Source: an uncultured virus (IMG/VR IMGVR_UViG_3300032007_000021) (Duplodnaviria > Heunggongvirae > Uroviricota > Caudoviricetes). From it: 64,000 bases of DNA. The notes beneath the pieces are model-generated. The model was not told the DNA's origin and did not search any database. It saw only the letters and a program-made list of their open reading frames with translations. Each line of letters begins with the position of its first letter. Within the stretch, counting starts at the first letter, position 1. The stretch lies in IMG/VR virus record IMGVR_UViG_3300032007_000021; one strand, written 5' to 3'. The position numbers and the translations under genes are program-made. This document shows positions 1 through 64,000 of the stretch, in pieces.

Positions 1-52
1 TCAATGCTTTAATTATGTTTATCGGAGAAATATACATTCAAAAATTCCTTCC

Positions 53-802
53 TTACTACATTCTCTAAGGATTCTTACTTGGCATTAATTCCGGAGGGGC
101 AAAATGACTTATTCCATTTGCTTTCCATCTCAATCCCGGTATTCTTGCATTATATATAGTAAGTTGATATATCTATTTCCTCGCTTCCTATATATATTTA
201 CTTACTGCTTCTGTTTGATTCGGCTATAAATTTTGAAACTATGATTGTAACAACAATCCTGCTGTCCATTGCAAAGCGGTTAATCTTATTTTTCCGGGAA
301 ACACTTTCTCTAATGTCCCATCTGGATTTACTCTATTATATCTTCTTACAGGAACAAAATAATACTACTATAAATATGAATCAATATGACCATTCACTAA
401 TTTCATATATTTTTCAACCATTTCATTTGTGATTTTACACAATTTTCCGTTTCCAATATTCAAAGATTTACAAAACAACAAAACATCATTGACTGTTCCG
501 GCATAATATTCAAAACTCCAAGTCTCATCTCCATTTTGTTCTATACCAAAATTACTGTTTCCTTTATTAATAATTACACTATAAGGTTTTTGTTGTGTTG
601 GTAAATACTATTCGTTAAAAGTAATTTGAATTGTATCATCATCTATATACTTCACCTATAAAACAGCATACTAATTGTTTTCATCATAAATTTGACAAAA
701 AACATACCCGTTAAACAAATGTTTAACGGTTAAAACATTAGCTTCCCATGTATAAGAATAATACGTTCCTGTATAATTTTCATCAGTAACTTCTATCAAC
801 AT
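53..802 (-). CDS. hypothetical, probable virion/head-completion protein (TAG read-through)
   Basis: ATG at 802, open to TAA at 53-55 when TAG is sense (249 aa); start overlaps the TGA of the upstream gene. Confidence 0.6.
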
Positions 803-1236
803 AAATCAAATTCTCCAAACTTAAAATTCATTTGTTTTGGATTGTTTCTTATTTCTTTTTGCCAAACGGTATCATTATCCATAATCTTCTATAATTTATT
901 CTTATCAAAACTCGGTATTCTTTCAAAAATCTGTTTCGCATATTTAGGCATCTTATTGAAACATATTTGTATTTGTTTTGAAGTCAGAAAATTTTTATTA
1001 TTATACCACTTACAAATACTTGTTAATATCTCCGCATCATTACCAGTAAATCCAACATTATTCAAATCTCTTGTAATATTCTATTCTTTTTCTTCAGGTG
1101 TCTGTTGTTCGCAAATAACTTGCAAGGCTCTTAACAACCATCTCTTATCTGTCATCAACTTATATTTCAAATAAGCTATCATCTATTTTTTAAAATACTA
1201 TGCCGTTATTTCTTTTGCAATTTTAAATATATTCAT
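796..1236 (-). CDS. hypothetical protein with KIAKE-type N-terminus
   Basis: RBS GGAG, MNIFKIAKEITA*YFKK*...RALQVICEQQTPEE...NNVGFTGNDAEILTS; ends TGA. Confidence 0.65.
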
Positions 1237-1246
1237 ACTTAACTCC

Positions 1247-2071
1247 TCATATATTCAAAGAATCTCCACCACTACGGAAAATTCCACTGTTAATTTTCAA
1301 TCCTCTTATTCTTGTACTATTATAAGTTCCATGCTAACTTGTTCTCAATCCGTTTCCAATCATCAACGCCCTATAATATGCAGGAGTTGGCTTTTTAAGC
1401 ATTTGCGGACTTCTAAAAGTAGGATTATCCAACGTTCTATAAGCCCTATCCTCACAATTTCTTTTCAAAGTCTATAATTGACCAACAATATCTCCACTTC
1501 CTCCGTATAAATTCTAACTGCTTATCGCGTAAATCAATCTACCTTTCCAAATATCATAATCTAACAATAATTTTTCAAAACATTGTGCTAATGCCAAATC
1601 TGCAATAATCGGATCATAACTTGTAGGAGCATCTTCCAAAGTATAATTTGTAACTCCTCCTTGTCCTGCTGTATTAACTGTTCCTAACGCTCTCAAAATA
1701 TATCCTTTCAACACAAAAGCAGGAAAATAATTGAAACTATAACTCACTTGCACATTATCTGCCGGAGTCAACTAAAAATTCATCTTTATTTTTCCATTCA
1801 AATAATCAACCACATACATTTCAGGATTCAATGCTGTCTATGATCCATTCAAAAACACTTCAGGCTAAAATGCTTCATTCCAATTTTGATAATGAAACTT
1901 ATAAGTATCTCCACTGACTTGTTGTTGAACTCTTGTACCTGTTTCATAATACACTTTTAATTGCATATATTCAATCAATAAAGAACTCATCATAGAATTA
2001 ATTATATAATCAACTCTATCCTATCCTGTATTATAATAACTTACAACTGTTCCTGGGAAAACCTAAGACAT
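1247..2071 (-). CDS. putative virion structural protein
   Basis: AGGAG RBS, MS*VFPG...; contains ORF 1514..1771 in frame; ends TGA; 274 aa. Confidence 0.6.
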
Positions 2072-2168
2072 ATCAATCTCCTTAATTTATTTGCTCTATT
2101 AAGGTTGAATATAAACAAATATTTTCAAAAAATATAACACTTGATTTAAAACCAAGTGTTATAAAAAC

Positions 2169-2438
2169 TTAATTCATTTTTAACTTCGGATTTTTGCTTC
2201 TCCAATATTCCTATCCTCTTTTACCACTATCAATATTTTTCTGCGTCATCATATTTCTGTATTTCTATGCCGCAGTTGGAGGCAAATATCCTTCTCCCCA
2301 ATTAAAATTTCCGTAACCTAATTTTCTTTTTGCTTTTTTTCCATCTTCTGTTACAATTTCTTTTGGACACTAACCACACTTGAAAAATTTATTAATCTAT
2401 TCCCCAGTTTCCTAAACAACAAATTTATACAATATCAT
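2169..2438 (-). CDS. small hypothetical protein
   Basis: ATGA overlap with upstream gene; MILYKFVV*ETGE*INKFFKCG*CP...; ends TAA. Confidence 0.55.
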
Positions 2439-3070
2439 TTTTGTTCTTCTTTCATCTTCTTTTGATTTTCTTCACTTTCTTTTTTTCTTTTATTCGCTCT
2501 CTATTTCGCTTTTATTTCAGCTTCTTTCTTGTCTTTATTTGCTGTTATACTTGCAACAACCTTTGACTATCCGTTTATATCTTGTAACATTTCATTATCT
2601 GAAATCTATCCATTTGTACTTACTTTTATCTTAACACCGTCTATCTCTTCAACTTTTTCAATGTTTTTAGTTTTATCTTCAACCAATTTCATACCACGAA
2701 TTTTTTTTGTATTTTCGTCATCATCTTCTTTTTTTGTTTCAACCTTTTCTTTTTTAGGAACTTCTAACATTTCCATACTATCTTCATCAGATAAAAACAC
2801 CTTCATCTTTTCCCTTTTTTCCTCTTGCTTCTTTTTCTACAAAATCTCATCTTGTTTATCGTATTCAATCACAGAATCTTTTGTCTTTTCTTTGAAAAAT
2901 CCATTCTTTAAACAAATATTAAAATCAGACAAATCAGTTATCTTTTCCCCGGCTATTTCAATATATTTTTCTTCCTTATTCTAAACAAACAACACTTCGC
3001 AACCTTTTTTTATCGTTCTTTTTAAACCACCCATGTGAATCTGCCGATCAGAATAATAAATCTTTTTCAT
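2435..3070 (-). CDS. charged hypothetical protein
   Basis: GGAG RBS, ATG 3070, includes ORF 2606..2806, ends TGA; 211 aa. Confidence 0.6.
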
Positions 3071-3115
3071 TTTACTTCTCCCCTAATTTTACTTTTTACG
3101 TTTTATTGTTATATA

Positions 3116-3853
3116 TCAATCAATCTTCCGATTTTGCAAATATAAATCGTGGACACAAACTTTACACTGATTACATTTTACTCCATTAAACTACAATCCT
3201 TTTACTTGCCCATTAAAGGTATCTAACACTTCCTAACATGTATTTAATATTGTTTCTTGTAAAGAAATAAACATATCCAAAACAGCAACAAATCTTTGCT
3301 CATTATTTGAATACAAATAACCATTTGAAAAAATGGTATTCAAATTTGTATAAAACATCTATCTATTTGGACTTATCTCTTCTTCCACTTGATTCATGAT
3401 AAACACAGGCATTCCCTACTATAAACAAGCCTATCTCCATTCATTATGAGATTTTCTCAACAAGGTACATAATTTCACTTTATATGAATATTTGTCGTCA
3501 TCAACATGTTCCTACAACATAAACTTACTTAACGCATCCAAAAACATTTTTATCTTCAACGAAAATATCTTTTTAAACATATATTTTCTCAATTCACAAG
3601 AACAATTAATGCTCTATATCCGTACATTCAACAAATAATTCAATTTCAAAAACAAAAACTATTTATTAAACTTCTCTGGATTATGCTTGAATAAAGTTTC
3701 AACAGAAACAATATTTAAAATGAAATTTTTTACCTTTTCTATTATCTTCCCGGAAAATACATACAAAAGTATTAATATCATACCAAGTACAATTGTAGTA
3801 AATACTCCGTAATTAGAAATAAGGTAAATCAAAAGCTCTTTTAAAGAATCCAT
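3116..3853 (-). CDS. membrane-anchored hypothetical protein (N-terminal TM helix)
   Basis: ORF 3659..3853 continues through several TAGs to TGA; hydrophobic segment YGVFTTIVLGMILILLYVF. Confidence 0.6.
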
Positions 3854-3876
3854 TGTATCACCTCATTTCTTATTAA

Positions 3877-4134
3877 TTATGAAAATATGTTTTCTTTTAT
3901 AATTTCTTTGATTTCAGCTCTTTTCCAAGAATATTGTTTGGGTTCTACTAAAGTCTTTCCATTTTTATAATCGTTCAACAATTTATCTATTTCTTCTTGA
4001 CTTAATTTTGTTTCAAAAACAAAATATACTATTTTTTTCCTATAACCCTATACCTTTTCAATGCCCTTCATCTAAAAATCTCCAAGAGTCCACAAAAATG
4101 TTGCATACTATGAATCCTTAGTTCTTATCTACAT
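3877..4134 (-). CDS. small hypothetical protein (DUF5659-like)
   Basis: GGGAG RBS then ATG TAG; M*IRTKDS*YATFLW...YIFVFE...YKNGKTLVEPK; ends TAA. Confidence 0.55.
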
Positions 4135-4283
4135 TTATTATCTCCCTATATCAAAATGATTTATCGTCTTTACACTTTCATAAATATACTTATTTACAAC
4201 CATTTCTTCTATTTATTATTCTTACCAAATAAATTTTGCTTCATAAAAACAAAAGATATAAAGATTTTATTCTGAAAAAACAA

Positions 4284-4312
4284 AAAGGACAGGGAATTTT
4301 CCCTGTCCTTAA
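4284..4312 (-). terminator. Rho-independent terminator
   Basis: aaggacaggga/tccctgtcctt inverted repeat with T-run on minus strand, downstream of the 4339 gene. Confidence 0.7.
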
Positions 4313-4338
4313 ATTTAAATCAATCTATCAAAAATTGA

Positions 4339-5379
4339 TTATGCAACAGTCGGCTTGGTGAATCTGGCCTTCACTATCTTCCAAGTACCAGACGCAGACT
4401 CATCAAAGTTAGCTGTTAAGGTAGCTTTGCCAGCACTGTACTGAATATCGGGATAAATCACGTTGCCCTGTTCATCTTTCACATACAAAATCTGAATACC
4501 AGATTCAGAAATATCAACAGAAGCAACTTTGTCAACTGTAGCAAAAGCCTTTGTATCTTCAGCAAAACTGAAAATCTCCAAATCTTCAACAGTTGTCTCA
4601 ATATTGCCAACTTTAGTCTTGAGATCGGAAATAGAGGCATCAACCGCTGTTTTCCATGTTTCAAGAGCGTTTAATCTGTAATAAACAGTTCCAGAAGCAG
4701 GATCAGCAGAATCACCCAAAGCAGTCTTGATAGCGCTGATTGAAGCCTCAACAATATCAATCTGTCCATCAACATAACCCTTTGAAGCAATCGCAGTATT
4801 GTTAACTTCAAGCTCACTATTTGAAAATTCAAGAGACGTAATACCAGTAACATTACCGATATTCGCAATATTTAAAGTGATATTTCCATTAGCATCCGCT
4901 GTTTGGCTGTTAACACTCACCACATTGCCAGCAGGAACATACAATTTCTTGTAGTCTGTATCAGCAATACTTGATGTCGCAACAGTATTCACAAACATAT
5001 AAGTACCGCAAATACTGTTCGCTCTCTACACTGTAGATTCAGCATTCTTCGTGATTATAACAACATCACCACTTTGCACTTCAGCAACACCACCAATAGC
5101 TGCCTTTAACAACTGCACAACAGTAGATGTTCCATCATCAACCGTGGTATAAACCTGAGTGATCGCTAAATCAGGAAGAATCGAAGTAACAAGCTTGCTG
5201 TTACTATCTAAATAATTGGCTTTCGCCATATAAGTAGCACTTAAATCAGCAATCTTACTTGCTTTTATCAAACTGTTTGATACATAGTCTTCAGTGGCCA
5301 TATAACCTTTTGCTGTAACCCATGTCTCTGTTGCGTACTTGACACCACTAAATGTTTTCGCGGAATTAATTCTCGGCAT
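4339..5379 (-). CDS. virion fibre-like structural protein
   Basis: ORFs 5026..5379 and 4339..4998 are in frame across one TAG (ESTV*RANS); coiled-coil heptads; 346 aa. Confidence 0.65.
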
Positions 5380-5498
5380 TTAAACTTTCTCCTTTGTTAA
5401 TTAACTGTTAAAACGAAAATCTTACTTTTAAAGTATGATTTCTCCATTATTTTTTTTATAAACGAAAAATTCTTGAATTTGACCTTTTATTTATCTAT

Positions 5499-5882
5499 TT
5501 ATTCGCTTTTTTTGAAAATTTCTTTTTCCGTTACATCCTATATTTTTACTTTTTTGGTAGGCGTTCCTGTCCTCAAATGCTCTATAAACAAATCAAAATC
5601 TTTTTCTCCAAAAGTGAATTTCCATAATTTTACTTTCGGTTGTTTGGCAAAAGCAGTTTTTCCATATTTCTATAAATTATCAATATCAATCTATCCAGTT
5701 TGAGAAACAACACCTAATTCTTGACCCATTGGTATTAATTGTTCCAAATTTTTCTAAAATTTAATTGTCCCAGCTCCCAATCCAAAATACATTAACCACT
5801 TATCTAAATCTGATGTCAAATTAGGTTGCATAAACTTCTATACAAAACTCCAACATCCAAGCTAAAAATCTTTAATATTCAT
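5499..5882 (-). CDS. hypothetical protein
   Basis: AGGAG RBS; MNIKDF*LGCWSFV*KF...; ends TAA; 127 aa. Confidence 0.6.
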
Positions 5883-5969
5883 TTTTCTTTCTCCTATTTA
5901 TTAAATAAATATGGGAGCTATCGAAATATTTCATATAACTCCCATAAGTTTTGATTTGTATTACTCAAC

Positions 5970-6290
5970 TCACAAACTGGATACAATACCTCTAAGTATT
6001 CCATTCACCGTGGATGGATATACTCGATATATCGTTCCTGCTGTAAGATCAGCTACAGTAACTAAAGCACCATTACTTGCTGAAACCAATGGTATAGAAC
6101 CACCACACGATTTACCAAGTAACTAAACAGTGTTTGTAGTTGTAGAACTAAGAGACATTGGCTGAATTAAAAAGCCACACTCTTTATATTTGCAAGTCGT
6201 ATAAGCACACATCCTGCAATTATCACAAGGTGCTAAATAATCCGCTGTTCCCAATGTTCCAGCATAATAAAGAATCAGAGGACAATCCAT
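5970..6290 (-). CDS. Cys-rich hypothetical protein
   Basis: GAGG RBS; MDCPLILYYAG...; one TAG; ends TGA. Confidence 0.55.
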
Positions 6291-6816
6291 GATTCACCTC
6301 TCTTTCTTTATTGCTGTACTGCACTTGCACAAGAACAACCGCATCCTGAATTACAAACCGATGTTGACGGTATATATACCTTTGTGAAACTATTTACCGT
6401 TGTAGCTAACGCCTGTATCGCATTATTAGCATTGGTTAAGCCCATGTTAACAAGATTTGCCTGATTTGCCAATCTTTCATCATAGTTTTGATTTGACAAC
6501 TGTATCTGTTTCTATAAACAACCAAGTTTGTTTTCAAGACCATACAGCTTTTTGTCCTATTCCATTATGAAACCATACAACTTTTCATTCATTGCAATAG
6601 TTTCATCTTTTTGGGCATGAACAGCTAAATCGGTATATTTTTCTCCCTACATCTTAGCAAGTTGTGCCTTTAATGTCATTATTTCTTGCATTTGTTCATT
6701 ACAATTATTGTTTTTGTTTCCAAGACCTCCACCAAGCAAGCCTCCCATGCCACCAGCAAGACCTAATCCACCAATAACTGTACCGATTATAGTTAATTAA
6801 AACATATAAAAATATT

Positions 6817-8019
6817 TTAATTTTGTTTTACATAAAGGACTATAGGCTCTTTACCATCAATATTCCAATAAAAACCAACATTATTATCATATTGATGACG
6901 ATTTCCAAAAGAGATTTCTCTTAATGGTAAAGATAAATTAACAGAAGCATTCATATCAGCATCCATTGTATTGCCACAATGTTTACATGTGAATATCTTT
7001 CCGTTTCTATTATCTTTTCTCGTGTATCCGCATTTGCTACACCTTTGAGAAGTGTAAACTGGTGAAAGCTTCTTTATTTGGACACCAACATCAGAAGCTT
7101 TACCATCTAAAATTTTAAACAATTCGGCATAATTCCAAGATTGCATATTTCTTCTGTTTCTTTTAAATTTTCTTATGTTTTTTATATTCTATCTTTGTAA
7201 AACACCAACATCATTCCAACTTATTTGATTTACACACCAATGTAAAAAATTTGTTCGATGCCTTTGTGTTCTTTTAAATGATTTACTACCTTTTTTCTTT
7301 CTTGCAAGAACATTACAAATTTTTTGATATGTCCACCCGTCTTTATCTTTTCCAATCTGTTGTCCATTAGAACAACTTAATGTATCTTTCAGACCTATAT
7401 CTATTCCGAGTGTTTTTGTGCCTTTAGATTTTATTTCAGGAAATTCAAACATAAAAGTTATATTTTCTTTTGAAAGCCGAATAAAATTTTTTAATTTTCC
7501 ACCTTTAAATATCATTTTATTGAAATGTTTTGTCTTTTTTACAGGAATTTGTATTTTTTGTTTGTTTCCTATTGAAGAAATTGTAACCCAACCATCAAAC
7601 GAACTTTTATTGTTCCAATCAAAAGAAATAAATCTAGAATCTAATTCTATTTCAATTTCATCTAATGAAGGAATAGAGATTTTTGTTTCATCATATATCT
7701 TTTGAATTTTTCTTGCTTTATCAAAATTTCCTTCCTATAACAATCTATCTATAACAAATCTCCTATTGTTTTGTTTCTTTTTTGTTCCGAAAACAATAGC
7801 AGAGGCTTGTTTTCCAGCACATTGTATCATTCTTGCAGACAACCATGTTTTTATTTGTGAACAAAGAGATTTATCAACCATTCTGTTTATTTTTTGTTTC
7901 CCCCACAAGATGAATATAAATTGTTTCATTACATTTTTATATTCATCAACTAAAACAGAAATTTCTTCTGTTCTATGATGATTACAAAATTTTAACGATA
8001 CTTTTGTACTTTTAATCAT
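6817..8019 (-). CDS. tnpB: TnpB RNA-guided nuclease, 400 aa with 2 in-frame TAG
   Basis: three ORF fragments in one frame; RuvC-I LGIDIG, RuvC-II QR*NI, Zn finger CSKC/CKHC, RuvC-III DADMNAS. Confidence 0.85.
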
Positions 8020-8590
8020 CTTTTTTCAACTCTTCTATTATTTTTTCAGTTTTTCTTTTACTTCTTCTCAAACCATATATTCTTGCACAAAAACAAGTAA
8101 CAAGATTTATAAAATCTTGCATCAAATCATTTTCTAAATCTTCTGTTTCGTTAACAACTACAATTTCACACTCCGGATAAAGTTCTTTAATAAAATTAAA
8201 TCCAAATCTTGTTAATCTGTCTTTATGTTCAACAACAATTCTTGTGGCCTTCCTTTCATTAAATATCTTTTGTAATTTTGGCCTTTTATCATTCAAACCA
8301 CTTGCACATTCTTTTATAACTTCATTTATTTTCCAACCATTTGCCTCACAAAATTGTTCCAATCTTTTTGCTTGACTATCTAAATTTGACTTGTTTTCAC
8401 TAGAACTAACTCTCGCATAAATTACCGTATATTCTGCTTTATTTTTTTTAACCTTATTTTCTTCTGGAACAACAATTGTTCCAGAAGGTAATTGATATGC
8501 TCCTTCTATTTGTCCTCTTTTAAACATATTATGAGCAGTAATATATGTAACGCCTATAATTTTTGCATATTTACTTAATTTCATTTTCAA
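8012..8590 (-). CDS. tnpA: IS607 serine recombinase TnpA
   Basis: N-terminal HTH, YARVSS, VEHKDRLTRFG. Confidence 0.9.
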   Translation of the reverse strand: MKMKLSKYAKIIGVTYITAHNMFKRGQIEGAYQLPSGTIVVPEENKVKKNKAEYTVIYARVSSSENKSNLDSQAKRLEQFCEANGWKINEVIKECASGLNDKRPKLQKIFNERKATRIVVEHKDRLTRFGFNFIKELYPECEIVVVNETEDLENDLMQDFINLVTCFCARIYGLRRSKRKTEKIIEELKKDD

Positions 8591-9006
8591 ACTCCTTTTT
8601 TACTTATATAAAAATATAAATAAAAAATTATACTTTTGGACAAATTATTACAAATTTTTAAATTTCTTTAATAAACATTTCATACCAAGAGCTGTTGTAC
8701 CAGCCCCGGCTTTCCATCTGTCATCATCGTAACTATGCCAAACATGTTGCGCGTTTTCAACTTCCATTTTTAATAACTCCTTGTATTAAATTATGTCCTA
8801 TATTAAAGAATGTCATAATTCCGGACTTAAATTATGGCATCAGTAAAGCTCCTATGCTTTACATTAATTTCAAACATCCTTTGTTCTTTGTTCCATCATT
8901 AGAACATATCTTGCAAAAGATTAATAAATTATTTTGTTTTTAATCTTTTGAAATTCATAAATTATTGATAGATATTCATTTTTGTAAACATCTCTTTATC
9001 AAAAAA

Positions 9007-10293
9007 TCACCCTTTATTTTTTTTAAACTATGGAATTGTATTTATCATGTCGATAACCATTTTCGAAGTTATCATTTTTGTACATTCAAATTTTTCCACA
9101 TCTTTAATTTTTCTTGGACACCATAAATAATTATGATGATCGAATTTCTATCTCGGATCATTCCAACATCCATGACAACATTTCATGTATTGCACTCTAT
9201 AAGGCGTATAAAACTCATTATAAGGTTCTGTAAAGCCAACAATCATAACAACAGGTATTTTACAACACCAAGCTATCCAAGACAAGCCAGAAGTCAATCC
9301 TATAAAAAAATCAGCATCTTTTATTAAATCAACTCTCTATTGCAAAGATATATCTCCTGTAAAATCCTAACATCCGTATGGAATTTTATTCCAAACAAGT
9401 CCATTTCCAACCTCATGCTACTTATCTATGCAAAGCACCCTATATCCGTTATCTTTCAAATATTGAATAATCTACCTCCAACCAGCAGGATTATTCCATA
9501 ACTTAGCATAAGATGTAGCTTGCGCGGATATAACCACATATTTTTCTTTAATTTTTCTTTTGGCACTCAAATCAAATTTTGGAGGCATTTCCTACAAATC
9601 TTTTCCTGACAACCCTAAAATATATCCACAAGTTTCATGCAAACCGCACAAATGGAAATCAACTGGTTGATGATCTGTATCACCATTGAAAAACAAACCT
9701 ATTCTATAGGTGGCATAAAACGATATGTTTTTAGCCTACTATACATCTATAAAATGTATATTAGGATAATTATTACAAACAAGCTCTTTAATAGGCTTAA
9801 ACATCGTTACATACAACTAACAATTATGCTTTTTTTGAAATCTATCTACATAACTGAACCAAGCAATAGCATCACCAATCGTTCCTTGAGCTATTTGTAC
9901 CAAAACCTTCTTTTTCTACAAATTCATCGTATGACTAAATATCTCTTTTTTTGTATCAACATCTTTTATACAAAATCTATATTTTATGAAATATTTTTTC
10001 TTGCTGATAATCCACATTCCAGGATTTACAATTCCAGAAAACAAAATCGCATTTGTTTCATCATCAAAAAAAGAAACTTCATATTTTTTATCTGATCTAA
10101 ACAACTTGATTCTTAAACCATCATTAAAATCATAACGAATATCCTAAACAGCCTAACAAACAGGAATAGACGGTGCTAAAATAAAAGTTGACTTCTTTTT
10201 ATCTATTTCAACACTTGATTTGTTTTTCAAATCACTATTATTGGGAAATATACTAATATCCTTATGTTCATTATTCTAAAATGAATACTACAT
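9007..10293 (-). CDS. Aah/TibC-type protein O-heptosyltransferase (GT-B glycosyltransferase)
   Basis: 428 aa with TAG read-through; IRYDFNDGLRI, GTIGDAIAWF, FFIGLTSGLSW, CHGCWND, WCPR, FECTK motifs. Confidence 0.8.
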
Positions 10294-10310
10294 TTATTAC
10301 TCCTACTGAA

Positions 10311-12230
10311 TTAACTTGAAAATGGGCCTGTTATAATATTCCCATCTATATATATCGCACAACCACTTTCCACTTGTAATGAACCTATTGTACAATTATT
10401 TGCGCTTATCAATGCTGTTGTACTATCTCCTGTTGTTCTACACTCCAAATAACTAATTGATGTATTGGAAATCACATAATTTCCACCTTCATTACCAGAA
10501 GGTGTAATCATACTTGTAACTAAACAATCAACCATAGAATTATCCCCTCCACCACTTATTCCAGCCATAGAAAGATAATCTATCGTACAACCAGAAATCA
10601 TTGATTTGGGAATACCAACCACACTTGTATAACTCCCATAATTACCAGAACCATACATTGAAACAACTATGTAACCAGCATCAAAATTTACATAATTACA
10701 ATTATCCAATATACAATAAGGATAATTTCCAAACATTTGAGTGATTGAACAATTACTCCCCTCAACATTACTCAAATAAACACTACCAGAACAAACAAAC
10801 AAAACATTATCTATATTCCCAGATATTATATTAATATTACTACACATACTTGTGTTAAACTCAGACAATAAATATGTTGACAAACTAACAAAAGATATAT
10901 TGTTACAACTAACATTATCACCAATCAATAACACACTACTCACTTCACAACCCTATAATATCACAGAAGATGAATTATAAAAAGTATCTGTCGTAAAATC
11001 ACTATCCGGATAGGAAGACCAACTAATATTAGCGTCATTTTTTATATCAATATAATCAGCATCAACACCAGATAAATAGGCAGGGGCGTTTTTTATAACT
11101 ATATTCCCTCCTGATGTCAAACCTTTTATTATCGTTGGTAACTATGTATCTATGTCTATAGATACAACTACATTGCTTATATAAGACGATATTCTTGAAA
11201 CATTATCAAATCGAACAAAAGAATCAGGATTAAAAACAGCATTATCCATTCCTACAATTATATCATTACAGAAACAACAACTATTAAAAATTAATTTTTC
11301 AGGTCTGTAATCTGTCGGTCTATCAAATAGTCCTCCCTATATATATCCTCCATATATATGACCAGTAGCAATAACACTACTACTATTTTTATTAGTATAT
11401 CCACTGTTAATAGACAAATTATCTATATCTGCATCCAAAAAACAACTGCAACTATTCAAACTAACACTTGACAAAGCACTAATGTTTCTATCACTTGATA
11501 ATACAAATTTACAAGCATTGGCATTTATACTTGTAGCATCCTGCATATCATCATTTCTTAAAAGCATTCCACCGGAAAATGAAACTTGACTGGTTTGGCT
11601 ATCAGTTGTAAATATACCTATTGTCGTATTAGATATATTAATAGAACGAGAAGCCGCATAACAACTCATTCCCATGTTGGATATTTCACAATCTTGAATA
11701 ACAGCATACATATTTGCAGCAACATACATATCTTGTACAAAACAATTAGACATCATCATCGTAACATGTTTAACTGAAGCTGAAGAAATCTAATTACTGT
11801 TAACTAATTGTAAGTTTATACTGTTGGCAGAAACCTATACCATATTTAAGTTTGCTACTGTCCAATTCTCTATTCCTAAATTAGTTGCAGTACAACTAAT
11901 TAAATTAGCATCTATTTGAGCCGATCCATAACTATCATTTATATTATAAACCGCATTATATTTAGGAATATTACAATCAGAAAAAGTTACATTCCTTGCA
12001 GAATCATAATCCATAAACTAATTAGAATATGTACAACCATAAACTGTCTATGTATTATAATTATTACTAACAACACCTTGACCTCCTCCTGTCGGCAAAG
12101 ACTATATTATCTACCCATAAGAAACAAAAGGTGTCTATGCAGTTATTTGTCCTCCTTTAGAGGATATAGCATCATATATATTTTGTTTACTTGCTATTGC
12201 CGCAGATAATTTTTCTACTGTTGTTCCCAT
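10311..12230 (-). CDS. Ser/Asn/Cys-rich beta-helix-like tail spike/fibre protein
   Basis: 639 aa joining ORFs 11337..11759 and 10311..10943 in frame; repetitive beta-strand pattern. Confidence 0.6.
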
Positions 12231-12246
12231 AACTTTTTTCTCTTTA

Positions 12247-12849
12247 TTAAATAATTTCTCCGTTTAATTCATCCAACAAACTATTAATATCACCAATCAT
12301 TCCACTTAAACCACTAACAGAACTACTTAATCCACTAATAGATGAGTTGTTACTATTTACTGTTTCGTTTAATCCACTACCTTCACTTCCTGGAAAGGCA
12401 TCATTAGATGTATAACCCAAAGACAAAATATTTGCTTCTTGTTCTCCAATTATTATTACTCCGCTACTTATTTTACAATCCGTTATCCCATATCCTGATA
12501 ATGTACTGGGATTATTCGTAATCTATGCAAAACTATAATCTGGTTTTGATGATTGTAAAGCCCATTCAGGAACATCTGGTATATCTGAAGTATTAGCAAA
12601 TCCGGCAGAACTAACAGCACTTGATAAACCTGATATTGTCTGATACCTACTTTCAGTATATTCAGATGTTAAAACAGTTACAGAAGAATTACCAATTACA
12701 ATAGTTTCTCCATTTATCACACAATCACTTATCCCATAACCCGATAATGTTGTTGCCTTTTCTGCTTTAGAATCCAAAGAAGTCCTTGCACCAATATCTT
12801 TTAAGCTATAAGTCTGTCCTCCAACTGTAATTGTTCCTATATTTGCCAT
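12247..12849 (-). CDS. tail fibre-associated protein
   Basis: two TLSGYGI(S/T)D repeats typical of fibres; C-terminal IGDINSLLDELNGEII. Confidence 0.65.
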
Positions 12850-12874
12850 ATTTTACTCCTACAAAAACATGAAA

Positions 12875-13705
12875 TTACAAAATTTCGTTTATAGAATCAA
12901 AGGTCTTTTGTTCGTTAAAAGATATGTTTTTATCTCCTTTCATAACAATTCCACCCTACTAAACAACAATATCTTCAACAACACCATTATGATAAATAAA
13001 TTTACCACCATCTTTGATAGTTAATTTATTAACCTTTCCTCCTTCCATAGTAACAATTCCCTTTACAGTCAAATTATAAATCACATCTTCTTCTTCCAAA
13101 GTTACATTACTGTTTTTCTAAACAACATAATCTCTAAAACTGTATTCCGTCTCTTCACTAAAATTATCTATCAATTCATATCTTTTTACAATTTGTGAAA
13201 ATGTATTGTCAACAGTTTCTCTGAAATTTGAAATAAACTACTTGTTTTGTAATTGTTCCTATGTCATTTGTAAAATCTGATTGTTAAAATAACTTTCATA
13301 CATAAACGATTGAGCAATCATATTAAATCCGAATTTATACAAATTCAAAAACTGATCTTTTGTCAATAAAACAGAAGTAGGAACACCATCCACATAACTT
13401 TTCCAATATTCTTGTGTTTTCTATGTGTCCAAATCAAAAGATGTTTTTGTTGCTTGCCACATTGTTATAGAATCACCATCAGAATCTATCAAATAATCAA
13501 TTCCATCTTTCACCAAAACAAAACCTTCATAAGCATATTCACATTTTTTCTTATACATCTCTTCATATAACTATTCTTTTGTCGGATCAGGAATAGGTGG
13601 ATATACACATCTCCATTTTCCATCTTCTGTTTCTTCAACTATCATCCCATGACCATTTGCATAGTCAACTGCCTAAAATCTTTTATTAAATATTATATCA
13701 TTCAT
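12875..13705 (-). CDS. tail fibre assembly-like protein with C-terminal GG beta-repeats
   Basis: GGAGG RBS; 276 aa; immediately downstream of the fibre gene; MEGGKVNKLTIKDGG repeats. Confidence 0.55.
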
Positions 13706-13724
13706 TTAGTAACCTCCTATTAAA

Positions 13725-15647
13725 TCACATACCCAACATATACTATATAGACAAAGGGTCTGTTCCTGTTGGATCAGAAAGTCCTATTCCGCAAACGTAC
13801 CAGTCTCTTTCCTGGGTTCCGTAAGTATATGTTTTCGCGCTTGTAGTCGTCTTGTCGTAGATGCTGACATGTCCAACGACTGGCGTGGATGTGCCACTGG
13901 CATTGTAATTTTTGAAGCCCACATATTTCGTATTTGCGAACGCGACCAGAAATGTTATGGTAACTGTATTATGTGCGCTGGCACTCGTTCCTGCACACTG
14001 TCCTCCTTGTTCAACCCATCCGCTTTTCCAGATCCTGTACCACGAGGACGTCCCGGACCATCTTTTGATGATATAGTCCACAGGGCAATTTGCATCTATA
14101 GCTGTATGAGCTGACAGATTTCCAAGATTGACATCAGCTTTGCCCTGCAAGGTGGTTGCAATCTGCGCTGACTGCTGCTGACTCAGCTCTGTAGCGGCGT
14201 TGAACACCTGTATGCAATAATTATACTTGATTGCTGGTGGTTGGACAGTATCGCTGTTGCCGTAAATTGAATTATATGCTGAAGCCAGTGAAGTTGTTTT
14301 AGTAGGAGTAGAATTAGCAGTAGAACCAGCCTGATTATTTGCCCCATAGGTAGGAACTGATGCAGGATGATTTGCAACAGTATCTTTATAACTATGGTCG
14401 TGATCCGGCAGTCCGGGAGCAACGGTAGCTCCTTTGTCAGTCCCTCTACCAAGGCCCTGTATGAAGCCGTTGATAAGAGGAAGTCTTACATCAGAACCAC
14501 TGATTACAAAAGCACCACACTGTCCATAAAGCGTTATTTCAGATTCATAATCAGTATTACTTAAAGTCCTAACACTTCCTGCCATAACTGCATTCTGTAA
14601 CCAACTCCAAAAATCAGGATATAAAGTTTGACAATTACTAATATTTTGCCCATTCAGCAAAAAAGCACCAGCTGGAGGTGTAGTAAGCGGATATATAAAA
14701 ATACTTCCTATGGGCATACCTCTAATAGAAGCTTTTACATAATTAGCCACACCTTGCTAACTCGCCGCAACATCTGATCCATACCAAGTAACTTGTTCTG
14801 TTCCTGTTGTACATTCACTCGGTTCTGTTGCAGATGATCTTGCAAAAAAACCTGTTGTCGTACTTCCTAAATTTGAAAAACTTGTTGTCATCCCAACAAG
14901 TATTTCTGTCAACACACCATTTACCCAAGTAAATTGTAAAGCTCCTCCTGCAACACCACTATCTCCCTGTCTAAAAGTATAAGTTCTACCATTCACATAT
15001 AGATATACGTGAAAAGCACTTCCTGATTCATATACATATAAAGTTTGTCTCATGGCAAATGTAGTTGATTTCCACCCACTAAACTCATCTATAGACCAAG
15101 TATTTCCGTTCTTTAATCCTGTTGTAAAAAACACCACACCATTTTCTATAAATATTTGTTCGTCTCCAGTACCAATCCATAAATCCTAATTCCCTTCCTG
15201 ATAACATTTAGAAGTCAAATCACTATTTTGTATCCACTCTTTTGTTCCTGTATTAGAAACAAAATATCTTCCACCTCTTTTTGAAACACCTTTTGTTGTA
15301 ATATCAGCATCAGCAATAGAAACTTCATGAGATACATTTTCGCTTAATGGAGAAATAAAAGTATAAGTAGTACCTCCTGAACCACCACCGGAAACAGTAC
15401 AATCATATATAGTCCAAACAACCGTTCCATCATTCAAAACAGTTTGTCCACTTGTAATTTGACTGGGAAAATCAGGTAAAACACTTGCTGTTGTTCCTGC
15501 TGTACTGCAAACCAATACATAACCTGATTTCTAAGGATAATAGACTCGGCTGTTTAATGTATATTGCTTGCTATTTTTTCTGAAAGACAAATCCTTTTCT
15601 GTTATAAATTTCTATCCGCTAAAATTTATTACATTATTTATTTTCAT
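13725..15647 (-). CDS. tail fibre protein (tail-collar domain, C-terminal tip domain)
   Basis: ORFs 15186, 14757 and 13743 are one frame across TAGs (640 aa); PIGSIFIYP...PPAGAFLLNG collar motif; WYRIWKSGWVEQGG. Confidence 0.8.
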
Positions 15648-15664
15648 TTATTTTTTTCTCCAAA

Positions 15665-16789
15665 TTATTTTTGGTACAGGAAATAAAATTTCAAAATATT
15701 TTTCCCTGCATTTAAATTTTCTATAAACTATATCGCACTCTTAGATATATAAATATCAGTATATCCCATAGTGCCATTTATACCTTCATTATAATCTACT
15801 ATCTATGCCTAAACTTCATCTGTAATAAGTGCATCATTACTCGCATAACACTATACACTCATTACATACCCATCAACGCGAAATCTATAATGTGTAATCA
15901 AAGATTCATCTTCAGTTTCAATAATACTGTCACCATCTATTTGAATACCTTGCTGAAGTTCACTTGGTAATTCTATTGTAGAACTTTTGAAAATCAAATC
16001 TCCATTAAACACACTTTCCAAGTATTCTACTTTCAATACATTTTTATCATTCTGTAAATTTGAATAATATTCATACTATTCTTTTTCCAAAAAGATATGC
16101 GTTACTCCAAACTAACCAACATTTTTATCATAACTTTCTTTTGTATAATACCTGTCAGCAACAACAGAATTTGAATTTGCATAAGTCTATACACCAACCA
16201 CATAACCATTTACATCTATTCTGTAATGTGTAACAATATCTCCATCTAAATTCTCTATATCTTCAACCACAACCACATTTCCATTTTCATCTATATTCAC
16301 TGGTTGTATATTACTTCCATTTAATTCATCTACTTTCGGCAAAACCACCGTTGCAACCTTAACAGCAAAAGACTTGCTCAACAATTCTTCTATCTATGAT
16401 TTATGATTCACTAAATACTATAATTCTTCCTGATTCTATAAAGCCCACTCTAAAAACTGTTGTTGCTAACTCGTTAAACTAATCTATAATTTCTACCAAA
16501 CCACACCATTATATCTGTAAAAAGCAGTATCATTTGTAGCAGATATAACAGGCACTATACTGCCTGTCTATGCAGACTATGGCAACTATTCTACAGAACT
16601 TACAGGCTATCCCCAATAACCAGCACTTCCACCACCATCTCCCACTATCCTTAAAGCATCGTTTTTTTCATCATATACTGCATTTAAGTAATCTTGTGTA
16701 GTAAATGTACCACCCTTTATATTTAATCGGCCTGTAACATTGTTGAAACACTTTTTAAGTATCTATTGTGATTGAAAATAATTTTGCAT
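15665..16789 (-). CDS. virion protein with internally duplicated domain
   Basis: 374 aa; THYRIDVNGYVVGV and THYRFRVDGYVMSV repeats. Confidence 0.6.
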
Positions 16790-16877
16790 GTCTTATATTT
16801 CCTTCTTGTGATTTTTCTTTACTTTTCAAAGAAATATAAATAAATTATTCTTTCAAAAAAAGCTTTAATATAAAAAA

Positions 16878-16911
16878 TTACCTATATGAAATATTACTCT
16901 CATATAGGTAA
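16878..16911 (-). terminator. repeated terminator hairpin, copy 1
   Basis: ttacctatatga...tcatataggtaa inverted repeat followed by T-run; recurs at 20008, 25117, 63810. Confidence 0.75.
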
Positions 16912-16934
16912 CAAACTTTTTTATTTATATTAAA

Positions 16935-17870
16935 TTACTTGTTTTCTTTCAACCAAGCTAAAAATTTCCCTATCTATTCCGGTGTCATTTCCTTTAACTT
17001 CTATCTTAACTATGGACTTATCTTACTAAAATCTATTTTAACTTAATTCTTTCTCTTTTCACTAAGGTTGTTCTTTGCCTTTTCACGAACACCATAATAT
17101 TTATCTTCACTTAATTTATCTAATGTTTTTGAACTGGTATTTGGGTTTTTTGCAACATTCTGACGAACTTCCAGCTCTTTATCATTACTTAATTTATCTA
17201 ATGTTTTTGAACTGGTATTTTTATTTGTTGCAACTCCATAACGAACATCCTAATCTTTATCATTACTTAATTTATCTAATGTTTTTGAACTGGTATTTTT
17301 ATTGTGTGCAACCATAAAACGAACAACCTAATTTTCATCATTACTTAATTTATCTAATGTTTCTACACTGGTTTTTTTATTTCTTGCAACTCCTTCACGA
17401 ACATACCAATCTTTATCATTACTTAATTTATCTAATGTTTCTGATCTGGTATTTTTATTTGTTGCAACTCCATAACGAACACCATAATATTCATCTTCAC
17501 TTAATTTATCTAATGTTTCTACACTGGTTTTTTTATTTCTTGCAACTCCTTCACGAACATACTCATATTCATCATCAGCAAATATATCTAAAACTCTTGT
17601 GTTTGTTTTGTAACTCCATGCCATGTTCTCTCTACTTTCCCTATCCATCCCTTCCAATTTTTTTCTCAATTCATTTTTTACATCTTCTTCATTAACTTCT
17701 TTTACTGGAGATTTTTCTTCTTTCTACTAAACTCCTTTGCTCCACCCTTTATCTGTTTTTATATAGCCTCCTCCCGGTCTTTTCTTATGCTAAGGATCAT
17801 ATATATATTCATAGTCATCTGATATAATTTCTTTAGCTATTCTTACTAACTCTTTTGCTATCTTATTCAT
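16935..17870 (-). CDS. LRV/HEAT-like 24-aa repeat protein, paralog 1
   Basis: MNKIAKELVRIAKEI leader; TSVETLDKLSNDKDWYVREGVARNK repeats; 311 aa. Confidence 0.8.
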
Positions 17871-17937
17871 GTTTCTTTTTCTCCTATTTTTATTATGTTT
17901 AAAGTTTCATATATCATCAACTTATAAATAAATTGTT

Positions 17938-18132
17938 TTATTTATATTTTTTGCTCAACTCCTCAACTACGGAAACATTGAACTTAAATATTTTTCGCAC
18001 TTCATCAACCTACTACGATTCTGTAGCTCTCTTACAACTTTTATTTATTTTACACTTCAAACACTACTTGAATTTTTCATCATAATATCCAAAACAAGAA
18101 CCTGGAATAAAATTAGTTATTTTCGCTGGCAT
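17938..18132 (-). CDS. small Cys-containing hypothetical protein
   Basis: MPAKITNFIPGSCFGYYDEKFK*CLKC...; ends TAA. Confidence 0.5.
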
Positions 18133-18134
18133 AA

Positions 18135-18827
18135 TCAATCCTTCTATATAATCATCCTATGAAACCTCTATTTCAAACCTTGCATAATATCAAAAAATTT
18201 CTTTTGCTTCATTCCTAATTTTTCTCTGATATATGCTTTCGTAATCTTCTTTTTTTGATATTTCAATTCATTTCCTTTATTCAAATCATTCACATCAGAA
18301 TATAACACCAAATTTATTATATCTCTTTCATTATCATTTAACGTATCCATGAACTTTTTAAATTCTTCACTGAAACATATACTCTATAAAGGTTTTTCTT
18401 CCATCAAACCATATTTCTGAGCTATCTACTATCCCGGCAAACTGTCTCCTTCTTCCCTTTCTTGCAAATCGTCATATAAAATATATCTATCATCTATTTT
18501 CTTCTGTTTCATCCTTAATCCGTTTATCACACTCATACAAACACAAACAATCCAAGTAGATACTCTTGTACCAGCATTTTCATTCCAACTGTGTTTTGCT
18601 TTCGCTATCTTTTTCCATATCTATTGATAAACATCTTTTGTATTTACTTTCACAAAATTTTTGTGAATCAAATCATATAGCAATTTCTTTATCTTATCGT
18701 GTAATTCATTCAACTATTCATCACTAATTTTATTATATTTATATTTTATCATCAACTATCTGTTTGGATCATCTATCTTTTTCTACGATTTCTCCTATTC
18801 AAAATTAAATTCCATTTGCTCTAACAT
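18135..18827 (-). CDS. phage RNA polymerase sigma factor (sigma70/ECF-like)
   Basis: region 2-like DVYQ*IWKKI...GTRVSTWI; region 4-like LNDNERDIINL; 230 aa with many TAG. Confidence 0.7.
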
Positions 18828-19983
18828 CTTCCAATCTCCTTATCTATCTACTTTTACTTGTCTAAATAAATGATAATAATTGCTGTTTATTAAATTTTTT
18901 CGGGTCTTTTTTATCAGGAAAATTCAATACATATAAATGATTAATCTTATCTTTCAATAGCTTATATGCACCTTTACAAGCATTATTTCCAGCTTCATCC
19001 ATGTCAAAACCCAAATAAACAACGTCATCACTCAATTTCTATACCATAATCGTTTGTTCTTCACTCAAATGAGAACCATGTATTGAAACACACGGAATCC
19101 CCTCTTGCATCAACTTCAAACAATCTCTCTAACCCTATACCAATACCAATTCATCAACACCTTTTCCATAACTTTCATTTTCATAATATCCATACAAATG
19201 TTTACTTGCCTTAAATCCATAATTATATAAAGTTTTGCTATACCTTTTTTCCACCTATTTAAACAAATCCTAATCACTGAAATTCTTGTCCTAATATAAT
19301 TTATGATATAACTATATTTTTCTCTTTATCCATTCTTGTTTGCCTAAATAATCTATACCTATAAAACCTATCAATTTCCAATCTTTATTTAAAAAAGGAA
19401 TAATTGCTCTATCTTGATATTTTCCAAACGTACAAACACAAACTCCAAACTTTCTTAATGTGTCTTCTGTAATTCCATCTCTTGCAAAATAATCCAAACA
19501 TTCCTTGTTCATATATCCTTTATCTAATACTTTCTACATATCACTCAACTCTTTTTTCTGTTTATCAATATCAACTATAATTTTATCTTCTGCTTCTCTT
19601 GCAAATTTAGGTTTGTTTTGAATTATTAGTTCCTTTCCATTTAACAATCTGTTCATAGCCTATCTCTAACTCTTCAATCCAAGTATGTTCTTAGCAACAG
19701 TTAAAATATTGCTCGCCCGATGCTCGGTAAAACACCATGTTTTTCCCGTAACTACATTTAAAGTCCATTTCATTTTATCAGGCACTCTGCCACAATATTT
19801 TTCATGATCCGGACAAAATCCATCAATTTGATTATCATGCTGTTTCTCATTAAACTTAATATTTAATGAAGTCAATATCATTGGCACATTTATTTCTCTC
19901 ATAAATGCCTATAATTCTTCAGCTCTGACAATTTTATCTCTTCCTCTTCTCCGCTCTATCTATTCTTTCAATTTATCTATCAT
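18805..19983 (-). CDS. dnaG: DNA primase (DnaG-like)
   Basis: Zn-binding CPDH, RAIIPF, TOPRIM VLV*G*RDC and GFDMDEAG, KDP; 392 aa. Confidence 0.85.
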
Positions 19984-20007
19984 TTCATTTTCCCTTTATA
20001 TAAAAAA

Positions 20008-20041
20008 TTACCTATATGAAATATTACTCTCATATAGGTAA
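20008..20041 (-). terminator. repeated terminator hairpin, copy 2
   Basis: same sequence as 16878..16911. Confidence 0.75.
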
Positions 20042-20066
20042 CAAACTTTTTTATTTAATATTTAAA

Positions 20067-21002
20067 TTACTTATTTTCTTTTAACCAACCTATAAATCTT
20101 TCTATCTATTCCGGTGTCATTTCCTTTAGCCTCTATCTTAACTATGGACTCATCTTACTAAAATCTATTTTAAATTGATTCTTTCTCTTTTCACTAAGGT
20201 TGTTCTTTGCCAGAACATAAACATACCAATCTTCATCTTCACTTAATTTTTCTAATGTTTCTGTACTGGTGTTTGGATTTCCTGCAACTTCCCTACGAAC
20301 ACTCCTATCTTTATCATTACTTAATTTATCTAATGTTTCTGTACTGGTATTTGGGTTTCTTGCAACTTTCTAACGAACACCAGAATATTCATCTTCACTT
20401 AATTTATCCAATATTTCTGAACTGGTATTTTTATTGTTTGCAACACCAGTACGAACACTCCGATCTTTATCATTACTTAATTTATCTAATGTTTTTGAAC
20501 TGATATTTGGGTTTCTTGCAACAGCAAGACGAATATAATCACTTTTATCATTACTTAATTTGGCTAATGTTTCTACACTGGTATTTTGATTTCTTGCAAC
20601 TCCCCCACGAACATCATAATCTTTATCATTACTTAATTTATCTAATGTTTCTGTACTGGTATTTTTATTATATGCAACTCCCTTACGAACCCACTCATCT
20701 TTATCATCAGCAAGTATATCTAAAACTCTTGAATCTGCTTCTTTACTCAATGCCATATCCTTTCTCTATTTCCAATCCATCCCTTCCACTTTTTTTCTTA
20801 ATTCATTTTTTATATCTTCTTCATTCACTTTTTTTACTGGAGATTTTTCTTCTTTCTACTAAAATCCTTTACTCCATCCTTTGTCTGTTTTTACATAACC
20901 TCCTCCCGGTCTTTGCTTGTGCTATGGATCATATATGTACTAATAGTCATCTGCTATAATTTCTTTAGCTATTCTTACTAAATCTTTCGCTATCTTATTC
21001 AT
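20067..21002 (-). CDS. LRV/HEAT-like repeat protein, paralog 2
   Basis: same leader, repeats, C-terminus and length (311 aa) as 16935..17870. Confidence 0.8.
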
Positions 21003-21039
21003 ATTTCTTTTTCTCCTAATTTTATTATGTTTAAAATTT

Positions 21040-21528
21040 TTATTTTTGATCTTCATATTTCCATTTATCTATAATCCATTGAGGCATAGGTTTTGTTGGA
21101 TCGTAATCATCACTGCTTGTCCACTATATCATTCTTTTTTTATCAACAGAATCATGGGCAGACAACAAAGCAATTTTTGATTGATTAATCTATTTCTATA
21201 ATTCTTTCTTACATATATTAACACCAAACCCTATTTTATCATTCAGCATTGTAACATGCCCATCATTATCAACACCCCAATTATTATTCTGTACCACTCT
21301 CAACCTCATCCAATCATCTTCTCCACAAGGACAACTTATATAATTCTATTCAGTAATCTATTCACAATACGGACATTCGATATATCCTTGTTCATCCTTT
21401 TTCCAATCATCTATTTTTGTTCCGCAATTAGTACATCTGATAGGAGAACGAACTACCATATATAATACCCGTCCCCATCTTTCTATACCCATATCTATAA
21501 ACAATATTCTGCCTAATGGTATCTGCAT
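21040..21528 (-). CDS. zinc-ribbon protein
   Basis: MQIPLGR...CTNCG...CPYCE...; ends TAA. Confidence 0.55.
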
Positions 21529-21530
21529 CT

Positions 21531-22838
21531 TTATTCCACATACTCTAATACTTTTATCTCATTCTTATCTTCGTTTCCTAAAAACACCATATCACTATCT
21601 TCTCCCACACAAACAGGAACAACTACAACATTCCCATCTTTTAATGTCTTTCCTTTTTTTCCTTCATATTTAGCTGTCGATAACATCATCTATATCTAAT
21701 CAGTATCATCTATAAACAAAATCTTCGTCCATTCTTTTCCATTCTTTGAAACAAACGATGTTGCACCCTATATTTTCCCTATCATCAAAGGATATTTCAC
21801 CTTTTTTTCTTTCACTTCTCCTATCGTTTTAACCTTCTTATTCTATGCGATATATTTCTACCATTTCAATAAAACATTCTATTTCAAACAAAATCCATTA
21901 TATTCATAAAACAAATCTTTTAATTCTTTCTTGCTGAAATGTCTTACATTCTTTTCTTCAATTTCTTCTTCCCCAAACAAAAAATCTAAAGTAAGTTGTG
22001 CTTCATCTTTTTTACTCTTCTTTGTATATATATTATTATACCAATTATATAACATCTATCTGCTACCAAATTCATCAAAAGCTCCAGCAAATAACAGTAT
22101 TTCAAATTTACTCTTCCCAAATTTAGTTTTTTCCAAAAAATCTTCTACACTATTGTAAGGCCTGTTTCTAACAACAATTTCTGACTATTTAATTCCCAAT
22201 CCCTTTATATTGGAAATAGAAGCATATAATTCATTTTTATATATCAACCAATGTTCTCCAGATATATTTATATTAGGAGCACGAACCACTAAACCAACAT
22301 TATAACAATACTTAACTCTTTGCTATAATAATTTAACTCCCTTACTCTAATCACCCCTATCTACTTCATCTAATATCCCACACATATATTCTATCAAATA
22401 ATGATGTTTCAAATACAATTGTACTCCAGCATAATAACTGTAACAAATACTATGACTTTGATTGACTTTTCGTAATAAGTATTTCTACTATTAATCAGAC
22501 TATATCATTCATTTATTCCTAAATGAGAGCGCTTAGTCGTTGAACCTTTTCACATGAGGGCGTTCTGTCCTACAAGGAACTTGGATGCGTGGTTATCCAT
22601 ATATTCTCAATCATGTTTTACCATACCCGATTTCATTACTTCGGCCATTTTTTATTTTCATAAAAAACTTGGTCTATTGAGACTTTAGGAACTTCCCGTC
22701 AATTCACTTTCTTTTATATGGACTCAACTTTTTTGTCAATCCATATCCTTGAAACGCAAGGAGTTGATTAAATACTTTCTATGGATAGTCTTTGTCTAAC
22801 TATCCAATCATTTTTTTGCAATAATTTATAATTTTCAT
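21531..22838 (-). CDS. dnaE: DNA polymerase III alpha, C-terminal part (exons 22838-22739 and 22465-21531)
   Basis: spliced FQGYGF/NKSHS motif, YLKHHY, PNINIS, SNIKGLG HhH, AGAFD, OB fold; own RBS and ATG. Confidence 0.85.
22466..22738 (-). ncRNA. group I intron (273 nt, no ORF) in dnaE
   Basis: P1 UAUGGAU/GUCCAUA with U.G at the splice site; TTCAACGACTA and GATATAGTCT core elements; terminal G; removal restores GFNKSH. Confidence 0.9.
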
Positions 22839-23833
22839 TTTCTCCTCTCAGTTATTTCTTTTATTATTTCAAACACACATTCTTGATTATTCAAAATATC
22901 ATCCTACCAAAAATGTAATACCTATAAATTATTTTTCTTTACGAACTAATTCTTTTTATTATCTCTATAAAAATTTATTTTTTGAGATTTTGTTTCCGGA
23001 CCATTTTTATAAAACTTTGGATTTGTATGCCAATAATCTCCATCTATTTCTATAAACACATTTAAATCTTTTAAAAAAATATCAAATGAATAACAATCTA
23101 TTTTCTTTTCATTTTCAAAAACAACATTCAAACTTTTAAGAAACTAATTTATTAAAACATGAGGATAAGTTAATGTTTGTTTCAATTTACCTTCTTTTAT
23201 CATTCTTAAAGCATTAATAGACAATATCTTTTTCGTACTTTCAGAATGTTTATGACCACTATTTCCAGTTTTAGGATTCTATTTCCAAATTCTTTTTCTA
23301 ACAACACTTTGTTTATATTTAGTCTATTCACTTACACTTTTATTTTTTAATGAATTTGAAATATTCATCACTCTTTTATCATCGTTTTTTGTTAAACCTT
23401 TATTCCATGGAGTCATACCATACATAGGATTTTTATCTCCCGTCCTTAATACACTCATTCTTTTGCTATTCTATTCTATAAATTCTTTACTTTTAAAGAA
23501 ATGACCATTTAAAAATTTATTGATTATAATTTTAGAACCACGATAAGAAAAACTTCTTTCTTTACCGCAACCGCAACAACAATTTCCGACCTATATTCCA
23601 TAATATTTTTTAAAATACTAATTACAAGTCAAATTGTGTTGTTTTAAATGTAAAATAAATTTTTTTGAATTATAACATCCTTTCTAAAAACGAATATCTT
23701 TCATATTTACATGACAAATCAAACACTACTCAAAATATTTTTTAGGTATTTCAAGGAGTTGGTTAAAAACCTTCTAAGGATAATCTTTTTCTAACTATCC
23801 AATAGTTTTTTTAATATAATTTTTTATTTTCAT
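22835..23833 (-). CDS. free-standing endonuclease (Zn finger, NUMOD3-like repeats, Vsr/DUF559-like domain)
   Basis: 332 aa; NPMYGMTPWNKGLTK, HKHSESTK, EIDGDYWH, HFW*DDI. Confidence 0.75.
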
Positions 23834-23898
23834 TAACCCTCTTTTCTTTATATAAAAATACCATTATAAAATTCTCATATAAGAAAAATATATTTTAT

Positions 23899-24309
23899 TT
23901 ACCACCATAAATCAAAAAAATTATCTATAAACACTTGCAATCCTTCTTTTATTTTCTTTTCATATTGTTCACGCTTCTTTTTATCTTTATAAAACTTATC
24001 TTTCTCTATTTCTTTAAAACTCTATATCATTTTATCTAATTGCTATATCCATTCATCTTTATTTTTATAACAAACTGGATAACTACCAAATTCATTTATT
24101 CTCTTCTTAAACTATTTTAATCTCGGTAAAATAAACTGTGTTATATTCCCGTATAAATTCCATGTCTCATCTGGACTAATACCTGTCTTCTTTTTATACT
24201 ATTTAAAACTTTCATATCTTTTATCATTTTTATCAACAAGATATGTCGGTTGACTCCATTCATATCTGCCATTTTTTACGGCATTTTTACTTATATTTTT
24301 CTTTAACAT
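23899..24309 (-). CDS. hypothetical protein
   Basis: ETWNLYGNITQFILPRLK*FK...LDKMI...DLWW; ends TAA. Confidence 0.6.
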
Positions 24310-24326
24310 TTATATATTTTCCCTGT

Positions 24327-25091
24327 TCAAAACAATTTTTTATTCTTTTCTAATCTTTTTGCTATTATCTAACAATACTTTTCTTCTTTCTATATTAAAA
24401 CACATTTCCTATTTGTATTCATGCAAACTACCCCAGTAGTTCCGCTTCCAGCAGTAAAATCTAATACTGTATCTCCCTAATTTGTATATGTCTTTATTAA
24501 ATACTATATTAAAGATACTGGTTTCTATGTCGGATGCAACTTACCTTTTCTATTCGGAACAACATCAAACTATAACACTGTTGATGGTTGTACTTTCTAT
24601 GGATCATATCTTTTCTTTATTTTATCTAAATCAATATGATTACTTTTTCCACAATAATGTTCATAATTATAACAAGACTTACCTATGCCTATTCTTTCTT
24701 TCATTATAGGATTATATGTAGATTTACTATCTGTATGAAACACCAAAACAGATTCATGATATTTCATTGGTCTATATTTCGCTGAAGCCATACCAGTTGG
24801 AACATTCTTCTTCCAAATCATCTAATACTTAAACTACTTTCTATTACTATTTATCAAATCTGTAACAAATGGTTGACTACCAAATAAAACTATCGGAGCA
24901 TTTTGTTTACAAATCTATTTCAACTATTTCCACATCGGCTAAAAAGGAATTACTACATCCCACTTACAAGCAGTTGTACCATAAGGCAAATCTGTAATGC
25001 AACAATCAAAAGTTTCTTTTAACTACAACATTACTTCTAAACAATCACCTTTATATAATGTAACTAATTCGTTGTTATAATATGACTACAT
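24327..25091 (-). CDS. DNA amino-methyltransferase (beta class), TAG-rich paralog A
   Basis: GDCL, DLPYGTT, HPT*KP, VLDFTAGSGTTG; colinear with 25884..26744. Confidence 0.85.
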
Positions 25092-25116
25092 TAACTATTC
25101 TCCTATATAAAAAAAA

Positions 25117-25150
25117 TACCTATATGAAATTTTTACTCTCATATAGGTAA
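25117..25150 (-). terminator. repeated terminator hairpin, copy 3
   Basis: tacctatatga/tcatataggta inverted repeat. Confidence 0.7.
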
Positions 25151-25180
25151 CATCTAATTTTATTTAATAAAAATGTTCAA

Positions 25181-25681
25181 TTACCACTTGTCTGGACTGT
25201 CTCCTTTTCCATGTTTTTGCCCTTCTTCATCATATCCACCTTCCCATTTTCCACCTTCCCAAGTACCATCAAACCAATATCCATCCTCCCAAGTACCATT
25301 TCTAAATGTTCCTCCGTTGAAATTACCACCATGCCAAGTGCCATTTCTAAATGTTCCTCCGAGGAAATAACCATAGAACCAAAAACCATTTTTCCAAGTA
25401 CCATTCTCCAAAAAACCATTTTTCCAAGTGCCATTCTCCCAAGTACCATTATACCATTCGCCCTTACTCCAAAAACCATTTTTCCAAGTACCACCATACC
25501 ACTTATTATAACCGTCGTTTTTTAATTCAAACGTTGCATTCTTAACTTCTCCTTTTGTTTCTTTCCAATCAATCTTCCCTGTAAAATTGTTATATAACCC
25601 GACTCTATCTGCTATATTTTCTTCAGAAACTATACTTTTGGATATTTTTACTAATTCTTTTGCTACTTCTATCTTTTTCAT
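25181..25681 (-). CDS. W/G pentapeptide-repeat protein with KIAKE-type leader
   Basis: NGTWE/NGTWK 5-aa repeats; MKKIEVAKELVKISK; paralog at the window end. Confidence 0.75.
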   Translation of the reverse strand: MKKIEVAKELVKISKSIVSEENIADRVGLYNNFTGKIDWKETKGEVKNATFELKNDGYNKWYGGTWKNGFWSKGEWYNGTWENGTWKNGFLENGTWKNGFWFYGYFLGGTFRNGTWHGGNFNGGTFRNGTWEDGYWFDGTWEGGKWEGGYDEEGQKHGKGDSPDKW

Positions 25682-25883
25682 ACTTTCATTCCTTTTTATT
25701 TAACATTTTTCAATGATTTTTCTAAATTTATTTCTTTTTCTTAAAAATTTCAGAAACTACTTATAGTTATATAAAAATATAATTAAAAAAATTATGCTTT
25801 TAAACAATTACTTTTCTTTAAAAACATTTTTATATAGGTAACAAACTTTTTTATTTAAAGTTAAAAAACACTTTCATAATTAA

Positions 25884-26744
25884 TTAAAACAGTCTCTCCG
25901 CAATCTCTTTCTCTTTGTCTTGCAATCTTTGAATTGTAATTTTGCAATACTTCTCTTCTTTTTCGATGAGAACACACTTTCTATTGGTGTTCATACAAGC
26001 TACTCCGGTAGTGCCTGAACCAGAAGTAAAGTCAAGAACAAGTTCGTTTTCATTCGTGTAGGTCTTGATTAGATATTCCAGCAGGGGAACAGGTTTTTGT
26101 GTGGGGTGGACCGTTTTCCCTTTTCTTGAAAAATTCAAAATCGTGTCAGGGTAGTTTGTGTACTCTTGGATATAAGTTTTTTCACTGTGTATTGATTTCT
26201 CTCCGTCTTTCATGGCGTTATGATCCGGCATCCTGATTCTTGCTCTTTTCAGTGATGGACGCCAATAGGTGTTTTCTGCTCCTTTTTTTCCTTTTTCGTT
26301 CATGTGCTGTGAAATTTTACCATACTGTTTCAATCCCTGCGGGATATATACCATGTTGTTTTTATTTCCGTTTGATGTTTTCCCCTCGCTGAAAACGGAA
26401 ATTATTTCGTGTCTGTTCATCGGTTTCAGTTTTGCGTTGACAAATCCAACTGAATACGACTTTACCCATATCCAGTCATACTTGAACATCGGCAGATTCG
26501 ACATCCGCAAGGACGAAGAAAACGGTTCACTGCCGAAAAGACAAATAGCACCATTCGATTTCACCAGTCTTTTCAGTTGTTCCCACATCGGCTCAAACGG
26601 TATCACGCTGTCCCACTTACAAGCAGTAGTTCCATAAGGAGGATCGGTGATACAGGCATCGAACGTCATATCAAGCTCCGACATTATTTCCAGACAATCG
26701 CCTTGATACAATTTCACCCATTGATTTTCATATATCGGATTCAT
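25884..26744 (-). CDS. DNA amino-methyltransferase (beta class), TAG-free paralog B
   Basis: DPPYGTT, HPTQKP, DFTSGSGTTG. Confidence 0.9.
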   Translation of the reverse strand: MNPIYENQWVKLYQGDCLEIMSELDMTFDACITDPPYGTTACKWDSVIPFEPMWEQLKRLVKSNGAICLFGSEPFSSSLRMSNLPMFKYDWIWVKSYSVGFVNAKLKPMNRHEIISVFSEGKTSNGNKNNMVYIPQGLKQYGKISQHMNEKGKKGAENTYWRPSLKRARIRMPDHNAMKDGEKSIHSEKTYIQEYTNYPDTILNFSRKGKTVHPTQKPVPLLEYLIKTYTNENELVLDFTSGSGTTGVACMNTNRKCVLIEKEEKYCKITIQRLQDKEKEIAERLF

Positions 26745-26761
26745 AAACCTATTTCCTCATA

Positions 26762-29700
26762 TCAAATAATTTTCACTTTTCTCATAATATATATAGGCTC
26801 TCCATGAAACACTCCACTATATCTATTCTTATAATCCATGTATAAAATCTCTTTTACTTCAAACTTGTTTTCTGTCATTTTTAAAAAATCTTCCTTTAAA
26901 GCATACTCTTTTCCTTTTATTTTTACATCGTCTATATTCACGATGAACAAACCATCTTCTTTCAAAAACTAAAAACTTTTATCTATCAAATTTCTCAAAA
27001 AACCTTCTTTCCATTCTTCATAAGTTTTATATTTTATATAACTTTGTTCTTTATCTTCTGAATAATGCTATTTACTGAAATATGGAGGTGAAGTAAAAAT
27101 CATATCATATTTTTTGTCACTCTCAAAATTTTCATAACATCCAAAACTTACCTTTACTTCCTTTTCTATATTTCTATCTAACAAACATTTTAGTTGATTC
27201 AATCCTTTCACTGTATCTGCTGAAGCATCCAAACATTCATAACTTTTTACTTTATCACTGCAATAAGCTCCAAACATTCTCCCTCCCCATCCACCACAAG
27301 GGTCTAACACCTCTCCATTTTCAGGACAATATCTGTCATATATCTGTTTTGCAAGAGTCGCTCTAAAACCAGTTATCCTTTGTTGCGATTTTAATTCCGT
27401 TCTCAATGTTCCAACCGTCAATTTATCATAATGTCGAATCACATCTCTAACTACATGTCTCAATCTATAATTAAAAGAATATAAAGCAGAATGCGTACAA
27501 TCTCTATCTACTTCAAAAAAATTCGGGAAAAAACTCAACAAAAATCCTCCACCAGATGTTCCACTTGAATTTTTTACATGATTATCAATAATGATATTTG
27601 ATTCATTTCTAACTTTTTCGATCTCTGTTTTCACCTCAAATTCTTCTTGCTTATAATATGGAAAACCTTTTTCTTTAATCTTATTTAATAATTCTTCACT
27701 AATTTCATCATCACTAATATTTTCGTTTCTTTGCAAACCTGGTTCATATTCATAATCAGAAGACAATAACACCTTGTTTTCTTTCTTCACTTTTCTCAAC
27801 ATAAGATTGTTATTTTTCAACCAAGTCTCAAAAACCGTTCTCTTTACTCCACATTTCTTCATCAATTCATCTTTATTGAATTTTTGATATAACTCATCCA
27901 ATTTATCTTGTGTCATCTCTTCAAGATTTAATTCAGCTCCTTCAAACACCGCTCTCTTAATTGCATTCAATGTCTTACTCATCGGTTTATATCCAACCAC
28001 CTCCATCCATTTATATAATGTCGGTTCACTACATCCTAAAATCTTCTGCAATTCTACTTGCGTCTTTCCTTCATTTTGCAATTTTTCTAAAATCTCATAA
28101 GTTATATCATTTCTCTATTTTGTAATAGGATTCTCCACTCTTTCTTTATGAACAGCTCTTTTAGATTGTCCTGTCTCAAATTGTGTCTTCCATTTATTCA
28201 ATGCACATTGATGAAACGCTTCTTTTGCTGTTTCACTATAAACTTCACTCTGATATTTCTATATATATTCTTTTTTGGTTAAATTATGATCTTTTCTAAT
28301 GTGTTGAGTCAAACTCTTCGCTTTATACCCACATATCTCGCAACAAACATAATCCTTCCCTTCTTCACCTGATTCTATCTATTTATATCTCGGTAAATAT
28401 TCCACTTTCTATGCTTTTATTATATGCTATGGATTAATTGTCTCAACTCCCCACTCTCTTTTATATAAATCACTTTTTGAAGCATATTTTCCATCTGGAA
28501 GCAAATAGACAAATCTCTTTTTGTATGGTGTTGGAACACCATCAAATTTATTTATATTATTTTTAACAACAATCTCTCTTTGTTTGTCACAAATCAAAGA
28601 AGCATCTTTATATTTCTAAAGATATTCTTTATTTGTCATATTATGTTCTTTCAATAAATGATAGCCAAGTCTTCTAAAACTCTTTCCACATTCCAAACAT
28701 CTCACAAAATCAACTTGCAATTTTAATTCTTCGCCTTGTTTCTTTATGAAATAATAATGATCCTCTTTTGCCCCTTTTGTACATTCAAACTCCTTTATCC
28801 AAGCATTATTTATTTTTTTCATATCTATTGTTTCATCAACACAAAGAATAAAATTACCATTTTCATCAAGATTTCTCAAAACAGCTTCAATCATATAATT
28901 CAAAAAATATTTATACCAATTATCCTTATCAGGATACTTTTTTATACTTTGTTCTTTATCTTCAGAATATATCTATTCATCAAAATATGGAGGACATGTA
29001 AAAGACAAATCTATCTTTCTTCCATTTAAAACTTGTTCAACAAATTTCAAATCACTACTATCACCATAATAAATTTCACAATTCTAAAATCCAATAAATT
29101 TTGCAAGTTGTTTTAATTCATCAACCAATTTTTTATTAGCATCTATTGCTATATATTTCATTCCTAAAGCATAAGCAGCCAATAATCTTCCACCCCATCC
29201 AGCACAAGGATCAAAAAAAACACCATCCTTTTTGGCAAATTTTTGTAATCTTAAAGCCACTAAATTTTGATTTAAATTATTGACAACTCTAAAACCACAA
29301 CTAAACATCATTGCCGCCAATATTCTTTTTTGATGATGAACTCCACTTTCATGTGAAAACTGATAATCTATCACTTTTTTCATCAATTCTCTATCTTTAT
29401 AAATCTAATTTATTGATCTGTTTTTTTTTACTCTCGCATCAAATCTACTCTTTATAAAACAATTCAAAATAATATTTCCAGTATTGTTTCTACTAAACAG
29501 ACCTTTTTCAATATATTTTTTATAATCTTTCAGTTCTTGTTCTGCATCAAAAACATCTTCATACACATCTAACCGTTGATAAACATTAACAATATCCTAA
29601 ACAACATATTTCTTTTCTTCTTCACTTAATTTGCGATACTATAAACAATCATTCAAACATTTTAAAGATAAATCAGATAAAATTTCTTTCGATTCTATTA

Positions 29701-30247
29701 TTTCATCTTCACTTACTTCATTCTATTTCTTGAACTACTATATAAATTTATTGATTTTTGGTTGACAATATTCCTACCAATGATTTTCTATATCTTTCTA
29801 CCATAAAATCAAAATATGATTGCCATTACTTTCATAAGCTTCCCGCACTTGTTTTTCATGCTATTCTTTTGAAATTCCAATTATTTCCTAACTATGCCAA
29901 TAATCACCAAAAACCTAACAAAACCACCCATTCTTTCTTAAAAACGGATTCTTATATCTTTTACCTTTCTATGCTTTTTTTATAGTTTCATTTAAAATCT
30001 ACATCTGTTTTTTATTCATCAAAACAAAATCCGGCATCGCCACATTATAATCGTGATCCACTGATTTACCTTTTTCTAAAATCTTTTTTCGCACAGTCTT
30101 CTCCTTAAAACGGACAGGACAATTCCATAAAATATAACTATGATATTTCTATATAAAATAATTTGTACTACAAAAAAATGATGGCGTTCTTTCACGAACC
30201 TTTCTTTCTATACTGGTTTCTCTCTTTTGTGTCAACCCTTCCTTCAT
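26762..30247 (-). CDS. 1161-aa fusion: Vsr-like nuclease + MTase + C2H2 Zn fingers + HTH + MTase
   Basis: four ORF fragments in one frame; PDF...*VFGDYWH, DPCAGWGGR/TCPPY, CLECG..H..H, CEICG..H..H, DPCGGWGGR/TSPPY. Confidence 0.8.
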
Positions 30248-30384
30248 ATATCTTCTCCTTTGTTATATGTTAGTATCTTTTATAGAATTTTCTCTTTCAT
30301 TTATTTTACTCATATAACAAAAATTTATATAGGAAATTTTATCTTTAATTCCTCAAAAATAAAAAACCCTATAAATTATATATA

Positions 30385-30418
30385 AAAACAGGTTGGAATA
30401 TTTCATCCAACCTGTTTA
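30385..30418 (-). terminator. terminator after the major capsid gene
   Basis: aaacaggttgga/tccaacctgttt inverted repeat. Confidence 0.7.
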
Positions 30419-30446
30419 ATTTCAATTACTTACAACTAATTTACAA

Positions 30447-31653
30447 TTAGCCTCTTGTAATTTTCATCTTCACAACACCATAAGGATTATGTACCCCTAC
30501 TCCGATCTGTTCAAACATTGAGAAGCCGATTAAGCGACTCTTCGGATTGTCTGCGGACAGAATGGTAAGATCAGTTCTGACAGGGATTCTGCCAAGGAAC
30601 TCAGGTTCAGCACAAACATAGATTGTACCTTCCTCAACCATACGGGAGCAAATAATCTTAGCACCCCAAAGACCACCAAGGATGCCAGTCTTAAGTAAAT
30701 CTCCCTGAGTATCTGGATCAAGGGTATCTCTATCCCACTTACGGAGATCAGAGAAATCTTTAGCATTCATGAAAATATTAGCAACTCTAAGGTCATGACG
30801 CTCAATAGTAGCGAAACCATCAGCAAGAGCCGCACTGGTAAGATTACCCGTGATAGCAATAGGCTGATTAGGAGTTGTAGGATCATCTGTCACAGCATCA
30901 AGACAAGCAAAAATTTTCTTATCTTCTTCTGCCATGATAGAAGCATTACCCAAATCCACAGAGCGCTAAATGAGGTCAAAACGTCTGGCTTTGATTTCAG
31001 TCAAAGGAATTTCCGGATTTGCCGCAATTTCAAATAACGGAAACATCACTCTTCTGGGTTTAACCACAGAAATGATATTGTCTCCTTCTTCCAAATTTGT
31101 TACCGTTAAAGTTTTTTATCTTTAACATCTATGGCTTCTTTTTGTTATACCATAGTTCAGCATATCTTTTTACCCATTCTTTCAAGTTTGTGAAACTTGA
31201 TTCAGTTATTCCTAACTTGGGTATCTCTGCCTCGTGGAGTGTTTAAGAGGTCTTCTTATTTCACTCTATGCGTTGCCCCTGTCAGATGTTCCCATCTGCA
31301 AATGAAATATATGGCGGTCTGTCAAATATTTCAACCTTCAGGTCTGATTGTCCACTTCTGGACTTTCCAGATTTTTTCAGAGATTTTACATCGGCTATTG
31401 AAGGATTCTCTTTCAGTATTCTCTGCTTCGTATGTTAACCGATCACATAAGCCGCAACATCTGCATCCTTATCATAAATCGGCAGAGCACCATCAGGAAG
31501 CTGTTCGACATAAAATGCCTTACGACCAACTGATGTATAATCTCTGCGTCTGCGCAAAGGTTGAATCATGCTTGCAGCTAAACGCTGACGACCTGCGGCA
31601 GTACGAACATTCTTTGAAAGAATCTCATACTTTTTCTCAATAGACATACTCAT
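30447..31653 (-). CDS. major capsid protein (exons 31653-31438 and 31091-30447)
   Basis: spliced AYVIG/EEGDNI...PLFEIAANPEIPLTEIKARRFDLI*RS; located in the head module. Confidence 0.8.
31092..31437 (-). ncRNA. group I intron (346 nt, no ORF) in the major capsid gene
   Basis: exon ends GGU; P1 AUCGGU/GCCGAU with U.G; GCAACGCATAG and AAGATATGCTG core elements; terminal G; removal restores the frame. Confidence 0.85.
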
Positions 31654-31674
31654 ATTATTTCTTCTCCTTATTTA

Positions 31675-32124
31675 TTAGATTGACATTTCAAGTCCAAGGA
31701 AAGGATCAGAAGCAGTAGGAGTCTTGGTCACATAACCAATCACTGTTTCATCAGTACCCTTCACATTAGTCAAATAACCATTAGCATCAGCATAAAGCTT
31801 ATCACCAATAGCAAAAGTAACATCGGCATAGATGTCAACTTCAACTGAAGCCATTTTTTGACAAATCGCAATCTTGTTAGAAGCGATTGCCTGGTTATTA
31901 TCAAACGGATGTCCAGCCGCATCATTCACAAACAATCCAACAGGACGATTTGTGCCATCAGCAGGAACGACAGTATAGCTTGCACCATCTTTCAGTGCAG
32001 CCACAGTTCCACCAAGAACTCCGAACGGGAGTGAACCATCGGTGGAATTTTGCTTTGTAAAGCAAGTCTTATCCAACTCATAAAGTGAGTTGAAACTGGT
32101 TCTGTTTTTCAAAATGAGAGACAT
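31675..32124 (-). CDS. putative head decoration/cement protein
   Basis: directly upstream of the capsid gene; PVGLFVNDAAG, GDKLYADANGYLT; 149 aa. Confidence 0.6.
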   Translation of the reverse strand: MSLILKNRTSFNSLYELDKTCFTKQNSTDGSLPFGVLGGTVAALKDGASYTVVPADGTNRPVGLFVNDAAGHPFDNNQAIASNKIAICQKMASVEVDIYADVTFAIGDKLYADANGYLTNVKGTDETVIGYVTKTPTASDPFLGLEMSI

Positions 32125-32154
32125 AATTTTTTCTCCTTTTGTTTTGGTTTTTTA

Positions 32155-33018
32155 TTAAATGCGCGGAACATCAAGTTTGTCCCAAAGACCTTCAAGTTCA
32201 TCAGACTTCTTGTTTGCAACTCTAACAAGTTTCGGCTGACAAGCAATCTTCTTGATACCTTGTTTCTTTTGGGCAACTTTGGCAACGACCTAATTTTTAT
32301 CGTCTTCCTACGCATCATCGGCAAATACTTGTTCCAACTATTCATCTGCTTCTACTGACTCTTCATCACAAGATGTTTCAAAATCCACATCAGTATTCAC
32401 ATCAGTTGGAGTTTCCTATATTTCTACTTCCTACTATTCATCTGCTATTACTTCATCTTCTACTTCTTCAGTAGTTTCTTCTTCAGGGGTTTCTTCTTCA
32501 GCAACCTAAGGAACAGTTGTTTCTTCTGTTTCAGAAACTTCATCAGCTTCTTTTTCACATTCCTATTCAGCCTACTTATCATTGCAAGCCTATGTAGTCT
32601 ATTCAGCCTACTTATCATTGCAAGCTTCTTCAGTACAATCATCAGTAGCAATCCAACGATTCATAGAAGCAACAAGTCTCTTATTACCAAGTTTCATGAA
32701 ATCTCTGGCTTGAGCTTCAATTTCCTTTTCCGGAGCATCTTCACCTAAAAACATCATCGACAACTTAATGGCATTTTGTGCAGCCGCATATATTTCAGCA
32801 ACTTTAGGAACAGGAATATTATTCTAATCCCTCTTATCCTCTTTCCACTCATGTCTCATGTCAGGCAACTCATGATTGACTGTCTGCTCAAAAGTGTGAT
32901 ATTCATCAATTGGATGATAGTTTTTTGATCTTTCCAAGTTTCCAACATCACCAGGGAAAAGACCATCAGCTTGTGATTCAGCTTTCTTGATTCTTTTTGT
33001 TAATCTCACTCTACTCAT
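32155..33018 (-). CDS. acidic scaffold-like head protein
   Basis: 287 aa; TAGs embedded in Glu/Asp-rich tracts; between protease-like and capsid genes. Confidence 0.6.
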
Positions 33019-33035
33019 AATATTTCTCCTTTTTA

Positions 33036-33623
33036 TTATTTCTTAATGTTTGCTTCAAGTTTATCGGAAAGTTTATCTAAACGATAAGCAAGTTTCTTCA
33101 TACCTTTTGCCTCAAGCATAGAAGCAATCTCATCAAATTTAGCAGTTAATTTTGCAACATAAACACTATCAGTAGGGAAAACTTCATCATCTGTACTTAC
33201 TTCATCTTTTGCCTACTCGCCACCGGGAGCAACTTCAGAAGTAGTCGGATCACCACCATTGGCAGTATCTTTTATTTCATCTTCTATTCCCGGTTCCTAC
33301 TAAGAAGCTGTTATCTCATCTTCTGATTCATCCAAAGAAGAAAGAAATTCATTTAATTCCTCTTCACTGACAATGCTATCTTCATCATCATCTTCAGGTA
33401 AATCAAATTCCTATTCTGCCTCAAGATCATCTTCTTCATCCTAAAACTCAGAAAAATCTTCTTCTGTTATCTCTTCCTCATCTAAATCTTCAGCGTTAAC
33501 ATCTTCAGGAACAGTTTCCTACACATCATCAATTTCCACAACTTCATCTTGCACAACATCGCCATCTTCTAATCCAGCGATTACATTTAACAGTGCAGAG
33601 CGTCTTCTTTTATAATTACTCAT
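33036..33623 (-). CDS. acidic head-module protein
   Basis: AGGAG RBS; 195 aa; D/E-rich; ends TAA. Confidence 0.6.
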
Positions 33624-33838
33624 GTTATTTTCTCCTTTTACTTTTTTATTGTTTTTAAGGGATACCGTCTATTTATAAACAAAAAATAAACAAAAAAATC
33701 GTTTTTATTATATAAAATCAACAATTTATAACCATTGACATTATACAAACAAAAACGACTTTATACCTATAAACGGTGCTGTTTTTAATTTTATTAAATA
33801 ATTTTTACAAATACCAATAAACTTCAAAAAAAACCTCT

Positions 33839-34777
33839 TTATTTCAAAATATTTCTTGCAAGTTTTTTTATTTTATACTACTATTTTGCCAAATCAAGTG
33901 CCATTTTAGATTTTCTGTCCGCAACTCTTAAATTCATAAACATTTCTTCTGACAAAGCATTTAATTCAGCTTCTCTTTCCAATTTACTCATCTTCAATTT
34001 CGGCTACTATCCAATTAAATAATTAACAACAGCCCCAGCAAAAGCAGGATGTTCAACCCAACTTGCTTCTATAAAATGACAACTGTCTGCAATATATTCA
34101 CCAGTATTTTTGTCTATAGCTCCAATCAATTCAGCGCATTTGTAATTTTTCCCATCTACATTGATATATTGACCAAGATGATTTTCCAAGTGTTCACAAT
34201 TTTTGTCATCATCTCCTATAACCTTTCCACAAATAGAACATGTAGCATAATTACAACAGCAACCCATAGACAATGTGGTTATCTAACCACTCTAAATTTT
34301 TTCCACCAAATCTTCATGTTTTCTGGATGTACAGGTTAATAAATCAACATAAAAAACGTCAGCTTCCTTACCATTTTTTCCTTTGTATGTAACTGGCCTT
34401 AAAACAGCATCTAATATCTTTCCTTTTGATAACGCAGGAACTTGTATATGATCTCGGTAAACATCCCCTCCAACAAATGTCTTATAACAATAAGTAATAA
34501 CTTCATTTGTCCAAGCATTACCATTTGCATTCACCAATTCATCACAAGGCTATACTATTCTATATCCATTATCTTCCACTTGACAAGAAGCCAAAATACT
34601 CACATGAGCAAACAAATAATCTTGTCTGTTAAATTTTTTCCAATCTACATTCAATTCTCTGTAAGCAGTTCTTATATTTCCTCTTGAACAAGACAAAATA
34701 TTTTTCCAATCATTTTGAGGATTATCTAAAATATGTGCTATTGGAGCAAATATCTAACCTTTTTTCATTTTTCTCAT
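33839..34777 (-). CDS. putative prohead maturation protease
   Basis: 312 aa; GKILDAV, LSMGC..CSICG..CEHL, FIEASWVEHPAF; between portal and capsid genes. Confidence 0.6.
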
Positions 34778-34810
34778 ATCCTTATATTATTTATCACTAT
34801 ATAAAATGTC

Positions 34811-34832
34811 GGAGAGATAAATTTATCTCTCC
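34811..34832 (-). terminator. hairpin terminator
   Basis: ggagagataa/ttatctctcc. Confidence 0.6.
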
Positions 34833-34841
34833 ATTTTTTAA

Positions 34842-35357
34842 TTATTCAGAAACACTTGCACTTATGGATTCAGAAGCACTATTGCTCTATTCAGACTCCG
34901 AATCACTTGCACTTGATGATTCCTCAGAAGAACTTGAACTATCAGATTCTTCACTTGAAGATGAAGATTCCTCTTCAGAAGAACTTGAACTATCAGATTC
35001 TTCACTTGAAGATGAAGATTCCTCTTCAAAATAATAGCCCCAAACATCTCTTGGCTTCATACTTTGTATAAAAGCATCACACAACTATTTCTAATCTTCT
35101 GTTGGAAATTGTACTTTTAAATTTCTTCCAATAAGTTGCACCATTTTCATCAAAGCATAACTATTCTGCTTTGACAATTCTTGTCCGGCATTTTCATATT
35201 TTAAATTCAATCTATCAATCAAACCAACTCTTGATGGCAACATTGCTGTTATAAAATCTATAACAACAGTTCTCTCATTTTCCGTCAAATAACGGAATTT
35301 ATTAGTTCTACCAATCATATAAATGGTACGTCCATACTTCCAAGCGTTTACTGTCAT
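34842..35357 (-). CDS. protein with Ser/Glu low-complexity tail
   Basis: ORFs 35091 and 34887 joined across TAGs; 171 aa. Confidence 0.6.
34925..35027. repeat. tandem duplication of a 51-nt unit (EEESSSSSEESDSSSSS)
   Basis: two direct copies visible. Confidence 0.8.
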
Positions 35358-35447
35358 TTTATTTTCTCCTTATTTTAGTTTTTCCCATTCGAGGCAACTA
35401 ATTTCCTCAACAGATTTCTCTGCCAGCCTTTTTAGGGTTTAGGCTCT

Positions 35448-36074
35448 TTACTGTAAAGACAAACTCGACATAACATCTTCCAAATCACCCAACGCTTTTT
35501 CAAATTTTCTGGAAGTCGCATTGCTCATCAATTTTTTATTACTCATATTTAATTTCTTCAACGCCTCATAAGCATCAGAAATATCCTCAACCAAATCTCT
35601 TATATCATAAGCAACTTTCACACTTCCTTGTCTCAATTTGATTTCTTCATAACCTTTAGCCAACTTGCTTCTTAAATGAGCGTTCATAGCTCTTTCTGCC
35701 TAAAATTTACTTGTTGCAAAATCATGATACATTTTCTTAGTCAAATCATAAGTTCTTTCAATAAACCCAATTCTTCCAGAACAATTAACTGCCACAAAAA
35801 TATTTTCAGGCAATTCATAAATCGCATAATAATGGAACTTGTTACTGTTCTTCTCATAATCTCTAAACATCAAATAATGAGTCTATAATAACTTAATATC
35901 GTTAGTTTTCACATCATAATTTTGAGCAACAAAACTCTTACAATTTTTAGAGAGATTTGGAGCATAAGTTGTAACCATATCATACCAACTCTTGTTTCTC
36001 TATTCAACATCATTCTTTCTCATCGGAGAATATGCTTGAACTATTTTTTTTGCCATTTTATTAACATCTAACAT
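35448..36074 (-). CDS. hypothetical protein
   Basis: MLDVNKMAKKIV...; in frame with ORF 35448..35687. Confidence 0.55.
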
Positions 36075-36091
36075 TTTATTTACTCCTAAAT

Positions 36092-36604
36092 TTATTTTAA
36101 TTCACAAACTATTTTTTTAGCCAACTTATCTATTTTATTAATACACGCGATTTTTGATTGATTTAACTTTCTTCCGCATTTCGGACAAACTAAAACCGCC
36201 TATTTATTGTTCACATCATAATGTATTTCAAAAACAGATTTACATTTCGGACAAACAGCTTCTCCCATTTCTTTTTCATCTCTTGACATCTTAAAGACAG
36301 AAGGAGCTTCTTTGTAATAAACAGATTCAACCATACGATTAAATTTTTGAGCAAATTTTTTCTTATTATTTGCTTGTTTAAGCTATGGATTTGTTTTTAT
36401 CAGCCATTCAGGATCAAATTGTCTGTTTATACCATTAAAATTAACAACCACCTTTCTTATTGTTGGATTAATATCTACAACCACTCCCCAATTAACTAAA
36501 TTACGCGCAAAAAACGGATAAACCACATCTCCTATATTAAAACTATTCAACGTAAGATATGGTCTCTCTTTTGCTTTCTATATTCTCTATTTTAATTCAT
36601 CCAT
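36092..36604 (-). CDS. hypothetical protein with C-terminal zinc ribbon
   Basis: CPKC...CPKCG; 170 aa. Confidence 0.6.
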
Positions 36605-36661
36605 TATATTATTCCTTCTATTAAAAATAACTTTTTCATAAAAAATATAAAAATAAACATT

Positions 36662-37039
36662 TTATTCTATTTCAATATCCCAACGTGTCTTAAATTTTCT
36701 ATCTGTAATAGCAACCTTGTAAATAGATTTTAATAAAAAATATTTTACCTGCTTATCATCTCTATAATCCAAAGCAAACAATACCTTCCTTCTTCCTTGC
36801 TTTAATTTCCTGTATCTATACGACAAAGGGATCAATTCATATCTTTTTATCTATCCTGTCGTTACTTTCTTATATAAAACAACAATCGTAACTCTTCTCA
36901 ATGCCGCTTCTCTTATAGCCAACCTTACATTTCTTTTAGCAAACAAAGTCCCTGTAATTCTCTTTTTAGTCATTACAGGCTTTCTTCTTACAGCCTTCTC
37001 CTATACTTTTTTTACAAACTATGCAAAATCACTCTTCAT
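36662..37039 (-). CDS. WYL-like domain protein
   Basis: IREAALRRVTIVVLYKKVTTG*IKRYELIPLSYRYR...YFLLKSI. Confidence 0.5.
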
Positions 37040-37415
37040 TCTATAATTTATCCATCTATTCTATCATATCAACCATATAAGGCTAAATCGCAGTCTCAAG
37101 CAACTATTTAACCTTATCAACTATTTTTCTCTACATCGGTTTAAGGTCTGCAATATTTGCATCAATCAAACCTTGATTGACAATCTTTATTCCAGATACT
37201 ATTTGATCTATCCCTATCTATATTTTTTCCATTCCATCCTATACCTACACCTTTTTTTTCTTCTATTGTGAGGCTATCCTATTTATCGTTTGATCCACTA
37301 ACTGATTCTATTCCTATAATTGAGCCTATACAGCATACATCCATTCTCTTGGAGTAATACTTAAAGGTCTATTAGGGTCTTCTACAGCCTATTTAAATGA
37401 CATTTGCTATTTCAT
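37029..37415 (-). CDS. hypothetical protein
   Basis: ATG AAA TAG...; ends TGA overlapping the next gene. Confidence 0.5.
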
Positions 37416-37642
37416 TTATCACTCCTTAAATCTTCATCAAACAACGTATCCTTATAATCTTCCCTGTCCTCTCGGTTAACTTCTCTTTTATTGACTTTCT
37501 TTTTCAAATCACTTCTTCCCGGACGAAAAGACTATGTTCTCTTTTTGTCTCCACCATTGTCTCTTATTTGATCCACATCCTTATAGGCAATCATTTCTTT
37601 TGCTATCTTTAACAATGATTTAATTATAAATTTATTGTTCAT
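37412..37642 (-). CDS. small protein with KIAKE-type leader
   Basis: MNNKFIIKSLLKIAKEMI; ATGA overlaps at both ends. Confidence 0.55.
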
Positions 37643-39630
37643 TTTACAGGAATCCTATCTTCTATATTTTCAACGCTCTATCTCTCATTATTCTACTGAT
37701 TTTTCTATTCACTAATCTATTCTTCACTCTTATCGTTTTTCTGTTCTTCATTCTAATTTTTATTTTCCTATCCCTATCCTAAAGAATCTAACAAATCATC
37801 AACACTCATTTCAGACAAATCTTTCTACTATCCCTCATTCATCTCAGACAAATCATCATCAACTCCACCGCCATCATCATAACCACCATCCTATTCTTGA
37901 TTTGCTTTTCTGGATAATTTCTTACCTTCTGGCCCAACCATAGTATTGATAATCTGATCCACCAAATCTGTTTGCTAACTGATCTGCGAACTCAAATCAC
38001 TGTAAACACCACGAATCAAATCATTATATGTGGCATCTTTGACAGTAAACATATCTTCTTTCAATTTTTCATTAATCTAATCTTCATCTAAATTGAACAC
38101 CTCATACAAATAACCAATCGGTATTGAACCTTTTTGATATAATTGAAACAAACTGTCAAACACTTCAGCATTATCTCTAATAGTTAATCTGCTGAAACTT
38201 AATCTCGGATATATCCATATCTTGTTCCCAAACTAATCCTCTTCGTAAAAATCATTTTCTTTTGCCATTGGAAGAAACAAACTGTCTTCAACAAATCTCT
38301 GCAAAACCTATCTTGTTAACAAATATCTTGTATTTAATATTTCTATACTGATTTTTGATCCGGAATACATACCCTATCCAGTTAACAACTATTTTGTAAC
38401 ACCCAACCCGGCAAACAACTGATCGTTTATATTGTCATATTCTCTTCCCAAATCTATAAGCCTGTTCTACGCACCTATTTGTTCCCAGTTCCAATCATAG
38501 TTTGTAACAATACTATAATCAGGATTCAACATGCTCATATCAACCTGTTCTCTTAAATCATTTAACGCATCTTCTGTAATTCCAGGAGCGGAAATTTTAT
38601 TTCTTGGAGTCATATTTCTGCTGGCCAAATTTAATTGCGTATATTTATAGTGTTCCTTCATCAATAAAGGTATTAAAACACACTATAAAGGGCTAACGCC
38701 CAAATCTTCATATTCATGTTTGTTTTCCACAAAATGATAAACAAAAGAACCCATCTTATGCTATCCATCTCCACAATAAGGAGAAGTGTCCATAATCAAA
38801 GTACCATTATTTTCAACCAATTGTTTCGTAAATTCAAAAGGAACATTCTACATTACTTGCTTTTCATCCTAATCCAATCTCTATACCCATTCCTAATATT
38901 CTTCCTATGAATCTAATGGAATTGTAAATCTTTTCATCAATGAACTCAACACCTATGGTGTATATTGTATCTTACTCTAACTGCTCATAGGAAATCTTGA
39001 AACAACTATCTCTTCTGGCGGTAATATCACCAATTTCTACCATTCCTTTTCCTATTCATTCATTTGACAAAAAACAAAAGCATTTCCAATCACATTTTGT
39101 TCCAATAAAATAGCATGTAATTTTTCAAACAATTTAATCTTTTTAACCATATTCTCATATTTATATAAGATTTGCTTTCTTCTCTTTTCATCTTTCATTT
39201 TAGGCATTCTCAACAAAAGTTTACTCATCGGCAAATCTGTATGCAATCTTACTGCACTTTTAACAAAAGGATCACTTTTACTGAAATATCTATACCAACT
39301 GTATTTTTCTTTCAAAGTAACTGGCCAATATAAGATTCCACCATTATTCTCATTCATCATTGCAATATAAAGTGGTACATCTCCAAAAGCACAAGTGCCC
39401 TGACCCATATTTGCATAACTATTATTTAAATAAGTAGTATTTAATCCGGAACCGCTAAACGTATTCCAACCAAATCCAAAACCACCAAGCGCAGCGTTTC
39501 TCTTCGGATTTCTTGCCTATATTATTTTCTATTTATCAATCTTTCCAGAAACAGCATTTCCAGCAAAAACAGATTTTGTTTGCTCAACATTGTTTTTAAC
39601 TGATTTCTTTGTGTTCTTTCTATTTCTCAT
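37639..39630 (-). CDS. portal protein
   Basis: 663 aa downstream of the terminase; DPFVKSAVRLHTDLP, IGNAFVF, GLGVTK*LLTG*GMYSG. Confidence 0.75.
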
Positions 39631-39673
39631 CTTATATTCTCCTAAAATCTTTTCTTATATAAAATTATAAAGA

Positions 39674-39895
39674 TTATCTTTTCTCCGGAATATATTTTAT
39701 CTTATTTTGAACAAAAAATCTTATTGAAGAATTAAGCACTTTACCCAAAAACTATATTCTATATAAAATTTCCTTGTCTTCCTTAAACTTATCTCTCTTT
39801 TGTTGTAATTCAACAAATTTCATTTTCAAAATATCAACAGTCTTTCCAATATATTCATTCAACTATTTTATTTCCGATTCTTTGTCTTCTTTCAT
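39674..39895 (-). CDS. small hypothetical protein
   Basis: AGGAG RBS; 73 aa; ends TAA. Confidence 0.5.
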
Positions 39896-39907
39896 AAAAC
39901 ACTCCTT

Positions 39908-42133
39908 TCAATATCCTAAAATATTCTTTCTGTTAAAAAAACCATCGTGCATTTTCATCTTTTTTAAATGATAAGCCTAAACACTTTTATTGCTTAAAAC
40001 AACTCCATTACCAAAACCTATAGATGTTCCACTTTTTCTATTTTTATTATTATCATTATAACAAGACCAAACAGCTCTACAAAAAGCATCAGATATATCA
40101 TCGTGAAAACCCATAACTCTTGGTGATGCAACGGAAATCTGTCCACCATTCTTCTCTTCCTATAATGTAATCAACTATGGTATCAACACAGGATGATTAA
40201 ATAATTTCAAATATCCACCCTTGATTAACATTTTACTCAACTGAAACATTTGTGTATTCAATCCGGCAGACATTGCTTGTAATCTAAATTGTCCCAAACC
40301 TCTTTCTTTTAATGCTTCCAATAAACCATATCCATTAAACTGATCGAACCACCCATCAACAATTAGAAAATCATCACATAATTTTTTGATCTTATCGGCA
40401 ATCCCGCCAATCGGTAAAACTTCGTATCCAGTAAACTATTTTGATGTGTTTTGATAAAAACCGTTTGTAGCCTACCACACATCACTGCTACCACTGAAAA
40501 ATACATCTGCATAATCCAAAAAAATCTGCTATCCTTCTTTGTGAACAATACAAATAGCTGTTCCGTCTGTTTTTCCTCCATAATCAATGCCCATATAATA
40601 AACTTTTCCACGCTATCCAATCTTCTTACTCTGACAACTATTATCAATTATTGCCTATCTCAATTCCTATTCCGTTATCCAACAACTAATATTATCTGAA
40701 AATTGCGCTCCAAATTCACACATGAAAGATTCTTTGTTCTTCTTATATTCTGAACGTAAAAAAGCACTATCTATCATAGGATTAACCATTGCCGTGTACA
40801 TTTGATACATCAACATATTCTAATCATCTTGGAATGACTAACGATATTTGTTGTAAAACAATCCACTTTTACTAAATGGAGAACTTAACAACATTATTCT
40901 TCCCTACCCACGACCATCATGTGTAAATGATGCTATAGATGGAGTCAAAGCATTATATATCTACTATCCACTGTTCTTTACACCTTGCATAAAGAATGCC
41001 GCTTCATCAAAAATAACCACCAAATTATTTTTTCCACGCAAACTGGCACTACTTGCACCACCACACAATAATTTGACACTTGGAGATGAACCTCTCCTAA
41101 TATCATCATCAGTTTTCAGATTAAAGTAACTTTGCGTTTTATTTTCAATTCTATCTTTTAAAAAAGAACAATTCACACTTCTCGATTTTATCATATCAAA
41201 TAAAGTCGATGCTTGTTCATCTGTTGTTGCAACTGTTGTAACAGCTATCTATTGACCCAAAGGGAAACCAAAATAATCTTGTGGATTATCCATTTTCACC
41301 AAACGATATGTCTAATAATTTGCTATTACAGATGCCATCACACTATTATGTGTAACAATTTCATTTGCTATAACATGTGTTTCTCCAACTTCTATAGCTA
41401 TCGTTTCATGTAAACCTGTATTCTATATTTTTTGTATCTATTCCAAAACCACATAACCATTCTATACACAATATAAAGCATCTCCTATCTTTAAATCTTT
41501 AGCCTAAACCCATTTTGACTAACTGCAACACCAAACCAAATACGGATGATTAAATGTTGTCTATTCTGATTTTCCACCTTTTGTAACAACTTTCAAACAC
41601 TCTCTAATCCCATTCTCTTCCATTTTTATATTATACGTTTGACAAACCTAACCATATTTTAAAGTGAAAATTCCAATTCTCTAATGATTTTTATATTTAT
41701 TAAATAAATCTCCAACACTCATTATTCCTTCAGTAGTACGAATCTTTGCCGATATGTTTTGACATTTACTGCTTCTTCTTCCAAGACATAAAACCATCTA
41801 TCTTCTTCTATGACCTGGTGTGTATTCCTTCAAATTAGTTTTTCTTTCATCTATCAAATACTTCATAAAATCATCCTATGTATAAGTACCTAGAATCTTA
41901 GTATTCAAAATATCACGAACCTATATATCTTTATTTCTTTTATCAAGCTACATACCATAAAAAGTTTTTAAAATAAATTTTTGCATGGGAAACAATTTGA
42001 AATTCAATCCCCAACTTGCTGTCGCAAAAGTTATAACATCTACTGCTCCACCTTCATTCAATGTTCGTTTATATTCATCAGCAAGATTCTGAAAATAATT
42101 CGTGTTTACTTTTTGATTCTGAGATTTTGTCAT
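39908..42133 (-). CDS. terL: terminase large subunit with intein
   Basis: 741 aa; Walker A GRRSSK[intein]S, Walker B VIFDEAAF, SSP motif, nuclease MGIDYG and HDDISDA. Confidence 0.9.
41345..41764 (-). other. mini-intein (140 aa, no endonuclease)
   Basis: starts CQNISAKIRT, block B TFNHP, ends VTHN followed by Ser. Confidence 0.9.
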
Positions 42134-42690
42134 TTTAATTCACTCAACTCTTTCTTTAATTCTTTACCCCAATCCTTCATCAACTATCCCCATTTATTCA
42201 ATATAATCCTTATCATTTCGTTCTACAAACCAATCTATTTCAACGCTATCATCATCTTATCAAAACATATCTTTTGGAAAATCATAAATGCAGGACTGTT
42301 TAAATCCACATCAGCATCTTTTTGATTCAACTATCTCTTTTTCGCCAAAATATCAGCCACCATTTTCAATAAATCAGTTCTCTTAATTGAAATGGTTGTA
42401 GCATCTTTCAAATTTCCCTATTCAGTAAAAATCAAACTGTTTCCAAAAAAAGTTTCAGACTACTATAATAAGTCCTATACAATCAAATTCATCATATCAT
42501 CAGCACTCTTTGCCGATCCACCTTTTACCTTATCCAAAATGCCTTTATGCTTTTTTCTGTACTATGAAAGTAAGTATCTCCTATATTCATCTATGTTTTC
42601 TGCATTCATAGGAGATACTTTTTTTATTTCTTCATTTTTATTTTCATCATTAAACAATGATAAAGCATTTACTTTTTCTTCATCATTCAT
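42130..42690 (-). CDS. hypothetical protein (terminase small subunit candidate)
   Basis: 186 aa helical protein with ATGA overlap onto terL; function inferred from position only. Confidence 0.5.
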
Positions 42691-42712
42691 CTTACTTCTA
42701 CCTTAAATTTTT

Positions 42713-43747
42713 TCAAAAATCAAAACTATATTTATCACTTATCTATAAATCTTCTTTCGGATGAAACATATCTTCCTATACAATGACAACTTCAGGTTTA
42801 TCAAACAATTCCTAATCTACATATTCTTCATTATCAAACTAAATCTAATCTCCAATATCTTTTATTTCAATGTCCGGTTTTTCAGAAAAACTTGTATTTT
42901 GTTCAATCTCCAAATCAGAATTATCGTAAACATCAATATCCTTATCAAACTAATTCTTCTAACTCAAATCTTTTATATGAATCAATTCGTTTTGAGAAAC
43001 ATTGTCAACATTCAATTTTTCATCCTGTAAATTATAATCCGCATATTTTTTAACTTCACTTTGTTTTACAACTGTTTTCCCAAGATTCAAAAAACTTTCT
43101 TTCAAAGAAGACAAAATATTTTTACTGCTTTTTATTTCAGACGCTTTCTTGCAACTCATATCTCCATTCTTTACCATCTCATCAACAACAGAACATAAAA
43201 CACTACGAGGTATATCTTTTGTAGAATTAATTATAGGCAACCCACTTTCCTAATCCACATATTCTTTCTTAACCAATAAATTCTATTGCGACCCTAATAA
43301 ACCATCTATACTTCCATCAGCATTGCTTTTTCTTATCTTGTGAACAATCTCCTTCACATTTTTACTGTTCATTGCAAAGCGATAATATTTTTTCATTTTT
43401 GAAGAACATTTCTAATAACTAAACCCCTTGTCAAAAGCATTGCAATCCACTATCAAACTCCCCACAATTCCATCTCTTCTCTCTATATCAGAAATAAATT
43501 GATTCAATTTTTGTTTCCCAATACGATTGTTATTAGCAAACCTGTCAATTATTTTGTCCTTATGATAACCAGCCATCAACATCTTTGCTATGTTTTTCTT
43601 AATATAAGCATTGATCTATTGATCTGATTCAATATCAAATGATTTTTCCTATATCTATGGAATATCCTGCATCTACGGAGAAAACACATTTTCCATTGCA
43701 ACTTTCTATCGAATATTCATCTCATCCATATATTTTCCTATATCCAT
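42713..43747 (-). CDS. hypothetical protein
   Basis: 344 aa; contains ORF 42959..43240 in frame. Confidence 0.55.
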
Positions 43748-43759
43748 CTCTCAATCTCC

Positions 43760-44002
43760 TTACAAGTTATCCTAAGTTAAAATATCATCCTCAAATACAG
43801 GAACTAAACTTTCTCCATCATCAGATACCTTCCATAAAGCCTTTGTCGCTTTATGTATCAAAAAATCACTGTCTTTTGCCACTCTCAAAAAACGATTCCT
43901 GTTTGTTTTGTTATTGGTTAATCTGGCAATTTTTTTCTTGCCTCTTATATTATCATTAATCTATAAACTCGAATGCCAACTATAATCTTTGAAAAAATCC
44001 AT
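43760..44002 (-). CDS. small hypothetical protein
   Basis: FLRVAKDSDFLIHKATKALWKVSDDG; ends TAA. Confidence 0.55.
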
Positions 44003-44065
44003 GTTTATCTCTCCCTTATATTTATGCAACATTATATATATCCCAATATAAACATTTTATTATTT

Positions 44066-44617
44066 TCAAAAACATTTCTTTTTTATAACATTTAAATTTT
44101 CAAGAATATAGCAGAAAAACAAATACATATCAGTTTCTCCTATCTCCTTTAACTTTTCTATTGCTTTCCTTATTCTTGTTCTGCAAGTAATCTGATTCTG
44201 TCCCAATATTTTTGAAGTCTTAACCAAACTTGTACTGTAAAAAAACACCAGCAGTAATTCTCTCTCCTTTAAAGTCAATCCATTATTTTCATTAATGATA
44301 AACAAAACAAAATCATCTTGCTTCTATATCATTTTTATCACAAACTACATTTGATTCTTAATTCTATTAACATCATAACTGACTGCTGGTTGCGTCTTAT
44401 CCAATATACTCTTTATTTCATGTTGTTTTTTATTACTCAAAAAGTACAAATAAATAATATCAAGATCACTCTTACCAAACAATCGAAAATAGAGGTCTAA
44501 ATGATCCTATATCTACAAATTGGAATAATCCTATCGACTATATCCTTCCTAGATCAGTTCTTCATTCTAAAAAAAACCATGTACCACTTTTTCTTCAAAA
44601 AACTATTCTTCCATCAT
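44066..44617 (-). CDS. sigma region 4-like double HTH protein
   Basis: KKQHEIKSILDKTQPAVSY and LVKTSKILGQNQITCRTRI. Confidence 0.55.
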
Positions 44618-45102
44618 TTTTTCACCTTAATATATTTAAAAATATTTCCTTTTATCTCCAAATCTTTTGAAGAAAAAGTATAAATTATATATCCATAACA
44701 AAATTTAATCCCAACCTAAAACCTGTTCTATGTTTTATCCCTCAAAACTATTCCATATAATTTGTCAAATACCCCACCATGAATTTGTACTATATCACCA
44801 AACCCTATAACATCCCTTATGCTATATATTTTCTATTTCATCTACAAAAACTATCGCTAATCTATTTTGAAATATCCAAACTCATTTTCAAAATATTTCT
44901 AATCTTTTAATCTCTTCCATAATTTCTACATATTTTCCTATTGAACAAACACATAATAATTTATCCCAAAATATTTTTCATCCATGTTAATAAAAACTTG
45001 TTTCGCCAACTTATGATAAGTATGCCTCAATAATTCATAAACCTATTTGCGAAACACGCTCTTACCATATTTCTATTTTAATTGAATTACATACCAATCC
45101 AT
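44614..45102 (-). CDS. NusG-like transcription elongation factor
   Basis: MDWYVIQL, YYVFV, KOW motif GDIVQIHGGVFDKLYGIV. Confidence 0.65.
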
Positions 45103-45105
45103 ATA

Positions 45106-45525
45106 TCACCAAACAAATATTCTTTTTATTTTCTATAAGAAACTTGGTTTTTTCTATAATTCAACCTAACGCAAAGAAACTTGTTCCGTTTCTTTTTTAT
45201 TGTTTCCATCGTGTAATACCCACAACAATGCCGCTATCTTTGGTTCCTTACTTCCACATACACTTGGATTCTTTATATCTTCCAACATCTATTTCTAAAC
45301 ATCACTCAAATTATATTTACATTGAAAATTTTTACACCTCGTTTCTTCAAATCCATTATTGCAAATATATCTTATATATTCACCAAATTGCCCCAAATCC
45401 AAAATCTATTCTTTGCCAAAAATACAATTCTTACAACATTTCTTGAATTTTCTTTGACATCTTAAATTCAACCTGTAATTATAAACATACATTAATTGCT
45501 ATCTTATCTGTTCTTCAGTTTTCAT
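45106..45525 (-). CDS. Cys-containing hypothetical protein
   Basis: 139 aa; CCKNC; ends TGA. Confidence 0.5.
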
Positions 45526-46183
45526 TTTGCATCATCTCCAAATATATTTGTTTCTCTTTCTCTCTCACTATCCTGTTAAATATCTTCTTGCCATAACTGT
45601 CCATCGCTCTTTTTATCTATATGCCATACTCCTAACACTATCTCAAGGTTAATGGATGTCCACATTCTATTGATTTACTCACATAATCATAAATCAACAT
45701 GTCTAAATTATAACATCTTATCAGTTTTTTGAAATTAGTCCAATTGCCAAATTTTTTTCTTATTTTTTGATGACAAACCAATATACCACCATATTTTTTC
45801 ATTTTTTCTCTATAATCTCGTAATGTTCCATCCATACCTAAATTAACACATAACTTTATATAATCCTCATCCGTTCTTCCTTTCCAATACCACATCTAAT
45901 TGTCTATCTCTAAATGTCTCTTATATTCCTTCCAACTTCCAAACTAAGATAATATACCCATAAATGTAGGACAATCTTCATATATACTTGCCATTCTCCA
46001 AATATCTCTTACCACTCTTACTTTGTGTTCTTTTCCCCAATTAATCAATTCTTGTCTGGAATATTTAGGTACTATTTTCCTCCTATTCACTTTTCTCTTC
46101 GGTTTGTCTTCTAATTTTTTCTTTTTTTTAGCCCTACTACTTGGCTTTAATTTTAATATTTTTTGACTCCATAATTTTTTCAT
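45515..46183 (-). CDS. protein with FGSW/FGNW repeats (homing endonuclease-associated repeat-like)
   Basis: ORFs 45944 and 45638 joined across TAGs. Confidence 0.5.
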
Positions 46184-46200
46184 AACTGTTTCTCCAATAA

Positions 46201-46237
46201 AAAAAAGAGTTGGTTTTTTTATTTTACCAACTCTTTT
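46201..46237 (-). terminator. hairpin terminator
   Basis: aaaagagttggt/accaactctttt. Confidence 0.6.
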
Positions 46238-46243
46238 AAAAAA

Positions 46244-46684
46244 TTATTTTTCATCACTTAAAATATCTGGTAAATTAATTGCTCCAAACTATTTCCAGTC
46301 ATATCTTCCTCCAACTGCATTTAAAACCATTGAATATTCCTATATGTCTTTTCTTCTCTTACAACCATAAGTACTACTGTTTATATCTGTTCCTCCTGTC
46401 TATATTCCATATAAACCATTCATCACAGCTATCTTCTTCTGTTCTTCATTCAACATCATCCATTTCTTATTGTAAGTTAAAAAATAAAAAGCATAATTTA
46501 TATCCAGATTATAAGGAAATGAGATGTTTTTCAACTCTATTATATTCCTGTTTTTCTTATTTTTTATTCGAATAAAATGTATCTTACTCAAATCTATTCC
46601 AGAAAATAATTCCTGATATTTTTCAACAATTTCTTCCGCCAGTTTTTTCACTTCTTCATCTGTAAAACATTCTGTCTTTTTCAT
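46244..46684 (-). CDS. phage metallopeptidase-like protein (HExxH absent)
   Basis: IDLSKIHF, WMMLNEEQKKIAV, KDI*EY. Confidence 0.45.
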
Positions 46685-47125
46685 CTTTATTATCTTCCTT
46701 TCTTTGTTCAATTTTTCAAAAAAGTTACAAAAAAAAATATATTTCTTTCTATTTCTAATAAGAGAACCGATTAGAAACACGTTAGTGTTTCTGTAAATAG
46801 AAATAGAAAGATATTCGCATCGCACAAGCTCTTGTTAAGAAATAATCGTCATCTATTGAAAAATGAAGGTGATTTTTGGCTTACTTTAGTTCTCATCTGT
46901 TGAGAACGACTAAGGACTTTTTTTAGCCTCGGACATTGGTCTTGGATTGATTTGGCATGTTGTTTGTTTTGGTCAAAATACACTTGCGCGTCAGATAAAC
47001 ATTGTTGTAATTCTTGTAGATAATTCTGTAGATATTGTAATTCATTAGTTTTTCTTGCAAGAAATGAATTGTATCTTTTGAGAAACGCTTCTATCCGTTA
47101 CATAAAAATTAACAAAATCTACCAA

Positions 47126-48748
47126 TCAAGTAGAAGGATTAATTTCTTTATCTTTTTCAAGATTGTAACGGAACGATAATAAAACTTCTTTTACCTTTTC
47201 TCTTTTGAGTTTTTTAGGTTCAAAAGTTCCATTATCAAGTTTACTGTTTTTTAAAAGTTCATTTCTTAACACTGTCGAAACTACTCTTTCTTTTATGTTT
47301 TCAGAAGCATTTATATCAGCATTAGCTATATATCCACATTCTATACATTCAAATTCCTCTTGACTTTTTCTATTTTCAGAATCTATACATCCGCATTTAG
47401 GGCAAGTCTGAGAAGTATAGCAACTATGTACTAAACTAACCGCTATTACATATTTTCTTGCTATGTGTTCAAATTCATCTTTCAGTGAAGATAATTTAAG
47501 CAATTTAATTCTTCTATTATAATTCAAATCGTTTTCATCTTTACAAAAACATTTTTCTTCAAATCCCGTCAGATTTTCAAATATGGCATGGTCAATTCCT
47601 TGAGAGTTAAATCTTTTACACAACTTAACAATTTCTTCTCTAATTTTAGAATGTAATTCTCTTTCTAAATGTTTTATCTTATGGCTTCTTCTTTTTCCAA
47701 TTTCATAATCTTTATTTCTTTTCTTACATTTGTCTATCTTCAAAAGTTCCTTACTTAATGTTTCTACCAACTTTCTATCATAATCAATAGTGTCACCATT
47801 GTTGCATTGAAATAAATTATGTTTACTGTTTATATCTATTCCAACAAAATTACTTTTGTTTTCCGGCATTTCTCTATTATCAGCATAACTTAATATCATT
47901 CTAATTTGATTATTTTCTTCTAAACATAAAGTATATGATGTATCAGTGCTGTTAGTATATCTTTTCATATCTTTATAAAAATCTTTTGAATATTTGACCG
48001 GAATTGTTAATTTCTTTCTGTTGTTTATACTCCAAGAAACATTGATAAATGCTTTAATACATGAATTAAAGTTTTCGTTGTAAGAAACAATATCAGAAGT
48101 CAATCTACTTCTTCCTCTAAATGTTAAAGAAGTGAAGTTTATAGGATATTTAGAATAATGTTTAATTACTCTTTCTCTCCTTGAAAGAGCAAGTTTCATC
48201 AATCTTCCAAATCCATATTTATATATATGGTCTAAAATTGTAGCATAGAATTTTTCTTTCTTTTCATCAGTTTCTTTTACAAATTTTTCAAGTAAATAAG
48301 GAATTATATTCTCATTTCCATATCTTGCTAAATAGGTTAAAGTAGCACTTAATTCAGTAGTTTTAGTTTTCTTACTTATTCCCTTAAAGTCGCCAATCTT
48401 ATGATTTTTAGTTTTTCTCTTGTAAAGAAGAATTTGATAATCACAAATTTGCTCAAATTTCAGTTTTCTATTTATACCATCAAACTTGTTTTGATATGCA
48501 ATATAAATATCATCAAGTAACTGCTTTACAAAATTTGAATGTACTTTATTTTTAATTTCTTGAAGCAAGTATTTTTGAAACTCAAATTTACTCATATCAA
48601 GATAAAAAAGTAAGTTTGAGTTTACTTCTTTTGAAATTTCATTTTTGATTTTATTCAAGTAAACAGCAAAAACATAGATTTCCTGATATTTCGTATCACT
48701 CAACCTATCACTATAAAAACTTTTACTGTATCTACTTTGTATTTTCAT
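47126..48748 (-). CDS. tnpB: large TnpB (540 aa)
   Basis: VGIDIN, IFENL, CPKCG/CIECG, NADINAS. Confidence 0.85.
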   Translation of the reverse strand: MKIQSRYSKSFYSDRLSDTKYQEIYVFAVYLNKIKNEISKEVNSNLLFYLDMSKFEFQKYLLQEIKNKVHSNFVKQLLDDIYIAYQNKFDGINRKLKFEQICDYQILLYKRKTKNHKIGDFKGISKKTKTTELSATLTYLARYGNENIIPYLLEKFVKETDEKKEKFYATILDHIYKYGFGRLMKLALSRRERVIKHYSKYPINFTSLTFRGRSRLTSDIVSYNENFNSCIKAFINVSWSINNRKKLTIPVKYSKDFYKDMKRYTNSTDTSYTLCLEENNQIRMILSYADNREMPENKSNFVGIDINSKHNLFQCNNGDTIDYDRKLVETLSKELLKIDKCKKRNKDYEIGKRRSHKIKHLERELHSKIREEIVKLCKRFNSQGIDHAIFENLTGFEEKCFCKDENDLNYNRRIKLLKLSSLKDEFEHIARKYVIAVSLVHSCYTSQTCPKCGCIDSENRKSQEEFECIECGYIANADINASENIKERVVSTVLRNELLKNSKLDNGTFEPKKLKREKVKEVLLSFRYNLEKDKEINPST

Positions 48749-49377
48749 TTTGTTTCTTGTTTCTTCCTATATTCTTTAGATTGTCTTTTTCTTCTACTAT
48801 GTAATTTCGCTGTAAAACTTGTCATTAAACTCATTACATCTTCCACAAGTTCTGCTTCAAATGATTTCGGCAAGGTTTCTTCTACACATTCAATTTCAAC
48901 TCCATAAGAATTAAAAAACACTTTTATACAATCAAATCCAAATCTTACTAATCTATCCTTATGTTCAACTACCACTTTGTTGATTTCACGATTGATTACA
49001 AGTTGATATAATTTATCCAATTTAGGACGATTATATTTCATTCCTGAACAACAATCATCTAATATATATCCAATTTTATATCCTTTAGATACACAATATT
49101 CCATTACTCTAGTTTTTTGTCTATCCAAATCACCGTGTTGCTTTTGGTCATTACTGCTTACTCTTGTATATATTGCAACTACATCTTTATTCAAATTTTC
49201 ATTTTCAACTTCTTTACCTTGTAAAGATAAAATTTCAGATAAAAGATATTTACGATGTTTACCAATAGTTTTACTACATTTTATCTTTCCACTATCAGTC
49301 CATCTTCTTAAAGTATTATGATGCACTCCAAGCATTTCGCTTGCTTTTGATATTGAAATAAATTTATCTTGATTCAT
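48745..49377 (-). CDS. tnpA: IS607 serine recombinase TnpA
   Basis: MerR-like HTH (LGVHHNTLRRW), YTRVSS, EHKDRLVRFG. Confidence 0.9.
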   Translation of the reverse strand: MNQDKFISISKASEMLGVHHNTLRRWTDSGKIKCSKTIGKHRKYLLSEILSLQGKEVENENLNKDVVAIYTRVSSNDQKQHGDLDRQKTRVMEYCVSKGYKIGYILDDCCSGMKYNRPKLDKLYQLVINREINKVVVEHKDRLVRFGFDCIKVFFNSYGVEIECVEETLPKSFEAELVEDVMSLMTSFTAKLHSRRKRQSKEYRKKQETK

Positions 49378-49555
49378 TTTCTGATTCTTCCAAAATTTTA
49401 TTCATATTATCACAGCACTTATCATATACTTTTTGAAATTCTTCCAATGTAGGAACTTCATCAAGTGGTTCTATATGTTCAAAAACTTGACCATTTTCAA
49501 GTTCAAATTCATATTTATCTACTCTAACAACTTTCATTTTTTTAACTTTTTCCAT
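49364..49555 (-). CDS. small acidic ORF inside IS607 element 2
   Basis: AAGGA RBS; overlaps the tnpA start. Confidence 0.55.
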   Translation of the reverse strand: MEKVKKMKVVRVDKYEFELENGQVFEHIEPLDEVPTLEEFQKVYDKCCDNMNKILEESENESR

Positions 49556-49970
49556 CTTTTTTATTCCTTATAAAAGTTTATTCTTTTATAAGTTTCTACT
49601 ATTAGAAAAATATAAAAGAAAAGTTAATTTTTGTTAGTTTTTGTGTGTTTTGATTAACATTTTATTATACTGTTAAAATCCCATTAACTGTAACTGATTC
49701 AAAATTTATTGAAATTACTTGTGCAATATTGTTTGTTGAAAAATCTCTTGAAAGTTGGGAAAGTTCAGTTATCAGTTTATTTTCTTCTGATGATTGCCCG
49801 ATTAACTATTTTGCCGACTTCAAGACTTCATTTGCAATTTTCATATTATTATTCATAGTCATATCTCCTTTTTTTTAACAAAGTATGTTTTTTTATATTA
49901 TGCATAAAATATTTAGATGTTGTGTAATAAGCAAACGGCTATCTATCCTCATAGGGAACAGAGCCTCAAA

Positions 49971-50648
49971 TCAAAAGTTTTCTTTCAACCAAGCTAAAAA
50001 TGCCACTATCTATTTCGGTGTCATACCCTTTAACCTCTATCTTAACTATGGACTCATTTTACTAAAATCTATTTTAAATGGATTCTATTTCTTTTTCATA
50101 AGATGTCTCTTTGCTTCCATACGAACACCTTCATATTTATCATTACTTAATTTATCTAATGTTTCTACACTGGTGTTTTTATTTCTTGCAACTGACCAAC
50201 GAACCTACCAATCTTTATCACTACTTAATTTATCTAATGTTTCTGTACTGGTGTTTCCATTTCCTGCAACTCCTCTACGAACAAAATAATCATCTTCACT
50301 TAATTTATCTAATGTTTCTGTTCTTGTATTTCTATTATATGCAACTCCTCTACGAACATACTAATTTTCATCATCAGCAAGTATATCTAAAACTCTTGTA
50401 TCTGTTTTATCACTTCTTGACATATCAAATTTACTGTCTTTATCCATACTTTCCACTTTTTTTCTCAATTCATTTTTTATATCTTCTTTATTAACTTCTT
50501 TTACTGAAGATTTTTCTTCTTTGCAAAAATCCACAATGTGTTTCTTGAAATTATTAAAATCACTTGGGTCGTTTGATTTTGAACTTGTTAATGTTTTTAC
50601 AATTCCAATTAATTCATTTGCAATTTTTACATTATTATTCATAATCAT
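49971..50648 (-). CDS. LRV/HEAT-like repeat protein, paralog 3
   Basis: KIANEL leader; same repeats and C-terminus as paralogs 1 and 2; 225 aa. Confidence 0.75.
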
Positions 50649-50725
50649 ATCTCCTTTTTCTAACAAAGTATGTTTTTTATAGTATGTAAATGGTTGATCG
50701 ATATTAAAAACACTTAAAAATCAAA

Positions 50726-51994
50726 TTAAAAAGGTATCTGTTCAAAACTGTCTCCTTTATCTGATAATTTGAGAAATATCCCTTCTTGATAAGGCATTTC
50801 ATTGATACGTTTATAATAACTGTTGTTTATCACCCACATAATTGGTAAATTGTATCTTTCTTTAATTTTCGGTGCTTCCATATCCGTGAAATATATCAAA
50901 GCATCAAATTTTCTGTCACTTACTTCTTTCAATAATGGTTCCAAATCCGTACCTCCCCTTCCACTTACACTACCATCCCATTCCCTGAATGAATATTCTC
51001 TTTGTATCTTAGTATCTGCTTCAAATATCGTAATATCTGCTCCTGTTTTATCCACCCAATACAATTCATTGAAAAATAATTCCAACATTTCGTTGTTAAC
51101 ACTACCACTGGTATCTATCCCTATCGCCAAATTCAATACATCTTCTTTCTTCAATCCGGGTCTTGTTCCGTATCTTTTACTTCTCTTCTTTATCGTATAA
51201 TCCAAAACATTTTCACTGCTGCTTGCTATAAATTGTTTCAAAATAATCTGCCACGGTATCGCTCTTTTGTGATGTTCCAAACTGCTTTCTATCTCTTCTT
51301 TTAAATCAGAAGGTACATCTCCCCATTTACCTGTCTTTTTACAAGTTTGCACCGCTTGACGAATAATATCTTTTAACATCTCTTCCGCTATCGGATCATC
51401 TTTCACTATCTTCCATAATTCATGACTGTCTATCTCTTTATTACCTGTTTTCTCTCCTTTTCCTTCTCCTTCTCCAACCATAATAACAAAAACACTATTG
51501 CACATTTCCTTATATTTTTTATTGTTTTCCAATCTCCTGTAATATTCATGGACTCCTAATTTGCTTTCCAATCCAAAATCTTCAGCAAAAACTCCTGTTT
51601 TCTCTCCTTTCCCTTCTCCTATCAGTTTTTCCCGGTCTATATAGCTGTTTACACTACATTCACATGCAATATTCAACCTCTGTTTATCAGGCAAATCTAT
51701 CGTCAAATGCTTAAATATCAAATGATATATCTCATGTTTCAAAACTTCCAGTAAATGATTGCTCAATTTGTCAAATCCAAATTTTTCATACAATCCAACC
51801 AAATAATCTTTATTCACATATAATTTCGTTTGTATCTCTTCTTTATCAGTTTTTCCAACAGCTAATGTGTTAACACCCCTACTGTCTTTATTATCTACAT
51901 AAATAATCGGTAATTGACTGATAATGTGTCCAAAAAATACATTCTTCCTTATCAAATCTATTTTCGTGTTCGTTACAAATTTTTCAATGTCCAT
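50726..51994 (-). CDS. metallopeptidase-vWA domain protein (DUF2201-like)
   Basis: HEIYH, MIDAS IDTSGS, GRGGTD, YFTD. Confidence 0.85.
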   Translation of the reverse strand: MDIEKFVTNTKIDLIRKNVFFGHIISQLPIIYVDNKDSRGVNTLAVGKTDKEEIQTKLYVNKDYLVGLYEKFGFDKLSNHLLEVLKHEIYHLIFKHLTIDLPDKQRLNIACECSVNSYIDREKLIGEGKGEKTGVFAEDFGLESKLGVHEYYRRLENNKKYKEMCNSVFVIMVGEGEGKGEKTGNKEIDSHELWKIVKDDPIAEEMLKDIIRQAVQTCKKTGKWGDVPSDLKEEIESSLEHHKRAIPWQIILKQFIASSSENVLDYTIKKRSKRYGTRPGLKKEDVLNLAIGIDTSGSVNNEMLELFFNELYWVDKTGADITIFEADTKIQREYSFREWDGSVSGRGGTDLEPLLKEVSDRKFDALIYFTDMEAPKIKERYNLPIMWVINNSYYKRINEMPYQEGIFLKLSDKGDSFEQIPF

Positions 51995-52009
51995 TTCTTC
52001 TTTTACCTT

Positions 52010-52576
52010 TCAATTTAATTCTCTCATTACTTTTAAAATATATTCATAACTTTCCTGCTCTTTCATGATTTGCCACGGTATATAACAAACCTTATCCTAT
52101 ATCTACCATTCTTCTATCATCCCTCTTATCAATATGTCCATTTTCCTCTGTACATTATAATTCATCGTCCGTATTTCATTACTCTCAAACCAAGCACCTC
52201 TCAATGGAAAATAAAATAACCAATCATATTGAATTAAATCTTCTTTACACATCTTTTCCAATCTGTCAAATTCTTCTTCACTATAACTGTTAATACTAAA
52301 AAAAGCATAACAAAAACATTCCAATGTAGTCCTGTCTGTTACAAATCCTCCCTTTAATAAACTTTCTTCGTATATCCTTTCATCTACTATCTCAAATTCA
52401 TGTCTCGATAAAGCATCTTCCACATAATCATTATCCTTGTAAATATATCCATATCTCTTCAAAAAAGGCCTTGTAATATCCTTTGAACTTAAATAAGGTA
52501 TGTTTAATTCCTTACTCAATTTCTTTGCCACATATCCCTTCCCACATCCTGCACTCCCTATTAAACCTATCTTCAT
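52010..52576 (-). CDS. P-loop nucleotide kinase-like protein
   Basis: GSAGCGKG, VTDRT; extended past TAG to TGA. Confidence 0.65.
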
Positions 52577-52866
52577 ATCTCTCTTCTCCTCTTCCTCTCA
52601 CTTTCATATAAATTCCAACCATATTTTGGTTTCAATTTGTTTATTACTTGAGGTCTATCTTTCAAACCTAAAATTATCCCCCATAAAACAAATATAAGCT
52701 CACTACCTTTCTCATATAAGGTTTTATATCCAACTTCAACATATTCTCGCTCTAAATGCTCTCTAATCGCTTCCAAACTCTTCTTAGGTAAATCTTGTAT
52801 GCCTTTATCTATGATAAAATCCTTGAAAAATTCTTCTCTGTCTTTATAACTTTCAAATTCTTTCAT
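52573..52866 (-). CDS. hypothetical protein
   Basis: ORF track; ATGA overlap with next gene. Confidence 0.55.
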   Translation of the reverse strand: MKEFESYKDREEFFKDFIIDKGIQDLPKKSLEAIREHLEREYVEVGYKTLYEKGSELIFVLWGIILGLKDRPQVINKLKPKYGWNLYESERKRRREI

Positions 52867-52869
52867 TTC

Positions 52870-53133
52870 TTATCCTTTATTTTCTATTTCCAAAAATTCC
52901 CTCAACGGATATTTGTCCTATTCCTATTTACTTCTCTTTCCTATCTGCCATATTTCATGATATGTTCCTATATCTAATTTCATCAAACATAAACTATTGC
53001 TCTATTTCCTATAAACTACATCCAAATAATAACCTATTGCTTGATATAAAATAGTCTTACCTTCTAAAACACTCCTCTCCAATTCCTCATAACTCTTAAA
53101 TCTTTTTCTCTTTAAGACAACTTTACTTCTCAT
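52870..53133 (-). CDS. hypothetical protein
   Basis: 87 aa with 3 TAG; ends TAA. Confidence 0.45.
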
Positions 53134-53174
53134 ATCTTTTACTCTTAGTTATAGATTTTCTTTGTGTTTGCAAG

Positions 53175-53206
53175 AATATATAACAACAAGTTTTTATTCA
53201 TTACAA
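53175..53206 (-). promoter_or_regulatory. sigma70-like extended -10 promoter
   Basis: TTGTAA...TGT-TATATA; similar at 58679, 59556, 61577. Confidence 0.45.
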
Positions 53207-53262
53207 AAAAAATAACGGCAACTTCATAAGAAATCACCGTTATTTTTAAATATTTTTGTTTT

Positions 53263-54180
53263 TTATTCAAAAATGTCATTCATTCCTTCTAACAAGTCTA
53301 TGATATTCTGATAAGATTTTGTATTCTATGACTTGTAGTCATCAACACTCTTAAATAATTTTTTCACGCTATTCACTAATTTTGTAATAAATTTCATTCC
53401 AACATTAAACATGTTCTTAATAAAATCTAAAACTCCAGCAGTTTTAACAGAAGCCTTTTTTAATTTGTCATTATATATTTCATCCATTCTTGCTCTGAAC
53501 TCCTGCACATTTTTATTGGCAAATGATTGTAAAGCAACTATGTTCCCCTTCGCATCAACTAAATCTATCCAAATATTATGAGATTGTTTTTCTATCTTTT
53601 CTGATTCTCTCTTAAATCTAACATCAAATTTTCCTGCTTTTATCATAGATGATACAGTTTGCTTTCTCTCAGATTGTTTAGACATAATCGCCCTTAAATA
53701 AGAACCATCAGAAAATTTCCTTATACCAACTTGATATTTATTTAATATGTCTTGAAACTATAATTCCTTCACTAATTCATTCGATAATTTTTCAAAAACT
53801 TTTTTGATTCCACCCATTCTCATCAAACCATCAATATATTTTTGATTCAAATCCTGATAATTTTTTAAGTCTTTCTATTTAACTCCTTCTGTTGTCAAAT
53901 AAAAATCTTTTCTCATAATCTTATTACTCAAATCTTTTAATCTTTCATCCAATTCTTCTGTATCTTCTCCATCTCTTTCAAGTTTTTCAATAGCTTCTTG
54001 AACAAAATCTATCTCATTTTGCAATCTTTCTATCGCAGACACTTGTTTCATTCTGAAAGATTCCAACGTCTCTTCAAAATTCTTCAAATAATTCTATATC
54101 TCTTTTAAATCTTGTTCCTATCCTTCATAAGCCAGAATTTCTTTAGCTATTATTACTAATTCTTTTGCTATCTTATTCAT
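53263..54180 (-). CDS. coiled-coil protein with KIAKE leader
   Basis: MNKIAKELVIIAKEIL; joins ORFs 53875 and 53326; 305 aa. Confidence 0.65.
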
Positions 54181-54203
54181 ATTTCTTTTTCTCCTGTTTT
54201 TAT

Positions 54204-54497
54204 TTAATAAATCCATTGATCTGAACCATTGTATTTTACAAAACGATATTTGTCTGTATCTTCAAAATCCTATCTGATTCTCACGGGCAACCAATCTGTA
54301 TATCCTATAACTCCAGATTTAATGACAAAATTATAACCAAATTCAGGATTTAACATTCCCCATCCGGGAACAGCAATCCTATTATCATATTGCCACCTTA
54401 ATTCGTTGTTCAAAACAGAAATATCTTTATAAGTACATTTTATTTCGTTTTTTACATAATTTTCATTTGTATAATAATTACTGGTTACATCTTCCAT
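54204..54497 (-). CDS. hypothetical protein
   Basis: ORF 54270..54497 extended through TAG to TAA. Confidence 0.55.
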
Positions 54498-54510
54498 TTT
54501 TATTTCCCCT

Positions 54511-55167
54511 TTATCTCATAAATTGATTTGTTAAAATGTCTTGTATCGCATCATAAATATGTTTTGTTACATCCTATTTGATTCCATTATCTGCATCCAT
54601 AAGAAATTTTGTCAAATTTCTTATCTATTCATTTTGTTCCTTATCTGCATTTACATAAGCAAAATTACATAAAACAAAACTTAATTGCTCCTAATAATTG
54701 TTTTCAAAAATTTCCTGTTTTTTCTTTTCTTTCTTCTATTTCTTTTTCTATTCTTCAAACAATTTCCCTTCTTGAAATTTTAACATGGCCTACAAATCTT
54801 CATCACCAAAACCTGTTAAATCCAACATCTGAGATTCATTTAATTCTTTTAATAACTATGTCAAACTTTGCTCATCCCATTCACTGGTATCACTTGTTCT
54901 ATTATCCATAATAGCAAGAGCATTAGCTTTATTATCATCCAAATCTAAAACATTACATTCTATTTCATCCCATCCCAACGCTCTGGCCGCTTGTAAAGTA
55001 CCATTTCCAGCAATTACATAATTTGTAGATTTTTGTACTAATATAGGTTTGGTTTGCCCAAATTCATTCAGAGACTTTTTTAATGCCTATAAATTTTTCT
55101 GTCCATGAACTCTTACATTTCTTGGATGCTATATTAATTCATCTAATTTAAATTTTACCACTTGCAT
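54511..55167 (-). CDS. ParB N-terminal domain protein
   Basis: HPRNVRVH, SLNEFGQTKPI, VIAGNG, AIMDNRT. Confidence 0.75.
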
Positions 55168-55186
55168 TTTTAATTTTACCTTCTTC

Positions 55187-55468
55187 TTATTTACTTTCCT
55201 TTATTACCGACAATTTAATCGAATAAGTCAAAACTTTATCTGCAACTTTATCAGCTTGATCTATAAGAGCATCTATATCTATGCCTGTTCCATCATTAAC
55301 TTTAGGTTTTATCTTATTAACAGCCATTGCCGCCTAAAATTTTCTCAATATTCTAACAGATTCATTCAATAATTCGTAAGCCTTATCTATCTATTTTGTA
55401 GATGTTTCCATGTTAAAAACATCTTTTGCTTCAGCGGCAATCCTACATTTTCTTCTTTCATATCTCAT
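55187..55468 (-). CDS. hypothetical protein
   Basis: 93 aa open with TAG as sense. Confidence 0.45.
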
Positions 55469-55469
55469 A

Positions 55470-55805
55470 TTAATAATCCTTCTGTTTCATCTATTTCATA
55501 TTATTCAAAGCGTTTTTTAATTCTTCAGTATCTTGTCCAACAAAACACATATACATTTTCAATTGATTTTCTTCACCTGTCAACATCGGACTTTGAAATT
55601 TACTGTAACATCCAAACTTTTTCAACATATCTTTCAGTTTGTTCATCACAAACTACACAAACATTTCCGATAATTTAACAATATTTATCACCTAACTGAA
55701 ATCAACTGGTATTTCAGCAGTAATCACTATCCCCTGAGAACATTTTGTCCAAGAAAAATCAACAAGAATTACATTTTCCTATAACGCTTTTTTAAATTTG
55801 TTCAT
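55470..55805 (-). CDS. hypothetical protein
   Basis: 111 aa; ATGA overlap with upstream gene. Confidence 0.5.
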
Positions 55806-56353
55806 ATCATTTCCCCAAAAACAAATCCATCAGTCTATAAAATGTTTTTAATATTCTGTTCATCTTTATAACCATTAACCACAAACTCTATCCTGCAACG
55901 AGCCATCAATCTCTTTTCATAAAAATCAATATAAGGCTATAAAAATGTCACGTTTTGAATCTGAAAATTATAACCATAAGCCTGTAAATCATCATCCATT
56001 TTGGCATCCAAAAGTTCTTTAACAATATTTAATTGATTTATAGTTGCTCCACTTAAATCTCCACATAATTTCCAGCACAAATCACATTTATAAAGATTTA
56101 AAGTAGAACTTGACAAGGGAACAGCATATTTTTCTATTTTAATTTCTGACATTGAAGTTAAAACTTTTGTTGCAATCCTGTTCTTTTTCATTGCAAAACG
56201 AATAAAATTATCATCTCTCGTAACATTAATTCCATTATTCACTTTTTTATCGTGCATTTGCTTCCAAATCCATGAATCAGTTTTTGTCTTATAATCTGTT
56301 AACTTTCCGTTGCCCACAAAATTTTGAACCGTTTCAGCTTTCCTCTTTTTCAT
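55802..56353 (-). CDS. hypothetical protein
   Basis: ORF 55937..56353 extended to TGA. Confidence 0.55.
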
Positions 56354-56416
56354 GTCCCATCCTCCTTATTAAACAAATTTTATATTGTATCTATGGTTTT
56401 TTTATAAATAAAAAAA

Positions 56417-57439
56417 TCAAAACAAGTTTCCTTTCATCTTATTCTACATCAACAACAATTCAAATTCATTCTCTCTTAAATGAAATCCATTCTCTCTTAA
56501 AAAATCATCCAGTTTCTACCAATCAGAACTGTTGACTTTATCATAAACCTACAAAAAAGTACGCATCTTTTTTAATTGATAAGCCAACAAAACTATTTCT
56601 TTATTCTATAAAACACTAAACTATTTCTTCATCTCTTTTATTTTATATTCATCCTTTGAAACAGCTTGTTTCAATAACTCCACACTTCCATAATGCTATA
56701 TATCTTTCTAAAAATATTCTTTCGTTTTATTTAATAAATTCTATAAACTATTGTACTTTTGTATCAATTTACTTCCACTTTTATAACTAATCCCCTTTAC
56801 TCCATAAATCGTATCACTTCCACTGCCAAGCTCTCCAGCCAAAGCACCTATATCAACCCATTGCTTATTGTCTTCTATGCCATAATTCTATTTCAAATAT
56901 TGTCTGTCTATGTAAATTTTTTTAATGCTATTGTAAATTTTAACATTCGGCTACAACAACTGAAAATAATCTTTATCAGATGTAACAACAATTACTTCAT
57001 CATATATATCTTTATATTTATAAACAAAACTTCCTATTACATCATCGGCTTCCTATCCAACAATTCTTTCTTGTTGTATTTTTGTGTATGACAACAATTC
57101 CTATACACCCCTTAATTGCTTCATAAACTATTCGTTTTTCGCTTTTTCCTGCTAACTTAATAATTGCTTAGACTATCTTCTTTCCTGCTTATAAGTCTTC
57201 TAAATAATGCCCTTTTCAACAGCCTATTGAGAAATCCTCAATCTTTCTTTATATCCTCCGTCCCAACAAACAACATATCTTACAAAATCACCACTCATCT
57301 CCATCTTTTTCATCAAACTCAATAAATTCTTTAAAAAAGCATAAATATATTGAACTTTCTTTCCGTTATAATCTAATTCTCCAACATAACTTCCCTTGAA
57401 ATAAAAGTTTATTCCATCTATTAATACTAATTTTTTCAT
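56417..57439 (-). CDS. 5'-3' exonuclease (PolI N-terminal/FEN-like)
   Basis: LVLIDG, VCWDGG, EADDVIGS, SDKDY, GSEVDTIYGVKGI; 340 aa. Confidence 0.85.
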
Positions 57440-57690
57440 ACTTGTTTCTCCTGTAGATTTTATTTAATTTTATATTCTACTGTCAAAACATAAAAAAGTG
57501 AGTGGAAAGTTTAAACTTTCCACTCACCAATTTTTCCAACTTCGCTTTATTGCAATACAGCCTGTCGGCTCATTCCTCTCCTCTTGCATTTCTCAGCACT
57601 TTTGAGATTTCCAATGCAAGGGCCGGAACGATAGGACGCAATGCTTCTGCTAACTCTGCAAGTTTTACATACATCTGCTGTTTTCTCCTT

Positions 57691-58087
57691 TCATGGGAGT
57701 TTTTTGTCGTACGCCCAGCAATAGAGGGCGGTTAAAAGGCAGTACAATATAGAAGCAATCGCTACAGCGGCGAAGATAGGCCATATTACAATCGCTAATA
57801 TACAACAATTAACCGCGAAAAATGCGTCCGCTTGTCCGTCTATTTCATTGATTATCATCTTAAATAAGATATATGTGCATATCATACCGATAAACAGATA
57901 TACGCTAAAAAACAATACTCCAAAGTTTACACATATCAGCCAAAGAGACCATCCGCAACAACAAGCAAAACCAGCGGTAAAAAGGCATATAAAAATCGAA
58001 AGTGTGAGTTTTGACTGCCATACCGCACGGATGACTAACAGCGGGAAAAACAATACCTTTACAATGTTTTTCAATATCTGTTTCATC
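57691..58087 (-). CDS. multi-TM membrane protein
   Basis: hydrophobic ORF, TAG-free, visibly higher GC; start uncertain (GTG/ATG upstream possible). Confidence 0.5.
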
Positions 58088-58382
58088 GTGTTGCCTTTTG
58101 TTTTTTTGAATTTATTCGCCGTCTCCGTAGCCACCGCAAAAAAGATAGACATAACTCAACAAATCATTTTTTCCAATTCCTAAACTCTTTTAGCTGGTCA
58201 TAAGCTATAACACAAATAATTACCAACATAATCAACATCATCAAACAAAGACAGCCAATAAAAACCATTCCAACTATTTCCATTCCACTCATTTTTTTGT
58301 CCCTTCTATTTCATTTATGTATATTTCCCAAACTCTAAACCTACGACTATCTTTATTCATTATTAGCTTCCTTATTTTAATA

Positions 58383-58640
58383 TTAAACTTCAAACACTTC
58401 AACTTCAATCACAAAATCACAAAGTCTATATGACTTGAAAAAATCTTCATAATCTTTCGAACCAAATCTCCATAAAACTTTCGGAGGGTAATCTTGTGTA
58501 CACAAGCAAATATTTCCCATCACTAATTCCACCCAAAATTCATTCTTGTTATCTTTCAAATAAACTTCTTTATTCTGTGTTAAAGCATATTCAATCTCTT
58601 CCGGCTCTTCAACTTCATAAATCGTTTTAAGTAATTTCAT
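58383..58640 (-). CDS. hypothetical protein
   Basis: AGGAG RBS, MKLLKTIYEV; TAG-free. Confidence 0.6.
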   Translation of the reverse strand: MKLLKTIYEVEEPEEIEYALTQNKEVYLKDNKNEFWVELVMGNICLCTQDYPPKVLWRFGSKDYEDFFKSYRLCDFVIEVEVFEV

Positions 58641-58678
58641 TTTCAAATCTCCTTGATTTGGTTTTGTCTGACAATATT

Positions 58679-58708
58679 TATATAACAAGAAAAATTTTTG
58701 CTTACATT
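58679..58708 (-). promoter_or_regulatory. sigma70-like extended -10 promoter
   Basis: ATGTAA...TGT-TATATA upstream of the 58640 gene. Confidence 0.45.
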
Positions 58709-59289
58709 TTTGACTCAACAATTTCTTTGACTTTCAAAATATTTTGTCTAACTCCATGATAAATTTCCTGTTTTTCAATCCTTGCATCCAAAATCACTTC
58801 CTTGTGTTCAAGAAAATATGTGTTAATTTTCTTTGAAGTCGTAAAAACAACAAAAACATTTTTTTCTTCATCCTCAAGATGCCAACCTGTCTTTACACAA
58901 GAAAAACCAGGATAAAACATCGGTCTTTCAAATAGCTTGTTTACAACAGAAAATTTTGCAGTAATTTCCATTCCTTTCCCTCCAACAAAATTACCTTTCA
59001 CTTCTTCAATATTGCTTTTCTCAAGTTCACAAAACCATTTAAAAAATTCTTTTTCATCATATTCAAAAAACTTAATTTGTTTTTTCAAACTTTTTATTGC
59101 AAAATCACTATAAAAAATAGTGTCACAAACAAATTTTGGAATTTCCTGTTCTTTTCCTTTTTCCAAAGTAATAGTTTTGGGAACAAAAACTTCAACTCCC
59201 AATTTTGAATATTTACTGTTAACAAACCGCAACATGACTTTGTTACAAGACTTGGAATAATCTTCAATCAAACTCACCAAAAATTTCAT
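58702..59289 (-). CDS. hypothetical protein
   Basis: 195 aa TAG-free ORF with AGGAG RBS. Confidence 0.65.
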   Translation of the reverse strand: MKFLVSLIEDYSKSCNKVMLRFVNSKYSKLGVEVFVPKTITLEKGKEQEIPKFVCDTIFYSDFAIKSLKKQIKFFEYDEKEFFKWFCELEKSNIEEVKGNFVGGKGMEITAKFSVVNKLFERPMFYPGFSCVKTGWHLEDEEKNVFVVFTTSKKINTYFLEHKEVILDARIEKQEIYHGVRQNILKVKEIVESKM

Positions 59290-59303
59290 TGTTTCTCTCC
59301 TTG

Positions 59304-59525
59304 TTAAACAATCAAACTCACAAAAATATTTTTGAACATAGTTTGCTCTTCTTTATTGGAAGAACAAACTCCAAAACCATAAGTCTTAAAATCTTTATAT
59401 TCTATCATTTCGGGCTTCTCAACAGGAAAAGCAGATTCAAGAAAATCATCCATTTGATATTCTTCCACTTTGGAAATAAAACCATTTTTCACTTCAACAA
59501 TCACAAAATAAAAATGTTTTTTCAT
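59304..59525 (-). CDS. hypothetical protein
   Basis: AGGAG RBS, MKKHFYFV; TAG-free. Confidence 0.55.
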   Translation of the reverse strand: MKKHFYFVIVEVKNGFISKVEEYQMDDFLESAFPVEKPEMIEYKDFKTYGFGVCSSNKEEQTMFKNIFVSLIV

Positions 59526-59589
59526 TTTCTCAAATCTCCTTGATTTGTACAATTTCTAAATAACAACAAAAATTTTTATTTACATTTTT

Positions 59590-60243
59590 TCAAATCCAAA
59601 GCCATTCATATATTTCAACAGCCAAAATCATATATTTTAAATCTTTCTAATCTCTTTCAGATTCCATAAGTTCCAAACCCTTAAAAACTTTCTTATGATC
59701 CAACCAATCAGAACATTCAACTTCATTTACATATTTCTTTAAATATGGAACAGCAAACTAAAAATGATTGTGCAATTCTTCCAAGCTTTTTATCATCTGC
59801 TTGTTTTTCTATACATCATATAAATTATCAACATATTCATAAAAATCCTACAGTTTATCTTCAAACTATTTTCTTCCTTTTAAATTCCATTCTTCTATCT
59901 CTTTCAGTATATCCATTATATATATCCCTTCATATTCAGGATATATCGGTTTATGATGATTAAAATGATATTTAGGGCCGACATCATTACCTTCATAATC
60001 TTTATGCCAAAACACATGCTATAGTTTTTCTCTTGTTAAAAATTCATGAACCAAAGTATAAACTGCACATTTCATTCTATAACTTACATCACTATATTGA
60101 GTGCTTTTTATTTCTTTCAGTCTAATCAAATCATAACGATTAAACAACATGTTTCTCCATGAATATGCCGGATAAATCCATTCTCTCCAAAAATAATAAC
60201 ACCAATCAAGTAACACAAATTTAATTTTATCAATTTTTCTCAT
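59590..60243 (-). CDS. hypothetical protein
   Basis: AGGAGG RBS, MRKIDKIK; extends through TAG to TGA; 217 aa. Confidence 0.55.
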
Positions 60244-60265
60244 AAAAACCTCCTTTATATGGTTT

Positions 60266-61525
60266 TTATCCTCTAAAATTATAAGTTTCCTCAACCATTT
60301 TAATAATATCTGGATTGCCTTTTATAAACCTTTTCCCTTCCTTGCAACCACCCAAAAGAATACTTCTAATAAACCCGTACGAAGTATCTCTTGGCAAACT
60401 CTTTGAAAGCATCCAATTCTGTACAGGCTTAATATGTTTTTCTTCAAACTGATATTGATTACTGCACAAATACGCAACAAGTCTATCATTAACCACATTA
60501 ACAATATCTATTCTCGGCTCTTTACCTTTCATCAGACCTTCCAATTTTTTCAAAGCTTTTTCATTATGTTCCAGAATCATTTCGGGATCAATCACCAATT
60601 CAACATCTCTCAAGAAAAACACCATCATAGCTTCAACAGTTTCTTCATCCAAAAGACTTCTTGCTTCAATATAAATTTTTGCCCTATCGTTTTCACTCAA
60701 GTGTTCAGGATATTTTTTAAGCATTCTAAAAAATTCAGTCAAAGTTCTCGGATTCGTTCGCTCACTTCCAACCATCATTTCAGGATATTTCAGAACAAAA
60801 TTAATCCCTCTTGCATCCAATCCCTCATTAGTAGCCCATTTTGCCCATTCTTTAGCATCTGGTTCAAGTGTAATATGCTTCATTCTCGTCAACTGAGCCA
60901 CATCCATACTTGTAACCTGATTCCATCTGTTGTCCGGATTTCCAGTAAAAATAATAGTCCATCCTTTAGGAAGTTCCCAACTAATAGTTTTATAATCCTG
61001 AACCAACTGCATCAGACCTTTCAAAATTCTCTGATTCGCCCTGTTTCCATCATCAAACAAAATAACTCCGGGACATTCTTCTTCAGGAACCCAACTCGGT
61101 TTTGCATATTTTGTAACAGGAGATTTTTCAGTAGGAACCCATCCTGCTTTTGTCATTTCTCCAATATAATCTTTCAAAAAAGATTTTTTCACACCATCTT
61201 TTTCCATTTCAACAAAAGTTTCCGGCAATCCAATAACATCTCCTTGTTCGTCCAGCATTGCAAGGGGAATATCAACAACTTTCACCCCTTCAAATTCCTT
61301 GCCATTCATCGTAAACCGTTCATTTTCCAACTGTTTAACGATAGACGTTTTACCACACCCTGCACACCCCCAAATATCAAGCGTAAATCTGTTCTTATTT
61401 CCTCTATCAATATTATCTTGAATAGCATTCAAAATAAATTCTTTTACTTCACTCGGTTTAAGATGCTGACCATAGCAACCAAAATACGAATCGTTTTTCT
61501 CTACTTCTTTTTTCTCTTTAGCCAT
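60266..61525 (-). CDS. MoxR-like AAA+ ATPase
   Basis: GCAGCGKT, ILFDDGNRA, TGNP, NPRT. Confidence 0.85.
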   Translation of the reverse strand: MAKEKKEVEKNDSYFGCYGQHLKPSEVKEFILNAIQDNIDRGNKNRFTLDIWGCAGCGKTSIVKQLENERFTMNGKEFEGVKVVDIPLAMLDEQGDVIGLPETFVEMEKDGVKKSFLKDYIGEMTKAGWVPTEKSPVTKYAKPSWVPEEECPGVILFDDGNRANQRILKGLMQLVQDYKTISWELPKGWTIIFTGNPDNRWNQVTSMDVAQLTRMKHITLEPDAKEWAKWATNEGLDARGINFVLKYPEMMVGSERTNPRTLTEFFRMLKKYPEHLSENDRAKIYIEARSLLDEETVEAMMVFFLRDVELVIDPEMILEHNEKALKKLEGLMKGKEPRIDIVNVVNDRLVAYLCSNQYQFEEKHIKPVQNWMLSKSLPRDTSYGFIRSILLGGCKEGKRFIKGNPDIIKMVEETYNFRG

Positions 61526-61671
61526 ACTAATCCATTCCTTTCATTTTGATTTAATGTTATGTGTTTCTATCAAAGAAAATAACAAAAAAAATTTTTAATC
61601 ACAAAAAATCATTTATAATGTAAAATATTTAAAACAAATTTCTTTAAGAAAAACGAAAAAGGAGAAAAACT

Positions 61672-62505
61672 ATGAAAGTTAGAAACATTGTTGCCGAATT
61701 GATAAAAATTGCAAAAGACATCATCTCTTTTGATATGACAGAAAGAGAATGGGAAAAATATCACAAAGAACATCCAAATGCAAACAAAGCAAACCATCAT
61801 ATTATTAAAGTTCCCGGAAAACATTTTTCTCAAAGTAAATATAAAGAATATATAAATCGCTAGAGAAAAGCAAAAATCAAATATTTTAAAGAATTAAAAC
61901 AAAACCATCCAAACTATATTCCAATTGTTCCAAAGAAAACTTTCGATTATCTTATCCAAAATAAAGAATATAGTTGCATATCTGCTGGAATAAATCCAAA
62001 CTCACAAGAAGATATAAATAATGCTAAAAAAGACCCTGATTTCATAAAAAACAGAACAGAATAGCTGAGAAAAGACTTGGATAAATTAGGCGTAAAATAT
62101 ACAGAAATCGTTGGAAATTACGATGGAGAAGAACCTTCTTTTTTAATAAGTCATAATGTTGATTCAAAGATTGCTCAAAAACAAAAAGACAATACTTTAC
62201 TTGTTTCTGGCAACAATTATTAGAACAACAATAAAATCATCGAAAAATTGAATCAATTAGGAAAAAAATATAATCAAGATTCGGTCGCACATTCTAAAAA
62301 CGGAAAAATGGAATGGCATTATACTACAGGAGAAAAAGCTGGAAAAAGAGTGAGAGGCTTAGGTACTCAAATGTTAAATTCAGCAGATAATTATTATTCA
62401 TAGGCAAGAGTTGGAAACAATGATTTTACAATGTGGAGTTGTGATATGTCACCAGCATGGTAGAATCCAAATGCTTTAGAAGATAATCCTTATTTCAAAT
62501 AGTGA
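61672..62505 (+). CDS. KIAKE-leader protein with DUF3293-like domain
   Basis: AGGAG RBS; open through TAGs to TGA; ISAGINP, GEEPSFLI, LGKKYNQDSV; only clear plus-strand gene. Confidence 0.7.
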
Positions 62506-62785
62506 AATTCTTCGGCATAATTTCTCTTGGAGTGCATTTACTCTTTTTACAATAAACATCTAAATCTGCCCCCTTTAAAATCAATAAACGCGCAACTTCT
62601 AAATATCCTTTTTCAAATGCAACAATAAGAGGCAATCTCAAAATAAATGTAGCACCAAAATTATATTCAAGATTTTTATTTAGTATTGTTGTTTCTGTAA
62701 TATGTTCTTTCAAATATTCTATATCATTGTTTTCAATTGCTTCATACAACCAAAAACTTGTGTATTCCTTTTCTTTTTTATTCAT
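62495..62785 (-). CDS. ankyrin-repeat-like protein
   Basis: PLIVAFEKGYLEVARLLILKGADLD. Confidence 0.65.
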   Translation of the reverse strand: MNKKEKEYTSFWLYEAIENNDIEYLKEHITETTILNKNLEYNFGATFILRLPLIVAFEKGYLEVARLLILKGADLDVYCKKSKCTPREIMPKNFTI

Positions 62786-62853
62786 TTTCACCCTTCATTT
62801 TTGATTTGATGTTAAAAATTTTTCCAAAATAAAATTAACATCTCAAAATTTTA

Positions 62854-63783
62854 TCAACATTTTTTATCTTTATAACTTTTTATTAACTACAATACAGACT
62901 CCTAAATATTATTCTTTTTCCCCACCTTTTCCAATATTTCAAAAATATCTTTTGATTCTTTCTTGAATTGTTTGAATGATTCTATATATTTCGATTGCAC
63001 AATATCTGTTTCAACCTTTATCACTTGTTCTTGTTTTTCAGGAAAAATATTGTCTCCTTGACTGTGTTTCAACACTTTTTCTTGTAAACTTATCTCTCTT
63101 TTTCCAAAAAACTATTCTATATTTATAATTGCAACTTTCGGCTATCTGTCTTTATCATCTCTACTTACTCTCAATAAAGACCCCGGATTGTAAAAAGAAA
63201 TTCCATATTTATTCTTTTGATAATCATGTCCATAATGCAAATGACCACTTAAAACCAAATCTATATTTTTATTGTTTATCATGTTCAAACTAATATTTCC
63301 AACATCATTATTATCTGACAATTCACTGTGAGTCAAAAATATATTTACTTTCTAACTTTTCTGTATGCTCTATGCTGTTTTATACAAATTCTGGCCGGAA
63401 TGACAAACATAAACATTACAACATTCAGTTTCTAACTTCTCATTTATTATTTGAAATTTATTGCCTAACAACTTGCTTAAAAAACCAATATTAGATTTCT
63501 ATACCGTTTGCCATCTAAATCCCATTTCATCATGATTTCCCATAATATAATAAACAGGAACATTATTTTTATCTAAAATATCATAAATTGGATATATCAA
63601 ATCATAATTCAGCTATCTGTGCCTATCAAAAAAATCTCCTCCAAACAAAATAAAAGCACATTTTTGATATTCAAACCAATTTAACGCTTCTTTCAGTTTA
63701 TTCAAACATGTTTCAAAAGCATTATCTAGTCTATTCTAATTTTTCAAACTAAAATGACTGTCTGTAAAAAAACCTATTTTCAT
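62854..63783 (-). CDS. SbcD/Mre11-like metallophosphoesterase nuclease
   Basis: TDSH, GGDFFD, GNHD, SGHLH, NPGS; 309 aa. Confidence 0.8.
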
Positions 63784-63809
63784 TCACCTTCTCCTATATA
63801 TAAAAAAAA

Positions 63810-63842
63810 TACCTATATGAAATTTTACTCTCATATAGGTAA
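63810..63842 (-). terminator. repeated terminator hairpin, copy 4
   Basis: part of a ~110-nt near-identical repeat of 25104-25216. Confidence 0.7.
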
Positions 63843-63872
63843 CATCTAATTTTATTTAATAAAAATGTTCAA

Positions 63873-64000
63873 TTACCACTTGTCTGGACTGTCTCCTTTT
63901 CCATGTCTTTTGTCTTTATCATATCCACCTTCCCAAGTACCTTTTTCCCAAGTTCCATCATACCAAGTACCTTTTTCCCAAGTACCATTCTTCCAAGTGC
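63873..64000 (-). CDS. W/G pentapeptide-repeat protein, 3' end (partial)
   Basis: GTWEKGTW...HGKGDSPDKW, same C-terminus as 25181..25681. Confidence 0.7.
   Translation of the reverse strand, partial: TWKNGTWEKGTWYDGTWEKGTWEGGYDKDKRHGKGDSPDKW

Follow-up and report, generated by a model that had tools for sequence, protein, structure and literature searches.

What does TAG specify in a phage in which most genes carry it in frame? The question is raised by a 64-kb stretch of DNA (hereafter, the window), about one-third of a cattle-rumen phage contig of around 187 kb that represents a jumbo-phage genome. In the phage literature searched, as far as the text of the sources was available, stop recoding has led from TAG to glutamine and from TGA to tryptophan or glycine, with TAG assigned to glutamine in each of the reports of TAG recoding (10.1101/2021.08.26.457843, PMC8346664, PMC10607447, PMC13037316). 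According to the available text of the Borges preprint (10.1101/2021.08.26.457843), phages with a code differing from that of the host showed no changes other than TAG-to-Gln and TGA-to-Trp, and Gln was the best match for TAG ‘in most cases’; from the two observed changes, the preprint argues that the synthetases a phage can hijack are GlnRS and TrpRS. Here, we report that TAG is read through as a sense codon in the genes of the window and that comparison with relatives, distant homologues and solved enzymes argues for glutamate as its very probable meaning, with TAA and TGA as the sole terminators. This glutamate reading, restricted to TAG and not known to have been described in a phage, had been proposed from the DNA letters alone (the original prediction).

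TAG is an in-frame sense codon

Treating TAG as sense raises the number of open reading frames of at least 100 amino acids in the window from 53 (table 11) to 92, and minus-strand genes that are fragmented under table 11 then stand in a nearly gap-free row (Table 1). TAG accounts for 448 of the 18,134 codons (about 2.5%) in minus-strand frames of this length, which terminate with TAA (35) or TGA (30). After curation of 64 minus-strand genes, TAG is present in 53 and absent from 11; the terminators are TAA in 35 and TGA in 29, with no TAG among them. Because these genes contain no in-frame TAA or TGA, the change is limited to TAG, and the other two remain the only terminators. TAG is the final sense codon of a single gene, near the chance expectation. 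Translation starts at ATG in 56 of the 64 genes, a Shine–Dalgarno-like motif precedes 44 (background rate, 0.17), and four pairs of neighbouring genes overlap as ATGA. The TAG-bearing genes align end to end with the genes of relatives. The description of gene structure in the original prediction is thereby borne out, and the ten TAG sites that it singled out (19135, 19129, 7189, 27068, 28973, 18621, 22904, 29915, 30966 and 24525) are all exact. In codon counts, TAG (448) stands between GAA (1056) and GAG (about 194–197), which amounts to around one-quarter of all glutamate codons if TAG is counted among them.

Table 1 Features of the window with in-frame TAG counts
Feature	Position	Strand	Remarks
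Run of 64 phage genes	53..63783	-	TAG sense; 53 TAG-bearing, 448 TAG; TAA/TGA ends
TnpB of IS607-like unit	6820..8019	-	2 TAG; TAG at 7189-7191
DNA primase (Toprim)	18808..19983	-	14 TAG; TAG 19135-19137 at EG..D Glu
Homing/HNH-type endonuclease	22838..23833	-	13 TAG, including 22904-22906
N6/N4 DNA methyltransferase	24330..25142	-	15 TAG
Methyltransferase paralogue	25887..26744	-	TAG-free; GAA/GAG at several TAG positions of the paralogue
1161-aa fusion protein	26765..30247	-	24 TAG; named sites 27068, 28973, 29915
Major capsid gene, two exons	30447..31653 (31653..31438 + 31091..30447)	-	1 TAG
Capsid intervening sequence, 346 nt	31092..31437	-	Skipped exactly in RNA-run contig
Two acidic proteins, possibly scaffold-like	32158..33623	-	13 and 6 TAG
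Portal protein	37642..39630	-	30 TAG; 52-63% identity to portals of standard-code relatives
Large terminase	39911..42133	-	28 TAG
IS607-like unit (TnpB + serine recombinase)	47129..49377	-	0 TAG in 750 codons
VWA-like/metallopeptidase-domain gene (DUF2201)	50729..51994	-	TAG-free
5'-3' flap exonuclease (FEN)	56420..57439	-	17 TAG
ATPase gene (PHROG 1297)	60269..61525	-	TAG-free
Only long plus-strand gene	61672..62502	+	6 in-frame TAG

Strain polymorphism is consistent with this frame: among the SNPs listed, most are synonymous and at third positions when TAG is read as sense. These SNPs (40 of 173) are uninformative on the identity of TAG; one falls at a TAG (TAG>TAT), in a low-complexity tail with high foreign depth.

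Standard-code relatives favour glutamate opposite TAG

We aligned the TAG-bearing genes with those of seven phage contigs, C1 and six further relatives, of which the aligned genes have no in-frame TAG; such an alignment records what the TAG sites were formerly and what they tolerate, rather than the residue inserted by the ribosome. In C1 (57% GC; no TAG among 6,502 aligned codons), the 219 positions facing TAG hold E 90 times, D 25, R 18, A 16, a gap 13 and S 9, with each other residue, Gln among them, at most 7. This profile resembles that opposite the GAA/GAG codons of the window (E at 174 of 414, D at 55) and is unlike that opposite CAA/CAG (Q at 62 of 184, E at 28), with log-likelihoods of the C1 TAG column profile of −490.5 for E and −622.4 for Q. 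The six other relatives have E at 33/82, 8/16, 11/18, 45/97, 46/113 and 45/99 of their residues facing TAG, which brings the pooled count over seven relatives to 278 of 622. Restricting the comparison to the 106 TAG sites covered by at least three relatives leaves 41 conserved ones, at which the residue is E (34), D (3), A (2), V (1) or T (1) and never Q; conserved GAA/GAG sites carry E in 61 of 73 cases and conserved CAA/CAG sites carry Q in 29 of 39. As a positive control, the same procedure recovers the standard residue for 49 of 49 sense codons with C1 only and for 58 of 59 with all relatives. The sole TAG of the capsid gene (30966-30968) likewise faces E in relatives.

The recoding appears to be confined to one lineage, as judged from aligned genes, because the other sampled relatives have no in-frame TAG in them. 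In-frame TAG is absent from 79 of 80 capsid relatives in IMG/VR, and the eightieth sequence is itself a piece of this phage. The recoded lineage also has the lowest GC content of the clade (30%, compared with 37–67% in relatives). Queried with the portal or the terminase as a single protein, the viral collection returned no relatives; alignment-based scans found them.

Distant homologues and catalytic sites agree

Homologues from outside the clade give the same answer. For the methyltransferase and the flap exonuclease, which together contribute 30 TAG columns, the log-odds are +23.0 for E, +0.7 for D and −5.1 for Q, with controls correct. Of 120 methyltransferase homologues, 115, 111 and 117 have E at TAG columns 213, 222 and 251, respectively; the flap exonuclease has 17 TAG columns, of which 6 are led by E and none by Q. 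Two sites lie in catalytic motifs. In an alignment with three solved DnaG primases, the primase TAG at 19135-19137 takes the place of the Glu in EG..D, and the TnpB TAG at 7189-7191 aligns with the E of ‘IQMEDL’ in solved Cas12f/TnpB chains, which we take to be the RuvC-II catalytic glutamate. At catalytic glutamates of this kind, an acidic residue must enter for the enzymes to work; exchange of E for Q at those of Toprim and RuvC enzymes inactivates them.

Paralogues within the window were said to pair TAG with GAA/GAG. These pairings hold: across seven paralogue pairs and 48 TAG positions tallied in both directions, the partner is TAG in 14, E in 11, Q in 2 and another residue in 21. Composition also points to glutamate, with GAA and GAG together making up 8.54% of codons in TAG-free genes and 6.59% (plus 2.95% TAG) in the remaining genes, while Gln codons make up 2.67% and 2.81%, respectively. 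Per gene, the frequency of TAG is not significantly correlated with that of Glu or of Gln. Since orthologues, diverse non-clade homologues and structure-aligned catalytic glutamates agree, TAG very probably encodes glutamate rather than glutamine in this phage, as originally predicted.

Eleven genes avoid TAG

The 11 TAG-free genes comprise 2,844 codons, in which about 84 TAG would be expected at the rate of the other genes (P about 1e-37); a subset of genes thus stays compatible with the standard code. Bulk virion genes are nearly devoid of the codon (1 TAG for the capsid and none for the decoration protein), and the replication genes for the primase and flap exonuclease are rich in it (14 and 17). 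The avoidance by TAG-free and virion genes would fit a costly suppression that competes with RF1, and the TAG-free genes may be translatable before a suppressor accumulates, although this early/late reading is a proposal only.

Alternative explanations

Could the TAG codons be sequencing or assembly errors, the misreading of a modified G as T, or sites corrected at the RNA level? In-frame GAG is rarer than TAG, as a GAG-to-TAG misread would also give, and a systematic G-to-T error had been named at the outset as grounds for abandoning the glutamate reading. We compared assembled contigs. Those of four other studies cover a 16.5-kb stretch with 171 TAG, match it with few differences and keep the TAGs, with 2, 0, 7 and 1 A>C changes over the whole stretch. 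A contig from an RNA run, which derives from RNA because it is spliced at the capsid intron, is identical to the window over 31438-33739 and holds 19 TAG unchanged. Moreover, GAG still makes up 1.37% of codons in the TAG-free genes, and the codon of relatives opposite TAG is often GAA and not GAG. An artefact is therefore so improbable as to be negligible, and the suspected G-to-T error finds no support. More serious is the possibility that TAG is glutamine, as in code-15 phages, its position at former Glu sites being due solely to a G-to-T mutation bias that turned GAG into TAG. The recoded phages of the literature searched, in the available text, were all assigned Gln, and two methyltransferase columns do prefer it: the HPT-TAG-KP site at 24525-24527, an exception conceded from the start and confirmed here (among 120 homologues, 115 have Q and 5 have E), and column 73 (Q in 70 of 120). 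A database relative with 94% identity (P0001) is also stored with Q at every TAG, but this reflects the translation choice of the source and is not evidence. Against glutamine, beyond its absence from the conserved sites and the TAG codons at the Toprim and RuvC glutamates, the share of Glu at conserved TAG sites (34/41) matches that at conserved GAA/GAG sites (61/73), so TAG is as frequent there as GAA/GAG and there is no sign of selection removing it. In the AT-rich relative L003, the codons facing TAG are GAA (22) more often than GAG (11), and therefore many TAG lie two changes from the codon of the relative. With TAG as Gln, moreover, TAG-bearing genes would have twice the Gln content, reaching 5.8% where TAG-free genes have 2.7%. 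We consider the glutamine reading highly improbable, although less so than an artefact.

If TAG is glutamate, the host itself might read it so, the phage mirroring the host code with no need for a suppressor of its own. The window, one-third of the genome, yielded no tRNA (none with ARAGORN at default settings, with introns allowed, or with Rfam at gathering thresholds), relative C1 lacks any tRNA, and TAG is found in both replication and virion genes, all of which would suit a host-native code. However, the absence of TAG from 11 genes and its near avoidance by the proteins most abundant in the virion agree with a codon that carries a cost or can be read only at times, which argues against a host-native code. 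The TAG-free IS607-like unit at 47129-49377, of which homologues 63–99% identical occur on many large contigs, has close homologues on standard-code relatives, and the Codetta screen, in its available text, reports no bacterium with TAG reassigned. On balance, a host-native code seems unlikely, while more plausible than glutamine. Two known decodings of TAG were accordingly set aside: code 15, given no Gln at any of the 41 conserved TAG sites and its negative log-odds, and pyrrolysine, given that TAG is frequent (2.5%) rather than sparse and aligns with Glu, and that scans of the window with Pfam and PHROG gave no pyl-type family.

A candidate decoder

With TAG as glutamate, the decoder would be a tRNA of glutamate identity whose anticodon is CUA, a single base away from tRNA-Glu(CUC). 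The tRNA searches cover the 64-kb window, and this tRNA may be encoded in the approximately 123 kb of the contig outside it; in the window, the 26 low-quality calls that ARAGORN made at an 80% threshold include no CUA anticodon. Likewise, no tRNA with this anticodon was found in the relatives G002 and G003, which carry tRNA arrays, or in the metagenome-assembled genome containing C1; synteny with the arrays was not useful, with only the methyltransferases having homologues nearby. The tRNA would be charged by the GluRS of a host that uses the standard code. We tentatively propose a separate phage code of recent origin in a single jumbo-phage lineage, the 86 other sampled relatives being standard, with glutamate possibly the outcome because the host lacks GlnRS and its GluRS accepts a tRNA-Glu body with CUA.

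This decoder has a laboratory counterpart. Normanly and colleagues reportedly obtained amber suppressors from E. coli tRNA-Glu in 1990, with the same combination of tRNA-Glu body and CUA anticodon, and these are said to be largely mischarged with Gln by GlnRS. Compared with them, clean insertion of Glu would need another synthetase context, such as a host without GlnRS.

Comparison with known codes

Glutamate at UAG has a precedent in eukaryotic nuclear codes: in peritrich ciliates and Blastocrithidia (NCBI tables 30 and 31), UAG and UAA both specify Glu, and in Blastocrithidia UGA is also Trp. The phage would share the decoding of UAG with them and, unlike them, keeps TAA as a terminator (35 genes, with none in frame). 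With the code-15 phages (crAss-like, Lak, phAss-1 and the groups of Borges et al.), it has in common TAG as sense in many genes, termination at TAA and TGA, some genes without the recoded codon and a gut or rumen habitat, as well as, with Lak, a jumbo-phage genome. It differs from them, as far as the available text of those reports goes, in having Glu, not Gln, in its TAG columns, and from the pattern described for them in that its replication genes are TAG-rich. Compared with those phages, neither a suppressor tRNA nor an RF2 gene was seen in the window, about one-third of the genome; among stop-recoded phages, a CUA suppressor tRNA is present in only part of the known cases.

The claim of novelty stands against the literature searched, in which TAG recoding, in the text available, means Gln. 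A phage with TAG as Glu would break the rule of TAG-to-Gln and TGA-to-Trp and point to GluRS as a third route. Should the proposed dependence on the charging system of the host hold, one could predict from its synthetase set which amino acid a recoded stop acquires in phages. Translating such phages with code 15 would then get about one-quarter of glutamates wrong. At least one public entry, the 94%-identical relative, in effect places Gln at catalytic glutamates, and annotation, structure prediction and peptide searches based on it would be led astray. With dozens of standard-code relatives around one recoded lineage of lowest GC, the clade offers a clean natural experiment.

Other features of the locus

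The 1161-residue fusion protein combines a Vsr-like endonuclease motif, Ros/MucR fingers and two methyltransferase domains. The terminase contains an intein-like insert of around 135 residues (approximately residues 129-263) that is missing in relatives C1, L003 and L055. The capsid intervening sequence matched no Rfam family. In the two acidic proteins, TAG lies within E/D-rich runs, and the spliced RNA contig covers both genes without differences.

TAG is read as a sense codon

The window has a G+C content of 30% and nearly all of its genes lie on the minus strand. Under translation table 11 the genes are broken and 53 open reading frames (ORFs) of at least 100 amino acids are recovered, whereas reading TAG as sense gives 92 in an almost gap-free row. 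The minus-strand ORFs of at least 100 amino acids contain 448 in-frame TAG among 18,134 codons (GAA 1056, GAG 197, CAA 375 and CAG 130) and stop at TAA (35) or TGA (30). Among the 64 curated minus-strand genes, TAG is present in 53 and absent from 11 (2,844 codons); 56 start with ATG, 44 have an SD-like motif upstream (background rate 0.17) and four neighbouring pairs overlap as ATGA. All ten TAG sites named in the original prediction were found where it had placed them and, with the ORF row contiguous only when TAG is read through, it is essentially certain that TAG functions as a sense codon. Pfam and PHROG scans recover an ordinary tailed-phage gene set, and the window matches a 22,223-nt locus of a 187,352-bp metagenome contig at 100% identity; it therefore represents about one-third of a jumbo-phage-sized contig.

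Features of the window
Feature	Position	Strand	Basis
Virion and packaging genes (portal, large terminase, major head protein, maturation protease, tail fibre proteins)	window		Pfam + PHROG
Replication genes (primase, Pol III alpha fragment, FEN, ParB)	window		Pfam + PHROG
Several DNA methyltransferases	window		Pfam + PHROG
Two IS607-like TnpA/TnpB units (serine recombinase + TnpB)	6820-8590; 47129-49377	-	Pfam/PHROG
Major capsid gene, split by 346-nt insert	30447-31653; insert 31092-31437	-	C1 comparison + RNA contig
Large terminase, insert of ~135 aa (residues ~129-263)	39911-42133	-	alignment to relatives
Proteins with IAKELV(R/K)IAKEI motif	17046-17870; 20070-21113; 25184-25681; 49974-50666; 53266-54216	-	
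Protein with IAKELV(R/K)IAKEI motif	61672-62502	+	
Heptosyltransferase and 639-aa neighbour	9010-12230	-	

Standard-code relatives favour glutamate at TAG sites

We compared the window with seven relatives, comprising C1 (a 183-kb contig of 57% GC, binned in a bacterial MAG), three metagenome contigs (L002, L003 and L004) and three IMG/VR contigs (L054, L055 and L056), which have many syntenic genes in common with it at 25–82% identity and no in-frame TAG in their aligned parts. Facing 219 window TAG, C1 has E 90, D 25, R 18, A 16, S 9 and 13 gaps, and no more than 7 of any other residue, Gln among them; it has E at 174 and D at 55 of 414 positions facing GAA/GAG, and Q at 62 and E at 28 of 184 facing CAA/CAG. 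Scored against the C1 profile of each residue, the TAG profile gives -490.5 for E, -602.3 for D and -622.4 for Q. In the remaining six relatives E faces TAG at 33/82, 8/16, 11/18, 45/97, 46/113 and 45/99 positions (278/622 pooled over all seven).

At least one relative aligns at 268 of the 448 TAG sites. Where three or more do (106 sites), 65 sites are variable and 41 conserved, the latter holding E 34, D 3, A 2, V 1, T 1 and Q 0. The pattern at GAA/GAG sites is the same as at TAG (114/187 variable, with E at 61 of 73 conserved), and CAA/CAG sites have Q at 29 of 39 conserved. Applied to sense codons as a positive control, this tally gave the standard residue for 49/49 with C1 alone and for 58/59 with all relatives, the exception being a tie at TCG.

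Distant homologues, catalytic sites and composition

In an alignment of 120 database homologues of the methyltransferase with 15 TAG, E occupies TAG columns 213, 222 and 251 in 115, 111 and 117 homologues, and column 191 has E 70 and D 24. Contrary to Glu, column 73 has Q 70 and column 206, within HPT-x-KP, has Q 115 against E 5, making the exception noted in the original prediction a real one. For the 5'-3' flap exonuclease (FEN; 148 homologues kept among 150 listed), E ranks first in 6 of the 17 TAG columns, and Q does so nowhere. Summed over the 30 usable TAG columns of both proteins, log-odds are +23.0 for E, +0.7 for D and -5.1 for Q; in the control, E, Q, D, K and N were each returned for their own codons. 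Two database proteins were left out of this sum: P0136, which is a 71-aa piece of the query, and P0001, 94% identical to the window methyltransferase with Q wherever the window has TAG, which comes from a relative of the present phage that its source translated with code 15.

The first TAG of the primase motif VLV-TAG-G-TAG-RD aligns with the E of LVEGYFD, LLEGFMD and VVEGYMD in solved DnaG primases, and that of TnpB LQR-TAG-NIKNIR with the E of IQMEDLTNIR in solved Cas12f/TnpB chains; we take these to be the metal-binding glutamates of Toprim and RuvC. TAG-free genes contain 8.54% GAA+GAG and 2.67% CAA+CAG, and TAG-bearing genes 6.59% and 2.81% with 2.95% TAG. Counted as Glu, TAG makes up the shortfall in Glu; counted as Gln, it would double the content of Gln. 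Among in-window paralogues, 48 TAG positions were tallied, of which 14 face TAG, 11 face E and 2 face Q.

The proposal that TAG encodes Glu and not Gln is thus borne out by the conserved sites and the log-odds alike. Glutamate as the meaning of TAG is strongly supported by three sequence-level comparisons that are independent of one another and whose controls worked.

Sequencing artefact and RNA editing

The stretch searched is present in runs labelled bovine gut and goat gut. Assembled contigs of four runs from four other studies, compared over 30400–46900 (171 TAG codons), match the window with few differences, for example 16 in 3,117 nt, and several RNA-run contigs with 0. Most of the 40 strain differences listed, of 173 in all, fall on third positions of the minus-strand codons and are synonymous, and the TAG-crossing frames are therefore under purifying selection. 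Were TAG a systematic G-to-T error for GAG, a reversal would read as A>C on the plus strand; A>C changes across the whole stretch number only 2, 0, 7 and 1 in the four runs, leaving such an error unsupported at contig level. GAG makes up 1.37% of codons in TAG-free genes, and relatives often have GAA, not GAG, facing TAG (22 and 11 in L003).

The capsid gene is uninterrupted in C1; L055 has an insert at the same place as the window's. No Rfam family matched the window insert. In an RNA-run contig, 31091 is followed directly by 31438, which shows that the insert is spliced out and that the contig derives from spliced RNA. This contig has 0 differences over 31438–33739, a span with 19 TAG, and the message therefore keeps UAG.

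Decoder and comparison with other recoded phages

No tRNA was found in the 64-kb window, and no translation-related gene in its Pfam and PHROG family scans. The decoder would be a glutamate-identity tRNA with a CUA anticodon, whose gene would lie in another part of the genome; a single change would convert CUC to CUA. Arrays of 10–11 tRNAs in two relatives contain no CUA anticodon. In hosts with GlnRS, CUA-anticodon tRNAs tend toward glutaminylation, and we speculate from general biochemistry that Glu instead of Gln could come from a host without GlnRS whose GluRS is tolerant at anticodon position 36.

In the passages concerned, the Lak phage paper assigns TAG to Q and explains some E-aligned TAG by GAG-to-TAG mutation (PMC8346664), the phAss-1 paper assigns it to Gln (PMC10607447), and a 2026 survey of jumbo phages treats it as Q and finds recoded members mostly in rumen, pig gut and human gut (PMC13037316). 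Unlike in Lak phages, where TAG is assigned to Q despite some E-aligned sites, conserved TAG sites here have E at 34/41 and Q at none. The literature searched on phage recoding and glutamate yielded no report of TAG as Glu in a phage.

Distribution of TAG and of recoding

TAG is unevenly used: the 11 TAG-free genes have a probability by chance of P ~1e-37. The second capsid exon has 1 in 215 codons, the decoration protein 0/149 and three tail-region proteins 1 each; portal has 30, terminase 28, FEN 17 and primase 14. This distribution suggests that reading TAG carries a cost or depends on conditions.

In an alignment-based scan, the capsid protein matched 80 IMG/VR loci, two of which lie on contigs already among the seven relatives. 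In-frame TAG is absent from the aligned genes of 79; the 80th, L078, is a 2.9-kb piece of the present phage with 20 TAG in common with the window. Among those sampled (the 80 loci and the seven relatives), TAG recoding is thus confined to the present lineage, which has the lowest GC content in the sampled clade. In its MAG, which totals 2.1 Mb and is labelled Victivallaceae, C1 (G001:C1, L036-L045, 183,234 bp) is the longest contig; it is syntenic with the window phage over many genes and shares its 57% GC with the rest of the bin. No tRNA was found on C1. It is probably a jumbo phage or prophage related to that of the window, placed in the bin together with its host or on compositional grounds.

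Mobile elements and other features

The IS607-like unit at the higher coordinates is TAG-free and has homologues at 63–99% identity on many contigs of 250–308 kb, including two copies on the standard-code relative G002; members of its family seem to move between these jumbo phages. The other unit has two TAG, one at the RuvC glutamate, and the pair is consistent with adaptation of such an element to the code of the phage.

The terminase insert starts with Cys, ends with His-Asn followed by Ser, holds 8 TAG and is missing from C1, L003 and L055; it therefore resembles a mini-intein and looks like a candidate for one, with no intein family reported in it by Pfam. Several otherwise different proteins, three with LRV/HEAT repeats, carry an IAKELV(R/K)IAKEI-type motif at the N-terminus, which may be a shared targeting or packaging signal. 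In the tail-fibre region, a TibC-like/GT9 heptosyltransferase gene adjoins that of a 639-aa Asn/Ser/Thr-rich protein, a neighbourhood that suggests possible glycosylation of a virion protein.
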